DNA of 64,000 nt, taken from assembly GCA_036271335.1 (NCBI GenBank), contig DATBAW010000600.1, positions 5,635-69,634 on the forward strand. Direction: 5' to 3'. Source of the DNA: Thermoanaerobaculia bacterium. GTDB lineage: Bacteria > Acidobacteriota > Thermoanaerobaculia > Multivoradales > UBA5704. The notes beneath the pieces are model-generated. The model did no database searches. It saw only the letters and a list, made by a program, of their open reading frames with translations, and was not told where the DNA came from. The position numbers were made by a program, and so were the translations under genes. Of the stretch, positions 1-64,000 are shown one piece after another (positions within the stretch are counted from its first letter, which is position 1; each line of letters opens with the position of its first letter).

Positions 1-1543
1 CGACCGACCGGTAGTACTCGGCGAGCGCGGTGCGGTAGTTCACCGTCGCCTGCACCTCGGCGCTGCGGGCCTCGGTCAGCTGGTCCTGGATCTGGGTGAT
101 CTGGAAGCTGGTGGACATGCCGTTCTCGTAGCGCTTCTTCTCGGCGTCCAGGTTCTTCTCCTGGAACTCGCGCGCCTTGACGTTGGCGTCGATCGACTTG
201 ATCGCGGTGTCGACGGCGCGGGCGGCCGTGCGGACCTCGCCCTCGATCACCGTCCGCTCCTGGTCGTAGAGCGACTGGAAGCGGTCCACCTCGACGTTGG
301 CGGTGGCGCTGGTCGCACGGGCCGTGCGGTTCTGGATCGGATAGATGAAGGCGAGGGTGACCGTCCAGCCAGGGAAGCTGATCCCGGTGATCTGGTTGAA
401 GGCGGAGCTGAAGGAGCTGTCCAGACCCGTGTAGTTGTATTGGACGTCGAGATTGAGCTGCGGCTTGAGCTGGCGGTGGAAGTAGTCGGCGTCGCGCTTG
501 GCCTGCGCCAGCTGCAGTTCCTGGCTGCGCAGCTCGGGGCGCTGGGCGACGGCGGCGGTGAGCGCCGCCTTGAGGTCGACGGTGACCTTCTCGTCCGTCT
601 TGGGGTCCGACGTCGGCACGATCGGCGTCTCCCAGAGCTTGCCGGGAGGGAGGTTGAGCAGCCGCCGGAGGACGTCCTCGGCGTCGCCGACCGCCGAGAT
701 GGCCTGAATGATCCCCTCCTCGCGGGTGGCGATCGCCGCCTCGCTGTTGGTCAGCTCGAGCGGCGCCTTGGTGCCGACCTGCACCTCGACCTGGTTGCGC
801 GAATGGAGATCCTTGGCGAGCTGGAGGCTCTCCTGGGCGACGCCGAGCTGCTCGCGGGCGTTGACCAGGGCCCAGTAGGCGTTCACCACCTGCTGGGTGA
901 CCGTGGTCACCTCCAGCCGGAAGTTCTGCCGGCTGACGTTGCTGTTGCTCTGCGCGATCAGGATGGAACGCTCGGTGGCGTACCGGCCGGACCCCTGCAG
1001 CAGGGGCTGAATGTAGTGAAAGCTCAAGGTCGAAGTGTAGATGGAGGGGAACGTCGCCTCCGAGCTGTTGCTCTGCGAACGGCTGTTGGTCCAGCCGGCA
1101 TTCAGAGAGCCACCCAGGGGGAGATTCTGCGTGAAACCGGTGTCGATCTCCTGCCCCTTCGAGACGGAGGGCTCGAACGTCGTGGCCGCCTGGCTCTGCT
1201 TCAGGCTGCTGGCGATGCCGGTGATGGTCGCGTTCAGATCGTAGTAGCCGAGCGCCTGGATGATGGCGAGCCGGTTCTCGACGCGGACGTAGCGCGAGAC
1301 GACGATGTCCAGGTTGCGCTGCAAGGCGACCTCGACGGCCTGGTCGACCGAGAGCTGCACGGCGTTGTCCTTCATCTCGAAGGCCGGCGCCTCCGCCGGC
1401 GGCGGCGGTTGCAGGAACGAGTTGATGCGGATCGTCTTCGCCTTGGTGGCGGCCGCGGCCGGGAGGGTCGCCAGCAGCAGTGCGGCGAGCAGCAGCGCCA
1501 ACGTTTGAGTCCACGAAACGGATCGCAGGAACGTTCTCTTCAT
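1..1543 (-). CDS. TolC-family outer-membrane efflux protein (first ~514 codons; 3' end runs off the window start)
   Basis: Not in the ORF track because there is no stop inside the window. Reverse-strand reading from ATG (1543-1541) gives MKRTFLRSVSWTQTLALLLAALLLATLPAAAA (signal peptide). It continues with QAVEVALQRNLDIVVSRY, QQVVNAYWALVNAREQLGVAQESLQLAKDL, RPELRSQELQLAQAKRDADY and KKRYENGMSTSFQITQIQDQLTEARSAEVQA, the two-repeat OEP/TolC pattern. The + ORF 440..1546 is its antisense shadow. Confidence 0.75.
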   Translation of the reverse strand, partial: MKRTFLRSVSWTQTLALLLAALLLATLPAAAATKAKTIRINSFLQPPPPAEAPAFEMKDNAVQLSVDQAVEVALQRNLDIVVSRYVRVENRLAIIQALGYYDLNATITGIASSLKQSQAATTFEPSVSKGQEIDTGFTQNLPLGGSLNAGWTNSRSQSNSSEATFPSIYTSTLSFHYIQPLLQGSGRYATERSILIAQSNSNVSRQNFRLEVTTVTQQVVNAYWALVNAREQLGVAQESLQLAKDLHSRNQVEVQVGTKAPLELTNSEAAIATREEGIIQAISAVGDAEDVLRRLLNLPPGKLWETPIVPTSDPKTDEKVTVDLKAALTAAVAQRPELRSQELQLAQAKRDADYFHRQLKPQLNLDVQYNYTGLDSSFSSAFNQITGISFPGWTVTLAFIYPIQNRTARATSATANVEVDRFQSLYDQERTVIEGEVRTAARAVDTAIKSIDANVKAREFQEKNLDAEKKRYENGMSTSFQITQIQDQLTEARSAEVQATVNYRTALAEYYRSV

Positions 1544-1690
1544 TGAATACCCCTGTGAATACCCCTGAAAAAGACCCCGCAACGGGGGGTCGAGATGCCG
1601 TGTAGCGGCTCGCGCCGTCCCACGCCGAGATGTACGCGCCGGCCGCATGAAAGTTCTCCCAAGTCTTCTTACGAAGCTGCGCCGACTATC

Positions 1691-2680
1691 TTACCCTGCC
1701 GGCCGCCCGAGCTCCCCCGGGTAGAAGCACGCCACCGCATGTTCCAATTCCCCCACCGGCCCCAGCGGGGGCCGCTCGGCCGCGCAACGCGGCCGGGCAC
1801 TCGGGCAGCGCGGGTGGAACGGGCAGCCGGACGGCGGCGCCAGGGGGCTCGGCGGCTCCCCCGCCAGCACGATCCGGCGCCGGCGCCGGCCGGGGTCGGC
1901 CACCGGCACCGCCGACAGCAGGCTCACTGTATACGGATGAAGGGGGCGCCCCATCAGCTCGCGGACGGGCGCCAGCTCGACGACGCGGCCGAGGTACATC
2001 ACCGCCACCCGGTCCGCCAGCCGTTCGACCGCCGCCATGTCGTGGGCGATCAGCAGCATCGCGAGCCCCAGCCGCTCGCGCAGTCCGCCGAGGAGGTCGA
2101 GCACCTGGGCGCGCACCGCCACGTCGAGCGACGACACCGGCTCGTCCGCCACCAGCAGGTCGGGCTCCGGCGCCAGCGCCCGCGCGATCCCCACCCGCTG
2201 GCGCTGGCCGCCCGAGAGCTCGTGGGGAAAGCGGCCGCCGAGCTCCGGCGCCAAGCCGACGGTCGCCAGCAGCTCCGCCGCGCGTTCCGCCCGGCCGGCA
2301 CGGTCGAGGCCGCTGTGGAGGGCCAGCGGCTCGGCGAGGGCGGCACCCACCCGCTGCCGCGGATCGAGCGACGCGCCAGGGTCCTGGAACACCATCTGGA
2401 AGCGCCGGCGGCGGCGGCGCAGCGCGCTCCCCTTCAGCGCCAGCAGGTCCTCGCCGGCGAAGCGGACGGCGCCGGCGGTCGGCTCGGTCAGCCGCAGCGC
2501 GCAGCGGCCGAGGGTGGTCTTGCCGCTCCCCGACTCCCCCACCAGCGCCAGGCACTCGCCCGCGGCCACGGCGAGGTCGACGCCGGCGAGGGCGTGCACG
2601 GTGCCCCGCCGGCGCTGGAGCAGGCCGCGCCGCACCGGGTATTCCTTGCACAGCCCCGCCACCTCCAGCAGCGCAGTCAC
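1691..2680 (-). CDS. Oligopeptide/dipeptide ABC transporter ATP-binding protein (OppF/DppF-like)
   Basis: C-terminal 330 codons of track ORF 1691..4006. Walker [10 protein letters not shown], signature LSGGQRQR, Walker B LLVADEP, and the Opp-type C-terminal HPYT...PSGCPFHPRC motif. GTG start at 2680 overlaps the upstream stop by 4 nt (GTGA). Confidence 0.85.
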   Translation of the reverse strand: MTALLEVAGLCKEYPVRRGLLQRRRGTVHALAGVDLAVAAGECLALVGESGSGKTTLGRCALRLTEPTAGAVRFAGEDLLALKGSALRRRRRRFQMVFQDPGASLDPRQRVGAALAEPLALHSGLDRAGRAERAAELLATVGLAPELGGRFPHELSGGQRQRVGIARALAPEPDLLVADEPVSSLDVAVRAQVLDLLGGLRERLGLAMLLIAHDMAAVERLADRVAVMYLGRVVELAPVRELMGRPLHPYTVSLLSAVPVADPGRRRRRIVLAGEPPSPLAPPSGCPFHPRCPSARPRCAAERPPLGPVGELEHAVACFYPGELGRPAG

Positions 2681-3501
2681 GGGCCCTCCGCGGCGAGGCG
2701 CGGCACGGCGGCCAGCAGCTCGCGGGTGTAGGGGTGGGCGGGGGCGCGGAAGAGCTCGTCGACCGCCGCCGTCTCCACCACCCGGCCGGCGTGCATCACC
2801 ACCACCCGGTCGCAGGTCTCGGCCACCACGCCGAGGTCGTGGGTGATCAGCAGCACCGCCAGGCCGAGGTCCCGCCGCAGCTCGTCGAGCAGCTCCAGGA
2901 TCTGCGCCTGCAGCGTCACGTCGAGCGCGGTGGTCGGCTCGTCGGCGAGCAGCAGGTCCGGGCCGCCGGCGAGCGCCATGGCGATCATCGCGCGCTGGCG
3001 CTGGCCGCCGGAGAGTTGGTGGGGATAGTCGTCGAGGCGCCGGCGGGCATCCGCCAGCGCCACCCGGTCGAGCAGCCGCACCGCCTCGTCGCGGGCGTCG
3101 CGGCGCGACAGGCGGCGGTGGGCGCGCACCGCCTCGGCGATCTGAAAGCCGATCGAATAGACCGGGTCGAACGCCGTCGCCGGCTCCTGGAAGACGAGGC
3201 CGATCCTGGCGCCGCGCACCGTCCTGAGACCGCGGGCGCCGAGGCGCAGCAGGTCGACGGGAGCGGCCGACGGCTCGCGGCCCGCGAGGCTCGCGCCGCC
3301 GGCCGTCACCCGCCCCGGCGGGGGGATCAGGCCGAGCAGGGCGAGGGCAGTCAGCGTCTTCCCCGAGCCGGACTCCCCCACCAGACCCACCACCTCGCCG
3401 CGGCCGACGTCGAGGGAGACGCCGCGCACCACGGGCGTCCACCCGCGTCCGGCGGGGAACGCGACCTCCAGGTCGCGGACGGCGAGGAGCGGAGCGGCCA
3501 A
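2677..3501 (-). CDS. Oligopeptide/dipeptide ABC transporter ATP-binding protein (OppD/DppD-like)
   Basis: GESGSGKTL Walker A, LSGGQRQR signature, [12 protein letters not shown] Walker B, HDLGVV, C-terminal HPYT. Translationally coupled to the next ATPase gene. Confidence 0.85.
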
Positions 3502-3513
3502 CGGTCGGCGGCT

Positions 3514-4983
3514 CTATCCGGCGAACCCGCGCAGCCAGCCCACCAGGGTGGCGACGCCGAAGCCCGTGGCGCCGGCGCAGGAGGCGCGGTCGCCCTTGAC
3601 GTTGGCGACGCCGGCGATGTCGAGATGGGCCCAGCGCTGGACGTCGCCGACGAACTGGGACAGGAAGGCCGCGGCGGTGCTCGCGCTCCCCCAGCGGCCG
3701 GCGGAGTTGCGGAGGTCGGCGTGGGTGCCTTTCATCTCCTCCAGGTATTCGGGGAAGAGGGGGAGGCGCCAGAGCCGCTCCCCCGCCGCCGCGGAGGCCG
3801 CCGCCAGCTCGCCGGCCAGCCCGTCGTCGGGCGTGTACATCCCGGCCGCCACGTGGCCGAGGGCGACGATGACGCCGCCGGTCAGGGTCGACAGCTCGAC
3901 GATCGCGTCGGGGCGCTCCTCGGCGGCCCAGGCGAGGGCGTCGGCGAGGATCATCCGCCCCTCGGCGTCGGTGTTGACGATCTCCACCGTCCGGCCGTTG
4001 TAGCAACGCACGATGTCGCTCGGCCGGTAGGCGTCGGCGCTCAGCATGTTCTCGGCGAACGGGGTGTAGGCGGACAGGCGCACCGGCAGGTCGAGGTCGG
4101 CGGCGGCGCGGACGGCGGCCAGCACGGCGCAGGCGCCGGCCTTGTCGTACTTCATCTCGTCCATGTCGGCGGCCGTCTTGATCGAGATGCCGCCGGTGTC
4201 GAAGGTCACCCCCTTGCCCACCAGCGCGAGGCGCGGGCCGCGGGTGCCGTAGCGCACGCGGACCATCCGCGGCTCGTGGGCGGAGCCGGCGCCGACCGCC
4301 AGCAGCCCCCCCATGCCGCGGGCGCGCAGCTCGTCCGCCCGCAGCACGGTGCAGTCGAGATCGCGGCCGGCGGCGAGCTCGCGGGCGCGCTCCTCCATCC
4401 AGGTCGGGGTGGCCTCGTTGGCCGGCGCGTTGGCGAGGTCGCGGGCGTAGGCGACCGCGCCCGCCACCTGCGTCGCCGCGGGCAAGGCCTCCTGGTAGGC
4501 CGCCTCCTCGCCCGCCGGCGGCACCACGGCGAGCCGCTCGACGCGCCCCTTCCGGTCGGCGTCGCCGAGGAAGCGGTCGAAGCGGTAGGCCGCCAGCGCC
4601 AGGGCGCGCAGCAGGCGGCCGGCGGCGGCTCCCGCGGTCTCGGCATGAGCGGGCAGGACGATCGTCAGCCGCCGCGCGCCGCTCTGGCGCGCTTCCTCGG
4701 CGACGCGGCCGAGCCAGTGGACGAGACCGTTGTAGAGAAACTCCTGGCGGGCGCCGAGGCCGTAGAGGGAGACCACCGGCCCGTCCGGTCCCGCCTCGGT
4801 CTGCGCCAGCTGATCTTCCTTCGCCTTCCAGCCCGGGCGGGCCGCCAGGCGCCCGACCGCCCGCCGGCTCGCCTCCTCCAGACCCGCCACGGCGGGAGCC
4901 TCGCCCTCGAAACAGCCCACGGCCAGCAGGTCGGCATCCGGCCTGTCCATGGCGGCGACGTGAATCGATCCGGGCTCTCCCAT
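3514..4983 (-). CDS. pepA: Leucyl aminopeptidase, peptidase family M17
   Basis: VGKGVTFDTGGISIK and NTDAEGRMILADALAWA, the diagnostic M17 active-site motifs. 489 aa. Confidence 0.9.
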   Translation of the reverse strand: MGEPGSIHVAAMDRPDADLLAVGCFEGEAPAVAGLEEASRRAVGRLAARPGWKAKEDQLAQTEAGPDGPVVSLYGLGARQEFLYNGLVHWLGRVAEEARQSGARRLTIVLPAHAETAGAAAGRLLRALALAAYRFDRFLGDADRKGRVERLAVVPPAGEEAAYQEALPAATQVAGAVAYARDLANAPANEATPTWMEERARELAAGRDLDCTVLRADELRARGMGGLLAVGAGSAHEPRMVRVRYGTRGPRLALVGKGVTFDTGGISIKTAADMDEMKYDKAGACAVLAAVRAAADLDLPVRLSAYTPFAENMLSADAYRPSDIVRCYNGRTVEIVNTDAEGRMILADALAWAAEERPDAIVELSTLTGGVIVALGHVAAGMYTPDDGLAGELAAASAAAGERLWRLPLFPEYLEEMKGTHADLRNSAGRWGSASTAAAFLSQFVGDVQRWAHLDIAGVANVKGDRASCAGATGFGVATLVGWLRGFAG

Positions 4984-5074
4984 TGCGTCCTTACCTCACT
5001 CCTCCAGAAGGTGCCGCGAAGGCCGAAAACCGGCCCACCCGGCGTCGGATCCGCCGGCGCCGCGACGATCTTCC

Positions 5075-7153
5075 ATGGCCCCCTTCGTCGAGCGTATGGT
5101 ATACGTAATCGCTCCTTTTCCAGTTGAGACAAACGCCCGTTCCGCGAGCGCGAGCATGAACCCGACGTCGTTGCTTCAGAGCCTGCAGGGCCCGTTCAAC
5201 TTCCTCTCCTCCGACCAGGAGGAGACGCGGCGCCTGATGCCCGATCTCCTGCGCGTGCTGCCGATGCCGCGCCCGATCTTCCTGGAGGACGAGAGCGCCA
5301 CGCCTCTCCAGGGCTTTCCGGTCCTGCTCTCCGCCGGCCTGCTCGACCTCCGCGCCGCCCTCCGCGAGCTGATCGAGGCCGAGGAGACCTCGCAGGTGGC
5401 CGGGTTCCGCCGCGAAGGGCACGACGTCAAGGCCCACGCCCTGGCCTGGGAGCGCTACGCCGCGCTGCTCGGCCGCGCCATCGAGAACGCGACCATCTCG
5501 AGCTACGGCCGGCAATATCCCGCCGTCTTCTGGCTCCACCACTCGCTCGACGCCGCCCGCCTGTTCAAGGATGTGCCGAAGCGGATCCTCCGGCGGGACA
5601 GCGACGTCGGCCGCCGCCACGGCGACGCCATCAAGTACCGCATCCTCGACCGCTTCCTCGACCGCGTGCTGTCGGTCACCTACGACCTCGTGGCACGGCT
5701 GGCGCTCGCCACCGAGGAGGTCGAGGAGGAGCTCTTCCCCCGCCTGCTGAGCCACCTGCGCGACAACGTCCTGGTGTTCACCGAGGACCACATCGGCCGC
5801 GATCTCGGCGAGCTGTCGAGCTATCTGGCCGGCTCGCTGCGCATCGACGGCCGCGACCTCCGCCGGCGGCTGGACGAGTTGGCCCGCTGGCACGTCGAGC
5901 AGCTCGCCGCCGATCCCGGTCTGCGCGCCGCCGTCGCCCACCTGCTCAAGGCCGATCCGCGCCACGCCGGCCGAGAGCTGCTCGTCCGCCCCGGCTACCT
6001 GTCCTATCTGGCGACCTTGCGCGCCTACGAGCCCGAGCGCCTCCTGCCGCCGCCGCTCGTCCAGGTGTGGGAGAACCTGATCGTCAAGCTCAAGGAGTTC
6101 GAGCTGATCCATGGCCTGCGGCGGATGATCGTGCCGATCGAGGTCCGCGACGACGGCGTCATGATCGGGCGCGAGCTGCCGCCGGGGCGCGCCGTCGCCA
6201 GCGGCGAGCTGCGCCTCTCGGTGGCCACCCGGCCGCTCGACTTCATGGAGCCCTGGGTGATCGACCCGCGGGTCGAGCGCTACGGGATGATCTACGACAT
6301 CAGCGACTTCTCGTCGACCCTGTCGGTGCTCCACCGCGCCGGCAGCGTCAGCCAGGAGGGCGCCTTCCTGTCCATGTTCCGCTTCCAGCGGCGGATCAAC
6401 CGGCTGGCCAGCTCGCACCGCGCCAAGCTCGAGAAGTACCTGGGGGACGGCGCCTTCTACTCCAGCCGCGAGGCGACCAACCTGCTGCTCTGCTCGATCC
6501 AGCTCCAGCGCCACTACGTCCAGGCCGTGCGCGAGGGGCTGCCGTTCGACCGCGGCATGCGGATCGCCCTCAACTTCGGTCCCTACCGCCTGATCCCGAT
6601 GGGCGGCCAGCCGGACGAGGGCGAGCGCTACGAGTTCTTCGGCCCCGGCCTCGTCGAGCTGTCGCGGCTGACCACCGGCAAGGCGACCCAGGAGATCGAC
6701 GAGGTCAAGACCATGCTGATCAACCAGGGGTACCCGGAGGCCACCGTGCACCGCTTCTTCGCCCCGGTGGCGCACAAGAACGTCGACGTCGTCGACAAGA
6801 AGGAAGAGGCGCGCTCCTTCTACGCCTACATCAACCACAACGGCACCCTGCACAACAACGGCATGGTGGCGACCGGGCCGTTCATCACCCAGCTCGACCA
6901 GGAGACCGCCGGCATCCGCCTCTTCCGTGGCCGCCAGGCGGACCGCACCTACGTCGTCGCCCTTTTCGAGGACGCCGGCGAGCGGCTGCCGATCGGCTTC
7001 CGCAAGCTCGGCATGGCCCACCTCAAGGGTCTCGACAAGCTCCCCGTCTACGAGGTGATCGACGCCGCCGAGCTCCCACCCGAGGCGATGAAGGAGATCC
7101 CCAGCTCGCCGCTCCTGGCGGCGATCGACCGCGAGATCACGAATGCGTTGTAG
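5075..7153 (+). CDS. Large cytoplasmic protein with a divergent class III nucleotidyl-cyclase-like domain (start more likely ATG 5156)
   Basis: Coding-like composition throughout. Residues after RVERY read GMIYDISDFSSTL / EKYLGDGAFYSS / MRIALNFGPYRLI / YEFFGPGLVELSRL. These line up with the cyclase homology-domain blocks FaDixgFT / KxiGDaxm / RiGihxGpv / GdxVNxAsR. The N-terminal ~400 aa is helical with no family I recognise. Confidence 0.6.
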   Translation: MAPFVERMVYVIAPFPVETNARSASASMNPTSLLQSLQGPFNFLSSDQEETRRLMPDLLRVLPMPRPIFLEDESATPLQGFPVLLSAGLLDLRAALRELIEAEETSQVAGFRREGHDVKAHALAWERYAALLGRAIENATISSYGRQYPAVFWLHHSLDAARLFKDVPKRILRRDSDVGRRHGDAIKYRILDRFLDRVLSVTYDLVARLALATEEVEEELFPRLLSHLRDNVLVFTEDHIGRDLGELSSYLAGSLRIDGRDLRRRLDELARWHVEQLAADPGLRAAVAHLLKADPRHAGRELLVRPGYLSYLATLRAYEPERLLPPPLVQVWENLIVKLKEFELIHGLRRMIVPIEVRDDGVMIGRELPPGRAVASGELRLSVATRPLDFMEPWVIDPRVERYGMIYDISDFSSTLSVLHRAGSVSQEGAFLSMFRFQRRINRLASSHRAKLEKYLGDGAFYSSREATNLLLCSIQLQRHYVQAVREGLPFDRGMRIALNFGPYRLIPMGGQPDEGERYEFFGPGLVELSRLTTGKATQEIDEVKTMLINQGYPEATVHRFFAPVAHKNVDVVDKKEEARSFYAYINHNGTLHNNGMVATGPFITQLDQETAGIRLFRGRQADRTYVVALFEDAGERLPIGFRKLGMAHLKGLDKLPVYEVIDAAELPPEAMKEIPSSPLLAAIDREITNAL

Positions 7154-7160
7154 AAAGAGG

Positions 7161-7246
7161 GAACACGGACGAGCACGGACGGACAGGGACGAACACGGAC
7201 AGAAAAAAGACCCGGCTCCCGGTGTCCCTGTTCGTCCGTGCTAGTC
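7161..7246. repeat. Imperfect hairpin built from CACGGAC/AGGGAC heptads (left arm 7161-7200, A-rich loop, right arm 7221-7246)
   Basis: gaacacggacgagcacggacggacagggacgaacacggac ... gtgtccctgttcgtccgtgctagtcc. The right arm is roughly the reverse complement of the left. It sits between the stop of the 5075..7153 gene and purC. Confidence 0.6.
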
Positions 7247-7272
7247 CCCGATTTCTGATATAGAACCCTCCC

Positions 7273-8169
7273 ATGGAAACCCTGTGGCAGAGCGACCTCC
7301 CCGGCCTCCCCGAGCCCCGGCGGGGCAAGGTGCGGGACGTCTACGACCTCGGCGACACGCTGCTGATCGTCGCCTCCGACCGGCTGTCCGCCTACGACCA
7401 CGTGCTGCGGCCGGGGATCCCGGGCAAGGGGAAGATCCTCAACCAGCTCTCGAACGTCTGGTTCGAGCGGCTGGCCGCGGTCGTCCCCAACCATCTGCTG
7501 GCGACCGATCCGGCGGACTTCCCGGCGGCGCTAGCGCCCTACCGCGACCGGCTGCGCGGCCGCGCGGTGCTGGCACGCAAGGCGCGGGTCATCCCCTTCG
7601 AATGCGTGGCGCGCGGCTTCCTGGCCGGCAGCGGCTACCGCGAGTACATGCAGTCGCGGAGCGTCTGCGGCATCCCGCTCCCCGATGGCCTCGAACGGGC
7701 CAGCATGCTGCCGGCGCCGATCTTCACCCCGGCGACCAAGGCCGAGGAGGGGCACGACGAGAACGTCGACTTCGCGACCGTCGAGCGCGCCATGGACCCC
7801 GGTCTCGCCGCCCGTCTGCGCGAGCTCACCCTCGACCTCTACACGATGGGCGCCGTGCACGCCGCCGAGCGCGGCCTGATCCTCGCCGACACCAAATTCG
7901 AGTTCGGCCACTCCGTGGAGTCGGGAGAGCTGCTGCTGATCGACGAGGTCCTCACCCCCGACTCCTCCCGCTACTGGGACCTCACCCACTGGGTCCCGGG
8001 CAAGGAGCCGGCCTCGTTCGACAAGCAGTTCGTCCGCAACTGGCTCGACGCCTCGGGCTGGGACAAGGAATCGCCCCCGCCCGAGCTCTCGGCCGACGTC
8101 GTCCAGGGCACCCTCGACCGCTACGTCAAGGCGTTCCGGCGGCTGACCGGGCGGGAGCCGGAGCTGTAA
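7273..8169 (+). CDS. purC: Phosphoribosylaminoimidazole-succinocarboxamide (SAICAR) synthase
   Basis: RGKVRDVYDLGDTLLIVASDRLSAYD, ILADTKFEFG and LIDEVLTPDSSRYW are classic PurC motifs. 298 aa. Confidence 0.92.
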   Translation: METLWQSDLPGLPEPRRGKVRDVYDLGDTLLIVASDRLSAYDHVLRPGIPGKGKILNQLSNVWFERLAAVVPNHLLATDPADFPAALAPYRDRLRGRAVLARKARVIPFECVARGFLAGSGYREYMQSRSVCGIPLPDGLERASMLPAPIFTPATKAEEGHDENVDFATVERAMDPGLAARLRELTLDLYTMGAVHAAERGLILADTKFEFGHSVESGELLLIDEVLTPDSSRYWDLTHWVPGKEPASFDKQFVRNWLDASGWDKESPPPELSADVVQGTLDRYVKAFRRLTGREPEL

Positions 8170-8199
8170 CGGCAGCTTCTACCCGGCTCGTTCCCCCTC

Positions 8200-8282
8200 C
8201 TGGGACCGCCGGCGTCCCGCCGGCTCTAACCAAAACAAACCAAAATGCGGGGTTAGAGCCGGCGGGACGCCGGCGGTCCCAG
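8200..8282. repeat. REP-like element: 32-bp perfect inverted repeat with a 19-nt A-rich loop
   Basis: ctgggaccgccggcgtcccgccggctctaacc (8200-8231) and its exact reverse complement (8251-8282), directly after the purC stop. Confidence 0.9.
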
Positions 8283-8352
8283 GGAGATGTCGCGCGGCTT
8301 CACGGGCTCCTGGAACCCGTCGCGGGTTCCGGAGCTGATATCATCTCTTTCC

Positions 8353-9012
8353 ATGAATTCTGAGCCGCGGATCGCCGATCTTCCCGCCACGATCCTTCTC
8401 CTGCCGCTGGCGCCCTGGCTGCTGCTGCCGGAGACGATGCTGCCGGTCGCCATCACCGCGCCGGAAGGGCGGGCGGTGATCGACGCCGCGCTGGCGGCGG
8501 ACGGCTGGGTGGGCGTGGTGCAGGCGCGGGACGACGAGAGCCGCGATCCGGCGCGGCGCTTCTATCCGGTCGGCTGCCTCGCCCGCATTCACGAGGAGAG
8601 CCGCGGCGGCGATGCGCTCCATGTACGTCTGGAGGGCGTCGTCCGCTTTCGCCTGCGCGTGGAGCTGCCGCCGGCGGGCGGGCTCTCCCGGGGCGACGTG
8701 GAGTACGGCGAGTTCGCCGGCGACCTCCGCCGCGGCGAAGAGGAGGCGGAGGACCTGAAGCTCGAGCTGTTCAAGGACCGGATCCTCGAGCTTGGCCGCC
8801 AGCAGTTCGGCTCCGCCGGCGCGCTCGAGACGATGTCCCCCCGGCAGATCATCCTGTTCATGGCCCAGACCGCGCCGCTCGCCCCGATCGAGAAGCAGGC
8901 GCTGCTCGAGGCGCGGGACTTCCGCGCCCTCCTCGACACCCTCGGCCAGCTCTTCGCGCTCAACTACCTGACCACGACGCCGGATACCACGCCCCCCTCG
9001 CGCGTCAACTGA
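8353..9012 (+). CDS. LON N-terminal (substrate-binding, PUA-like) domain protein, paralog 1
   Basis: LPLAPWLLLPETMLPVAI, then GVVQARDD...PVGCLARI...LEGVVRFRL and a helical C-terminus, the pattern of stand-alone Lon-N proteins. ATG at 8353 chosen inside track ORF 8287..9012. Confidence 0.7.
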   Translation: MNSEPRIADLPATILLLPLAPWLLLPETMLPVAITAPEGRAVIDAALAADGWVGVVQARDDESRDPARRFYPVGCLARIHEESRGGDALHVRLEGVVRFRLRVELPPAGGLSRGDVEYGEFAGDLRRGEEEAEDLKLELFKDRILELGRQQFGSAGALETMSPRQIILFMAQTAPLAPIEKQALLEARDFRALLDTLGQLFALNYLTTTPDTTPPSRVN

Positions 9013-9024
9013 ACGCGCGCCCTC

Positions 9025-9121
9025 CCTTGCCGTTTCGCTTGCAGTCTTTCCCTTGCGGTCTTTTCCCTTGCGGTCTTTTCCCTTGCGGTCTTTACCCTTG
9101 CAGTCTTTACCCTTGCAGTAC
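9025..9121. repeat. Tandem array of about 6.5 copies of a 15-bp unit (CCTTGCGGTCTTTTC and variants)
   Basis: Units at 9051, 9066, 9081, 9096 and 9111, plus degenerate copies at 9025 and 9037. Lies between the two Lon-N paralogs. No unique spacers, so not CRISPR. Confidence 0.9.
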
Positions 9122-9150
9122 CGCGGGCGGTCTGTGATCATAGGGCCGCC

Positions 9151-9810
9151 GTGAAGCCCGACGAGATGCCCACCACCCTGCCGCTCTTCCCGCTGGAGCA
9201 ACCGCTGCTCCTGCCGGGGACGGTCGTGCCCTTCGCGGCCACCGAGCTGGGCCAGCGCAACCTCGTCGACGATGCCATGGCGGCAGACCGCTACGTGGCG
9301 ATCATCCAGCCGCTCGCCGACGGTTCCCCCGCCGCCCGCGCCCTGGCCGGCCGGCCGCCGGTCTACCAGGTCGGCTGCGTCGGCTACATCGGCGAGTGCC
9401 ACGAGACCGAGGAGGACCGCTATCTCGTCCTCGTCGGCGGCGTGATCCGCTTCCGGATGATCGGCGAGGCGCCCTGCGACCGCGGCTACCGCCGCGTGGT
9501 GGTGAGCTACGGCGAGTTCGCCGACGATCCCGAGCAGATCGACGACGAGCTCGAATTCCCCGTCCTGCGCGGCCTGGTGCGCCAGCGCATCGAATCCAAC
9601 GAGTCGGACATGGACCCCGAGATCATGGAGAACATGGCCGGGACCGAGATCGTCACCGCCATCGCCCACGCCATCCCGCTCTCCCCGGCCGAGCGCCAGG
9701 TGCTGATGGAGACGCCCAGCCTGCGCGAGCTCGAGACCGTCCTGCTCAGCCTGATGACCGGCCCCACCGGCCTCCCCAGCTTCGACTTCCCGCTCTCGCA
9801 GCCGAGCTAG
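9151..9810 (+). CDS. LON N-terminal domain protein, paralog 2
   Basis: LPLFPLEQPLLLPGTVVPF, YVAIIQP, QVGCVGYI, LVGGVIRFRM. Same architecture as 8353..9012. GTG start. Confidence 0.7.
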   Translation: MKPDEMPTTLPLFPLEQPLLLPGTVVPFAATELGQRNLVDDAMAADRYVAIIQPLADGSPAARALAGRPPVYQVGCVGYIGECHETEEDRYLVLVGGVIRFRMIGEAPCDRGYRRVVVSYGEFADDPEQIDDELEFPVLRGLVRQRIESNESDMDPEIMENMAGTEIVTAIAHAIPLSPAERQVLMETPSLRELETVLLSLMTGPTGLPSFDFPLSQPS

Positions 9811-9839
9811 TCAGCGCCCTTTTTCGCATAACTCCGGGC

Positions 9840-11186
9840 ATGACTCTGGCCTTCCGTCCCGGCGACGACGTTCCGGTCGTCCAGTCCCTGGTCAAGGATC
9901 TCGGCGTCGCGCCGGGAACGCTCGGCCTCGCGATCGACGACCGCGACGAGATGCTCGGCTTCCTCGTCGACGCCTATGACGGCGACCGCGAGCAGGCGCT
10001 GTTCCGGTATTTCCGCTCCGGAGCGAGCATCGCCGATTCGATGTTTCAGGTTCTCCGCTGGCACTTCGGCGCCACCGACCGGATCGGCAAGCTCCTCGAC
10101 TTCGCCAGCGGCTACGGACGGGTGACCCGCTTCCTCGTGCGCGCGATCCCCGCCGAACGGATCTGGGCGGCCGACATCTACGCCGGCGGCGTCCGCTTCC
10201 AGGAGGAGACGTTCGGCGTGCACGGGATCGTCTCGACCACCCGTCCGGAGGACTTCTCCTGCGCGGAGCGGTTCGACGCCATCCTGGTCACCTCCCTGTT
10301 CACCCATCTTCCCGAGGAGCGCTTCATCGCCTGGCTGCGGGTGCTCGCCGGCCTGCTCGCCCCGGGGGGCATCCTCGCCTTCAGCACCCATTCTCCCGCC
10401 GTGCTGCCGGCGGGGACGGCGATGCCGGCGTCGGGGATCTTTTTCCAGCCGACCAGCGAGAGCACGTCGCTGGACAAGAACGACTACGGCTCGACCTGGG
10501 TGACGCCGGAGTTCGTGCGCTCGGCGCTCGACCGCGCCGTCTCGCCGCGGGCCTCCCTGCATTGCCTCGGTCGGGCGCTGTGCAATTTCCAGGACCTCTG
10601 CCTCGTCGTCGCCGAGCCGGGAGTCGACTTCCGCCCGCTGAGCTTTCAGTGGGAGCCGCACCTCTTCCTCGACCGCGCCCTCCTGCAGGAGATGGGGCGG
10701 CGGCTCGATCTCCGCGGGTGGGTGGCGGCGCTGTCCGGCCCGGTCCGGGCGATCGAGGTCCGGCTCGACGGCGAGCTCCTGACCACGATCTCCAGGTTCG
10801 ATCCGCGCCCCGACGTCGCCGCGTTCCTGGGCGACGAGCGCTTCCTGCATACGGGCTGGAGCTGCTCCTGCTCCCTGCCCTCGGGGGTCTCGCACAGCGC
10901 CGCCGTCCTGCGGCTGCTGGTCGTGGACGGCCGCGGCGTCTCCTGGCCCCTGTGGGCGGGCTCCATCGAGGCGATGCGGCTGGCCGGAGCGCAGAACGAG
11001 CTGAAGGATCTCCACCAGATCCTGGGCGAGAAAAACGAGGAGATCCGCGCGCAGCAAGCCCAGGCCGCCCAGACGCAGGCGGCGCTGACGGCCCGCATCC
11101 AGGCGATGGAGGCGAGCCGCTTCTGGAAGCTGCGCAACGCCTGGTTTCAGATCAAGCGCGGGCTGCGGCTGACGGACGAGCCCTAG
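9840..11186 (+). CDS. Class I SAM-dependent methyltransferase with a beta-rich and coiled-coil C-terminal extension
   Basis: Motif I LLDFASGYGRVTRFL, post-I AADIY, motif II/III AILVTSLFTHL...LAPGGILAF. The C-terminal ELKDLHQILGEKNEEIRAQQAQAAQTQAAL looks like coiled coil. The true ATG at 9840 lies inside track ORF 9396..11186, whose first 148 codons overlap the previous gene. Confidence 0.75.
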   Translation: MTLAFRPGDDVPVVQSLVKDLGVAPGTLGLAIDDRDEMLGFLVDAYDGDREQALFRYFRSGASIADSMFQVLRWHFGATDRIGKLLDFASGYGRVTRFLVRAIPAERIWAADIYAGGVRFQEETFGVHGIVSTTRPEDFSCAERFDAILVTSLFTHLPEERFIAWLRVLAGLLAPGGILAFSTHSPAVLPAGTAMPASGIFFQPTSESTSLDKNDYGSTWVTPEFVRSALDRAVSPRASLHCLGRALCNFQDLCLVVAEPGVDFRPLSFQWEPHLFLDRALLQEMGRRLDLRGWVAALSGPVRAIEVRLDGELLTTISRFDPRPDVAAFLGDERFLHTGWSCSCSLPSGVSHSAAVLRLLVVDGRGVSWPLWAGSIEAMRLAGAQNELKDLHQILGEKNEEIRAQQAQAAQTQAALTARIQAMEASRFWKLRNAWFQIKRGLRLTDEP

Positions 11187-11189
11187 CGC

Positions 11190-13436
11190 TCAGGGGCGGT
11201 CGAACCTCAGCACCCGATCGTGGCCGGTGTCGGCCACGTAGAGGTTCCCCATCGCGTCCACCGCCACTCCCATCGGCTCCAGGAGGTTGGCGGCGGTGGC
11301 CGGCGGCGGCGGAACATTGAAGGGCACGCCGCCGGCGGCGAAATCGCCGTGTCCGAAGACGCGGTCCGCCGCGGTGTCCCGCAGCGGTTGCAGGAATTCC
11401 AGCACACGATCGTTGCCAGGGTCCGCCACGTAGAGCTCATCCGCGGGGCCGACCGCGATCGCCAGGTTGCCGGGAGCGAAGCGCCGGGGGCCGGTACCGG
11501 CGAGGTGCTGCTGGAAGCCCGGCTGCCCGAGGACCTGATCGGCCACGGCGTCGGTGGTGAGCGGATCCCGGTAGACCAGCACCCGGTTGTTGGCCGTATC
11601 GGCCACGTAGAGGTTCCCCTGCGCGTCCACCGCGAGCCCCGACGCGCCGTAGAAATGAGGGTTGGACTCACCGTCCACCTCACCCAGGCAGAGGGTCGCG
11701 GCGCCGGGGTTCCGTTGCCCCTGATTGCAGAGCCCCTGCGTGAAGCCCGGCTGGCCGAAGACCGCGTTCGCCGTCTCGTCCGTCAACGGATGCTCGAAGA
11801 GCAGCACCCGGTGATTCTGGAGATCGGCGACATAGAGACGATCGTCGCGGTCGAACGCCAGCGCTCCCGGCGAGCAAAGGCTGCGGGCGCTCAAGCCGCC
11901 GAGGTTGCACGTCTGGGTGTGGAACGATCCCCCCTGCCCCAGCACCCGATCGGCGATCCCGTCGTTCTCGAACGGCCGGTCGAATTCGAGGACGCGGTTG
12001 AAGGCCACGTCCGCCATCCAGAGGTTGCCCCGCGAGTCGACCGCCAGACCGCCGCGGTCGTAGCTGGAATAGGGACAGAACTGTCCGGGTCCCGGGTCCT
12101 GGACGAAGCAGTTGGGGTTGGGGACGTCGGCGCTGGTCTGGCCGGATCCCGGCAGCACGAGGTCCGCGGGGGCGCCGTTGGCGAACCGCTCGGCATCCCG
12201 CCAGCCGAGCACCCGGTTGTAGGCGTCGACGGCATAGAGATGGTTCGGCGACGAGCTGCGGTCGACCGCCAGGATGTCCGGCATCGCCAACCCCTGGTCG
12301 GTGAGGAGCGGCCGGCCGACCCGCTGGACCGGCGTCTGGAAGCGGGCATCGATCACGGAGACGAAGCTGTCCCCGTCGTCCAGGATGGAGGCGACCAGCA
12401 GATCCCCCGCGGAATCGAGGTCCGGGACGCCGTTGAGGACGACGCCGAGGTCCGGCGAGACGCTCCCCGGCCGGGTGTCCGGGCCGAGCGGAGCCGCGTA
12501 GCGCCAGACCCGCGTACCGGCGACATAGGTCAGCCCGCCGGCCGCGGTGAAGGCCACTTCGGGGGGAAATCCATTGGGAAGCAGGAGGCGGAAACTGGTC
12601 CTGTGGGCGGCCGAGAGCGGCTGGCGGAAGACGATCGCCTGACGAGCCCCCTGGAGTCCCGCATCGCCGACGTAGAGAAGGTCCCCTTGCCGGCTGACCG
12701 CGAGCTGGAGGGGGCGGCACGGCAGGGCCGGGGACGGGACGTGAGCGCACTCGTCGAGGGACGCGAACGCGATCGCCCGATCCGGCCGGGTGTCATGCGT
12801 GGGCGGCGCGTCGTACTCCAGGATCTGCCGCGAGCCGGCGGGATCGATCGTCCAGAGATCGCCATTTCCGTCCACGGCGATGTCCAGCGTGTCCGGGTCC
12901 GGCTCGGCCGGGACCTTCTGTGAGGTGAAGCTCCGCTGGCCGAAGACCCGGTCCGCCACCCGGTCGGTGGCAAAGGGGCGGTCGAACTCCAGCACCCGGA
13001 AGTTGCCGGCGTCGGCCACGTAGAGGTTGCCGGCGGGGTCGACGGCGACATGGGTCGGGTTGCAGAACGTCGTCGCGCTAGGCGCCGCCGGGCAGGAGAC
13101 GTAGTCCGCGACAAAAGCGCCGTTATAGACCGACGGCTGCCCTAGCACCAGGTCGGCGGCGGCCCCGGACTTGAGGCGGTCGAGGCTCGACCAGCCGAGC
13201 ACCCGGTTGAGACTGGGCGAGGCGATATAGACGGGGTTCTGCGCCGTCGAGCGGTCGACGGCGATGTCCGCGGCGGCGAGCACGGTGCCGTCCACGAAAT
13301 AGGGGATCGCGACGCCGAACCGGCGCTGGCCGAGGACGCCGTCGGCAAGGGTATCCCCCGCGGCGGCGTGGACTGTAACGTCGTGAACGAGGGCGAGCAG
13401 GATGAGTCCCAGGAGTCGAAGCGCGGTGTTTCTCAT
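11190..13436 (-). CDS. Secreted NHL-repeat beta-propeller protein (about 12 blades)
   Basis: Signal peptide MRNTALRLLGLILLALV. Repeated blades of the form GLAVD..GNLYVAD..NxRVLEFDRPF and VLGQ..F. Confidence 0.8.
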   Translation of the reverse strand: MRNTALRLLGLILLALVHDVTVHAAAGDTLADGVLGQRRFGVAIPYFVDGTVLAAADIAVDRSTAQNPVYIASPSLNRVLGWSSLDRLKSGAAADLVLGQPSVYNGAFVADYVSCPAAPSATTFCNPTHVAVDPAGNLYVADAGNFRVLEFDRPFATDRVADRVFGQRSFTSQKVPAEPDPDTLDIAVDGNGDLWTIDPAGSRQILEYDAPPTHDTRPDRAIAFASLDECAHVPSPALPCRPLQLAVSRQGDLLYVGDAGLQGARQAIVFRQPLSAAHRTSFRLLLPNGFPPEVAFTAAGGLTYVAGTRVWRYAAPLGPDTRPGSVSPDLGVVLNGVPDLDSAGDLLVASILDDGDSFVSVIDARFQTPVQRVGRPLLTDQGLAMPDILAVDRSSSPNHLYAVDAYNRVLGWRDAERFANGAPADLVLPGSGQTSADVPNPNCFVQDPGPGQFCPYSSYDRGGLAVDSRGNLWMADVAFNRVLEFDRPFENDGIADRVLGQGGSFHTQTCNLGGLSARSLCSPGALAFDRDDRLYVADLQNHRVLLFEHPLTDETANAVFGQPGFTQGLCNQGQRNPGAATLCLGEVDGESNPHFYGASGLAVDAQGNLYVADTANNRVLVYRDPLTTDAVADQVLGQPGFQQHLAGTGPRRFAPGNLAIAVGPADELYVADPGNDRVLEFLQPLRDTAADRVFGHGDFAAGGVPFNVPPPPATAANLLEPMGVAVDAMGNLYVADTGHDRVLRFDRP

Positions 13437-13485
13437 GACCTGCCATGCGCCGTGGCGGCGCGCTTTCCGTCAGCTCTTATCGCCG

Positions 13486-13812
13486 TCAGCGCTTGCGGCT
13501 GCTCTCCAGGAAACCCGCCCAGTCGGCCACCGCCTGCCGGAGCGTGGCGAGCGGCAGGGAGTGTGGCCTGGCATTCTCAGCATTCTCGTCCACGATCATC
13601 GCCCCCTCCGGCGAGAGGGAGAGCGTGTAGGCGTTGCCGGTGCGCTCCCACGAGGCCTCGCGGCCGGATTCGACGCGGTCGATGGCGTGCAGGATCTCCT
13701 GGGCGGCGGCGGGGCTGTCCTGGAGGTCGCTCTCCAGAAAACCGGCCAGCCGTTGGTCGTGCCCCTTGGCGCGGGGGTCGCCGGCCGCATCCCGGTAGTG
13801 CTCGGGCTTCAT
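13486..13812 (-). CDS. Small acidic cytoplasmic protein, YacL/UPF0231-like (possible immunity partner of the upstream EndoU gene)
   Basis: MKPEHYRDAAGDP...ESGREASWERTGNAYTLSLSPEGAMIVDEN resembles E. coli YacL ([27 protein letters not shown]) from memory. ATG at 13812 is preceded by GAGG. Confidence 0.5.
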   Translation of the reverse strand: MKPEHYRDAAGDPRAKGHDQRLAGFLESDLQDSPAAAQEILHAIDRVESGREASWERTGNAYTLSLSPEGAMIVDENAENARPHSLPLATLRQAVADWAGFLESSRKR

Positions 13813-13820
13813 CAGACTAT

Positions 13821-13887
13821 CCTCATCATAAATCGCCTCATCATAAATCGCCTCATCATGAATCGCCTCATCATGAAATCGCCTCAG
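13821..13887. repeat. Tandem array of four 15/16-bp units (CCTCATCATAAATCG and variants)
   Basis: Units at 13821, 13836, 13851 and 13866, plus a partial unit at 13882. On the coding (minus) strand each unit reads GAGG-N6-ATGATG. The array overlaps the stop of the EndoU-like gene and ends at the RBS of the next gene. Confidence 0.9.
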
Positions 13888-14396
13888 TTCCGGGTATAGA
13901 TCGGATAGGCCGTGTTGATCCGGCCGTTCTGGTAATAGCCCTCGATCGTGAAGCCCGTCCCCGAGGGGCCGCGGAACTTCTCGCGGTTTTCCTGACCAGC
14001 GCCGGAGCGATTCTGGAAAGCGTTGAGCACCGCCTGGATCACCGCCTGCCGGTCCATGCGGTCCGGATAGACGGTCGAGCGCTTGCCGAGCCACTCCGAC
14101 CCCGACCGGATCTCCACGTCGGCCGTATACACGCCGGCGCGGTTGGGACGGTCGACGATCCGCACCAGCCGGGCGTTGGCGGGATCATGGCCGCCCGGGC
14201 GCGAATGGAAGCCGGTGGGCTTGCCCCGCCGGTTGATCTCCCCCTCGAAGATGTGGCTGACGTTGACCGGCGGCGACGTCGGGCTCCACTCCTCGGCCGG
14301 CCGGCCGCCGCGCGAACGCGACATCGCCGCGCCCTGGACTAGCACGAGTGCCACGACGGCGAAAAGGACGGGCAGGACTCTGCGGAATCTCGGCAT
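13884..14396 (-). CDS. Secreted bacterial EndoU-like nuclease domain protein
   Basis: Signal peptide MPRFRRVLPVLFAVVALVLVQGAA. Then VSHIFEGEINRRGKPTGFHS...GVYTADVEI...KRSTVYPDRMDRQAVIQAVLNAF...GFTIEGYYQNGRINTAYPIY, which matches the EndoU_bacteria pattern (HI..GE...G.H, StfFP.xws, TAYP). ATG at 14396 chosen inside track ORF 13884..14894. Confidence 0.65.
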   Translation of the reverse strand: MPRFRRVLPVLFAVVALVLVQGAAMSRSRGGRPAEEWSPTSPPVNVSHIFEGEINRRGKPTGFHSRPGGHDPANARLVRIVDRPNRAGVYTADVEIRSGSEWLGKRSTVYPDRMDRQAVIQAVLNAFQNRSGAGQENREKFRGPSGTGFTIEGYYQNGRINTAYPIYTRN

Positions 14397-14507
14397 CGGG
14401 GTGTTCCTCGAGGAAAGGATAGCGCAGGAGGCGGCGTTGGCCCTCATCACCCCGCCCCTCTTCTCCCATCGCCCTCCCCCGACCGGGAGAAGAGGGAGAG
14501 CGTTGAT

Positions 14508-14578
14508 GTAGGGGCGCAGCATGCTGCGCCCTCGACGTTGCCGTAACGGGAAAAGGGCGCAGCATGCTGCGCCCCTAC
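14508..14578. repeat. REP family A pair: GTAGGGGCGCAGCATGCTGCGCCC ... GGGCGCAGCATGCTGCGCCCCTAC
   Basis: Two copies of the 20-bp perfect palindrome gggcgcagcatgctgcgccc with complementary GTAG/CTAC ends and a 23-bp spacer. The same element recurs at 24499..24599. Confidence 0.9.
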
Positions 14579-14653
14579 GAGCGGCAGTTTGGGGAAAGGG
14601 CGATGGGAGTGAGGGGCCCGACGGAGAGGAACCGTCCCGAAAACCCCCGTCCC

Positions 14654-15130
14654 CTAATCCTCCCCCACCAGCAGCCCCAGCAGATCCGACGTCGTGATCA
14701 CCCCCACCGCCCGGTCCTCGCGGGTGACCAGGAGGCGGTGGATGTGCCCCTTGAGCATCAGCGAGGCGATCTCGGAGACCGTGGCGTCCTCGCGGACCGA
14801 GTAGATCTTGGGGTTCATGATCGCCGCGACCCGCAGCCCTTCCTGAGCCGGCGGCAGCTCCTCGACGTCGTCCTCGTCGAGCCCCTCTCCCCATTCGTCG
14901 TCGATGAAGAAGGCCGAGCCGTCGCGGGAGAGGCGGCCCCCTTCGCCCGAGGTGGCGGCGGCGATGTCCACCAGCGACACGACCCCCACCAGGCGCCCCT
15001 CGGCGTCCTCCACGGGCGCGCCGCTGATCTCGTTCTCGATCAGGAACGCGGCCAAGTCCTGCACGCTCAGGTCGTCGCGGACCGTGAGGACCTCGGGGTT
15101 CATGAGGTCGCTGGCGGTGATCGGTCGCAT
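14654..15130 (-). CDS. CBS domain-pair protein
   Basis: Two CBS units (MNPEVLTVRDDLSVQDLAAFLIENEISGAPVED..GRLVGVVS and MNPKIYSVREDATVSEIASLMLKGHIHRLLVTRE.RAVGVITTSDLL) separated by an acidic linker. Confidence 0.85.
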   Translation of the reverse strand: MRPITASDLMNPEVLTVRDDLSVQDLAAFLIENEISGAPVEDAEGRLVGVVSLVDIAAATSGEGGRLSRDGSAFFIDDEWGEGLDEDDVEELPPAQEGLRVAAIMNPKIYSVREDATVSEIASLMLKGHIHRLLVTREDRAVGVITTSDLLGLLVGED

Positions 15131-15215
15131 CCAGCCATCTCCAATCAGTCGATCGCTCTATCGTTTCGGACTTCTTACGATACCTTGAAACGTGGCAATG
15201 TGACGAATCCTGCGG

Positions 15216-16502
15216 CTACCCGCGAAGGAACGACTCGAAGGCTTCGGGGTGGCTCGCCCGCATCCGCGCTTCCTCGACGTCCACCGCCCCCTGCCGGACC
15301 AGCAGCGCCAGCGACTCCTCCAAGGAAATCATCCCCTGCCGTTTGCCGAGCGTGATCTCGTTGTAGAGCTTCTGCAGGTTGTCGCTGCGGATGTTGTGGC
15401 GCACCGCGTAGTTGGCCAGCAGCAGCTCGACGGCCGGCACCCGCCCGCGGCCGTCGGCGCGGGGGACGAGCGTCTGCACCACGATGGCGTGGAGGGCGAG
15501 GGCGAGCTGGTGGCGGATCTGCGGCTGCTGGGCCGGCGGGAAGACGTCGACCACCCGGTGCACCGCCTGCTGGGCGTCGTTGGTGTGGAGGGTCGAGAGC
15601 ACGAGATGGCCGGTCTCGGCGGCGGTCAGCGCGGTTGCCACCGTCTCCAGGTCGCGCATCTCGCCGACCAGGATGACGTCCGGATCCTGCCGCAGCGAGG
15701 CCCGCAGCGCGTCGCGGAACGAGCTGGAGTCGCGCCCGACCTCGATGTGCTCGATGGCCGAGCGGTTCGAGCGGTGCTCGTACTCGATCGGGTCCTCGAT
15801 GGTGATGATGTGGCTGGTGCGGTTGCGGTTGATCTCCCCCACCAGGGCGGCGAGCGTGGAGGACTTCCCCGAGCCCGTGGGGCCGCAGACCAGGACCAGC
15901 CCGCGGCTCGGCTTGACCAGCTCGGCGAGCAGCGGCGGCAGGTTGAGGCCGGCCAGGGTGGGCACCTCCAGTGGGAGCGCGCGCACGGCCGCCGCCGGCT
16001 CGCCGCGCTGGCGATGGACGTTGACGCGGAAGCGCCACGCCGCGCCGATCCCCTCGTCGAGGGTGCGGCCGCGGGCGATGCGCAGGCTGAAGTCGGTCGA
16101 GCCCTGGTTCTCGAGGTCCTGGCGCTCCTTGGCGCCGAAGTGGGGCTGGAACATCCGGTTGATCTCGGCCCCCTCGATGGGCCCCCGCTCCTCCATCCGG
16201 AGCAGCCGGCCGTTGACGCGGAAGATCGGCGGCATGCCGGCGATCAGCAGCAGATCGCTGGCCTTCTGTTGAATGACCTCGGCGAGGAGACGGTCGAGCG
16301 GCCCCCCCTCCGCCACCTCCACCTGGGACGGCAGGCGGAGCTTCAGGGGGCGCAGCGCCTCCACCTCCTCCTGGCTGTCGGGCTCGAAGACGAGGGACTC
16401 TCCGGCGTCCGGCGATTCCTGGTAGGCCTTCGGGTCGTTCAGGGAGCGTACGAGTTGATCGAGCTCGGGATCGCGTAGATGTTCGCTCATGGCAAACATC
16501 AT
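15216..16502 (-). CDS. pilT: Type IV pilus retraction ATPase, PilT family
   Basis: ASDLLL..G.PP..RVNG, Walker A GPTGSGKSST, IITIEDPIEY, Asp box/Walker B VILVGEMRD, His box TGHLVLSTLHTN. Confidence 0.9.
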   Translation of the reverse strand: MMFAMSEHLRDPELDQLVRSLNDPKAYQESPDAGESLVFEPDSQEEVEALRPLKLRLPSQVEVAEGGPLDRLLAEVIQQKASDLLLIAGMPPIFRVNGRLLRMEERGPIEGAEINRMFQPHFGAKERQDLENQGSTDFSLRIARGRTLDEGIGAAWRFRVNVHRQRGEPAAAVRALPLEVPTLAGLNLPPLLAELVKPSRGLVLVCGPTGSGKSSTLAALVGEINRNRTSHIITIEDPIEYEHRSNRSAIEHIEVGRDSSSFRDALRASLRQDPDVILVGEMRDLETVATALTAAETGHLVLSTLHTNDAQQAVHRVVDVFPPAQQPQIRHQLALALHAIVVQTLVPRADGRGRVPAVELLLANYAVRHNIRSDNLQKLYNEITLGKRQGMISLEESLALLVRQGAVDVEEARMRASHPEAFESFLRG

Positions 16503-16555
16503 ACGAAGGAGGAGGGGATTTCGTCGCCTTGCCCGGGCAGCTCTGATCCGCAGGG

Positions 16556-16966
16556 TCAGGAGACCAGCCAGTTTTCAACTTGCAGCCCTGGCACGCGAGT
16601 GAATTCGTCGACGTTGGCGGAGACCAGGACCAGATCGAGCGCCAGCGCGTGAGCGGCAATCAGAAGATCGTTGGGGCCGATCGGCTTCCCCTGCTGGTCG
16701 AGATGCGTGCGGATCTCGGCGTACCGACGATCGGACTCCCTTTCCAAGGGGAGGACCTCCAGGCTCTCCAGGAGGCGCTCGACACGCTCCGACAGCCGCG
16801 CCGAGCCCTTTTTGGCGGCGCCATACCGAAGCTCGCAGGCGACCACGATGCTCGTGCAGACCGTGGCCTCTCCCACCAGAGAGACCCTCCGGAAGACCCG
16901 GCCACCAGGGTTCCTCAGAAGATCCGACAGGACGTTGGTGTCGAGGAGATACCGGAAGCCGGCCAT
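16556..16966 (-). CDS. vapC: Type II toxin VapC (PIN-domain ribonuclease)
   Basis: YLLDTNVLSDLL, CELRYGA and NDLLIAAHALA...LVSANVDEF (PIN acidic residues). The ATG at 16966 lies 1 nt from the stop of vapB. Confidence 0.85.
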   Translation of the reverse strand: MAGFRYLLDTNVLSDLLRNPGGRVFRRVSLVGEATVCTSIVVACELRYGAAKKGSARLSERVERLLESLEVLPLERESDRRYAEIRTHLDQQGKPIGPNDLLIAAHALALDLVLVSANVDEFTRVPGLQVENWLVS

Positions 16967-16967
16967 C

Positions 16968-17204
16968 TCAGAGGTCCACGTCCTCGATGGGCCCAAGATC
17001 ATCGATCTCCGGAAACTCCTCGTCGAGAGGCTCCCAAGTCGACAAGAGCTCCAGAAGAGCCGTGCGGGGCATCGGCTCGACGATGAGGCGCTCCCCCTCC
17101 TTGCGGAGAATGGCCTGGCTGCCGGGGAGCTCGAGATCCCGCGGAATGCGAAGGGCCTGGTTGCTGCCATTCCTGAACAGGCGCACGATCCGTTCTGGCT
17201 GCAT
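16968..17204 (-). CDS. vapB: Type II antitoxin VapB (AbrB/SpoVT-type)
   Basis: 78 aa. RLFRNGSNQALRIPRDLELPG is the swapped-hairpin DNA-binding motif. Acidic C-terminus. Immediately upstream of vapC. Confidence 0.8.
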   Translation of the reverse strand: MQPERIVRLFRNGSNQALRIPRDLELPGSQAILRKEGERLIVEPMPRTALLELLSTWEPLDEEFPEIDDLGPIEDVDL

Positions 17205-17312
17205 GACGTCCTCCCTGCCGCCGTCCGAGGCAGCCTATGCTGAAGCATAGGCTAGCACGAAGATTTGCCGGGCGCCATCGCACCTCGGAGCCTGCGCCGC
17301 AGGAAACCAGAA

Positions 17313-17423
17313 GCAAGGACGTAAAGGACAGCAGGGACGCCAAGGACATCAAGGACGCAGAAAAAGAGCGGAGATTGGCTCTGTCTTGTCCTTGTGGTCC
17401 TTGCAGTCCCTTAATGTCCCTTT
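17313..17423. repeat. Imperfect hairpin built from AAGGAC/AGGGAC motifs, same design as 7161..7246
   Basis: Left arm: caaggacgtaaaggacagcagggacgccaaggacatcaaggacgcag. Loop: aaaaagagcggagattggct. Right arm: ctgtcttgtccttgtggtccttgcagtcccttaatgtcccttt. The loop plus right arm recur at 26797..26829. Confidence 0.7.
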
Positions 17424-17442
17424 GAAGATTTACCGCAGGCTC

Positions 17443-17979
17443 CTAGCCTCCGTACTGCGCGTGGATGTAGGCGCCCGTCTCCGAGTTGTAGAGCAGATAC
17501 CAGCCGGGATGATCCGGGTCGTCATAGACCACGAAGTCGTCGCCGCAATCCCAGCACCAGTCGACGGCCAGCGGCCAGTCGAAAGGAGCGATCAGGAAGG
17601 CGGAGCCGCCCAGCCAGAAGCGGTGGCTGCCGCGGTCGAAGCGGGAGACCCCATAGCGGTAGGACGGCCCGACGTGGGCGAAGCGCCCGTGCACATTCGG
17701 CTGCGCCACACGGTAGCGCGGATCGTCCGGCCGGTCGTGGCCATACCAGCGGTCATGGTTGACGTGCGGCGCGGCGTTCACCCGTCCACCCTCCCAGCGC
17801 TCCGGCTCCGCCTGCCCGCCTCGCCGCGCCGAGGGCGCCGGCGGCAGGTGGCCCTGGTTGGCGCGGGGATGCGCCTGTTGCCGCGGAGCGGCGCCGTGCT
17901 GCTCGCGCTCGCGCTGGGCGGCCAAGGGAAGCGTCCCCAGGACCGTAAGTGTCACCAACAAAGCGAGATGTTGTTTCAT
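17443..17979 (-). CDS. Secreted hypothetical protein (His/Arg/Trp-rich, C-terminal CWDCGDD motif)
   Basis: ATG at 17979 preceded by AGGAGA. Signal peptide MKQHLALLVTLTVLGTLPLAAQ. No family recognised. Confidence 0.6.
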   Translation of the reverse strand: MKQHLALLVTLTVLGTLPLAAQREREQHGAAPRQQAHPRANQGHLPPAPSARRGGQAEPERWEGGRVNAAPHVNHDRWYGHDRPDDPRYRVAQPNVHGRFAHVGPSYRYGVSRFDRGSHRFWLGGSAFLIAPFDWPLAVDWCWDCGDDFVVYDDPDHPGWYLLYNSETGAYIHAQYGG

Positions 17980-18097
17980 GGCTGTCTCCTTTAGGGGATC
18001 TGGCTGCCGGTTGTACCGGCACTCCAAGCTCTATGCAAACAGCGTGCGGGGGGGATCCTATCTCGCCCTCGACAGGCCCAGGGTCATCGATCCCCAG

Positions 18098-26331: not shown

Positions 26332-26424
26332 TCACAGCCTGCCCGAATTCACCAGCGCCGCCGCGACGAGCAGCAGGAGGGACGTCAGGGACAGGGCGAC
26401 CATCTTCATGAAATCCCGGGTCAT
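26332..26424 (-). CDS. Possible 30-aa membrane micro-protein upstream of the FG-GAP genes
   Basis: MTRDFMKMVALSLTSLLLLVAAALVNSGRL, preceded by AAGGTGAG 6 nt upstream of the ATG. Not in the ORF track (too short). No homology evidence. Confidence 0.2.
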   Translation of the reverse strand: MTRDFMKMVALSLTSLLLLVAAALVNSGRL

Positions 26425-26713
26425 GGCTTCTCACCTTTCCGACTTCGGATCGGTCTCCTCTCTTCTCCTGTGAGGCGACGGACCGGCGTCTTTCGTTACA
26501 GCGTCTTCGCTGCGAGTCCCGGCTTTCTGACCAACGCCTTCCGATCAACGATCGCGAGGTCGGAAAACCCTCGCCGTATTTCTCTACGCACGGGAATGGC
26601 AAAAGATGCGCCAGCACCCCCTCCCAGGAGAACGCGAGAAAAAGGGTCCGCGATCGTCTCCGGCGGGCGACGGGGGTGTCGGGGAAAGATGACGGCTGGG
26701 GGCGGCGCACTCT

Positions 26714-26793
26714 GTAGGGGCGGCCCTATGTGGCCGCCCTGCTCGGCGAAAGGCACCCCCCCGCCCAGGGCGGCCACATAGGGCCGCCCCTAC
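26714..26793. repeat. REP family B: 28-bp perfect inverted repeat with a 24-nt loop
   Basis: gtaggggcggccctatgtggccgccctg (26714-26741) and its exact reverse complement (26766-26793). Shares the GTAGGGGCG...CGCCCCTAC ends with family A. Confidence 0.9.
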
Positions 26794-26796
26794 GAA

Positions 26797-26829
26797 AAGA
26801 TTGGCTCTTTCTTGTGTCCTTGCAGTCCC
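26797..26829. repeat. Half copy (loop plus right arm) of the AAGGAC-type hairpin element seen at 17313..17423
   Basis: gattggctctttcttgtgtccttgcagtccct compared with gattggctctgtcttgtccttgtggtccttgcagtccct at 17372-17410. It abuts the truncated 3' end of the aldo-keto reductase remnant. Confidence 0.65.
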
Positions 26830-27105
26830 TGCCGAACGGGCTGTAGGCCACCACGGCGATCCCCTGCTCGTCGCAGAAGGGGATCACGGCGTGCTCGATC
26901 GCCCGCTCCTCCAGATGGTAGAGCACCTGGTTGCAGGCGATCTTCCCCGGGCCGGCGAGGCGCAGGGCCGCGGCGAGCTCCTCCTCGTCGAAGTTGCTCA
27001 CCCCCCAGGCGAGGATCTTGCCGGCCGCGCCGGCCCGCGTCCCGAATCCGCTCTTTGCAAGGGGCTCGCCCGCCTCGACGCGCGTTTCGGCTCGACCTCT
27101 GAAGG
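26830..27105 (-). pseudogene. Aldo-keto reductase gene remnant (central ~90 codons only)
   Basis: Reverse-strand frame reads ...ETRVEAGEPLAKSGFGTRAGAAGKILAWGVSNFDEEELAAALRLAGPGKIACNQVLYHLEERAIEHAVIPFCDEQGIAVVAYSPFG, then runs into repeat-derived sequence. This corresponds to the AKR core (GKIRxxGVSNF ... NQVxY ... AYSPLG). The ~120 N-terminal and ~100 C-terminal residues are missing. Confidence 0.55.
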
Positions 27106-27166
27106 GGACATGATTGACTCCACCGGAGGACGGCAGTACTCTTCCCGAAACTCAAAGAGACAAAAC

Positions 27167-27520
27167 ATGTCCCCGGAACCTATTACCAATCATTGTCCCT
27201 ATTGCCAGCGGGCCATGCAGGTTACACGCATGACCTGCCCGTCGTGCGAAGTCTCCGTCGAAGCTGATTTCCCCGCCCCCCGGCTGGCCCGTCTCCCCGT
27301 CGAGCATCAGCGGTTCATCGAGATGTTCGTCCTGGCCAGCGGCAACCTGAAAGCGATCGCCGAGCAGGCGGGAGTCTCTTATCCCACCGTGCGTTCGCGC
27401 CTCGACAAGATCATCGACGCGCTGCGCCAGGTGATCGTGGAGACCAGCGGCGAAGCCGACGAGGTCTTCAGCGAGCGGGAGCGGACCGAAGCCGCCGCCC
27501 GCCTGATCAAGGCCATCTGA
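27167..27520 (+). CDS. DUF2089-type protein (zinc ribbon plus HTH)
   Basis: CPYCQRAMQVTRMTCPSCEVSV zinc ribbon, then FIEMFVLASGNLKAIAEQAGVSYPTVRSRLDKII. ATG at 27167 chosen inside track ORF 26801..27520. Confidence 0.7.
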   Translation: MSPEPITNHCPYCQRAMQVTRMTCPSCEVSVEADFPAPRLARLPVEHQRFIEMFVLASGNLKAIAEQAGVSYPTVRSRLDKIIDALRQVIVETSGEADEVFSERERTEAAARLIKAI

Positions 27521-27799
27521 CGCCTCTCCCGCCACACGTCCTCAGGGGCTCTCGCCGAGCCCCTCGGGACCTTCCTGCCCTTCCCCGCCTGTCGTTTTCC
27601 GCCGCTCCCGGCCTGTTGTCCGGCGCCCATCGGCGTCGCCTAAACATCTGGTCCCAGTCTTGCGTAACAGTCGTGAGAGCCTTCGCTTTTCGATTGCAGG
27701 GACTGGACGAGGAGCGATAAGAAATCCGGGGGAACCTTTGATTCTTTTCTTGCTTAGACGTAGGGCAAGCTACCTATCGGCGAGGCACAGGATTTACGT

Positions 27800-28327
27800 A
27801 TGGAGACCCTGAATCGAAGGAATCCGGCCGCGGTCGATCGCTTTCAGCTGGTGCGGGAGCTCCGTAGCGAGCGGGAGGCGGCGCAGCTCGACCGCTTCCT
27901 GGCCGACACCGACCCGCTCCTGATCGCCTCCAGCTGCGAGGACGAGGTGATGCACCCGGTGATCTCCCTGCAGCAATGGGCGGGTCGCCGGCAGGTCCGT
28001 CCGAAGGTGAAGTTCCTGGTGACCTGCCGCCCGGTCCCGACGCCGCCGCCGGCGGGCCGTTCGGTGCCGCTGTTGCGCGCGGCCATGGAGTGGATCGAGG
28101 CGCGCCTCGCCGACGGCTCGGTGGAGACGACCTATCTGTTCCCGAACCGTGGCGGCATCGCGATCATGGAGGCCGAGTCGCGCGCGGCGCTGATGGAGCT
28201 GCTGGTCGAGTATCCCGCCTACTCCCTCTATACTTGGGAGGTGCAGATCCTGGCGGACTGGCGGACGGGGCTCGAGAACGTCGTGCACTGCTTTGAGATC
28301 CTGCACGGCGGTCCGGCCGAGCCGTGA
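27800..28327 (+). CDS. Hypothetical protein, C-terminal half muconolactone-isomerase-like (alpha+beta barrel)
   Basis: KFLVTCRPV...LLRAAMEWIEARLADGSVETTYLFPNRGGIAIMEAESRAALMELLVEYPAYSLYTWEVQIL resembles the MIase-fold family. Weak, motif-level only. The stop overlaps the next gene's GTG (GTGA). Confidence 0.4.
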   Translation: METLNRRNPAAVDRFQLVRELRSEREAAQLDRFLADTDPLLIASSCEDEVMHPVISLQQWAGRRQVRPKVKFLVTCRPVPTPPPAGRSVPLLRAAMEWIEARLADGSVETTYLFPNRGGIAIMEAESRAALMELLVEYPAYSLYTWEVQILADWRTGLENVVHCFEILHGGPAEP

Positions 28328-29112
28328 CGGCGGTCCAGGCGCTGATCCTCACCGCCGCCGCTTTCGGCGCCGGGGTGATGAACGCGATGGCGGGAGGGGG
28401 AACGATCCTCACGTTCCCATCCCTGATCTTCCTCGGCATCCCCGCCATCGCGGCCAACGCGACCTCGACCGTGGCCCTCCTCCCCGGCGGCGTCGCCAGC
28501 CTCTACGGCTACCGGGCCGAGGTGCGGGAGAACCGGGGGTGGCTGAAGACGCTCTTCCTGCCCAGCCTGGTCGGCGGCACGATCGGCTCCGTCCTCCTGC
28601 TGCGCACGCCGGAGAAGGTGTTTGCCCTCCTCGCTCCCCTGCTGATCCTGTTCGCCACCCTGCTGTTCCTCATCCAGGGCGCGCTCGCTCGCCGCCGTCC
28701 GCCGCGCGAGGTGAGCGATCCGTCCCAGCTGCCGCGCGGGCGCTGGGCTCTCGCCTCGCTCCTGCAACTCGGCGTCGCCCTCTACGGCGGCTATTTCGGC
28801 GCCGGCATCGGCATCCTGATGCTGGCCCTCCTCGGCTTCCTCGGGCTGGCGAACATCCACGCCGCCAACGGGGTGAAGAACTTCTTCAACCTGTGCATCA
28901 ACACGATCGCGGCGGCCTACTTCATCTACAAGGGGGCCGTGGTCTGGCCGGCGGCGCTGGTGATCGTGGTTGGCGCCACCCTCGGCGGCTACGGCGGCGC
29001 CCGCTTCGCCAAGCGGATCGGCAAGGACAAGGCGCGCGCGGCGGTGATCGTCATCGGCCTGGGGGTGACGGCGATCCTGGTCTGGCAGCAGGTGATGAAG
29101 ATGAAGTCCTGA
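28324..29112 (+). CDS. TauE/SafE family sulfite/anion exporter
   Basis: 8 predicted TM helices. N-terminal AFGAGVMNAMAGGGTILTFPSLIFLG and C-terminal LYGGYFGAGIGILMLALL are the duplicated TauE motifs. Confidence 0.85.
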   Translation: MTAVQALILTAAAFGAGVMNAMAGGGTILTFPSLIFLGIPAIAANATSTVALLPGGVASLYGYRAEVRENRGWLKTLFLPSLVGGTIGSVLLLRTPEKVFALLAPLLILFATLLFLIQGALARRRPPREVSDPSQLPRGRWALASLLQLGVALYGGYFGAGIGILMLALLGFLGLANIHAANGVKNFFNLCINTIAAAYFIYKGAVVWPAALVIVVGATLGGYGGARFAKRIGKDKARAAVIVIGLGVTAILVWQQVMKMKS

Positions 29113-29132
29113 GGGCGACCGCAGGTCGCCCC
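29111..29132. terminator. Hairpin (REP family C variant) between the convergent tauE-like and DUF3592 genes
   Basis: gagggcgacc-gca-ggtcgcccc begins at the last two bases of the TGA stop (29110-29112). Confidence 0.5.
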
Positions 29133-29160
29133 TACAACCTCCGGCGAAACGTAGTCGCCC

Positions 29161-30306
29161 TCACCCGCCGCCGTCCACGCGCACCTCGAATTCGTCCTCG
29201 CTGTCCGGCCAGAAGCGGAGCTCGCAGCGGATCCGGAGCGTCCAGACGGCGTCGTCCGGATCGCCCTGGAACGAGCCGGAGAGATCGGCGGGTACGGTGA
29301 AGCTGGCGGTGCCGCCGGCCGCGATCGCGGCCGGATCGCTCGACTCCACCACCGGCAGCGTGAGGAAGACCGGGCCCTGGACCCGGCCGCTCCTCGGGGT
29401 CACGATTGCCGTCCGCCCCTCGAAGTCGATCCGGATCCGCCCCACCCCCTGGCCGCCGCTCCCCAGCCGCCACTGGAGAAGCGCCGGCTTGCCCGGGGTG
29501 AGGACGCCCGGGGTCAGCGTCACGTGCGGGCGCGGGTTGAACAGCGCCAGGAGCTGGCGGACCACGCCGAGGATCATCGCCAGGCCGATCAGAACGAAGG
29601 GGATCATGAACAGGGCCATGCAGCCGTTGGCCTGCCCTTTCTTCCAGGCCGTCGCCAGCTGCCAGACGAAGACCGAGGTCAGCCCGTTCCAGAGACAGGC
29701 CAGGAAGACCACCCCGAGGAACAGCCGGAACGGGGAGGACTCCGCCTTCAGCTCGGCCGACCGGGCGCGGGCCGCGGCCGTCAACGGCGCCACCGGACGA
29801 TTCCCCAGGCGGCCGGGGCGGATCGCCAGCGCCAGCACGCCGAGGCCGGCCGCCAGGAAGACCAGCGGGAACAGACCGAGCAGGTACGCCGGCGAGAAGC
29901 TCCGCGACAGCACGGCCTCGTCCGGGTGGGCGGGATCGAACCAGCAGGGGACCAGCGCCCCCGGCGGGTAGCGGTCGACGATCGCCTGCTTCGCCTCCCT
30001 GCCGCTCGAGGAGCCGGCGATGAAATCGTAACGTTTCGCCTCGTGCGGGAGCCCATTCACCGCGTAGCCGTAGCGGATGTCCACCCGGTAAGTGGCGCCC
30101 CGGCCGGGAGCCAGCGCCACCTGGCTGGAGCGGACGGTGCACCGCGTCTCCGTCCACGACCGGGCGGCGACCAGTTGCCCGGCCGGCTTCACCAGCGTGA
30201 CGTAGGCGCCGGCGCTGCCGACCAGGATGAAGAGGAGAGCGAACAGCACCATGCACCCGTTGGCCGGGTTGGTGGCGGAACGCGGCGAGAGGACGCGGTA
30301 GGCCAT
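29161..30306 (-). CDS. DUF3592-type membrane protein (two-module)
   Basis: TM helix followed by TRCTVRSSQV...YRVDIRYGYAVNGLPHEAKRYDF...YPPGALVPCWFDPAHPDEAVL (the DUF3592 pattern). Further TM helices and a second beta-rich module follow. Confidence 0.65.
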   Translation of the reverse strand: MAYRVLSPRSATNPANGCMVLFALLFILVGSAGAYVTLVKPAGQLVAARSWTETRCTVRSSQVALAPGRGATYRVDIRYGYAVNGLPHEAKRYDFIAGSSSGREAKQAIVDRYPPGALVPCWFDPAHPDEAVLSRSFSPAYLLGLFPLVFLAAGLGVLALAIRPGRLGNRPVAPLTAAARARSAELKAESSPFRLFLGVVFLACLWNGLTSVFVWQLATAWKKGQANGCMALFMIPFVLIGLAMILGVVRQLLALFNPRPHVTLTPGVLTPGKPALLQWRLGSGGQGVGRIRIDFEGRTAIVTPRSGRVQGPVFLTLPVVESSDPAAIAAGGTASFTVPADLSGSFQGDPDDAVWTLRIRCELRFWPDSEDEFEVRVDGGG

Positions 30307-30392
30307 GGCGCGCCAGCCAGTCTATCCCGCCGGCCGACCCGCTGGTTGACCAGGCGGGCCGAGGCCGGGCGCTCTTCTCCACTTTCGAGCCT

Positions 30393-30436
30393 CCTGTCCC
30401 GCTTTCCCGCCGATATGTCACAGTAGCAAGTAGCCC
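30393..30436 (+). promoter_or_regulatory. Conserved upstream motif, copy 1 (core ATGTCACAGTAGCAAGT), ~57 nt before metalloprotease 1
   Basis: cctgtcccgctttcccgccgatATGTCACAGTAGCAAGTag aligns with the reverse complement of 37346-37388 (cttgtcccgtttccaggtgattATGTCACAATAGCAAGTgg). Core identity is 17 of 18. Confidence 0.5.
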
Positions 30437-30492
30437 GTGAAGTCTACGGAGATGGCCTTGAATGTTTTGAATCCCTCAAGGAGGGGAACTCT

Positions 30493-33414
30493 ATGCTTGA
30501 GCTTCGTGTCTGGTTGTCGTTTCGTCTCATCGCGTTGATCGCCGCGGCGCTGCTCGCCGTCCCGGGCCAGGCCCAGGTCCTGAAATCGAGCGGCCGGGAA
30601 GGGCTGGCCGCTCTCGTGTTCAGCCACGCACAACGGCCCGAGGCGTCCGGGATCGAGCCGCTGGACGACGTCCGCGCCGTGACGCCGAAGTCGCTGCAGG
30701 ATGGTTGGGAGGCCTTCAGCCTCGGCGTCGGTGCCGGCGCCGAGTGGCAGGCCTGGATCGACACGCGCTCGCAGAAGGTCGCCTTCGCCGAGGGGGGCAA
30801 CGTGCCCTGGATCCCCGGCCACGGCAATTCGCTGACGATGCAGGACCTCGACGGCTTCCTGAAGGCGAAGCCGGAGGGACGGCGCGACAGGATCGACCTC
30901 GAGGTCCTGGACTCGATCGCGCGCTCGTACCTGCCGCGGGTGTCGGGGATGCTCGGCGTCGACCCCGCCCAGCTCGCGCTCAACCCGGGACGAAGCGGGC
31001 AGGTGGCGAGCTACCTCTGGTTCGTGGACTACGACGTCGTCCGCGAGGGACTGCCGGTCGAGGGGGCGCGGGTGGTCTTCCGCGTCAACAACGGCAACCT
31101 CATCCAGTTCGGTTCCGAGAGTCTTCCCTCGGCGGGAGCGGCCGTGCCGCCGACCCGCCTGACGAAGCGGCAGGCGAAAGCCGCCGTCGCGAGCTACATC
31201 GGCGGCTTCCAGGCCAAGGACACGTTCCGGGACGCCGGCAGCCTGCACCTGGCCCTGGACGCCAAGTCGGGCGGCCTGGTCAAGGCCTGGCAGCTCACGT
31301 TCCAGCGTGCCGGCGAGAGGGGGACCTGGCAGGCCCGGGTCGACGCCACCACCGGCGAGGTGATCGAGCTGATCGACGTCAACGACTACGCGCAGGTCAC
31401 CGGCAGCGTCAATCTGATCAGCGGTCCCCTGGCCTTGCGGCCGCTGCCCTACGCCGACCTCTCCTCCGGGGGCTTCACCAACTCGGCCGGTCTCTACACC
31501 TACCCTTTCACCCCCGTCACCTCGACCCTCCAGGGCAAATACGTCCAGGTCTATTCCTATTGCGACTTAACCGCCCATCCCCGCATCTCGCAGGTCTCGG
31601 CGGCCTCCGGCACCGGCGACATCGACTTCGGGATCTCCACCGGGCTCGCCGATTGCGCCCCGTCGAGCACCGGCGGCGGCGTAGACAACACCCAGGCCGC
31701 CCGCCAGCAGTACTACCAGATCAACCGGATCATGGAGGTGGCCCGGGGGTGGATGCCGACGAACACCTGGCTGAGCCATCCCCTGACCGTCGAAGTCGAC
31801 GAGACTCCAAGCAGCTACACTTCAAGCTACTGTGAGCCCTACTGGAACGGTCAGTGGCTCGAATTCAGCGGCACCGGCTACGGCTGCGTCAACCCTGGCT
31901 GGCTTGCCGACATGGGGTTCCATGAGTTCGGCCACGCCCTCGACGCCAACGACGGCACCACGTATAACGACGGCGGCACCACCGAATCCTACGGGGACAC
32001 CACGGCCCTGATCGCCACCCACAACTCCTGCATCGGCTCCGGTCTGCTCCTCAGCGGCACCTGCACCGGCTACGGCGATGCTTGCACGGCTTGCACGGGA
32101 GCGCGGGACGTCGACTGGAACCAGCACGCCTCGCACACGGCGGCGACGCCGGACAATTTCACCCGCGTCAACTGCCCGATCGTCTACGATGTGGGTCGCT
32201 ATGGCCCCTGCGGCGCGGAGGCCCATTGCGAGTCCTACGTGCCGACCGAGGCGATCTGGGATTTCGCCAGCCGTGACCTGCCGGCTCCCGGCACCAGCCC
32301 GGCCTGGGCGACTCTCGACCGCCTCTGGTACCTCTCCCGCAGCACCGCCACCAAGGCGTTCAATTGCAGCGGCAACACCTCGGCCCTAGCATCGGACGGC
32401 TGCGGCGCCGGCACCCTCTGGAGCGTATTCCGGGCCGCGGACGACGACGACGGCAACCTGAGCAACGGCACGCCGCACGGGGGCGCCATCTTCAACGCCT
32501 TCAACCGCCACAAGATCGCGTGTCCCAGGGAGACGGGCGCCACGACGACGTTCGCCGGCTGCGCGCCGCCGGCCACGCCGGTCCTCGCCGCCGCCGCCGG
32601 CGACAATTCCGTGGCCCTCTCCTGGACCGGCTCGCACAACGCCTACGACGTGTTCCGCAACGAGACCGGCTGCAACACCGGCTTCGCCCGCATCGGCAGC
32701 GGCGGCTTCCTCTCGCTCACCGACGGCGAGGTCGCCGACGGCACCACCTACTACTACCAGGTGACCGCCTATCCGAAAGGCAACGAGGCCTGCGCCTCGG
32801 CGCCCTCCAACTGCGTCGCCGTGACCCCGGCGCCGCCGGCGTGCGTGCCGCCCGCCGCGCCGTCCTCCCTGACGGCGAGCACCCCGGCCACCGGCGGCGT
32901 GGCCCTGAGCTGGCCGGCGGTGGCCGGCGCCTCGCAGTACTTCATCCTCCGCGCCACCGTCTCGGGCGGACCCTACACCCAGATCGACTCGGTCGGCGGC
33001 ACGTCCTATACCGATTTCACGGGTCCCGGCACGCTGGCCTATTACGTGGTCCGCGCGGCCACGAGCCACGCGACGTGCCAGTCCGCCTACTCTCCCCAAG
33101 CCTCGGCGACCCGGGTGCCGGACTTCTCGATCACGATCGGCCCCAACTGGGGAGCCATTCCCTACAACCAGCCCTCGACCAGCTTCACGATCTTCGTCCA
33201 CCGCACGGGGGGGTTCACCGGAGCGGTGAATCTTGCGGTCACCGGCCTCCCCGCGACCGTCTCCGCCACCTTCAGCCAGAACCCGGGACTCATCAATCCC
33301 GTGACGATGACAGTGACGGGCACTGCCTCTTTCGCCGAAACTCTCTTCACGGTGACCGGCACGTCCGGACCGCTCGTCCGTACGGCGACGGCGACCCTGT
33401 ACACCTACCACTAA
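30493..33414 (+). CDS. Secreted zinc metalloprotease (HEXXH) with propeptide-like N-terminus, two fibronectin-III-like domains and an Ig-like tail; tandem paralog 1
   Basis: Signal peptide LIALIAAALLAVPGQAQ. PVEGARVVFRVNNGNLIQFG resembles an FTP/PepSY-type propeptide. Catalytic GFHEFGHALDANDG. Cys-rich CTGYGDACTACTGARD. Fn3-like SWTGSHNAYDVFRNE...DGTTYYYQVTAY and LSWPAVAGASQYFILR...YYVVRA. Confidence 0.75.
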   Translation: MLELRVWLSFRLIALIAAALLAVPGQAQVLKSSGREGLAALVFSHAQRPEASGIEPLDDVRAVTPKSLQDGWEAFSLGVGAGAEWQAWIDTRSQKVAFAEGGNVPWIPGHGNSLTMQDLDGFLKAKPEGRRDRIDLEVLDSIARSYLPRVSGMLGVDPAQLALNPGRSGQVASYLWFVDYDVVREGLPVEGARVVFRVNNGNLIQFGSESLPSAGAAVPPTRLTKRQAKAAVASYIGGFQAKDTFRDAGSLHLALDAKSGGLVKAWQLTFQRAGERGTWQARVDATTGEVIELIDVNDYAQVTGSVNLISGPLALRPLPYADLSSGGFTNSAGLYTYPFTPVTSTLQGKYVQVYSYCDLTAHPRISQVSAASGTGDIDFGISTGLADCAPSSTGGGVDNTQAARQQYYQINRIMEVARGWMPTNTWLSHPLTVEVDETPSSYTSSYCEPYWNGQWLEFSGTGYGCVNPGWLADMGFHEFGHALDANDGTTYNDGGTTESYGDTTALIATHNSCIGSGLLLSGTCTGYGDACTACTGARDVDWNQHASHTAATPDNFTRVNCPIVYDVGRYGPCGAEAHCESYVPTEAIWDFASRDLPAPGTSPAWATLDRLWYLSRSTATKAFNCSGNTSALASDGCGAGTLWSVFRAADDDDGNLSNGTPHGGAIFNAFNRHKIACPRETGATTTFAGCAPPATPVLAAAAGDNSVALSWTGSHNAYDVFRNETGCNTGFARIGSGGFLSLTDGEVADGTTYYYQVTAYPKGNEACASAPSNCVAVTPAPPACVPPAAPSSLTASTPATGGVALSWPAVAGASQYFILRATVSGGPYTQIDSVGGTSYTDFTGPGTLAYYVVRAATSHATCQSAYSPQASATRVPDFSITIGPNWGAIPYNQPSTSFTIFVHRTGGFTGAVNLAVTGLPATVSATFSQNPGLINPVTMTVTGTASFAETLFTVTGTSGPLVRTATATLYTYH

Positions 33415-33424
33415 GGCCCTGACG

Positions 33425-33460
33425 ATACGGCGGCGCCCCGCAAGGGCGCCGTATTTTTTT
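33425..33460 (+). terminator. Rho-independent terminator after metalloprotease 1
   Basis: atacggcggcgccc-cgcaa-gggcgccgtat followed by a T7 run (33454-33460). Confidence 0.8.
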
Positions 33461-33478
33461 AGCCCCTCAAGGAGGGCC

Positions 33479-36397
33479 ATGCCCATGCTGAAGCTTCGTG
33501 TCTCGTTGTCGTTCGGTCTCACCCTGTCGATCCTCGCGGCGCTGATCGCCGTCCCCGGCCATTCCCAAATCCTGCGGGCCAGCGGCAGGGGGGGATTGTC
33601 GGCCCTCGCGTTCAGCCAGGAGAAGCTGCGGTCCGCGGAGCACGTCGTGCCGCTGGAACGGGCCGCCAGCGCCAAGTCCATGCAGGACGGCTGGGAGGCC
33701 TTCCGCCTCGGCGCCGGACCCGAGGCCAAATGGCAGGCGTCGGTCGACGAGCGCACCGGCCTGATCTCGTTCGCCGAGGGGGGAAACCTCCCCTGGATCC
33801 CGGGCCATGGCAACCGGATGACGCTCCAGGACCTCGCCGGCGATACGAAGAGGAAGATCGACCGGGTCGATCTCGACGTCCTGGACTCGGTCGCGCGCTC
33901 GTTCCTGCCGCGGGTGACCGAAATGCTCGGCGTCGATCCCGCCGAGCTGGCGCTCAGCCGCGGGCGCAGCGGCCAGCCGGCCGGCTACCTCTGGTTCGTG
34001 GACTATGACGTGGTCCGCGACGGCCTGCCGGTCGAGGGGGCGCGGGTGCTCTTCCGGGTCAACAACGGCAACCTGATCCAGTTCGGCTCCGAGAATCTTC
34101 CTTCCCCGGGCGCGATCGTGCCGCCGACCCGTCTGACGAAGCGGCAGGCGCGGGCCGCCGTCGCCGCCTACCTCGGCGGCTTCCAGAAGGGGGGCACGTT
34201 CCAGGACGACGGCAGTCTGCACCTGATCCCGGTCGGCACCGCGGACGGCGGGCGCGGCCTGGCCAAGGTCTGGCAGATCATCCTCCGCCGCGAAGGGGAG
34301 ACGCCGACCTGGCGGGCGCGGGTCGACGCCACCACCGGCGAGCTACTGGAGTTGGTCGACGTCAATCAATATGCCGAGGCGAACGGCGGCGTCTACCTCG
34401 AGTCGCCCTCCACGACGCTGGAGGTCACGCGGCCGATGCCCTACATCGACCTCTCCACCGGCGGCTACGCCAACTCGGCCGGCGTCTTCCCATACACCTT
34501 CGGGACGGTGACCACGGCGCTCAATGGTCTGTACGTCAAGGCCGGGGACTACCAGTGCGGCCCCATCACGAGGTCCGCGGAAGCCAACGGCAACATCCTC
34601 TTCGGGACCTCCTCGGGGACCGACTGCGCCGTCCCGGCCGGCGCCGCCGCCGGCGATACCCACGCCGCGCGCACCGCCTACTACAACCTCAACCGGATCA
34701 AGGAGATGGTCCGCGGCTGGATGCCGGGCAACACCTGGAACAATCAACAGCAGGAGGTGTTCGTCAACAACAGCAACGTCTGTGGTCCCTACTCGTCCGC
34801 AGGCATCATCTCCCTGCAGCAATCGTTCAGCCAGACGGGCCTCTCCAGCTGTACCAACTCGGGTGAGAACGCCGGGCTGTTGTTCCACGAGTTCGGCCAC
34901 ACCCTCGACGAGAACGACGGCAACGGCCTGACCGGCGATGGGACGACCAGCCAGACGTATGCGGACACCATGGCCATGATCGCCCTCCACGACTCCTGCA
35001 TCGGCCGGGGATTCTGGTACGTCGACTGCACCACCTTCGGCGTCGACGCCTGCCTCAACTGCAAGGGACTGCGGGATGCCGACTACGCCCAGCACGTCTC
35101 GCACGGCGCCGCCACCGCGGCGAACTTCATTTGGCAATGTCCGGACCCCTACATGGGCGAATTTCCCGGCCTCTGCGGCAAGGATCTCGACTGTGAGGCG
35201 AACGTGCCCGACCAGGCCCTGTGGGACGTCGCCAACCGCGACCTGCCGAGCCCCGGCACCGCTGCCGCCTGGGCGATCTTCGACCGGCTCTGGTTCCTCT
35301 CCCGGAGCACCGCCACGGCGGCGTTCTCCTGCTCTCCCGGAGCGATCTATGGCTCGGACGGCTGCGGCGCCGGCTCGCTCTGGAAGGTGTTCCGCGCCGC
35401 GGACGACGACGACGGCAACCTGAGCAACGGCACGCCGCACGGCCGCGCCCTCTACGCCGCCTTCAACCGCCACGCCATCGCCTGCCCCTCCGACGCCGGC
35501 GCCAACACGACCTTCGCCGGCTGCGCCGCTCCCTCCGCACCGGCGTCGCTCACGGCCGTCGCCGGCGACGATCAGGTGAACCTCTCCTGGGGCTCCTCCG
35601 GCTCCAACGTCTATGACGTGTTCCGCAACGAGGTCGGCTGCAACTCCGGCTTCACCCGCATCGCGACCGGCCTCACCTCTCCGTCCCTCAAGGACTCCGC
35701 GGTCGCCGATGGGACCACCTACTACTACCAGGTCACCGCCTATCCCACCGGCAACGAAGCCTGCGCCTCGGTGCCTTCGACCTGCATTTCCGTGGCTCCC
35801 GCGGCCGCGGCGTGCGGCGCTCCCGCCGCGCCGGCCAGCCTGACGGCGACCGCTCCGGCCTCCGGCGGCGTCGCCCTGAGCTGGACCGCGGTGACCGGGG
35901 CCTCCGCGTATTACGTCTACCGTGGGACGGCCTCGGGCGGGCCCTATACCCAGATCGGCTCGGCTGCCACCCCCGGCCTCACCGACCACTCGACCACCGG
36001 CGGCACGGCGTACTTCTACGTGGTGCGGGCGATCCATGTCTCGAACGACGGCACGAGCTGCAGCTCGGCAAATTCCCCGCAGGCCACGGCGACGCCGGTG
36101 CCGGACTTCGCGCTCTCGATCACCCCGGCCGCCGGCACCGTACCGTCCGGTGGCACCTCGATCACTTACACCCTCACCGTGACCCGGCTGGGAGGCTTCA
36201 CCGGAGCCGTGTCCCTGACGTACTCCTTCTCCCCCTCGACCGGCATCTCCGCCACCCTCTCGCCCAACCCGGTAACCGGCACCAGCGCGACGCTGCACGT
36301 GACGGTCCCCGCGTTCGGCGGCTTGTCCTCCCACCTGACGGTGACCGGCGTCAGCGGCGCGCTCACCCACACGGCGACGGCGACCCTCAGTCGATGA
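33479..36397 (+). CDS. Secreted zinc metalloprotease (HEXXH), tandem paralog 2
   Basis: Colinear with 30493..33414, with the same signal peptide style, PVEGARVLFRVNNGNLIQFG, LFHEFGHTLDENDG and the same Fn3-like and Ig-like tail. The RBS context CCCTCAAGGAGGG is also duplicated. Confidence 0.75.
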   Translation: MPMLKLRVSLSFGLTLSILAALIAVPGHSQILRASGRGGLSALAFSQEKLRSAEHVVPLERAASAKSMQDGWEAFRLGAGPEAKWQASVDERTGLISFAEGGNLPWIPGHGNRMTLQDLAGDTKRKIDRVDLDVLDSVARSFLPRVTEMLGVDPAELALSRGRSGQPAGYLWFVDYDVVRDGLPVEGARVLFRVNNGNLIQFGSENLPSPGAIVPPTRLTKRQARAAVAAYLGGFQKGGTFQDDGSLHLIPVGTADGGRGLAKVWQIILRREGETPTWRARVDATTGELLELVDVNQYAEANGGVYLESPSTTLEVTRPMPYIDLSTGGYANSAGVFPYTFGTVTTALNGLYVKAGDYQCGPITRSAEANGNILFGTSSGTDCAVPAGAAAGDTHAARTAYYNLNRIKEMVRGWMPGNTWNNQQQEVFVNNSNVCGPYSSAGIISLQQSFSQTGLSSCTNSGENAGLLFHEFGHTLDENDGNGLTGDGTTSQTYADTMAMIALHDSCIGRGFWYVDCTTFGVDACLNCKGLRDADYAQHVSHGAATAANFIWQCPDPYMGEFPGLCGKDLDCEANVPDQALWDVANRDLPSPGTAAAWAIFDRLWFLSRSTATAAFSCSPGAIYGSDGCGAGSLWKVFRAADDDDGNLSNGTPHGRALYAAFNRHAIACPSDAGANTTFAGCAAPSAPASLTAVAGDDQVNLSWGSSGSNVYDVFRNEVGCNSGFTRIATGLTSPSLKDSAVADGTTYYYQVTAYPTGNEACASVPSTCISVAPAAAACGAPAAPASLTATAPASGGVALSWTAVTGASAYYVYRGTASGGPYTQIGSAATPGLTDHSTTGGTAYFYVVRAIHVSNDGTSCSSANSPQATATPVPDFALSITPAAGTVPSGGTSITYTLTVTRLGGFTGAVSLTYSFSPSTGISATLSPNPVTGTSATLHVTVPAFGGLSSHLTVTGVSGALTHTATATLSR

Positions 36398-36445
36398 GAC
36401 CATCGATGAGGCTCGACGCCGCCGGCGGGAGAGAGCCGAGGCCCC

Positions 36446-37264
36446 TTATGGGACGGGGAATTCGAGGGTGGTGGTGGAGGTGGGAGTGCCCAGCTTCGGA
36501 TCGAGGACGCTGTAGGTAACGACCGCCCACCCCTTATGGCCGGCCAGCGGCAGAGGGACTGCGAGCGTGCCCTGCCGGCTGTCCGTGCCGGCGGGGACGA
36601 CGTTGCTGGCGAGGCTCACGTTCTGCCAGGAGAGGCTGGTGAGATCGCGGCGGCTCAGGTTCTCGATCGGGATCTCGCTCGCGGAGAACGCCAGCTGCAC
36701 GTTGCCCAGCTTGACGCTTGCCGCGTTGCTGCTCGTGAAGTCGATCACCTCGTGATTGAGGACGAAGCCGACGATCGGCGGAGCGCCGACGACGTCATCG
36801 TCGGTCATGCCGAGAAACCAGCCGGTGGCGGACGGAAAGATCCCGCCGGCCCAGTAGTTCAACAACGGGGACGTCGTGTAGAAGCCGAAGTGGAGGCCCA
36901 GGAACGTGCCGCCCACGATCCCGTTCTGCCAGAAGCGCGGATCGTTGTGGGCATAGCAGGCGGCGCCGAGGTTGCCGAAGCCGCCGTAGGTCATGAGCCA
37001 TTCACCGGGCGGAGAGGCTTGGACGACCGGGTTGCCCCAGGGCTCGCGAGGGCCGGTGTAGAAGTTGGCCGGCGCCGTCGGGCCCCCGATCAGGATCTGG
37101 AATCCGCAGAGAGGATCGGGGTCGTCGGCATGCCCGGGGCCGAGCCAGATGACGTCGGTGGTGAACGCATTGGGCAAGGGCGGCGGCGGAATCAACGCCA
37201 GGCCCATTCCGGACAGGGCGAAGAACAGCAGGACGAACAGCAACCGCGAGACATGGTTCCGCAT
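36446..37264 (-). CDS. Secreted hypothetical protein
   Basis: Signal peptide MRNHVSRLLFVLLFFALSGMGLALI. Coding-like composition. No family recognised. Convergent with metalloprotease 2. Confidence 0.6.
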   Translation of the reverse strand: MRNHVSRLLFVLLFFALSGMGLALIPPPPLPNAFTTDVIWLGPGHADDPDPLCGFQILIGGPTAPANFYTGPREPWGNPVVQASPPGEWLMTYGGFGNLGAACYAHNDPRFWQNGIVGGTFLGLHFGFYTTSPLLNYWAGGIFPSATGWFLGMTDDDVVGAPPIVGFVLNHEVIDFTSSNAASVKLGNVQLAFSASEIPIENLSRRDLTSLSWQNVSLASNVVPAGTDSRQGTLAVPLPLAGHKGWAVVTYSVLDPKLGTPTSTTTLEFPVP

Positions 37265-37345
37265 AGAGCACAGACCTCCCCCGCCCGCTGGCGCGGACAG
37301 AGTGATGGGGGGTGTTGCTTGAATGGGAGGCGGGCCGCCCTGCTT

Positions 37346-37388
37346 CCACTTGCTATTGTGACATAATCACCTGGAAACGGGACAAGAA
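37346..37388 (-). promoter_or_regulatory. Conserved upstream motif, copy 2 (core ATGTCACAATAGCAAGT on the minus strand), ~83 nt before the 36446..37264 gene
   Basis: See 30393..30436. Lies in a locally AT-richer patch. Confidence 0.5.
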
Positions 37389-37457
37389 ACGAAAATCGGC
37401 TCCGCGATGTGCCCGACGACCTCGGGTCCCGGAATCGGCGAATAGACCCGAGCGCTC

Positions 37458-40400
37458 CTACAACCGCGCCGCCGCCGCCCGCCGCTGGAGTTGCAGCACC
37501 ATGACGTCCGGGTCGACGACGATCCGCTCGGGCTCGAAGGCGCAGCGGAGGTGGAGCACCTGGGATTCGCCGGCGCCGAGCACGACCGTGGCCCGGGCGT
37601 CGCGGTAGCCCGGCGCGGCCTTCCCGGCCTCGTCGTACCGGTCTCCCCGCGTGGCGGCCACCGCCACCGGGAAACGGCCGGTGCCGGCGTTGGTCAACTT
37701 GAAGGTGGCCTCCCAGGCTCCCCCGCCCAGCGGCCGCTTCCCCGTCTCCTCGATCTCGTACTCGGGGACGACGGTCTGGAAGAACAGCTGTTGGACGAGA
37801 TCGTCGAAGGCCGCCTTGTCCGCCGCATAGGGGCGCATCACGGCCACGAAGTCCTCGATCACCGGGTGGTCGGGGTTGTTGTGGTAGACCCGGAAGAACT
37901 GCTGGACGCCGGCGAGGAAGGCGTCCTTCCCCATCCGCTGGTAGAGCATCCAGAGCGCCCACCCCCCCTTGTTGTAGATCACCGTCACGTCGCCCGGCCG
38001 GCCGTTGAGCTCGAGGGTCTCGGCCAGCGGCTTCTCGTCGCTCGGCTGGCGGTTCTCGCCGTAGTCGGCCTCGATGGCGGTGGCGAAGGTCTGCCGCGCC
38101 AGGGGGCCCCGCATCTGCTCGAGGAGCATCTGGGTCGCGAAGTGCGCCGCCCCCTCGGCGAGCACGATCCCGCCCGGCCCCTCGCCCGGCGACATGATGT
38201 GCCCCCACCACTGGTGGGCCGACTCGTGGGCGGCGATGGTGAAGGCCACGTCGTTGTCCGGCTGGCGCTCGGCCAGGAAGCCGGTGCCCTCGGAGAAGAA
38301 GATGTTGGTGGCGTTGCCGCGCGCGTAGGACGCGAAGGAGGGGAACTCGTTGAGCCGCAGCTCGCGCCAGGGATAGGGCATGTACCACTGCGCGTAGTAC
38401 CGGCGGGCGCCGTTCAGGGCCTCCAGCAGACTGTCCACGTTGTACGGGTGCCCAGGATAGTAGTAGACGGCGGTTCCGGGCCCGCGCTTCACGGCCCAGT
38501 CGTGGCCGGCGGCCAGGTTGAACACGCGCACCGGGTAGTCGCTCTCCCAGGTGCGCGTGCGGCGGCCGCCCCGCACGGTTTCCGCGGTCAGGACGCCCGT
38601 CGAATTGACGAGGTAGTCGGCCGGCGAGCTGATCCGGATCCTCTGGGTGAAAGCCGAGCGGTCGAGATCGGCGTCGGTGATCCCGTCATAGAAGTGGGGG
38701 GGGTAGATCCGCGGCTCCGAGCGGTTCTCATCGTCGACGCCGATCCCGGGGTCGAAGCCGATCTTGGGCACGAAATCGGGATTGCGGCCGGTGAGGACGG
38801 CGCCCGCCGGGAGCAGGAACTCGCCGAGGGCGAGATCGCCGCCGTTCTTGGAGACGCCGGGCAGGATCGTGCCCCGGTAGCGGAAGCCGAGCCGCACCGA
38901 CGCTCCGGGCGCGAGCGGCCTGGCGAGCCGGAAGACGTAGAGGTGCGAGCGGTCTTCCGGAACCACGGGACGGCCGTCGAGCGTCCACCGGAGCCCCGTC
39001 CACGCCGTGCCGCCGGTGACTGGTAACCAGTAGAGCGGCTGGTCCTTTTCGTTCTTCAGGTCGTAGGAGCCGGCCACCTGGATGCCGCGCGTCTCGGGAT
39101 GGAGGTCGAGGTCCATCTCCACGCGCGTCACGTAGGGGAGCGGCTGGTTGGTCCAGGTGTTGAGGTTCTTCCGCCAGTAGTCCTTGTGCGCCTTCTCCAC
39201 CGCGCCCCCCTGGAAGCCGCGGTTCACCTCTCCCCAGAGCGCGAAGCCGAGCACCAGCGGCGGCAGGGCGAGCGCGGCGGCGGCCGCCAGGGTCCGCCGC
39301 CGCTCCGCCGGCCGGAGCACCGGGTGCAGGCGGTCGCGCTCCCGGCGATTGAGGAAACGGACGGCGATCCAGCCGAACAGGACGGCGAGGGCGAGCATGA
39401 GCAGCCGGTTGAGCACCACCGCCGCGCGATCGAGGCCGAGCGGTCCGAGGTCGGTCCAGGGGATCGCGTAGCCCTCGCGGGTGGCGCCGAGGAGCACCCA
39501 GTTGCCCACCCAGGTCATGTACCCGCGGGAGAACAGGAAGGTGGTCAGGATCGCGGCGCCGATCCCGAGGGCGTAGGTGGCGTAGCGGCTCCGCGTCAGG
39601 GAGTGGACGGCGGCCACGAAGGCGATCCAGACGATCATCGTGGGGGTCAGCAGGAGCCCCCAGACGATCAGGAAGGGACGGAGGTCGAACGCGACCCTCC
39701 CCTGCCCCTCGATCACCTGGAGCGCGACCAGCAGCGTGCCGGCGAGGGCGGCGCCCAGCACCGCGAGGTTGGCCAGCACCTTGCCGGCGATCACCGAGCC
39801 GGTGCGGACGGGGGTCGAGAAGAAGACCGGCGCGGTCCCCGTGGACCCCTCGCGCTCCAGCGATTCGACCGTGTAGAAGAGGAAGAGCAGCCCCAGCGCC
39901 CGGGTCAGGTAGGCCGCCGCCATGACCGCCGCCACGCCCGGAGTCCACAGGATGCCGCTGGCGAGGAACGGATCGCGGGAATCCTTGTAGAGGGTGTGGA
40001 GAAAGATCAGGATGAACGGGATGAAGACGTAGAGGCCCGGCTGCGAGCCCAGCTCCTGGAGCTCGAAGCGGGCGACCGTGAAGATTCCCGAGAGGACGCC
40101 GGGCGCGCGCCCCGCCATCGCCAGGGCGGCGAGCGGCCGGTCTCCCGGCAGCGCCGTCGCGACCGTGGTCACGGGCGCGGCCGGCGTCCCGGCCGTCCGC
40201 GAGCGGGCCGGGCGGCGCAGACGGCCGCTGAAGTGGCGGCGAGAGAGGTCCACGAACAGCAACCCCACGAGGACCAGGCCGGCCCGGCTCAGCAGGAAGG
40301 GCGTGTCGTAGCGGATCGGCCGGGTGTTGTAGAAGGCGATCCCGCGATCCACCAGCAGCCACCTCTCCTTGAGCCAGCGGAAGCCCGAGGGGTCGAGGTA

Positions 40401-41120
40401 GCGCAGGACGTCCGACAGCCCCGCGCTGATCCGTGGCGGGTAGGTCGACCAGAGCCAGCCGTTGCAGATCAGGAAGACGATCACCGGAAACAGGAAGACG
40501 AGGATCGGCCGCCCCGTCCAGCGGCCGATCGCGAAGCTCACCCCCGCCGTGAAGACCACCGCCGGCAGCAGGAAGATCAGGGTCGGCCGGACGTAGGCGA
40601 AGAGATGAAAGGGGCCGTAGATCTCGGGAGCGCCGGCGTCCGGCAGGACGTGGGTGAGCACCCCGGTGCTCAACGGCAGCACCAGCACCACCCCCAGGCT
40701 GGCCGCCACGGCGGCGAGGAACTTCCCCCACACGTATTCGCCCGGCCGCAGCGGCGTCGAGTGCAGCAGGTCGCCGATCCGGCTCTCGGCGTCGCGGATC
40801 AGCGGCATGCCGGAGGCGATCGCGACCAGGAACGCGATCATGTAGAAACCGATCAGCGCGTACACGTAGGCGGTCTGGAACTCGGAATCGGTCCAGGCCC
40901 GGTTGCCCCCCAGCGAGGTGTTGATCGAACGGAGGATCCACGAGCCGCGGGACATCCACCAGCCGTTCAGGGCCATGAACAGCGCGAAGATCAGGAACAG
41001 CGGCCGGCGGAAGCTCTCCTTGAGATCGAGCCCGGCGACCAGGCCGAGACGGCGGACGCTGAAGCCCGCCGCCGGGAGCGGCGAGGGCCGGGCGGCGGTG
41101 GAGGACGGCGGGCGTTCCAT
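37458..41120 (-). CDS. Fusion protein: ABC-2-type multi-pass permease (N-terminal ~640 aa) plus M1-family aminopeptidase-like domain (C-terminal ~580 aa)
   Basis: About 12 hydrophobic helices in the N-terminal half. The C-terminal half carries the gluzincin motif AAHESAHQWWGH...LAEG (HEXXH plus a distal Glu). AGGAGA RBS, 17 nt after the upstream PP2C gene stop. Confidence 0.75.
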   Translation of the reverse strand: MERPPSSTAARPSPLPAAGFSVRRLGLVAGLDLKESFRRPLFLIFALFMALNGWWMSRGSWILRSINTSLGGNRAWTDSEFQTAYVYALIGFYMIAFLVAIASGMPLIRDAESRIGDLLHSTPLRPGEYVWGKFLAAVAASLGVVLVLPLSTGVLTHVLPDAGAPEIYGPFHLFAYVRPTLIFLLPAVVFTAGVSFAIGRWTGRPILVFLFPVIVFLICNGWLWSTYPPRISAGLSDVLRYLDPSGFRWLKERWLLVDRGIAFYNTRPIRYDTPFLLSRAGLVLVGLLFVDLSRRHFSGRLRRPARSRTAGTPAAPVTTVATALPGDRPLAALAMAGRAPGVLSGIFTVARFELQELGSQPGLYVFIPFILIFLHTLYKDSRDPFLASGILWTPGVAAVMAAAYLTRALGLLFLFYTVESLEREGSTGTAPVFFSTPVRTGSVIAGKVLANLAVLGAALAGTLLVALQVIEGQGRVAFDLRPFLIVWGLLLTPTMIVWIAFVAAVHSLTRSRYATYALGIGAAILTTFLFSRGYMTWVGNWVLLGATREGYAIPWTDLGPLGLDRAAVVLNRLLMLALAVLFGWIAVRFLNRRERDRLHPVLRPAERRRTLAAAAALALPPLVLGFALWGEVNRGFQGGAVEKAHKDYWRKNLNTWTNQPLPYVTRVEMDLDLHPETRGIQVAGSYDLKNEKDQPLYWLPVTGGTAWTGLRWTLDGRPVVPEDRSHLYVFRLARPLAPGASVRLGFRYRGTILPGVSKNGGDLALGEFLLPAGAVLTGRNPDFVPKIGFDPGIGVDDENRSEPRIYPPHFYDGITDADLDRSAFTQRIRISSPADYLVNSTGVLTAETVRGGRRTRTWESDYPVRVFNLAAGHDWAVKRGPGTAVYYYPGHPYNVDSLLEALNGARRYYAQWYMPYPWRELRLNEFPSFASYARGNATNIFFSEGTGFLAERQPDNDVAFTIAAHESAHQWWGHIMSPGEGPGGIVLAEGAAHFATQMLLEQMRGPLARQTFATAIEADYGENRQPSDEKPLAETLELNGRPGDVTVIYNKGGWALWMLYQRMGKDAFLAGVQQFFRVYHNNPDHPVIEDFVAVMRPYAADKAAFDDLVQQLFFQTVVPEYEIEETGKRPLGGGAWEATFKLTNAGTGRFPVAVAATRGDRYDEAGKAAPGYRDARATVVLGAGESQVLHLRCAFEPERIVVDPDVMVLQLQRRAAAARL

Positions 41121-41137
41121 GGCTGAGTCTCCTGCGT

Positions 41138-43267
41138 TCAGACGAGGCGGATGACGACCAGCGTCACGTCGTCCTTCGGAGGATCCCCCGCCGTCCAGGC
41201 CTCCGCGGCGCGGCCGAGGCCGGCGATCACCTCCGCCGGCGTGCCCCCTCCGAGCTCCGCGAAGAGCGCGCGGACCCGCGGATAGCCGAGCGGATCGCCG
41301 TCGGCGTTCGTCAGCTCCGGGAGGCCGTCGGTCATCATCAGGATCGCGTCGCCGGGCGCCAGGTCGACGCGATGCTCCTGGTAGGAGGTAGCCAAGCCGC
41401 CGAGCGGCATGCCCTGGAGGACGATCTCCTCCGCCTCGCCGGTCTTGCCGTGGTAGATGAGGACGGGGGGCATGCCGGCCGACGAGAGGGTGAGCACACC
41501 CGCGGACAGCCGGCCCACGCAGAGCCCCATGGCCATGCGGCTCAGGTCCATGCGGCGGACGGCGCGGGCCGCTTCGTCGAGCAGCTCCCGGGGGCCGGTG
41601 TGGCCGGCGAAGGCCGAGAACAGGCTCTTGACGGCGGTGACCATGGTGCCCGCCCGCGCGCCATGGCCGGTGGCGTCGCCGATCGCGGCGGTGAGCGCGC
41701 CGTCCCCGGCGGGGTGGAAATCCCCCTCGGAGAGATGGAAATCCCCCTCGGAGAGATGGAAATCATAGTAGTCGCCTCCCACCTCGGTCGCCGTGCGCAT
41801 CGAGACGGCGATCTCGAACCCGGGGTGCTCGGGGAGGGTCTTGGGGAGCAGCGAGAGCTGGAACCGGCGCGCCTCCTCCAGCTCTTCGCTCTTGCGGTCG
41901 TACTCGGCCTGCAGCCGTTCCTGCTCGATCTCCTGGTGCTGGCGCTGCCGTTCCTGCTCCAGGAGGCGGTCCTGGTTCACCCGCAGGTCGCCGGCCATCT
42001 GGTTGAAGGCCAGGGCGAGCTTGCCGAACTCGTTGCGCGACCGCACCGGCACCCGGGTGTCGAGGTCCCCGTGGGCGATCCGCTCGGCGCCGTCGGTCAC
42101 CAGCTTCAGGTTGCGGGTCATGCGGGTCGACAGCGGCAGGATGCCGAGGAGCGCGAGGCCGATCATCCCCAGGCCGTAGCCGAAGTTGCGCGCCGCCGTG
42201 TGCCGCACCTCGGCAAGCGGCACCGGCCGGGCGATGCCGAAGATGAGGTCGCTCTCGCGGTCCTTGGCCGTCGCCACCACCCAGTCGCCGAGGACCCAGC
42301 GGACGGCGCCGGCGTGCTGGTGGACGGAGAGCGCGAGCGGCAGCTTCTCGACCTTGGCCTGGTCCGCCTGGTCGAGGGTGTGGAGCTTGCCCTGGGCATC
42401 GACGGCGAACGGCACCTCCCCTTCCCCGCCGCGGGTATGGGCGAGGACTCGCGCCAGCAGCTCGTCGCCGCGCACCCGCGCCTTGATCGTCCCCACGACC
42501 GCGCCCCGGTCGTGCACCGGCACCTCGAGGTCGCGGCCGAGCAGCGCGCGGTCGGCCGCGACCTCGGCCCGCTCCCTCTGCTTATCGGCCCTCTCCTGCT
42601 GCTTCTCGGCCTCCACCGTGAGCTTCTCCTGGACGCGCCGGCGGACCTCCTGTTTCCAGGCTTCCGTGCCCACGCCGGGAGGGCGCGGGGGCGGCGCCAC
42701 GGGGGGCGGGCTGCCGAGGCTCGCGATCGCCTGATCGATCGCCTGGGTGGAGACCGGGTCGTTGGCGACGTCCTTGCGCGCTTCCTGAAGGTACTGCGCG
42801 ACGTCGATCGTCATCGGGCTGCCGGGCTCCGGAACGCCCGGGATGCCGGTGGCGACCGGGGGGGTGGGCGGAACGGGCACCGCGGGCACTGCGGGCACTT
42901 CCGCCAGGGCGGCCTTCGCGGCCGGCGGCATGGGGATGAACTCGAGCGATTTGACGAGCGGCGCCGCGTCGCCGAAGTTGCGGACCATCTGACCCAGCAG
43001 CGGCGCCGCCTTCCCCTGCTGGCGCGACTGGGCCGCCGCCATCAGGTCCTGGGCGGAGACGTCCCCCAGCCGCTCGACCCCTCGTCCCAGCTCCCTGCGG
43101 ATCGCAGCCAGCCGGCCATCCATCTCCCCCGCCAGCGCCTTCGCCTCGGTCTCCGAAGCATGGCGCACGGCCCGCAGCGACGAGACGTAGGAATAGAGGA
43201 CGATCCCCGTCAGCGGCACCACCGCCAGCAGCAGGAAGGCGAGGACGAGCTGGGTGCGGATCTTCAT
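41138..43267 (-). CDS. Membrane sensor with HAMP domain and PP2C/SpoIIE-type serine phosphatase output
   Basis: N-terminal TM helix, periplasmic region, second TM helix, HAMP (GAERIAHGDLDTRVPVRSRNEFGKLALAFNQMAGDL), coiled coil, then PP2C motifs GGDYYDF, IGDATGHG and MMTDGLPE. Confidence 0.85.
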   Translation of the reverse strand: MKIRTQLVLAFLLLAVVPLTGIVLYSYVSSLRAVRHASETEAKALAGEMDGRLAAIRRELGRGVERLGDVSAQDLMAAAQSRQQGKAAPLLGQMVRNFGDAAPLVKSLEFIPMPPAAKAALAEVPAVPAVPVPPTPPVATGIPGVPEPGSPMTIDVAQYLQEARKDVANDPVSTQAIDQAIASLGSPPPVAPPPRPPGVGTEAWKQEVRRRVQEKLTVEAEKQQERADKQRERAEVAADRALLGRDLEVPVHDRGAVVGTIKARVRGDELLARVLAHTRGGEGEVPFAVDAQGKLHTLDQADQAKVEKLPLALSVHQHAGAVRWVLGDWVVATAKDRESDLIFGIARPVPLAEVRHTAARNFGYGLGMIGLALLGILPLSTRMTRNLKLVTDGAERIAHGDLDTRVPVRSRNEFGKLALAFNQMAGDLRVNQDRLLEQERQRQHQEIEQERLQAEYDRKSEELEEARRFQLSLLPKTLPEHPGFEIAVSMRTATEVGGDYYDFHLSEGDFHLSEGDFHPAGDGALTAAIGDATGHGARAGTMVTAVKSLFSAFAGHTGPRELLDEAARAVRRMDLSRMAMGLCVGRLSAGVLTLSSAGMPPVLIYHGKTGEAEEIVLQGMPLGGLATSYQEHRVDLAPGDAILMMTDGLPELTNADGDPLGYPRVRALFAELGGGTPAEVIAGLGRAAEAWTAGDPPKDDVTLVVIRLV
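41714..41766. repeat. In-frame 21-bp tandem duplication (about 2.5 copies) inside the PP2C domain
   Basis: (g/a)tggaaatccccctcggagag is repeated, encoding DFHLSEG-DFHLSEG-DFH immediately after the GGDYYDF metal-binding motif. Confidence 0.9.
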
Positions 43268-43334
43268 AAGGAGTGGTACGGATGGGCGGGGCGGAGGTTC
43301 TGCGGGGCGCGGAGAACCTCCCTACCCGCCCCTC

Positions 43335-43895
43335 TCACCCCACATGGAAGAACGCCCGCAGCTGCGCGATCATCTCGTCGAGGTTGGCGCGGCGGAACTC
43401 GCGGCGGTAGGACTCCTCGGTGGTCTCGCTGATCAGTTTCCGCTCCTCGGGCGGCAGGGAGGCGAAGGCGCGGCCGGCCAGGGCCTCGTCGAAGGCGCGC
43501 TGGGCCACGGCGCTCCGGCCGGACCACCAGGTCTGGAGCCGGTCGTCCTCGTCATAGAAGGCGTAGACCGGGATCCGCTGGGCGTTCTCGAGCCAGAGGA
43601 AATGAGCCATCAGCTCGGGGTTCAGGTCGCGCGGGAAGACCCGCAGCTCCCAGCCCGGGAGCTCGTCGGCGATGCGCACCCAGGTGGGGAGCGTGTGGTA
43701 GACGTCCGGACACCAGTCCTCCCCGATCGCCACCACCCGCAGCGGCGGCAGCTGGCGCAGGAAGGCCATGTCCTCGGGAGTCCGCGTCGGCTCGCGGAAG
43801 ACCTCGTCGAAGGTGCGGCCGTTGCGGCGGATGGTCCGCCGGTAGGACGAATAGGGAAGGCCACGGTTCCAGACTTCAGGTGACAGAGGATTCAT
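43335..43895 (-). CDS. Thioredoxin-fold protein (Thioredoxin_9-like, single Cys WCPD)
   Basis: VVAIGEDWCPDVYHTLP, IPVYAFYDED. The ATG at 43895 is preferred. The track's GTG at 43943 would add 16 aa. Confidence 0.55.
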   Translation of the reverse strand: MNPLSPEVWNRGLPYSSYRRTIRRNGRTFDEVFREPTRTPEDMAFLRQLPPLRVVAIGEDWCPDVYHTLPTWVRIADELPGWELRVFPRDLNPELMAHFLWLENAQRIPVYAFYDEDDRLQTWWSGRSAVAQRAFDEALAGRAFASLPPEERKLISETTEESYRREFRRANLDEMIAQLRAFFHVG

Positions 43896-43949
43896 AGCCT
43901 TGAGGATATACCGAACCCCGGTCGGAAGGGGTGGCGGATTCACCGGGCG

Positions 43950-45701
43950 TCACGCCAGCGCGCGCCGCCCCGCCAGGCGCGCCACGGCGGCGATCAGCTC
44001 GGCGGGGTCGACCGGCTTGGCGAGGTGGGTCTGGTATCCGGCGTCGAGGGCGCGCTGGCGGTCCTCGGCGCGGGCGTAGGCGGTGAGGGCGGCGGCGGGG
44101 AGGTCGCCGCCCTGGCCGGGACCGCGAGCGCGGACCTTGCGGATCAGCGAGTAGCCGTCCTCGCCGGGGACGCCGATGTCGGAGAGGAGGACGTGCGGCA
44201 GGGCGCGGTCGAGCTCCTCCAGGGCCTCGGGCACCGAGCCGAAGGCCGTCACCTCGGCGCCGCACTGCTGGAGCGCCACCACCAGCAGCTCGCGGGTGTC
44301 CGTCTCGTCCTCCACCACCAGCACGCGCACGCCCGCCAGCAGATCGGGAGCCTGGAAGACGCTGCGCCCGACCGCCGTGCGGTCGAGCGCGTCCTCGGCG
44401 AGCTCGGCGCGCAGCGGCAGCCGCACGATGAACGTGGCCCCCTGCCCTTCTCCCGCGCTCTCCACCTCCGCCGTGCCGCCGTGCAGCTCGATCAGGTGGC
44501 GGACGATCGAGAGGCCGAGGCCGAGACCGCCGTGAGTGCGGGTGATCGACCCCTCGGCCTGGCGGAAACGATCGAAGACGTACGGCAGGAAGTCGGGGCG
44601 GATGCCGATCCCCGTGTCGCTCACCCGGATCACCGCGTTCCCCTCCACCTCGCGCAGGCGGACCTCGACGGAGCCCCCCTTGGACGTGAACTTGATGGCG
44701 TTCGACAGCAGGTTCCAGATCACCTGCTGCAGCCGGTCGGTGTCGCCGAGGGCCGGGCTGGCCAGCTGCCCGATCGAGATGGCGAGGTGGATCCCCTTGG
44801 CGTCGGCGGCCGGCCGCACGCTCTCCTGCGCCGAGTCGATGATGCGGCGCAGGTCGACCGGCCGGAAGTCGAGCCGCAGCTTGCCGGTGATGATCCGCGA
44901 GACGTCGAGCAGGTCGGCGATCAGCTGCGCCTGCGAGCGGGCGTTGCGCTCGATGGTCTCCAGCGCCTTGGTGGCGGCGGCCGGGTCGAGCTTGCCCATG
45001 CGCAGCACCTGGACCCAGCCGAGGATGGCGTTGAGCGGCGTCCGCAGCTCGTGGGAGAGAGTGGCCAGGAACTCGTCCTTGGTGCGGTTGGCCTCCTCGG
45101 CCTGCTTGCGCGCCGCCTGTTCGAGGTCGAGCAGGCGGGCCCGCTCCTGCTCCGCCCACTCGCGGACGCGGATCTCCCGCTTCAGCTCCTGGTTGGCGAC
45201 CGAGAGCTCGGCCGTGCGCTGCTCGACCAGGGTTTCGAGGTCGTCGTACATCCGGCGCAGGGCGCCGTTGGCCTCGGCGAGCTCGGCGGTACGCTCCCCC
45301 ACCTTGCGCCGCAGGGCCACCTTCTCGATCGCGTTCCGCACCGCGTGCTGCAACCGCTCGCGGGCGACGTCCCCCTTCAGCAGGTAGTCCTGCGCTCCCC
45401 CCTTCATCGCCTCGACGGCCACCGCCTCGTTCCCCTGCCCGGTGAGCACGATGACCGGCACCAGCCGCTCGGCGAGCAGGCGGGAGAGGAACTCCAGGCC
45501 GTCGACGTCCGGCAGCCGGTAGTCGAGCAACAGACAGTCGGGCGCCAGGTCGAACGCCACCCGCAGCCCCTCCTCGCCCGTCTCAGCCGCCAGGAACTCG
45601 TAGGCGTGCTCGGGATCCTGCGCGAGCAGCCGCCGGTAGAGCTCCCGGTCCTCGGCGCTGTCGTCGACGATGAGCAGGCGGATTGGCAGGGCGTCGCTCA
45701 T
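43950..45701 (-). CDS. Hybrid sensor histidine kinase/response regulator (REC - coiled coil - HisKA - HATPase_c - REC)
   Basis: LLIVDDSAEDRE...LLLDYRLPDVDG, H-box FLATLSHELRTPLN, N/G boxes NLLSNAIKFT, DTGIGI and GGLGLGLSIV, and a second REC (VLVVEDETD...LLSDIGVPGEDG...TAYA...HLAKP). Confidence 0.9.
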   Translation of the reverse strand: MSDALPIRLLIVDDSAEDRELYRRLLAQDPEHAYEFLAAETGEEGLRVAFDLAPDCLLLDYRLPDVDGLEFLSRLLAERLVPVIVLTGQGNEAVAVEAMKGGAQDYLLKGDVARERLQHAVRNAIEKVALRRKVGERTAELAEANGALRRMYDDLETLVEQRTAELSVANQELKREIRVREWAEQERARLLDLEQAARKQAEEANRTKDEFLATLSHELRTPLNAILGWVQVLRMGKLDPAAATKALETIERNARSQAQLIADLLDVSRIITGKLRLDFRPVDLRRIIDSAQESVRPAADAKGIHLAISIGQLASPALGDTDRLQQVIWNLLSNAIKFTSKGGSVEVRLREVEGNAVIRVSDTGIGIRPDFLPYVFDRFRQAEGSITRTHGGLGLGLSIVRHLIELHGGTAEVESAGEGQGATFIVRLPLRAELAEDALDRTAVGRSVFQAPDLLAGVRVLVVEDETDTRELLVVALQQCGAEVTAFGSVPEALEELDRALPHVLLSDIGVPGEDGYSLIRKVRARGPGQGGDLPAAALTAYARAEDRQRALDAGYQTHLAKPVDPAELIAAVARLAGRRALA

Positions 45702-45705
45702 CCGG

Positions 45706-46146
45706 TCACAGGGCCTTCGGCAGGATCACGACTTCGAACCAGTAATCGTTGAGCCGCTCGATGGCCCGCATGAAGCCTTCGAGATCGACCGGCTTCTGGA
45801 TGTAGCTGTTGGCGCCCGCCTTGTAGCAGGCCGAGACGTCGCGGTCGTCGCTGGAGGTGGTGAGCACGATCACCGGGATCTGCCTCAGCTCGGGGTGCGA
45901 CTTGATCTCGGTGAGCACCTCGCGGCCGTCGGTCCCCGGCAGGTTGAGGTCGAGCAGCACGACTCCCGGCCGCGGCGCCTCGGCATGCTTGCCGCGGCGG
46001 AGCAGGAAATCGAGCGCCTCGTCACCGTCGGCGCAATGATGGATCGGGTTCTTGAGACCCGAGCGGCGAAAGGCGCGCTCAGTGGTCTCGCAGTCTTCGG
46101 GGCTGTCCTCCACGAGGAGGATCGGCTGGTTGGGGCTTTCGAGCAT
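45706..46146 (-). CDS. Single-domain response regulator (REC only)
   Basis: ILLVEDSPEDCE, VLLDLNLPGTDG, VIVLTTS, YIQKP. The ATG overlaps the kinase stop (TAATG). Confidence 0.9.
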   Translation of the reverse strand: MLESPNQPILLVEDSPEDCETTERAFRRSGLKNPIHHCADGDEALDFLLRRGKHAEAPRPGVVLLDLNLPGTDGREVLTEIKSHPELRQIPVIVLTTSSDDRDVSACYKAGANSYIQKPVDLEGFMRAIERLNDYWFEVVILPKAL

Positions 46147-47633
46147 TACGCGCGGACCTCGCCTTCCTGCAGGGTGAAATAGAACGTCGTTCCGGTTCCG
46201 GGCGACGATTCGAGCCAGATTCTGCCATGGTGCCGCTCGACGATCTTCTTGGCGATCGTCAGGCCGGCCCCGGTGCCGCCGCCGTACTTGTCGCGCCCGT
46301 GCAGCCGCTTGAAGATCCGGAACACCGCCTCCTGGTGCTTCTCGGGGATGCCGATGCCGTTGTCCCGCACAAAGAACACCGGCGGGCCCGCGCCGTCTTC
46401 CCGCCAGCCGACCTCGAGCCACTTCTCCGGCTTGTCGTTGTACTTCATCGCGTTGACGATCAGGTTGTGGAAGATCTCCCCCACCCGCGCCCGGTCGGCG
46501 TGGACGGTGGGGAGCGGCCGGGGGATCCGCATCTCGATTTTCTCCTGTTGCAGGGAGATGGCGAGCGAATCGAGGATCTCGGCGACGATCTCGTTGAGGT
46601 CGACGTCGTCCAGGCCGAGGTCGACACGGCCGAGGCGGGAGAACTGGAGGAGCGAGTCGATCAGCGTTTCCATGCGGCGGGTCAGCCGCATCAGGGTCTC
46701 CAGCTTGGAGCGCCCCTCGGCGTCGAGCTTGTCGGCGTAGTCCTCGAGCAGGAAGCTCGAGAAGTTGTGGATTCCCCGCAGCGGCTCCTTGAGATCGTGC
46801 GAGGCGATGTAGGCGAAGTCGTCCAGCTCGCGGTTGCTCTGGTTGAGCTCCTCGTTGCGCTGCTGGAGCTCGCGGGTCCGCTCCTCCACCCGGTCCTCCA
46901 GCACCTCCTTGGCATCCCGCAGCTCGGAATCGCGCCGCTGGATCTGGACCAGCATGTCGTTGAAGGCGTCGACCAGCTGGCCGAGCTCGTCGGAGCTCCG
47001 CTTGCCGGCGCGGATCGAGTAGTCCCGCCGCTCGGAGACCGCCCGCGCCGTGGCGGCGAGGGCGAGGATTGGCCCCGAGATCAGGCGCTGGAGCCCCGAG
47101 GAGAACGCCAGCGCCACGATCCCCGAGGCCAGGAAGACGACGCCGACGGTCAGCGCCTGCGTCCAGACCCGGCTCCGCAGCTCGTGGAGATCGCTGCGCA
47201 GATAGACGGTGCCGACCCGCTCCCCCTTGAGGTCGATGGGGCGGAAGACGACGAGCGCGCCGTCCTCGAACCGGGGGGCGTCGGGGCCGGGGCGGAGAGG
47301 AACCCGCGGCGTGGGACCGCCCCCCGGCGCCACGTTCACGAACAGGCCTCCCTGCCGGTCGTAGACGGCGGCGGCCACGATCGACGGGCGCGCCTTGAGG
47401 GCGCTCAGCGTTTCGATCTCGGCGGCGGGGTCCCGAAAGCTCAACGCCGCCGTGCTGTTCTGGGCCACGATGTCGGCCAGCGAATTGAGGTCGCGCTTCA
47501 TCTCCGCCTTGAAGCGCACCACGTTGAAGTAGATGATCGCGGCGCCGGCGAGCAGCAGGGTGCCGGCCGTCGTCAGCACGGCGATCAGCATCAGCTTCTG
47601 GCGGATGGGAGCGTGCTGGAGACTCCTCAGCAT
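46146..47633 (-). CDS. Sensor histidine kinase (periplasmic sensor - HAMP - HisKA - HATPase_c)
   Basis: TM helix / periplasmic ~140 aa / TM helix, HAMP (GPILALAATARAVSERRDYSIRAGKRSSDELGQLVDAFNDM), H-box FAYIASHDLKEPLR, NLIVNAMKY, DNGIGI, GTGAGLTIAKKIV. Confidence 0.9.
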   Translation of the reverse strand: MLRSLQHAPIRQKLMLIAVLTTAGTLLLAGAAIIYFNVVRFKAEMKRDLNSLADIVAQNSTAALSFRDPAAEIETLSALKARPSIVAAAVYDRQGGLFVNVAPGGGPTPRVPLRPGPDAPRFEDGALVVFRPIDLKGERVGTVYLRSDLHELRSRVWTQALTVGVVFLASGIVALAFSSGLQRLISGPILALAATARAVSERRDYSIRAGKRSSDELGQLVDAFNDMLVQIQRRDSELRDAKEVLEDRVEERTRELQQRNEELNQSNRELDDFAYIASHDLKEPLRGIHNFSSFLLEDYADKLDAEGRSKLETLMRLTRRMETLIDSLLQFSRLGRVDLGLDDVDLNEIVAEILDSLAISLQQEKIEMRIPRPLPTVHADRARVGEIFHNLIVNAMKYNDKPEKWLEVGWREDGAGPPVFFVRDNGIGIPEKHQEAVFRIFKRLHGRDKYGGGTGAGLTIAKKIVERHHGRIWLESSPGTGTTFYFTLQEGEVRA

Positions 47634-47636
47634 GGC

Positions 47637-48212
47637 TCAGGGCTCCGCCTTGGCACCGGCGGCGGGGACGATCCGCCTGGCCAGTTGCAGCAGCTTCGAG
47701 CTGACCTTGAGCCCCGCCTTGTCGGCGGCGTCGGTATTGATCTCGAAACGGACCTTCGAGCCCTCGAGAATGAAGTTGATGATCACTCCCTGGTCGACGA
47801 AGCCCTTGGTGTCCCCCACCGTCAGCACCGGCGAGTCCTTGAGCGCGGCGAGGATCTGCGGCAGCTTTTCGCGCTCCGACCGGCTGATGAACAGCACCTG
47901 GCAACCGCCGGGCTTGGGCGGGGCGTCGGCGCGGACGATGACCAGCTTGCGGTTCTCCACCGGCTCGCCCGCGACCGCCTGCAAGCTGCGGCCGAACGGG
48001 TCCTCGCCGAGCAGGCAGACCTTCAGGCTGGTGGCGTCCGGGAAGGCCGCGGCGGGCCAGTCCACGAACTTGGTGAAGTTGTAGAGGAACGCCGCCTTGA
48101 CGTCGTACTCCGGCGCCGTCTGGGCCGCGGCGGAGTACGGCAGCAGAAGCAGGACCGCCAGGAGGAGGCCTCGCCCGGGATTGAAATCCCGGGCTATCGA
48201 CGGCCGTCCCAT
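47637..48212 (-). CDS. YfiR-like periplasmic protein (DUF4154)
   Basis: YDVKAAFLYNFTKFVDWP, VLFISRSE, LTVGD..GF...G.IINF, RFEIN..A....GLKVSSKLL. The start ATG at 48212 lies inside REP family G. Confidence 0.7.
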   Translation of the reverse strand: MGRPSIARDFNPGRGLLLAVLLLLPYSAAAQTAPEYDVKAAFLYNFTKFVDWPAAAFPDATSLKVCLLGEDPFGRSLQAVAGEPVENRKLVIVRADAPPKPGGCQVLFISRSEREKLPQILAALKDSPVLTVGDTKGFVDQGVIINFILEGSKVRFEINTDAADKAGLKVSSKLLQLARRIVPAAGAKAEP

Positions 48213-48295
48213 CCGGGACTTCCGGCAGCCCATCCCCGCCCAGAGCCCCTGAAAGGGGCGACTGTCGGTAGCCCGGGATTTCAATCCCGGGCGAG
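48170..48295. repeat. REP family G: 27-bp perfect inverted repeat, 72-bp spacer
   Basis: ctcgcccgggattgaaatcccgggcta (48170-48196) and its exact reverse complement (48269-48295). Each arm is itself a cccggga..tcccggg palindrome. Confidence 0.9.
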
Positions 48296-48313
48296 CGCCC
48301 GAGGCCAGCGTCC

Positions 48314-50236
48314 TCAGAAGCGCCATGTCACTTTCCCGTAGACGCTGCGCTGGATCTCCTGGCGCAGGGGCGACGGCGGACCGAACTCGGGATGCCGGGG
48401 GTGCAGCAGGTTCTCGCCGGTGAGCGAGAGCTCCAGCCTGTCCGTGGCGCTCCAGCCGAGCCGCAGGTCGAGCTCGGTATAGGCCGGCACGGCCGGCGAC
48501 GGCAGGCTGGCCACGTAGTGCAGCGTGCCGTCGAGCTCGACCCGGCCGGGAAGGTCCATCAGCGAACGCAGGACGAAGCGGTCGAGCGGATCGTTCCCCT
48601 CCATCTTGCCGCCGGTCGGATCGAAGCTCTGGGGATCGAGGCTCAGCGACTTGCCGAAATAGGCGTACTCGGCGTGCAGCCGCCACCAGGGGGCCGCCTG
48701 GGCGCTCACCCGCAGCTCCGCGCCCCAGGTGTCGGCGCTCAGCTCGTTGCCGAAATGGTAGGGGAACGCCGCCGGAGGCGCCGCGGGCTCATAGCTGCGC
48801 AGATGGTCGTAGACGTTGTAGTAGGTCGCCAGGTCGACCGTCAGGCCCGTCCGCACCTGCATGCGGTAGCCGAGCTCGTAGGCGAGCAGCTCCTCGGAGA
48901 CGAAGGCGTTCGAGCCTTCGAGAAACGGCTGGCCCGTGGCGGAGTAGAAGACGATGTCCTCGTCGTAGCGGGTGGGCGTGCGGACGGCGCGGGAGATCGC
49001 CGCCCAGAGGGTGCGGCGGTCGTCGGGCACCCAGCTCAGGCGGACGCTCGGCTGCACCTCGAACCCCGTCCAGTGGTTGTGCTCGACCTTCGTCCCCGCC
49101 GTCAGCTTCAGATGGTGCTCGAGCGCGATCTCGTCCTGGGCGAAGGCGCTGAACAGGTTCTCGGTCACCTGGTCGGGGAGGAACGCCACGCCCGGGCTGT
49201 TCCCCACCTCGTCCTGCGTGATCCGGTAGCCCGCTCCCCAGACCAGCTCCTGCCGCGAGCCCAGCGGGCTGCGATGCTGATAGTCGACGTCGAAGGTGTG
49301 GCGATGCTCCTCGAACCAGTCGGGGATCTCACGGTGGGTGAAGTCATAGTAGATCTGCAGGTCGCTGCCGGAATTGGCGGCGTACGTGGTGGTCCAGCGG
49401 CCGAGGACATTGGCGCCGTCGAGCACGGTGTCGGCGCGCTCCACCACCGTCTGGCCGGCGAGCCCGTGGTAGGCGTCGCCCTGGAGCGTGAAGGCGCCGG
49501 AGCCGCCGTCGGCGCGGTCGATCCGGAACCCCGCCTGCCCGTGGCGCAGCGGATCCTGGGCGCTGTCGCCGTCGGCGAAGGCGAGCGCGTCCTGGTAGGA
49601 GTACTGGCCATAGGCGCGATAGGCGAGGTTGTCGCCGATCTTCCCCCCCTCGCGGAAGGCGGCCGTGGCCTCCTGCTGATTGCCGCCGCCGATCGAGACC
49701 AGCGTCCCCTGGGTGTCCCGCGCGCTCTTGGTGAGGATGTTGATCACGCCGTTGACCGCGTTCGCCCCCCAGAGAGTGGCGCCGGGACCGCGGATGATCT
49801 CGATGCGGTCGATGTCCTCCAGCATCACGCCCTGGACGTCCCAGAACACCCCGGAATAGAGCGGCGTGTAGACGCTGCGGCCGTCGATCAGCACCAGCAG
49901 CTTGTTGGAGGTGGTGGTGTTGAAGCCGCGGGAGCTGATCGCCCAGGTGTTGCCGTCGGATTGAGCCACCTCCAGGCCGGCGGTGATCCGCAGCACGTCC
50001 GGCAGGTTGGTGGCGCCGGAGCGGCGGACGTCCTCGGCGGTGAGGACGGTGATCGCCGCCGCCGCGCCCGAGACCGGCTCGCTACGGCGGGAGACCGAGG
50101 TCACGTCGAGGTCCATCAGCTGCTCGATCGAGAGCCCCTTCAGCTCCAGAGGCCCCGAGGCCTGAGGCTGCTCCTTCTGCGCGTACGCCGGCGCCGCCAT
50201 GGCGAGCGCCACGCAGAGGGCGGCCAGGCTTCCCAC
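48314..50236 (-). CDS. TonB-dependent outer-membrane receptor
   Basis: Plug domain VTSVSRR.E....AAAAITVLTAEDVRRSGATNLPDVLR, IEIIRGPGATLWGANAVNGVINI, terminal aromatic ...YGKVTWRF. The start is uncertain: GTG at 50236 gives the signal peptide VGSLAALCVALAMAAPAYAQ, while the track ORF runs on to 50422 through REP family F. Confidence 0.85.
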   Translation of the reverse strand: MGSLAALCVALAMAAPAYAQKEQPQASGPLELKGLSIEQLMDLDVTSVSRRSEPVSGAAAAITVLTAEDVRRSGATNLPDVLRITAGLEVAQSDGNTWAISSRGFNTTTSNKLLVLIDGRSVYTPLYSGVFWDVQGVMLEDIDRIEIIRGPGATLWGANAVNGVINILTKSARDTQGTLVSIGGGNQQEATAAFREGGKIGDNLAYRAYGQYSYQDALAFADGDSAQDPLRHGQAGFRIDRADGGSGAFTLQGDAYHGLAGQTVVERADTVLDGANVLGRWTTTYAANSGSDLQIYYDFTHREIPDWFEEHRHTFDVDYQHRSPLGSRQELVWGAGYRITQDEVGNSPGVAFLPDQVTENLFSAFAQDEIALEHHLKLTAGTKVEHNHWTGFEVQPSVRLSWVPDDRRTLWAAISRAVRTPTRYDEDIVFYSATGQPFLEGSNAFVSEELLAYELGYRMQVRTGLTVDLATYYNVYDHLRSYEPAAPPAAFPYHFGNELSADTWGAELRVSAQAAPWWRLHAEYAYFGKSLSLDPQSFDPTGGKMEGNDPLDRFVLRSLMDLPGRVELDGTLHYVASLPSPAVPAYTELDLRLGWSATDRLELSLTGENLLHPRHPEFGPPSPLRQEIQRSVYGKVTWRF

Positions 50237-50359
50237 TGTAGAGACGCCCCGTGGGGCGTCTCCGCGGCGGAGATAACGGCTCAGCCGCCCCAACGACCCG
50301 GCGCCGGTCACCGAGGACCGCCGCTTCGGAGACGCCCCACGGGGCGTCTCTACAGTGGG
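50232..50359. repeat. REP family F: 32-bp perfect inverted repeat, 64-bp spacer
   Basis: cccactgtagagacgccccgtggggcgtctcc (50232-50263) and its exact reverse complement (50328-50359). Each arm contains the palindrome gagacgcccc-gtggggcgtctc. Confidence 0.9.
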
Positions 50360-50381
50360 GGGGCACTTTCCAGATACCTTC

Positions 50382-50780
50382 TTAGGCATTTGCGCCCTCC
50401 GCCAGCAGGCGGCGCAGCTCATCGAGGTCGGCCGGCTTGGTCAGGTGGGTGTCGAAACCCGCCTCCTGGGCCCGCCGGCGGTCCTCTTCCTGGCCGTAGC
50501 CGGTGAGCGCGATGAGATAGGCCGACCGCAGCTCGGGGTCGGCGCGGAAGGAGCGGGCGACGGCATAGCCGTCGAGCTGGCCGGGGAGCCCGATGTCGCA
50601 GAGGACGACCTCGGGCCGGAAGCCGCGCGCCTTCTCCACTCCCTCGACGCCGTCATAGGCGACCTCGGCCTCGTGGCCGATGAGCTGCAACAGCAGGCTC
50701 AGACTCTCGGCCGCGTCGACGTTGTCCTCGATGATCAGGCAGCGACGGAGCTTTTCCGTACCTGCGGCAGGATCAGCCAT
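50382..50780 (-). CDS. Single-domain response regulator (REC)
   Basis: CLIIEDNVDAAE, VLCDIGLPGQLDG, IALTGYG, HLTKP. Confidence 0.9.
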   Translation of the reverse strand: MADPAAGTEKLRRCLIIEDNVDAAESLSLLLQLIGHEAEVAYDGVEGVEKARGFRPEVVLCDIGLPGQLDGYAVARSFRADPELRSAYLIALTGYGQEEDRRRAQEAGFDTHLTKPADLDELRRLLAEGANA

Positions 50781-50871
50781 GGCTCTCTCCTCATTCTCCG
50801 CATTCGTGAAACCGCCTCTCTTGATCCAAGAACCATGCCAGTCATCGAAGGCGGGCCTAGGGGAGGAAGGC

Positions 50872-50957
50872 TGGTGCCGGAAGCGGGACTCGAACCCGCA
50901 AACCCTTTCGGGCGGAAGATTTTAAGTCTCCTGCGTATACCGTTTCGCCATTCCGGC
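50872..50957 (-). tRNA. tRNA-Leu (anticodon UAA), type II with long variable arm, CCA encoded
   Basis: Reverse complement: GCCGGAATGGCGAAACGGTATACGCAGGAGACTTAAAATCTTCCGCCCGAAAGGGTTTGCGGGTTCGAGTCCCGCTTCCGGCACCA. Acceptor GCCGGAA/TTCCGGC, anticodon loop CTTAAAA, T-arm GCGGG-TTCGAGT-CCCGC. Confidence 0.9.
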
Positions 50958-51193
50958 GGCGGGCAAATTCTACAGCGAGGAGGCGCCTTTTCGCTGTTCC
51001 GCGGGCCGGCAAGTCGGCTGCGCCCACGTCCGGGGCGAGCGGTCCCGGCTCCGGGACCGCCGGCCCCACCCCTGGGACCTCCCGGTCGGGAGGGCATCTC
51101 ATACGCCACACGCCCTGGGCCGGGAGGTGGTTGGGAGCCCGAACGCCTGGGCCGCAAAACCAGCGGAAGCCATGGTATGCTCGTCGCCGACGA

Positions 51194-51227
51194 GCCCCAG
51201 GGGATTTCCCCTGGGGCTTTTCCTTTT
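51194..51227 (+). terminator. Terminator-like hairpin plus T-rich tail about 30 nt upstream of the 51255 start codon
   Basis: gccccagggga-tt-tcccctggggc (11-bp perfect stem) followed by ttttcctttt. No + strand gene lies upstream of it. Confidence 0.4.
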
Positions 51228-51254
51228 GGCCCGACTTTCCGGAGAGGACCCAAG

Positions 51255-51692
51255 ATGACCGACGACGACTTCGTCCGCAGCTTCGAGGACTGCACGCTCC
51301 CCAACAGCGCCTTCCACCACCGGGACCACGTCCGGCTGGCCTGGATCTACCTGCGGCGCGAGCCCGCGCTGGACGCCCTGGCGCGCTTCACGGCCAGCCT
51401 GCGGCGGTTCGCCACCTTCCACGGCCACCCCGGCCTCTACCACGAGACGATCACCTGGGCCTTCCTCTTCCTGATCCACGAGCGGATGGCCGATACCGAC
51501 GAGGGTGCCGACGAGGGTGCCGGCGAGCGCGACACCTGGGAGGAGTTCGCGGCGCGCAACCCGGACCTGCTGACCTGGAAGCCCTCGGTCCTCGATTCCT
51601 ACTACGCCCCGGAGACCCTGGAGTCCGAGCGCGCCCGGCGGCTGTTCGTCCTGCCGCGGCCGAAAGGTGCGTCCGGAGCGGAAACGCTTTAG
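51255..51692 (+). CDS. Hypothetical protein (145 aa)
   Basis: [33 protein letters not shown]... Coding-like composition, GGAGAGGA RBS. No family recognised. Confidence 0.55.
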
Positions 51693-51721
51693 AATCAGAC
51701 GAAACGAGAGAGGAGAGAGCA

Positions 51722-52165
51722 ATGCTCAAGGAATTCAAGGAGTTCGCGGTCAAAGGCAACGTCCTCGACCTGGCGATCGGGGTGATCATCGGCGCCGCCT
51801 TCGGCAAGATCGTCACCTCGCTGGTGGAGGACATCATCATGCCGCCGGTCGGTCTGTTCCTCGGCCACGTCGACTTCTCGAACCTCTTCCTCAATCTGTC
51901 CGACAAGCCGTACGACAGCGTCGCCAAGGCCAAGGCCGCCGGCGCGCCGACGCTCAACTACGGCATCTTCCTCAACAACGTGCTGAGCTTCCTGATCGTG
52001 GCCTTCGTCGTCTTCCTGATCGTCCGCGCCGTCAACCGGATGCGCCGCGGCGAGGAGAAGCCGGCGGCGGTGCCCGTGGTCAAGGAGTGCCCCTACTGCT
52101 TCTCACCGATCCCGATCAAGGCCACCCGCTGCCCGCAGTGCACGTCGGAGCTCAGGGCCGCGTAG
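51722..52165 (+). CDS. mscL: Large-conductance mechanosensitive channel
   Basis: [44 protein letters not shown] is the canonical MscL N-terminus. GAGGAGAG RBS. Unusual C-terminal CPYC...CPQC zinc-ribbon-like tail. Confidence 0.92.
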
Positions 52166-52209
52166 CGCAGGGGACGGGAGCGGATTTCGGCTATACTCCC
52201 CGGCCACGT

Positions 52210-52285
52210 GGGCCGTTAGCTCAGTTGGTAGAGCAGCGGACTTTTAATCCGCGGGTCTAGGGTTCGAGTCCCTAACGGCCCACCA
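52210..52285 (+). tRNA. tRNA-Lys (anticodon UUU), CCA encoded
   Basis: GGGCCGTTAGCTCAGTTGGTAGAGCAGCGGACTTTTAATCCGCGGGTCTAGGGTTCGAGTCCCTAACGGCCCACCA. Acceptor GGGCCGT/ACGGCCC, anticodon loop CTTTTAA. Confidence 0.93.
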
Positions 52286-52432
52286 TCTGTAACTCCTTCC
52301 CCTACTTGGAATTACCTGTTGTGGCGCGCACTCTCGAGCGCGAGGCCGAGCAGGGCATGATTCAAAGTGTTCCGCGAGACGGAGTAGATGGCTTCGCGGA
52401 GATTGCCGTAGGGCTGACTTGATCCTGTTGGC

Positions 52433-55400
52433 TCAGCGGTCTCTTTCCGAGCGTTGTGAGGCCTGCAAAGCCGTCTTGAGCTCTGCGGCCAGAGTCCGGA
52501 CATAGGGCTCGTAAACCAGCTCGCGGTGAGGACCCGGCACGGGCCGGACCTCCACGCCACCCGCAGCCAGCTCGCGCCAGCGCGTGACCCTCTCTTCGGC
52601 ATCGCCTTCGTCCTCGGCCTGGAAGAAGGTGATCTGCCCCTGATAAAGGCGCGGCACATACGACCCCACAAGGGTGCCGTTCATCTTGATGATGCGCAGG
52701 ACCTCCCGGGCGGCTTCCAGGTCGTAGTCCCCCGGGAGCGCGCCGGACCTCTTGCCCAGCTCGATGACGTAGCGCAGCCGCCCCTCCGAACCCAAATCCT
52801 CCAGCTCCTCGCGCGAGAGGCCAATTCGGTCTCCCAGCAGCTCGCGCAGGATCAGGGCCTCGTCGAGGGATACCGGCTTGCGGCTCTCCGCCTCGGGTGC
52901 CCGGGTGTCGAAGAGCGCCAGAAGTCCGACCTCCTCACCGCGCTCTGCGAGTTGCCGCGCGATCTCGAAGGCGATCACTCCGCCGAAGGACCAGCCCGCC
53001 AGCAGGTAGGGCGGACGCGGCTGGACGGTCCGCAGAGCCTCCAGATAGACGGTGGCCATCTCCTCCAGGCTGCCGTATAGCCGCTCCTGACCGACCAGGT
53101 GCAGCGCGTCGAGGCCGTACAGAGGCTGGTCCTGGCCGAGATGGCTGGCGAGAGGCTGATAGCAGAGGGCGCTTCCCCCCAGCGGATGGACGCAGAAGAG
53201 TGGAGGTAAGGCGCCCCTCGGCTGGAGGGGCAGCAGCGGCGTGCGGACCATCCCGTCGCCCGGCTTTCGCCGCAGTCGCTGGGCCAGGGCGGCGACGGTC
53301 GGCTCTGCCAGCAGCTCCGCTACCGAGAGTGCCCCCCCGAGCCGCTTCTCGACGCGGGTCAGGAGCGGCAGCACCAGGAGGGAATGACCGCCGAGGTTGA
53401 AGAAATCGTCCTCCACACCGACCGGCCGCACTCCCAGGATCTCCTCCCAGATTCCGATCAGATCGAGCTCAATCGCATCCCGGGCCATGACATACCTGCC
53501 GGCCAGGGCCGGCCGCTCGCCGGCAGGGGCCGGAAGCGCGGTCCGATCGAGCTTGCCGTTCACGGTAAGCGGCAGAGCCGCGAGCTCCACGAAGGCGGAT
53601 GGCACCATCGCGGCCGGCAGCCGGCCGCGCAGGAAAGCGACCAGCTCCTCCACGGCAGGCCCACCCGGGCCAGCGGGCACCCAGTAAGCGACGAGCCGCT
53701 TCTCCCCGGCGGGCTCCTCGCGGGCGACGACCGCCGCCTCGCGGATCCCTGGGTGCTCGCGAAGCGCCCGATCCACCTCTGCCGGCTCGACGCGGAGGCC
53801 GCGGATCTTTACCTGATCGTCGAGCCGGCCAAGGATTTCGAGCAGCCCGTCGAAGCCGTAGCGTCCGCGATCGCCGGTCCGGTAGAGGAGGTCGCTCGGA
53901 TCGTCGCGGAAGGGGTTGCGCAGGAAACGCCGAGCTTCCTCCGCGCCAGGGTCGAGATATCCCAAAGTGCGGAAAGGGGTGCGCAGCACGATCTCACCGG
54001 GCTCGCCGAGGCCGCAGGGCCGGCCTTCCTCCGAGAGCACGAGGGCCTGGGTCTCGGGCAGAGGCGAACCCACGGGCTGGATGCCGGACCGGGGCTCCGC
54101 CGGCACGCGGTACCAGCATTTGGCCAGGGTGGTCTCGGTCGGGCCGTAGAGGTTGATCACCTCCGCGGGCCTCCCGAAAGCCGCGTCCCAAGCCGCCACC
54201 AGATCGGAGGTCAGCGGCTCACCGGCGAAGAAGACGCAGCGCAGGGCGTCGAGGACGACCGCGGGAGAGGCTGCCAGCCAGACGCGGGCGAGCGAGGGCA
54301 CCGTATGGAGCAGCGTGATCCGCTCCCGACGGAGCCAGGCGGGCGTGCCGGGTGAGGCGGCCTCATCGTCCGGACCCGGCAGGCAGACGGTGGCGCCGGC
54401 GGTCAGCGGCGTGAAGAGGTCGCGCAGTACGACGTCGAAGGAAAGCCCGGTGAGCTGGGCCGACCGGTCGCCAGGCCCCACCGCGAAGGTGCGGCGCTGC
54501 CAGGCGAGGAAATGGCTCAGGCCCTTGTGGCGCCCGAGGACGCCCTTAGGCAGGCCGGTGGTGCCGGAAGTGAAGAAGACGTAGACCGGATCGTCGGGGA
54601 GCGGCTCGGCCAGAGCGGCCGGGGGGCCTTCTCCGGCCATTCCGAGCGGCAGTCCGGTGTCCGGCTCGATGTCCAGCGGCTCGATGTCCAGAAGCCCGAT
54701 CGGCCGGTCCGGGACTGGTTGATCCGCGCCTCCCACGCGGATCAACCAGCGCGCGCCGGACTGCCGCAGCATGAGCTCCCGCCGTTCGGCGGGTAGGCGT
54801 GGATCGAGCAGGAGGAGCACGCCACCGGCGCGGGTCACGCCGAAGGCGGCGGCGATGAGACCGAAGCTGCGCGGCCCGGCCACCGCCGCCACCTCGCCCG
54901 GCGCCAACCCCCGGGATCGCAGCAGGCCTGCCAACGTCGCCGAGCTCGCCGCCAATTCGCGATACGTCCAGGCGCGCCCTCCCTGCTCCACCGCCGGTTG
55001 TTCCGGCAGCCGCCCGGCGATCTCCACGAAGGCGGCGAGCCAGGAAGGGATGACCGGCTCCGGGATCGCCACCGCCGGATCGGGCAGCAGGGCGCCGGCC
55101 TCGGGAGTGATCAAAGAGAGCTTGGCGAGCGGGAGTTCCGGGCTCTCGGCCATCTGCTCCAGCAGGGTCTGGAGCTGGCCGAGCAGCTCGCCCACAGCGC
55201 GCGGCGAAAAACGGCGGCGGTCGTACCGGAGCTTCAGACCCAAGCGGGCTCCGGGATTGGCGACCAGGGTCAGTGGGTAGCCGGTCCGCGAACGGATGCG
55301 GTGGGCGCCCAGCCTCAGCGCCCCGCCGCCGCGGGCCTCTTCGGCGGTCCCGAGGGGATAGCTCTCGAAGACGACGAGACTCTCGAACAGCGGTATTCCA

Positions 55401-58400
55401 CGGGGAACATCGCTCCACCCCTGCACCTCCACCAGCGAGCTGTGCTCCAGCTGCCGCAGCTCCGTCAGGCGCGCCTGGAGCGCCGTGAGCCACGGCAGTA
55501 CGAGGCCCACGACGGGCGGCACCCGCACCGGCAGGGTGTTGAGGAAGAGCCCGGTCATGGTCTCGATCCCGGCCAGGTCCGGCGGTCTTCCGGAGACCAC
55601 TTCGCCGAAGAGGACCTCCGGCTCACCGCTGAGGCGGCCGAGGAGGACGCCCCAGGCACCCTGGACGATCGACCCAAGGGTGAGCCGGTGACCCTGTGCC
55701 AGCGTCTGGAGGGATGCCGTGGCTCGCTTTCGCATCCAGAGCTCGAGATCGCCATAGAGTTCGCCGGCCGGGAGCCCGGAGAGCACCGGACGGTCGACCG
55801 GCAGCGGCGTCGGGACGGTAATTCCCGCCAGCTCCCGCCGCCAGAAGGCCTCCGCACTCGCAGCGTCCTGACGGCGAAGCCAGTCGATGTACTCGCGGAA
55901 GGGGCGCGGACGCGGCAGGTCGAGGTCAAGTCTCTCCCGGCTGGCTTGGTAGAGCGCGAAGGCCTCCTGAAAGAGGAGAGGCATCGACCAGCCGTCGAGC
56001 AGCACGTGATGATGGTTCCAGACCAATTGATGGAGGTCGTCCTCCAGCCGGAAGAGGTGGACCCGGAGCAGCGGTGCGGAAGAGAAGTCGAACCCGCGCT
56101 CACTGGACTCTCGCAGGAAGCTCTCCAACCGCGCCTCCCGCCCGGCGGCGGGCAGGCCGCGCCAGTCCTCGTATTGGAAGGGCAATCGGACCTGGCGGAG
56201 CACGACCTGAACCGGCTCGTCGAGGATCTCCCAGTCGAAGGCTGTGCGCAGGACGGGGTGACGCTCGACCACCTGCTGCCACGCCGCAATGAAGGCCCCG
56301 AGGTCGAGGCTCCCCTCGATCTCACAGCTCAACTGTTCGACGTAGGTTCCCGAGCCCGGCTCCTGGAGCGAACGCAGGAGCATTCCCTGCTGCATCGGGG
56401 AGACCGGGTAGATGTCCTCGATCCGCTCTTTGCCGTGAGTAAACCTGGCGATCAGCCGGTCGAGCTGACCTTGGTCCGCCCGGATCAGCGGAAAATCGGA
56501 CGGGGTGAAGACGTCCGCCGTCTCCTCACGCCCCTGGGCGATGAGAGCGCGAAGCTCGGCCAGGTAGCTGGCGGCCAGGGTCTCGATCGTGCTCCGCCGG
56601 TACTGGTCGCGGCTGTAGCGCCACTGGAAGCGGAGCTGCCCTCCCGCGACCAGGCCGCTGATCTCCAGGCGGTGTTGGCGCTTCCAATCACCGGAGCGGA
56701 CCGAGCCGGCGCTCTCGCCGGCGGCAGTGAGCAGCGCGCCGGCAGAGCTCCCCTGATCGAACTGGCCGAGGTAGTTGAAGCTCACCTCCGGCCGCGGTAG
56801 CGCGGCGAGGAGAGTCGCCGCGCCGCCCATATGGCGCAGCAGGCCATAGCTCAGGCCGTTCTGGGGTACGGCCCGGAGCTGCTCCTTGACCGCCTTCAGG
56901 GCGTCTCTGGCCTCGATCGCTCCGTCGAGATCCAGGAAGACCGGAAAGATGCTGGTGAACCAGCCAACGGTGCGCGAGAGGTCGACGTCGTCGAAGAGAT
57001 CCTCCCGTCCGTGTCCTTCCAACTCGACGAGGAGCGATCGCTCCCCGGTCCAGGCGGCAAAGGCGCGCGCCAGGGCGGTCAGCAGGACCTCGTTGACACG
57101 CGTGCGGTAGGCCGCAGGGATCTCGTGCAGGAGCGCCTGCGTCTCCCCGGCCTCCAACAGCGACGATACCGTCTCGGTCGAGGTCTCACTGCCGTCGTCG
57201 GCCGCCGCCGGAAAGTCGAGCGGCAGGTGAGCCCCCGGCCGGGGGGGGATGCCCGCCCAGAAGCCGAGCTCCCTTTGCACGGCGTCGGTGCCGGCATACA
57301 CGGTCAGGCGCTCCGCCCAACGCTGGAACGAGGCGGTCCGAGGCGGCAGCCGGGGCTCCTCGCCGCGCTCCCAGAGCTCGTAAGCCGCTTGGAGATCCTC
57401 GACCAGGAGGCGCCACGACACGCCATCGATCGCCAGATGGTGGACGAGGAACAGGAGCCGCTGCGGCTCGCCCGACCCAACCTCGAAGAGGACGACCCGG
57501 AGCAGCGGCCCGCCGGCGAGGTCGAGGCTGTGCTGCGCTGCGGCCGACGCCGCCTCGATTCCGGCACTCCGCCGATCGGGAGGCAGGGCCGACAGGTCGA
57601 GGGCGGTGAAGGGCGCGGGCCCTCCCGGGGCGCCGGTCTCCTGGAGCCACGCGCCGGCGTGGCGCCGGAAGCGCAGCCGCAGCGCGGGATGATGCCACAG
57701 CAGGGTGTCCACCGCCCGCGCCAAGGCACCGGCGGCGAGCGGACGCCGCAGCGCGAAGAGGACCGCTTGGTTGAAATGGTGCGGCTCGGCGAGAGCGGCC
57801 TCGAAGAACCAGCGCTGGATCGGCGTGAGCGGCACCGGCCCCGGAGCCGGTTCGGGCTCGACACCGGACGGTCCAACAGCCTCGGCGGCGGCCAGCAACT
57901 CGGCGATGGTCTGGTGCTGGAAGAGCTGCTTCGGGGTGAAGTGCAACCCCTGCTGGCGGGCGCGGGCGACGATCTGGATGCTCAGGATCGAATCGCCCCC
58001 CAGCGCGAAGAAGTTGTCCTCGATCCCCACCCGGTCGGCGCGCAGCACCTCCGCCCAGATCGCGGCCAGCACCCGCTCCCGGGGCGTCTGTGCGGGAACG
58101 AAGCTCTGCGGCGCCGCGAACCGCTCGCCGCCCAAGCGCGAGAGCGCCTGGCGGTCGACCTTGCCGGCGAGGGTCCGGGGCAGGGCCTCTACACGCTCGA
58201 AGGTGGCGGGGATCATCGCCTGGGGCAAGCGCTGTTGCAGGTGTGAGGTGATATCGCCTGCCGTCAGCTGCGCACCAGGGACCGCGACGACGTAGGCGAT
58301 CAGACGGCGCTCGCCGCTCTCCCCCGCCGGGGCCAGGACCACCGCCTCGGCGACCTCCGGGTGCTGGCCCAGGGCGGCCTCGATCTCCCCTAGCTCGATG

Positions 58401-61400
58401 CGGATGCCGCGAATCTTGACCTGATGGTCGATACGGCCCAGGAAGATGATGCTGCCGTCGGCCCGGCTGAGCGCGAGGTCGCCGGTGCGGTAGATGCGCG
58501 CGCCGGGGTCGGCGCTGGCCGGATGGGGTACAAAGCGGCCGGCGGTCCGCTCCGGCTGCCCGAGATAGCCGCGCGCCAGCCCGGCCCCTGCGATGCAGAG
58601 CTCCCCGGGCACGCCGATGGGAGCCAGCCGGAGGTCCCGGTCGAGGATGAGGACCTGCTTGTTCGACATCGGCCGGCCAATCGGCACCGGGTCGAGCCCC
58701 TCTCCCGGCCGGCAGCTCCACAGGGTAGCGTCGATGGCCGCCTCGGTCGGACCGTAGACGTTGTGCAGCGTGGCCGCTGACAGTGCGGTAAAGCGGTCGC
58801 GAACCGCCGGCGGCAGGGCCTCTCCGCCGGTGAAGACGTGGCGCAGGTGGACCGTGCGCGCGAAGTCCGGATGCTCCAGGAGCGCCCGCAGGAACGACGG
58901 GGGGAAGTCGGTGACGGTAACCCCCTGGTCGGCCATCAGGCCGAGCAGGGACGCAGGGTCGCGGTGGAGGTCAGGGCTCGGCAGGACGAGCCGCGCGCCG
59001 CTCCCAAGGGCACCGAAGATCTGCCAGATCGAGGGATCGAACGAGAACGGGATGTTCTGCAGGATACGGTCGGAGCGGTCGAGGGCGAACGCCCGCAGCC
59101 GCCAGCGCAGGGTGTTGACGATCTCCCCGTGCGGGACCATCACCCCAAGCGGCTGGCCGGTCGAGCCCGAGGTGTAGAGGACGTAGGCCAGGTGGCCGGG
59201 CCCCACTCCGCTCGCCAGCGCGGCGTCGCCGTGACGGGAGATCTGCGCGGCGTCGCGATCGAGCCGCACGGTCTTTCCACTGAACGGCGGGAGGGCCGCC
59301 ACCAGCGGCTCCACCGTGATCAGCACAGGCACCCGCGCCTCATCGAGGATGGCGGCGAGGCGTTCGCGCGGGTGCTCGACATCGAGCGGGACATAGGCGC
59401 CGCCGGCTTTGAGAATTCCCAGGATACCGACCAGCATCTCCGGCGAGCGGCGAACCGCGAGGCCGACCGGGACGTCGGGGCCCACCTCCAGCGATCGCAA
59501 ATGATGGGCGAGCCGGTTGGCCTCCGCCTCCAGCCGGCCATAGGTCCACGAACGCTCCTCGCAGACCAGGGCGACGGCCTCTTGGGTCTCGCCTGCCTGC
59601 ACCTCGAAGAGCTGATGCAGGCACCCTTCGGACGCCAGCGCGGGGAAGGCCTCGGCGGTGTCGTTCCACTCCGTCAGGAGCTGATGCCTTTCCGGCGCGG
59701 TCAACAGCGGCAACGCCGAAAGCGGCCGCTCCGGCTGGCGGACGACCGCTGCCAGCAGGCAGTGCAGGTGCTCCAGCAGCCGCTGGACCGTGCTGGCGTC
59801 GAAAAGGTCCGTCGCGTAGTCGGCGAGCACGAAGAGGCCCCCGCCGGTGTCGGTTGCCGACAGCGTGAGGTCGAAGCGCGCCGCGGGCGCCTCGTCCGGC
59901 AGCCGGGAGAGGCGCAGATCCGGCAGCTCCGTCTCGCCCTGCGAGGCGGCGTTCTGCAGGATGATCATCAATTGGAATACAGGGTTGTAGGCCAGGCTAC
60001 GCTCCGGCTGCAGGCTCTCGACCAGCTTTTCGAACGGCAGCTCCTGGTGGACGTACCCCTCCAGCAACACCGATCGCAGCCGGGAGACCAGCTCCGCGAA
60101 CCGCGGGTCGCCGCCGAGATCCGTGCGCAACACCAGCGAATTGACGAAGAACCCGATCAGCCCCTCGACCTCCACGCGGCCCCGATTGGCGACCGGCGTA
60201 CCGACCACCAGATCGTCCCGCCCCGAGGCGCGCCGCAGCAGCACCTGGAAAGCGGCGAGTAGAACCATGAACAGGGTCGCTCCGGAGCGGTGGGCGAGCG
60301 CGGTCAGCTCCTGGGCAAGCGCCGCCGGCAGGAGTGTCGACACTCGGGTGCCGCGGAAGCTCTGGATTGCCGGGCGCGGCCGGTCGCCCGGCAGCTCGGT
60401 CAGCGCCGGAGCGCCAGCCAGCCGCCGGCGCCACCAGGACACCTCCGCGTCCAGCGCCTCACCCCGCAGCCACCCCCGCTGCCAGGCGGCGAAGTCCGCG
60501 TACTGGATCTCGAGCTCAGAGAACGGCGAGGGCGCGCCGCTGGTGAAGGCGCGGTAGAGCGCCGCCATCTCGCGGATCAGGATGCCGATCGACCAGGCGT
60601 CCGCCACGATGTGGTGCACGGTAAGGAGGAGGGCGTGCTCACCGAAGCCGAGGCGGACGAGGAGGGCGCGCAGCAGCGGCGGGCGCGCCAAGTCGAACGG
60701 CGCGTCAGCAGCCGCGCGGCCGAGCCGCCGCACCGCCGCCTCCCGTAGCCCGGGCTCCAGCTCGTAGAGATCGACCACCGGCAGGCCGGGTCGCGCCTCC
60801 GGATGGATCACCTGATGGGCGCGGCCGCCGACAGTCTCGAACCCGGTCCGCAGGACCTCGTGGCGCCGCACGACCTCGCCGAGGGAGCGGGCGAGGGCGC
60901 CGGCGTCGAGGCGGCCGGTCAGCCGGACGCCGGTCTGGACGTTGTAGAGCGGGCTCCCCGGCTCGAGCTGATCGAGGAACCAGAGCCGCTCCTGGGAGAA
61001 CGAGAGTGGGATCTCTCCCTGGCGAGGCACCGCCCGCAGAGGTGGCGCGGCGCTGCCGGCCCCCTCGCGGACGAGGTCTTCGACCCGAGCCCCCAGGGCC
61101 TCGATCGTAGGCCGCTCGAACAGCTCGTGGAGCGGCAGCTCGATCCCGAAAGTCCGCCGGACGCGGGAGATCACCTGGGTGGCTAGCAGCGAGTGGCCGC
61201 CAAGGGCGAAGAAGCTCTCGCCGGTGCCGATCCGATCACGGCGCAGCACCTCGCACCAGATCCCTGCCAGCACCTCCTCGAATGGTGTCCGGGGGGACAT
61301 GAGGGCCTCCCTTCCCTCCAGCCGGGCACACTCCGGCTCGGGCAGGGCGCGGCGGTCGACTTTGCCGTTGGCGGTCAGCGGCAGGCGCTCAAGGGGGACG

Positions 61401-64000: not shown

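Follow-up and report, generated by a model that had tools for sequence, protein, structure and literature searches.

Introduction

The closest described systems are the REPINs and RAYTs of Pseudomonas fluorescens and E. coli (Bertels and Rainey, 2011, PMC3116915; TnpA-REP structure 4er8) and the GTAG-tagged REP superfamily (Di Nocera et al., 2013, PMC3733652). Also relevant are the Acido-Lenti-1 RNA motif (Rfam RF01687; Weinberg et al., 2010, PMC2864571) and the TnpAY1 transposases of subclass 1.2, described as generally without IS200-type terminal structures (Quentin et al., 2018, PMC6006769). A further point of comparison is offered by the 'beads-on-a-string' periodic arrays of clusters #8,581 and #156,623, which have a period of 7 or 8 and occur in Chloroflexota or Patescibacteriota (bioRxiv 10.64898/2026.10.21.760802).

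We analyzed a window of 64,000 nucleotides (the whole stretch of DNA under study) from the 6.6-Mb MAG of an uncultured soil acidobacterium (Thermoanaerobaculia, Acidobacteriota; 95% complete, 602 contigs). The palindromic modules in this window prove to be repeat families found throughout the genome and, one group of periodic hairpin arrays apart, to belong to the well-known REP/REPIN type, in which small single-stranded DNA transposases copy short hairpin DNA. The kind of element is ordinary but its diversity is unusual, with at least 10 families of short hairpin repeats carried by this genome.

Results

An inverted-repeat scan of the window recovered every palindromic module of the original prediction at its predicted position, and the predicted folds were very stable (-29 to -179 kcal/mol) except for H3 (-6.2 kcal/mol). 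The units were dispersed across the genome, as had been anticipated, with the exception of family C (just 5 units genome-wide) and the H3 fragment. Families A, B, E, F, TIR44 and G are very probably non-autonomous elements of the REP/REPIN type, with H1 to H3 forming a separate group and C a low-copy family.

Family A is represented by two REPINs, A1 (14508-14578), with GTAG-headed 25-nt arms (14508-14532 and 14554-14578; 100% complementary) around a 21-nt spacer, and A2 (24498-24600), with 27-nt arms (24498-24524 and 24574-24600; 100% complementary) around a unique 49-nt spacer. The family B REPIN (26714-26793) has GTAGGGGCGGCCCTATGTGGCCGCCC arms (26714-26746 and 26761-26793; 94% complementary), and the family E REPIN (8199-8283) consists of 33-nt units (8199-8231 and 8251-8283; 100% complementary) separated by 19 nt. 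The family F REPIN (50232-50359), adjoining the 5' end of a gene at 48314-50200 (- strand), has GTAGAGACGCCCCGTGGGGCGTCTC arms (50232-50270 and 50321-50359; 95% complementary) and a 50-nt spacer. The scan also revealed an eighth family, P, that had not been listed originally; its element in the window (approximately 14438-14620; CCTCATCACCCC / CCCTCTTCTCCC ... GGGAGAAGAGGG) is the host of the nested A1, and approximately 67 P loci were counted genome-wide.

Copy numbers greatly exceeded those expected by chance; the family A 24-mer was present in 113 exact copies, or 152 when up to two mismatches were allowed, with 0 for the reversed control. The census with mismatches allowed gave 136 units at 80 loci for A, 180 units at 102 loci for B, 75 units at 51 loci for E and 70 units at 40 loci for F, with doublets at 52 of the 80 A loci and 69 of the 102 B loci and 22 doublets in E. 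Head-to-head doublets with modal spacing predominated in A, B and TIR44, the modal gaps being 22-23 nt (A), 18 nt (E), ~73 nt (F) and 100-105 nt (TIR44). The layout recognized in the original prediction, a small palindrome present twice in inverted orientation, corresponds to that published for REPINs (PMC3116915) and was dominant genome-wide. A, B, E and F are thus REPs in the usual sense, i.e., high-copy short imperfect palindromes outside genes, with 70-180 units per family; B units were also dispersed among relatives of the same genus.

Sequence conservation ended exactly at GTAG...CTAC. At the 5' foot of the hairpin, A and B start with GTAGGGGCG and F has the tetranucleotide GTAGAGACG, while the head of E reads GTTAGAG here and GTAGAG beside the RAYT of a relative (G008). 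The peptides GRSMLRPY, GAQHAAPL and CRDAPWGVS, suspected of coming from false ORFs, are translations of A and F. The arms of the elements were near-invariant but almost all spacers differed, and comparison of family members yielded almost no identical full-length copies. Current activity is therefore unproven, and the suggestion that the elements were recently active is doubtful.

RAYT genes, which had been proposed as something to look for, were found elsewhere in the genome. One (contig C190) is flanked by E units and a second (contig C544) by F units, and genes on contigs C581, C141 and C408 have additional GTAG families on their flanks. These enzymes carry the HUH and Y motifs. The C190 protein scored 83.9 bits against the NCBIfam REP_Tyr_transpos model, passing the cut-off of 80, whereas C544 (64.8 bits) and C581 (47.6 bits) fell below it; the solved structure that best matched the RAYT profile was that of TnpA-REP (4er8). 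A gene on contig C321, flanked by a family of ~118 units, scored 71 bits as an IS200/IS605 transposase (cut-off 55). The C321-class protein has ~150 residues, an HUH motif and a Y---Q--HH signature (...NYIRNQEAHH...) that is invariant in an alignment of six sequences of this class, and one intact and two degenerate copies of it were found in this genome. At least five RAYT-REP pairs sit beside an IS200-like system. None of the RAYTs in the assembly (95% complete, 602 contigs) had A- or B-type repeats (GTAGGGGC-headed; 554 heads) on its flanks, and GTAGGGGCG-headed hairpins flank RAYTs only in the relatives G015 and G010.

The remaining two paired families have longer arms. The TIR44 element (18094-18294) has 48-nt arms (18094-18141 and 18247-18294; 98% complementary) around a 105-nt spacer with further small hairpins, and the family G REPIN (48170-48295) has arms at 48170-48217 and 48248-48295 (85% complementary). 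The census gave 14 TIR44 units at 8 loci, with doublets at 6 of the 8, and 21 G units at 13 loci. Arms of both families match the full 46-position RF01687 model, with an 8-bp hairpin, a CUA-containing linker and a 5-bp hairpin. The matches exceeded the gathering threshold of 37 bits in TIR44 (18096-18141, - strand, 49.2 bits; 18247-18292, + strand, 48.0 bits) and in G (48174-48220, + strand, 37.7 bits; 48244-48291, - strand, 37.1 bits). Judged by these matches, TIR44 and G are related to each other and their arms are Acido-Lenti-1 units. The seven families were therefore not all unrelated as originally described, as these two are both of the Acido-Lenti-1 type and a GTAG head is shared by the REPs of A, B and F and, judging from its counterpart in G008, E. 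No gene belonging to TIR44 or G was found in this genome, where the repeats on either side of the sole intact C321-class gene belong to another subfamily.

Acido-Lenti-1 was proposed as an RNA from covariation (PMC2864571) and is currently annotated in Rfam as an sRNA, so that the structured-RNA modules offered originally as an alternative correspond to the present label of two of the families. Scores above the RF01687 gathering threshold and the very stable folds would fit a reading of at least TIR44 and G as genes or modules for structured RNAs. The genomic arrangement makes this quite unlikely. Strict two-hairpin units numbered 242 in the genome compared to 27 in the control, with 121 on each strand and 63 '-+' pairs, and approximately two thirds of the Acido-Lenti-1 units were in inverted pairs. 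The motif brackets C321-class genes at 6 of 8 loci in this genus and Y1 genes at ~29-30 of 40 loci across Acidobacteriota, Planctomycetota, Verrucomicrobiota and others, at stereotyped distances. Each Y1 gene has its own covarying stem, and the flanks on its two sides are near-identical. Stem covariation follows the individual gene copy, as expected for enzyme-specific DNA hairpins, and sister species differ in the copies they contain. Strand-symmetric inverted pairs flanking an IS200-like Y1 transposase point to a DNA repeat and not an sRNA gene.

The repeats were mostly extragenic, as the original prediction held. Coding sequence made up ~75% of the genome (crude gene calls), yet called genes contained just 3-25% of the loci in E, A and B and 28-38% of those in F and G; most of these loci lay no more than ~120 nt from a 5' end that had been over-extended and are artefacts of ORF calling. 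Repeats were enriched between convergent and co-directional genes, and divergent intergenic regions were depleted (A, 4 of 52; B, 2 of 66; background 18.5%). Target-site duplications of 2-8 bp were absent in every family, with none at any boundary offset among 179 doublets and no excess of flanking direct repeats over a shifted control. The elements had also been likened to MITEs, and as classical MITEs they would be deletion derivatives of DDE-type insertion sequences, mobilized in trans via their terminal inverted repeats. A short non-coding core framed by inverted terminal repeats, together with the dispersed, extragenic occurrence of the families, would suit such an origin, but the lack of duplications, the restriction of flanked genes to HUH/Y1 genes and the form of the arms, each itself a hairpin with the GTAG foot that is the REP signature, make it highly improbable.

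Orthologous sites without the element were found in sister species for A2, E, F, H1, C1 and C2, although these genomes are 78-85% identical and exact junctions are unreadable. The A2 site is unoccupied in G003, and G001, G004 and G006 have other repeat families there; the E site is empty in G003 and G007, and the F site in G001 and G003. In G001 and G004, P-type elements are found at the sites orthologous to A2 and E. The G element is absent in G003 and kept at the orthologous site in G001, a retention that also fits keeping for a host function.

Secondary host roles are established for E. coli REPs. The repeats could accordingly be kept mainly for functions such as 3'-end stabilization, termination or nucleoid-protein binding, mobility being irrelevant today, and the avoidance of divergent promoter regions in favour of convergent or co-directional intergenic DNA, the near-invariant arms beside drifting spacers and the shared G site in G000 and G001 are all compatible with this. 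We nevertheless regard it as unlikely, since orthologous sites in sisters are empty or held by different families, the hairpins are not followed by T-runs and the copy number of a family ranged from 0 to 53 across genomes of one genus.

C1 (23071-23099) is a hairpin with a 13-bp stem directly after the stop codon of a gene and shares a 22-mer with C2 (29110-29163; arms 29110-29130 and 29143-29163, 76% complementary), which lies between convergent genes. C1 is absent at the orthologous site in G003 and C2 in G001, and no link between the C family and a transposase was found. Intrinsic terminators were considered for C1, C2 and the H elements and rejected, as the sequences after the hairpins (TTCCGCG, CTACAACC, CCGATTTCTGA and TTTGAAGATT) have no canonical T-run.

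The H elements (49 loci, limited to this genus) are a separate, genus-restricted dispersed repeat of a different class from the REPs. H1 (7161-7247) is a long imperfect hairpin between co-directional genes, with a CANGGAC array in the 5' arm and its reverse complement in the 3' arm (stem 7167-7190 and 7224-7247; 92% complementary), and G001 and G003 lack it in their orthologous intergenic region. H2 (17290-17434, + strand) is an oriented dispersed repeat of ~145 nt with five AAGGAC-type units, a conserved loop (GAGC..GATTGGCTCT) and four GTCC units, and copies on contigs C53, C303 and C563 were 89-93% identical, which indicates copying as a whole oriented unit. H3 (26797-26832) abuts the B REPIN and consists of a loop remnant (GATTGGCTCT) and GTCC units. 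The hairpin originally assigned to 26797-26829 was rejected at -6.2 kcal/mol; this is a solitary half-arm, the right half of an H2-type element. Arms of H elements carry three to five CANGGAC cores followed by the reverse-complemented array. The heptads originally described correspond to this conserved 7-nt core, but the cores are spaced 9-10 nt apart. Approximately two thirds of the variable positions in the arms are also paired, and the elements are polymorphic between species. No link between H and a transposase was found. H1, H2 and H3 might tentatively be seen as a distinct, undescribed dispersed element unrelated to HUH transposases, although we consider this rather doubtful. If true, it would imply a dedicated sequence-specific partner protein reading one face of the duplex or hairpin, the core spacing being close to the helical repeat.

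Discussion

In the mechanism we propose, the hairpin of each unit would be recognized by its cognate HUH/Y1 single-stranded DNA transposase, and two inverted units would be copied together with their spacer. Families A, B, E and F are classical GTAG-headed REPs, on which RAYT-type enzymes would act, and TIR44 and G are two-hairpin units of the Acido-Lenti-1 type, for which the enzyme would be an IS200-like Y1 protein carrying the Y---Q--HH motif (subclass 1.2 of Quentin et al.). Movement may follow the chemistry of IS200/IS605 and TnpA-REP, with single-stranded DNA cut and rejoined at the foot of the hairpin, which would leave no target duplication, and landing sites would mostly be 3' or co-directional intergenic DNA. 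Both the activity of these enzymes and the assignment of one of them to A, B, TIR44 and G in this genome are inferred.

The GTAG-headed families resemble the REPIN-RAYT systems in several respects. Their palindromic units measure 24-33 nt and carry a 5' GTAG head, they form inverted doublets of conserved spacing, their extragenic copies number in the hundreds without target duplication, and E, F and three further families each flank a single-copy RAYT gene of their own. The presence of several REP/RAYT pairs in one genome is likewise a trait of P. fluorescens and S. maltophilia. They differ in their host, an uncultured Thermoanaerobaculia acidobacterium in which at least five such pairs lie beside an IS200-like system, in the lack of a RAYT in the assembly for the two most abundant families (A and B) and in that only the C190 protein passes the NCBIfam RAYT cut-off.

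Compared to the Rfam description of RF01687, the motif appears to act here as a DNA repeat, in strand-symmetric inverted doublets that bracket a Y1 transposase gene. The C321-class protein shares with TnpAY1 subclass 1.2 the HUH and Y---Q--HH motifs, a length of ~150 residues and a low copy number, and flanking by inverted double-palindromic repeats that are themselves a dispersed family is a likeness both to this subclass and to the 'TIRYT/TIRtron' of Acidobacteria (Di Nocera et al., 2013). In contrast to subclass 1.2 as described, the gene is bracketed by Acido-Lenti-1 units, here and at ~30 of 40 related loci.

Only H1 to H3 resemble the beads-on-a-string arrays, in that a fixed short motif alternates with variable trimers and is followed by a reverse-complemented array, mostly between co-directional genes and with no associated protein known. 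They differ in their CANGGAC core, in a period of 9-10 nt and not 7 or 8, in the pairing of approximately two thirds of the variable positions, in the 89-93% identity of whole copies and in their host, an acidobacterial genus.

Inverted repeats of the window and their copy number

The assembly that contains the window comprises 6.58 Mb in 602 contigs, with 69% G+C and a completeness of 95%. An inverted-repeat scan recovered all modules listed in the original prediction, namely families A (14508-14578 and 24499-24599), B (26714-26793), C (23071-23099 and 29111-29132), E (8200-8282), F (50232-50359) and G (48170-48295), an element with 44-bp terminal inverted repeats (TIR44; 18098-18290) and three 'heptad' hairpins, H1 to H3 (7161-7246, 17313-17423 and 26797-26829). 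Module arms were 21–48 nt long with 76–100% complementarity, and the proposed hairpins were reproduced as very stable predicted folds (-29 to -179 kcal/mol), with the exception of H3, which had no fold. For the long hairpins cmscan also reported plant and animal miRNA models, all far under their gathering scores, and these were discarded as spurious. A 14-mer abundance profile of the window was dominated by GC-rich coding low-complexity words and served only to spot an eighth family, P (~67 loci), a member of which hosts A1, one of the family A elements.

Exact copies of the family A 24-mer number 113 in the genome, and 152 copies are found when up to two mismatches are allowed, against none in a reversed control. 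A census with mismatches found 80 loci (136 units) of family A, 102 (180) of B, 51 (75) of E, 40 (70) of F, 13 (21) of G and 8 (14) of TIR44. Family C had 5 units only; its elements C1 and C2 share a 22-mer with just five genome occurrences and are located at gene 3' ends with no T-run. Because the units are dispersed, uniqueness to the window, which would speak against REP or mobile status, applied only to H3, whose sequence is unique in the genome, and nearly to family C.

Head-to-head doublets predominated in the mismatch census, with a spacing characteristic of each family: 52 of 80 loci in family A (modal gap 22–23 nt), 69 of 102 in B, 22 doublets in E (gap 18 nt), 18 in F (gap ~73 nt) and six of eight TIR44 loci (gap 100–105 nt). 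In families A and B sequence conservation ends exactly at the outer GTAG...CTAC. No target-site duplications were detected in any family (offsets 0–5, lengths 2–8), which argues against the MITE reading first offered, at least for DDE-type elements, and is compatible with HUH/Y1 single-strand chemistry. Recent activity had also been suggested; arms were near-invariant, spacers differed in nearly every copy and identical full-length copies were almost nil, so that the families look like old, maintained populations rather than a recent burst.

Y1 transposases and their flanking repeats

Pfam Y1_Tnp gave 11 matches across the genome and tblastn one extra, on contig C141, with none of these genes inside the window. 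The proposed search for REP-associated tyrosine transposases (RAYTs) did identify classical RAYTs elsewhere in the genome, each bracketed by its own repeats: family E at the gene on contig C190, family F on C544, the GTTTTGTAGAGACG... family on C581, the CGGAGGCCACGGGGACCGCGG family on C141 and CGTAGAGACGCCCCA on C408. The C190 protein scored above the NCBIfam REP-associated tyrosine transposase cut-off, and the best solved structure for a profile of the five proteins was TnpA-REP (4er8).

No RAYT flanked by A or B, the most abundant families, was found in this genome. The search covered same-family units 300–2500 nt apart, tblastn with all eleven Y1 proteins, the RAYT profile in this genome and five relatives, and any ORF between GTAGGGGC heads 400–1500 nt apart (554 heads, A and B together with relatives). 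As RAYTs in two relatives (G015 and G010) are flanked by GTAGGGGCG-headed hairpins, the cognate A/B gene is probably missing from the fragmented MAG, or lost. Separately, an HUH protein of ~300 aa (SNHYHLLL ... WSRRYQA) is present in four or five copies with 56–66% identity (C527:8890-9849, C592:1-902, C184:1-601, C477:271-1248 and C418:3-506). It has a weak Y1_Tnp match and no flanking repeats, and could represent a distinct HUH element with several copies.

Acido-Lenti-1 units bracket a Y1 transposase

The families had been described as unrelated, but the arms of TIR44 and G both match the Acido-Lenti-1 model (Rfam RF01687) above its gathering score and are therefore related. The model has at least 140 matches in the genome, and strict two-hairpin units numbered 242 compared to 27 in a reversed control, with 121 on each strand and 63 '-+' pairs at ~100–112 nt. 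Subfamilies are distinguished by covarying stems and include CCTGGGGT (118 units), CCCGGGAT (family G), CCTGGGGC (~30 units) and CCCGGACC (TIR44).

The C321 gene, the best of the Y1 genes, reached 71 bits for NCBIfam IS200/IS605, with 2fyx and ISDra2 TnpA as its nearest matches. It has the Y---Q--HH signature, the defining feature of TnpAY1 subclass 1.2, and inverted CCTGGGGT-type units lie on both sides of it. Genes of this class (aligned without locus L011) were bracketed by Acido-Lenti-1 units at six of eight loci of the genus and at ~29–30 of 40 protein-selected loci from Acidobacteriota, Planctomycetota, Verrucomicrobiota and other phyla. In the majority of bracketed loci the (-) unit ends ~45–100 nt upstream of the start codon and the (+) unit starts ~50 nt past the stop codon; a minority, C321 among them, shows the mirrored arrangement. 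The sRNA proposal for Acido-Lenti-1 arose from covariation (PMC2864571). Every gene has its own stem sequence, and the two flanks of a given gene are almost identical, so enzyme-specific DNA hairpins account for the covariation equally well, and the results support re-reading Acido-Lenti-1 as a putative DNA repeat rather than an sRNA. One further genome and the 40-locus cross-phylum test favour such a DNA end-module of a Y1 transposase family. A link between Acido-Lenti-1 and a Y1 transposase was not found in the open literature searched; a 2026 preprint still gives the family as 'of unknown function', and Di Nocera et al. described acidobacterial 'TIRYT' genes with repeated double-palindromic inverted repeats.

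Contig C100 carries a tandem pair of degenerate C321-class copies (6810-7420 and 9940-10594), one with a disrupted HUH region and the other with an internal deletion. A single 35-nt inverted repeat, AGCCCAGGGCTGAGGCCGAAGGCCGATGCCCTGGG, brackets each of the two; it was not scored as Acido-Lenti-1.

GGAC-array hairpins

The 7-nt core seen in the 'heptad' hairpins was confirmed as C-A-N-G-G-A-C; with 2–3 variable bases added, units recur every 9 nt (188 spacings) or every 10 nt (100 spacings), not every 7. A GGAC array followed by a GTCC array occurred at 49 loci, all of that polarity, compared to 0–4 loci for five control motifs, and 28 of the 49 lie between co-directional genes. In the minimum-energy fold, 89% of core positions were paired versus 66% of other arm positions. 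H2 is oriented and ~145 nt long with a conserved loop, and its copies are 89–93% identical, so it is copied whole. H arrays were detected in all 13 genomes of the genus (8–484 matches each) and in none of the order's other families, save for five unrelated simple repeats. A search for a gene flanked by GGAC arrays found none. Six of 182 A/B loci adjoin an H half-array, where rough chance expectation is ~3, and these neighbours are therefore treated as ordinary nesting rather than targeting of H loops by B REPINs.

At L053, the site in relative G001 (contig C377) orthologous to positions 23051-23111 of the window, a 371-nt insert stands in place of C1, in which periodic AAGACGG-type units precede CCGTCCA-type ones. 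With its different core, this insert makes a second type of array-plus-reverse-array element.

Distribution among relatives

Genomes of the genus carry between 0 and 53 family A copies, several of them none, and 51 copies of its exact 24-nt unit were found in G015, from another family of the same order (e.g., C2:115660 and C6:243608). This patchy distribution suggests horizontal spread or repeated loss. The orthologous sites of G003 lack the second family A element (A2), E, F, H1 and C1, those of G001 lack F, H1 and C2, and E is missing from G007 too. The gap that corresponds to A2 contains a P-type element in G001 and G004 and a G-type one in G006, and the gap of E contains a P-type element in G001. 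The G element itself stands at its site in G001 (~90% identical by eye, not computed) but is absent from G003. Different families therefore reuse the same intergenic gaps. Exact insertion points were unreadable against G003, G001 and G007 because intergenic DNA was too diverged.

Region 26444-27104 of the window is a rearrangement hot spot, with 140 nt in G003, ~2 kb and an extra gene in G001 and, in the genome studied here, a B REPIN, half an H element and an apparent gene remnant (26831-27026, - strand) that is conserved in G004 and G006.

Genomic location and effect on gene calls

Crude, GC3-based gene calls covered 75% of the genome, and the locus midpoint fell inside a called gene at 16 of 80 A, 25 of 102 B, 3 of 51 E and 11 of 40 F loci; most of these lie within ~120 nt of an over-extended 5' end. 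Divergent intergenic regions were depleted (4 of 52 for A and 2 of 66 for B, against a background of 18.5% of intervals) and convergent regions enriched for repeat loci. The false ORFs anticipated from the repeats were verified, as GRSMLRPY, GAQHAAPL and CRDAPWGVS are translated A and F. Such repeats cause false ORFs and false N-terminal extensions genome-wide and probably break assembly, and masking them would better gene calls in this lineage.

At 50200-50422, the F REPIN lies directly against the 5' end of a gene for a secreted protein (48314-50200, - strand), the mature part of which starts ...SLAALCVALAMAAPAYAQ. The G001 orthologue starts MLKHPSLSETLMVLSFVAAAAPAY, preceded by a GGAGGAA ribosome-binding site. 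The F repeat replaces that N-terminus and the frame stays open across the whole element to an ATG at 50422; the true start is possibly a GTG inside the repeat end. ARAGORN called a tRNA-Trp at 34363-34451 (- strand), within the second metalloprotease gene; the Rfam tRNA model gave no report at its gathering threshold, so the call is probably false.

Comparison with known systems

The original interpretation held in kind, although the families it listed form only a few related classes and its MITE and RNA readings are disfavoured. At least five RAYT-REP pairs share a single genome with an IS200-like/Acido-Lenti-1 system and two more repeat classes, which offers a compact natural setting in which to study the number of REPIN populations that can coexist and possible cross-mobilisation of hairpins by each other's enzymes. 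The 'Acido-Lenti-1 sRNA' is a 15-year-old orphan, and an abundant Rfam family would be re-filed if the DNA reading is true. The H arrays share the array-plus-reverse-complemented-array layout of a class noted solely in a 2026 preprint, which gives no function; that class came from other phyla and periods, and the GGAC arrays extend it to a new phylum and period. The doublets of the REP families follow the layout that Bertels and Rainey (PMC3116915) described for REPINs and, apart from the GGAC arrays, the repeats of the window are a rich fresh instance of known REP/REPIN-Y1 systems.

Follow-up and report, generated by a model that had tools for sequence, protein, structure and literature searches.

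A probable terminal trimodular NRPS subunit from an uncultured Acidobacteriota bacterium, with identical DxRH-type adenylation codes in its first and third modules

The window analysed here, a stretch of DNA of 64,000 nucleotides, ends in a single large NRPS gene on the minus strand (52433..64000). The reading frame of this gene is open to the window edge and closes with a TGA at 52433-52435, with 3855 codons visible. A reading-frame scan of the minus strand revealed zero internal stops from position 64000 down to this TGA, and the base composition of the codon positions (GC3 0.87 vs GC2 0.50) bears the signature of a coding frame, far beyond chance. The DNA around the gene is about 70% GC, and no difference in base composition was seen between the NRPS region and the rest of the window. 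Directly past the stop codon lies a gene for tRNA-Lys(UUU) (52210..52285, plus strand), which marks the edge of the cluster, and next to it mscL (51722..52165, plus strand, 147 aa), which is convergent with the NRPS gene and stands outside the cluster. Beyond mscL we found a 145-aa ORF with no family match, a tRNA-Leu gene, a response regulator, a TonB-dependent receptor (48314-50422) and histidine kinases. An exact-protein look-up of the neighbouring MscL gave matches on contigs of 1-3 kb only. With the tRNA-Lys gene and the convergent mscL next to its stop, the NRPS gene is the last biosynthetic gene on the side of the thioesterase (TE) domain, where the cluster comes to its end. A search of all six frames of the window for an MbtH-like motif gave none, and no PPTase or dedicated exporter was present among its Pfam-scanned ORFs; the upstream part of the cluster lies outside the window.

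The order of the domains was read from Pfam matches and from domain-by-domain phmmer mapping, with the window's own domains as queries. Pfam returned four Condensation stretches (1091.7 bits in total), three AMP-binding matches (755.6 bits) together with three AMP-binding_C, three PP-binding and one Thioesterase match (PF00975, 110.6 bits), and the combined mapping resolved eleven domains, C1(partial)-A1-T1-C2-A2-T2-E-C3-A3-T3-TE. This is the arrangement C-A-T / C-A-T-E / C-A-T-TE proposed in the first-pass annotation, and the domain HMM search, which had been named there as a possible refutation, gave the same order and no different one. Motifs A5, A7, A8 and A10 and a GG[HD]S carrier site were present in every module, as in type I modular NRPSs. 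The three phosphopantetheine sites noticed earlier were located at aa 934 (GGHSL), aa 2001 (GGDSI) and aa 3537 (GGHSL), that is, in the carrier domains T1 (61076..61288, aa 905-975, Ser at 61190-61192), T2 (57866..58087, aa 1972-2045, GGDSI variant with Ser at 57989-57991) and T3 (53261..53479, aa 3508-3580, Ser at 53381-53383), all on the minus strand, as are the other domains described below. Histidine boxes were found at aa 60 (HHLLIDGW), 1129 (HHIVADAW), 2187 (HHLAIDGVS) and 2664 (HHVLLDGW). Four HHxxxDG boxes had been claimed, and the four positions stand, but the box of C2 reads HHxxxDA; likewise, the pattern HH[LV]LLDGW given for C1 and C3 fits C3, but C1 is one residue off. The Gly of the HHxxxDG motif is known to be variable and not invariant (PMC1894796). 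Every domain is a clear member of an established family, and the logic of the protein is that of a textbook collinear NRPS.

The only close relative of the gene was found on a 2.09-Mb contig from an uncultured Acidobacteriota MAG (locus L004, 88% identity over the query). The gene of this locus has the same eleven-domain order, with 86.4% amino acid identity overall, and its identity to the window gene at the three codon positions (91/93/76%) indicates that the NRPS gene is under purifying selection. A pseudogene reading was rejected, as the frame has no stops and diverges by codon position in the way of a coding gene under selection. The gene matched no characterised cluster or product: the best non-orthologous protein matches were fragments of 49-61% identity, and a scan of metagenomes gave no match above 55% identity.

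The ortholog starts with a GTG located 92 codons before the residue aligned with residue 1 of the window protein, and this GTG shares bases with the TGA stop of the gene before it (GTGA). Because the start lies only 92 codons further, the window gene would, by orthology, encode a trimodular subunit of about 3950 aa, with the earlier modules encoded by another gene upstream. The preceding protein of L004 ends in ...A-T-E, directly before C1, which suggests that C1 receives its donor in trans from an E-terminated partner. Orthology thus supports the earlier proposal that an E domain precedes the first visible C domain outside the window. The accompanying claim, that the gene continues past 64000 as part of a larger assembly line, stood as regards the frame running off the window and the larger line (on a separate protein in L004), but not as regards one giant ORF, the start being expected about 92 codons on. 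From the locus edge, the upstream protein of L004 reads PKS remnant-T-Cy-A-T-E-C-A-T-E, with a PKS post-AT-like motif (LPTYPFERQRFW) and a heterocyclisation (Cy) domain with FPLTEVQQAYWVGR and DFLLGDAWS. Its adenylation domains carry the codes DLWNLSLIWK (Cys-like) and then DVWHVSLVEK (Ser-like), and its C domain, between the E and A domains of the two modules, is DCL-like. Both the E-terminated partner and the start codon were read from this single ortholog, because no closer copy was present in the collections searched.

The three condensation domains fall into two types. C1 (63011..64000, aa 1-330, its N-terminus cut by the window edge) and C3 (55121..56428, aa 2525-2960, with YPVSPMQQGML and HHVLLDGW) are 51% identical to each other, vs 38% for C1-C2 and 32.5% for C2-C3, in agreement with the earlier remark that C1 and C3 are alike and distinct from C2 (59675..61021, aa 994-1442, with LSFSQERLWFL and HHIVADAW, the latter variant being kept in the ortholog). 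Among solved structures, the best relatives of C3 were C domains that work downstream of an E domain: the N-terminal C domain of the microcystin synthetase McyB (PDB 8hlk, 400 bits), the C domain of the PvdL E-C didomain (PDB 9lcp, 325 bits), TycB1 (246 bits) and SrfA-C (243 bits), with BacC also among the top matches, whereas the LCL domain TycC6 scored only 85 bits. For C2 the order was reversed, with the teixobactin synthetases Txo2 (375 bits) and Txo1 (370 bits) and TycC6 (250 bits), all LCL, as its nearest solved relatives, from which it differs by HHxxxDA in place of HHxxxDG, vs 126 bits for McyB and 103 bits for TycB1 on the DCL side. The likeness to McyB and PvdL holds at the level of domains only, the assembly lines, substrates and organisms being unrelated.

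An independent test came from 85 loci of genomes and metagenomes, in which all C, E and T domains were annotated. Domains similar to C1 and C3 had an E domain directly before them 44 times and a T domain 14 times, and C2-like domains had an E domain 0 times and a T domain 68 times (Fisher p = 5e-22). Within the window itself, C3 follows the E domain and C2 follows a T domain without E, and among 44 genomic relatives of C1 an E domain stood directly upstream of the C1-like domain in 32. Since the solved relatives, the E/T adjacency and the split in identity agree, we assign C1 and C3 by sequence to the DCL subtype and C2 to the LCL subtype. The suggestion that C1 and C3 accept D residues was thus supported. 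A dual E/C identity was considered for C1 and C3 and rejected: such domains are defined by a second, N-terminal His motif, HH[I/L]xxxxGD (PMC1894796), which is absent from the whole protein, C3 having MLLRSL at that place.

The E domain (56471..57838, aa 2055-2510) carries the full set of epimerization motifs, PIQRWF, HHLAIDGVS, EGHGRE, RTVGWFT and FNYLG, and the solved structures nearest to it are without exception E domains, PvdL first (402 bits) and then TycB, TycA and GrsA (260-290 bits). The TE domain (52511..53206, aa 3599-3830) aligns over its full length to the TE of AB3403. The GWSFGG motif reported in the first-pass annotation was located at aa 3669 (Ser at 52988-52990), and this Ser, the Asp of FDT (aa 3697) and the His of GPH (aa 3823) are found where expected from the alignment; together with the PF00975 score given above, this candidate Ser-Asp-His triad, assigned by motif position, is as in a type I TE release domain.

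To read the specificity of the adenylation domains, they were aligned on their A4, A5 and A10 motifs and the ten Stachelhaus positions were extracted. A control on other loci recovered the textbook codes of Phe-, Pro-, Thr-, Gly-, Ser- and Ala-type domains (DAWTIAAVCK, DVQFIAHVVK, DFWNIGMVHK, DILQLGLIWK, DVWHVSLVDK and DLFNNALTYK). A1 (61301..62863, aa 380-900) and A3 (53501..55033, aa 2990-3500), which are 60.5% identical, have one and the same code, DVRHFALLAK, in the window and in the ortholog, and the code of A2 is DPWDFGVIDK; these are the three codes whose extraction the first-pass annotation had proposed as a check. Because A1 and A3 share one code, the chain would end X - D-Y - X, and this earlier prediction holds literally, with the ten-residue codes of the first and third modules identical. 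On this basis X is predicted to be the same substrate in modules 1 and 3. The P-loop of A1 (TSGTTALPK) has a Gly to Ala change, which is kept in the ortholog and was not seen elsewhere among the relatives described next.

The best 120 database relatives of A1 are 48-61% identical to it and span Acidobacteriota, Chloroflexi, cyanobacteria, Myxococcota, Planctomycetota, Nitrospirota and others. A code of the family D/E-x-R-H-x-x-L/F-x-x-K was found in almost all of these 120, with exact DVRHFALLAK in 50 and DPRHLALLAK in 1, and 117 of them have the quartet [DEN]xR[HN] at code positions 235-278; the motif HKGLSHFL, too, is shared by these relatives. As A1 and A3 have Arg239 and His278 in the code and their nearest relatives share that code, they are, judged by sequence, members of a widespread and conserved DxRH clade of adenylation domains. 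To our knowledge this clade is large and biochemically almost unstudied. Full-text literature searches for DVRHFALLAK and DPWDFGVIDK gave no match. The one member with a known product that we encountered was Zmn16-A1 of the zeamine pathway, with the code DPRHLALLAK, for which NRPSpredictor first gave 2-aminoadipate as substrate (PMC3547906). In the structure of prezeamine, the residue installed by Zmn16-A1 is 'gamma-aspartate', that is, a side-chain-linked Asp (PMC5811116). Compared by code alone, Zmn16-A1 (zeamine/prezeamine, fabclavine) shares 8/10 positions with A1 and A3, including Arg239 and His278; however, it belongs to the loading module of a gammaproteobacterial line, and A1 and A3 to elongation modules behind DCL domains, that of A3 being the terminal module.

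A2 (58151..59608, aa 1465-1950) is the best-conserved A domain between the window and the ortholog (88.5% aa), in which its code is DPWDFGAIDK, with one position different. The A2 code shares 6/10 positions with the published Arg-type consensus and also 6/10 with the Glu/Gln code DAQDLGVVDK, or 7/10 when Ile/Val at position 330 is counted, and its substrate Y is assigned no further than to polar residues with long side chains. The P-loop of A2, TSGSTGQPLG, is without the usual Lys, and the ortholog has RPQG at this place. In the fetched loci this Lys was present in 180 of 181 pattern-matched P-loops, the lone exception being the A2 ortholog itself. The other core motifs of A2, NVYGPTE, YRTGD, GRIDHQVKIRG and the A10 Lys, are intact.

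The missing Lys bears on whether the second module takes part as collinearity predicts. Its absence suggests that loading in module 2 may be poor or depend on assistance, and one could go further and suppose that the module is crippled, skipped or loaded in trans, and that the real product departs from the collinear prediction; the rarity of such P-loops and the different residues that the two orthologs have at the Lys position would fit this. Against this, A2 keeps its other core motifs and retains its code at all but one position, besides being the best-conserved adenylation domain of the pair, and we consider this reading unlikely. A2 is probably active, because it is the best conserved between the orthologs and its other core motifs are kept. 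The linkage of X is much more evenly balanced. Since the code family of A1 and A3 matches that of Zmn16-A1, the residue of which is known from prezeamine, the most likely substrate X is an Asp-type amino acid, acidic or amide, a call that we make with moderate confidence and that is based on ten-residue codes, and it is possibly activated at its side-chain carboxyl. The domains Lys2, McyB-A2 and McyE, which activate an omega-carboxyl, have DxRH codes too, and this would point in the same direction; a full-text literature search for McyB, McyE and Lys2 codes gave no match. Nevertheless, X could be linked in the ordinary way through its alpha-carboxyl, as Asn, Asp, Glu or 2-aminoadipate, and to this we give slightly under an even chance: a close code, DPRHVSLLAK, is listed under Asn-activating domains in a compilation (PMC12283262), and the NRPSpredictor call for the Zmn16-A1 code was 2-aminoadipate. 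Against the alpha linkage, prezeamine provides the sole structure-verified residue that we found for this code family, an Asp linked through its side chain.

Two further alternatives concern the extent of the line and the nature of its product. Since the frame runs through the window edge, and that edge falls about 92 residues inside C1, the visible sequence could be the tail of a giant gene that runs many modules beyond 64000. This is, however, very improbable in view of the GTG start of the ortholog, 92 codons upstream of window residue 1 and overlapping the preceding TGA, and of the 44 genomic relatives of C1, most of which have the C1-like domain 85-150 codons after an in-frame stop, that is, at the N-terminus of the protein. 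We therefore keep to the reading of a separate trimodular subunit. The product could also be a metallophore, taken up by the TonB-dependent receptor at 48314-50422. This receptor, with its Plug and barrel domains, lies only about 2 kb beyond the TE; the Cy domain and the Cys-like A domain upstream in L004 would make a thiazoline, and side-chain-linked Asp would leave alpha-carboxylates free. Yet two tRNA genes, the convergent mscL, a small ORF and a response regulator stand between the receptor and the NRPS gene, and no other siderophore-type genes were present among the ORFs scanned, which makes the pairing of this receptor with a metallophore product rather improbable.

Taken as a whole, the region very probably encodes a three-module protein of about 3950 aa, the last subunit of a thiotemplate line that is made up of several proteins and belongs to an uncultured Acidobacteriota bacterium. 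In the model that we propose, C1 would take a peptidyl chain with a D-terminal residue from the upstream E-terminated protein and join it to X, loaded by A1 on T1. C2 would then add Y, loaded by A2 on T2, the E domain would epimerise Y to the D form, and C3 would add the second X, loaded by A3 on T3, after which the TE would release the chain by hydrolysis or cyclisation. The identities proposed for X and Y, and the mode of release, are predictions by analogy with the systems discussed above. It is also conceivable, at a rather doubtful level of confidence, that the DxRH clade activates the side-chain carboxyl of an Asp-type residue and that the product is isoAsp - D-Y - isoAsp after a thiazoline-containing, PKS-primed part. 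Such a scaffold would be new, and it might serve as a metallophore.

Many published reports describe large NRPS/PKS clusters in soil metagenomes, and uncultured soil Acidobacteriota are known as a rich source of them. The line described here is like these hybrid PKS-NRPS clusters in its source, its nearest genome being an Acidobacteriota MAG, but no named cluster or characterised product matches the window gene. It joins the uncharacterised hybrid PKS-NRPS lines of uncultured Acidobacteriota. Its enzyme class is very well known, it is an unremarkable member of that class, and it leaves current NRPS enzymology unchallenged. We know of almost no characterised non-ribosomal products from Acidobacteriota. 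Genome mining could make use of the predicted collinear product (...D-aa | X - D-Y - X, TE release) and of the identical DxRH-type codes in modules 1 and 3, which together define something specific to synthesise or to express in a heterologous host. The one less common feature of this NRPS is that two of its three adenylation domains fall in the little-studied DxRH clade, and the regiochemistry of this abundant clade merits biochemical attention.

Apart from the NRPS gene, the window holds a LanM-like ORF of 1117 aa (18695-22048, - strand), for which the Pfam scan returned DUF4135 (401 bits) and LANC_like (212 bits), the domain pair that makes up a class II lanthipeptide synthetase (LanM); the ORF is thus predicted to encode such an enzyme. 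The region would be a second biosynthetic locus of the window, unrelated to the NRPS. It is adjoined by small ORFs of high GC3 at 18431-18694, 17443-18030 and 16968-17234, all on the - strand, which could be precursor peptides.

Two further ORFs of about 1000 aa, both on the + strand and of high GC3 (30427-33414 and 33356-36397), matched no Pfam family in the scan, and the stretch that holds them, at 32-36 kb, has a strongly negative GC skew. The 89-nt tRNA-Trp called by ARAGORN inside one of them (34363-34451, - strand) is probably spurious. The ORF at 37458-41762 (- strand, 1434 aa) joins ABC-2 type transporter membrane regions to a Peptidase_M1 domain, which is an uncommon fusion.

Within the NRPS, the P-loop of the second adenylation domain, A2 (58151-59608, - strand), reads TSGSTGQPLG at aa 1610-1619, where ...PKG is usual. 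Across the fetched loci 181 P-loops were matched, and 180 of them retain this lysine; the sole exception is the A2 ortholog of L004, the Acidobacteriota locus with the orthologous NRPS, which reads ...RPQG. In the protein upstream in L004 (1-9728, + strand), a PKS post-AT-like motif occurs together with a Cy domain, an A domain of Cys-like code and, after these, an E domain; this Cy-A-T-E order implies a putative epimerised thiazoline-forming module preceding a D-Ser module.

Among the relatives of A1, A domains of the DxRH clade, to which A1 and A3 belong, often lie on a stand-alone A-T-TE protein directly after a stand-alone C protein, an arrangement that is a split terminal module. The clade is also met in a loading A-T, behind which come a JmjC/cupin gene and a PKS-NRPS. 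These contexts were seen in the loci of the relatives P0163 (locus L089) and P0183 (locus L090). Since a TE is present in many matches of the clade, the DxRH clade may prefer terminal positions.
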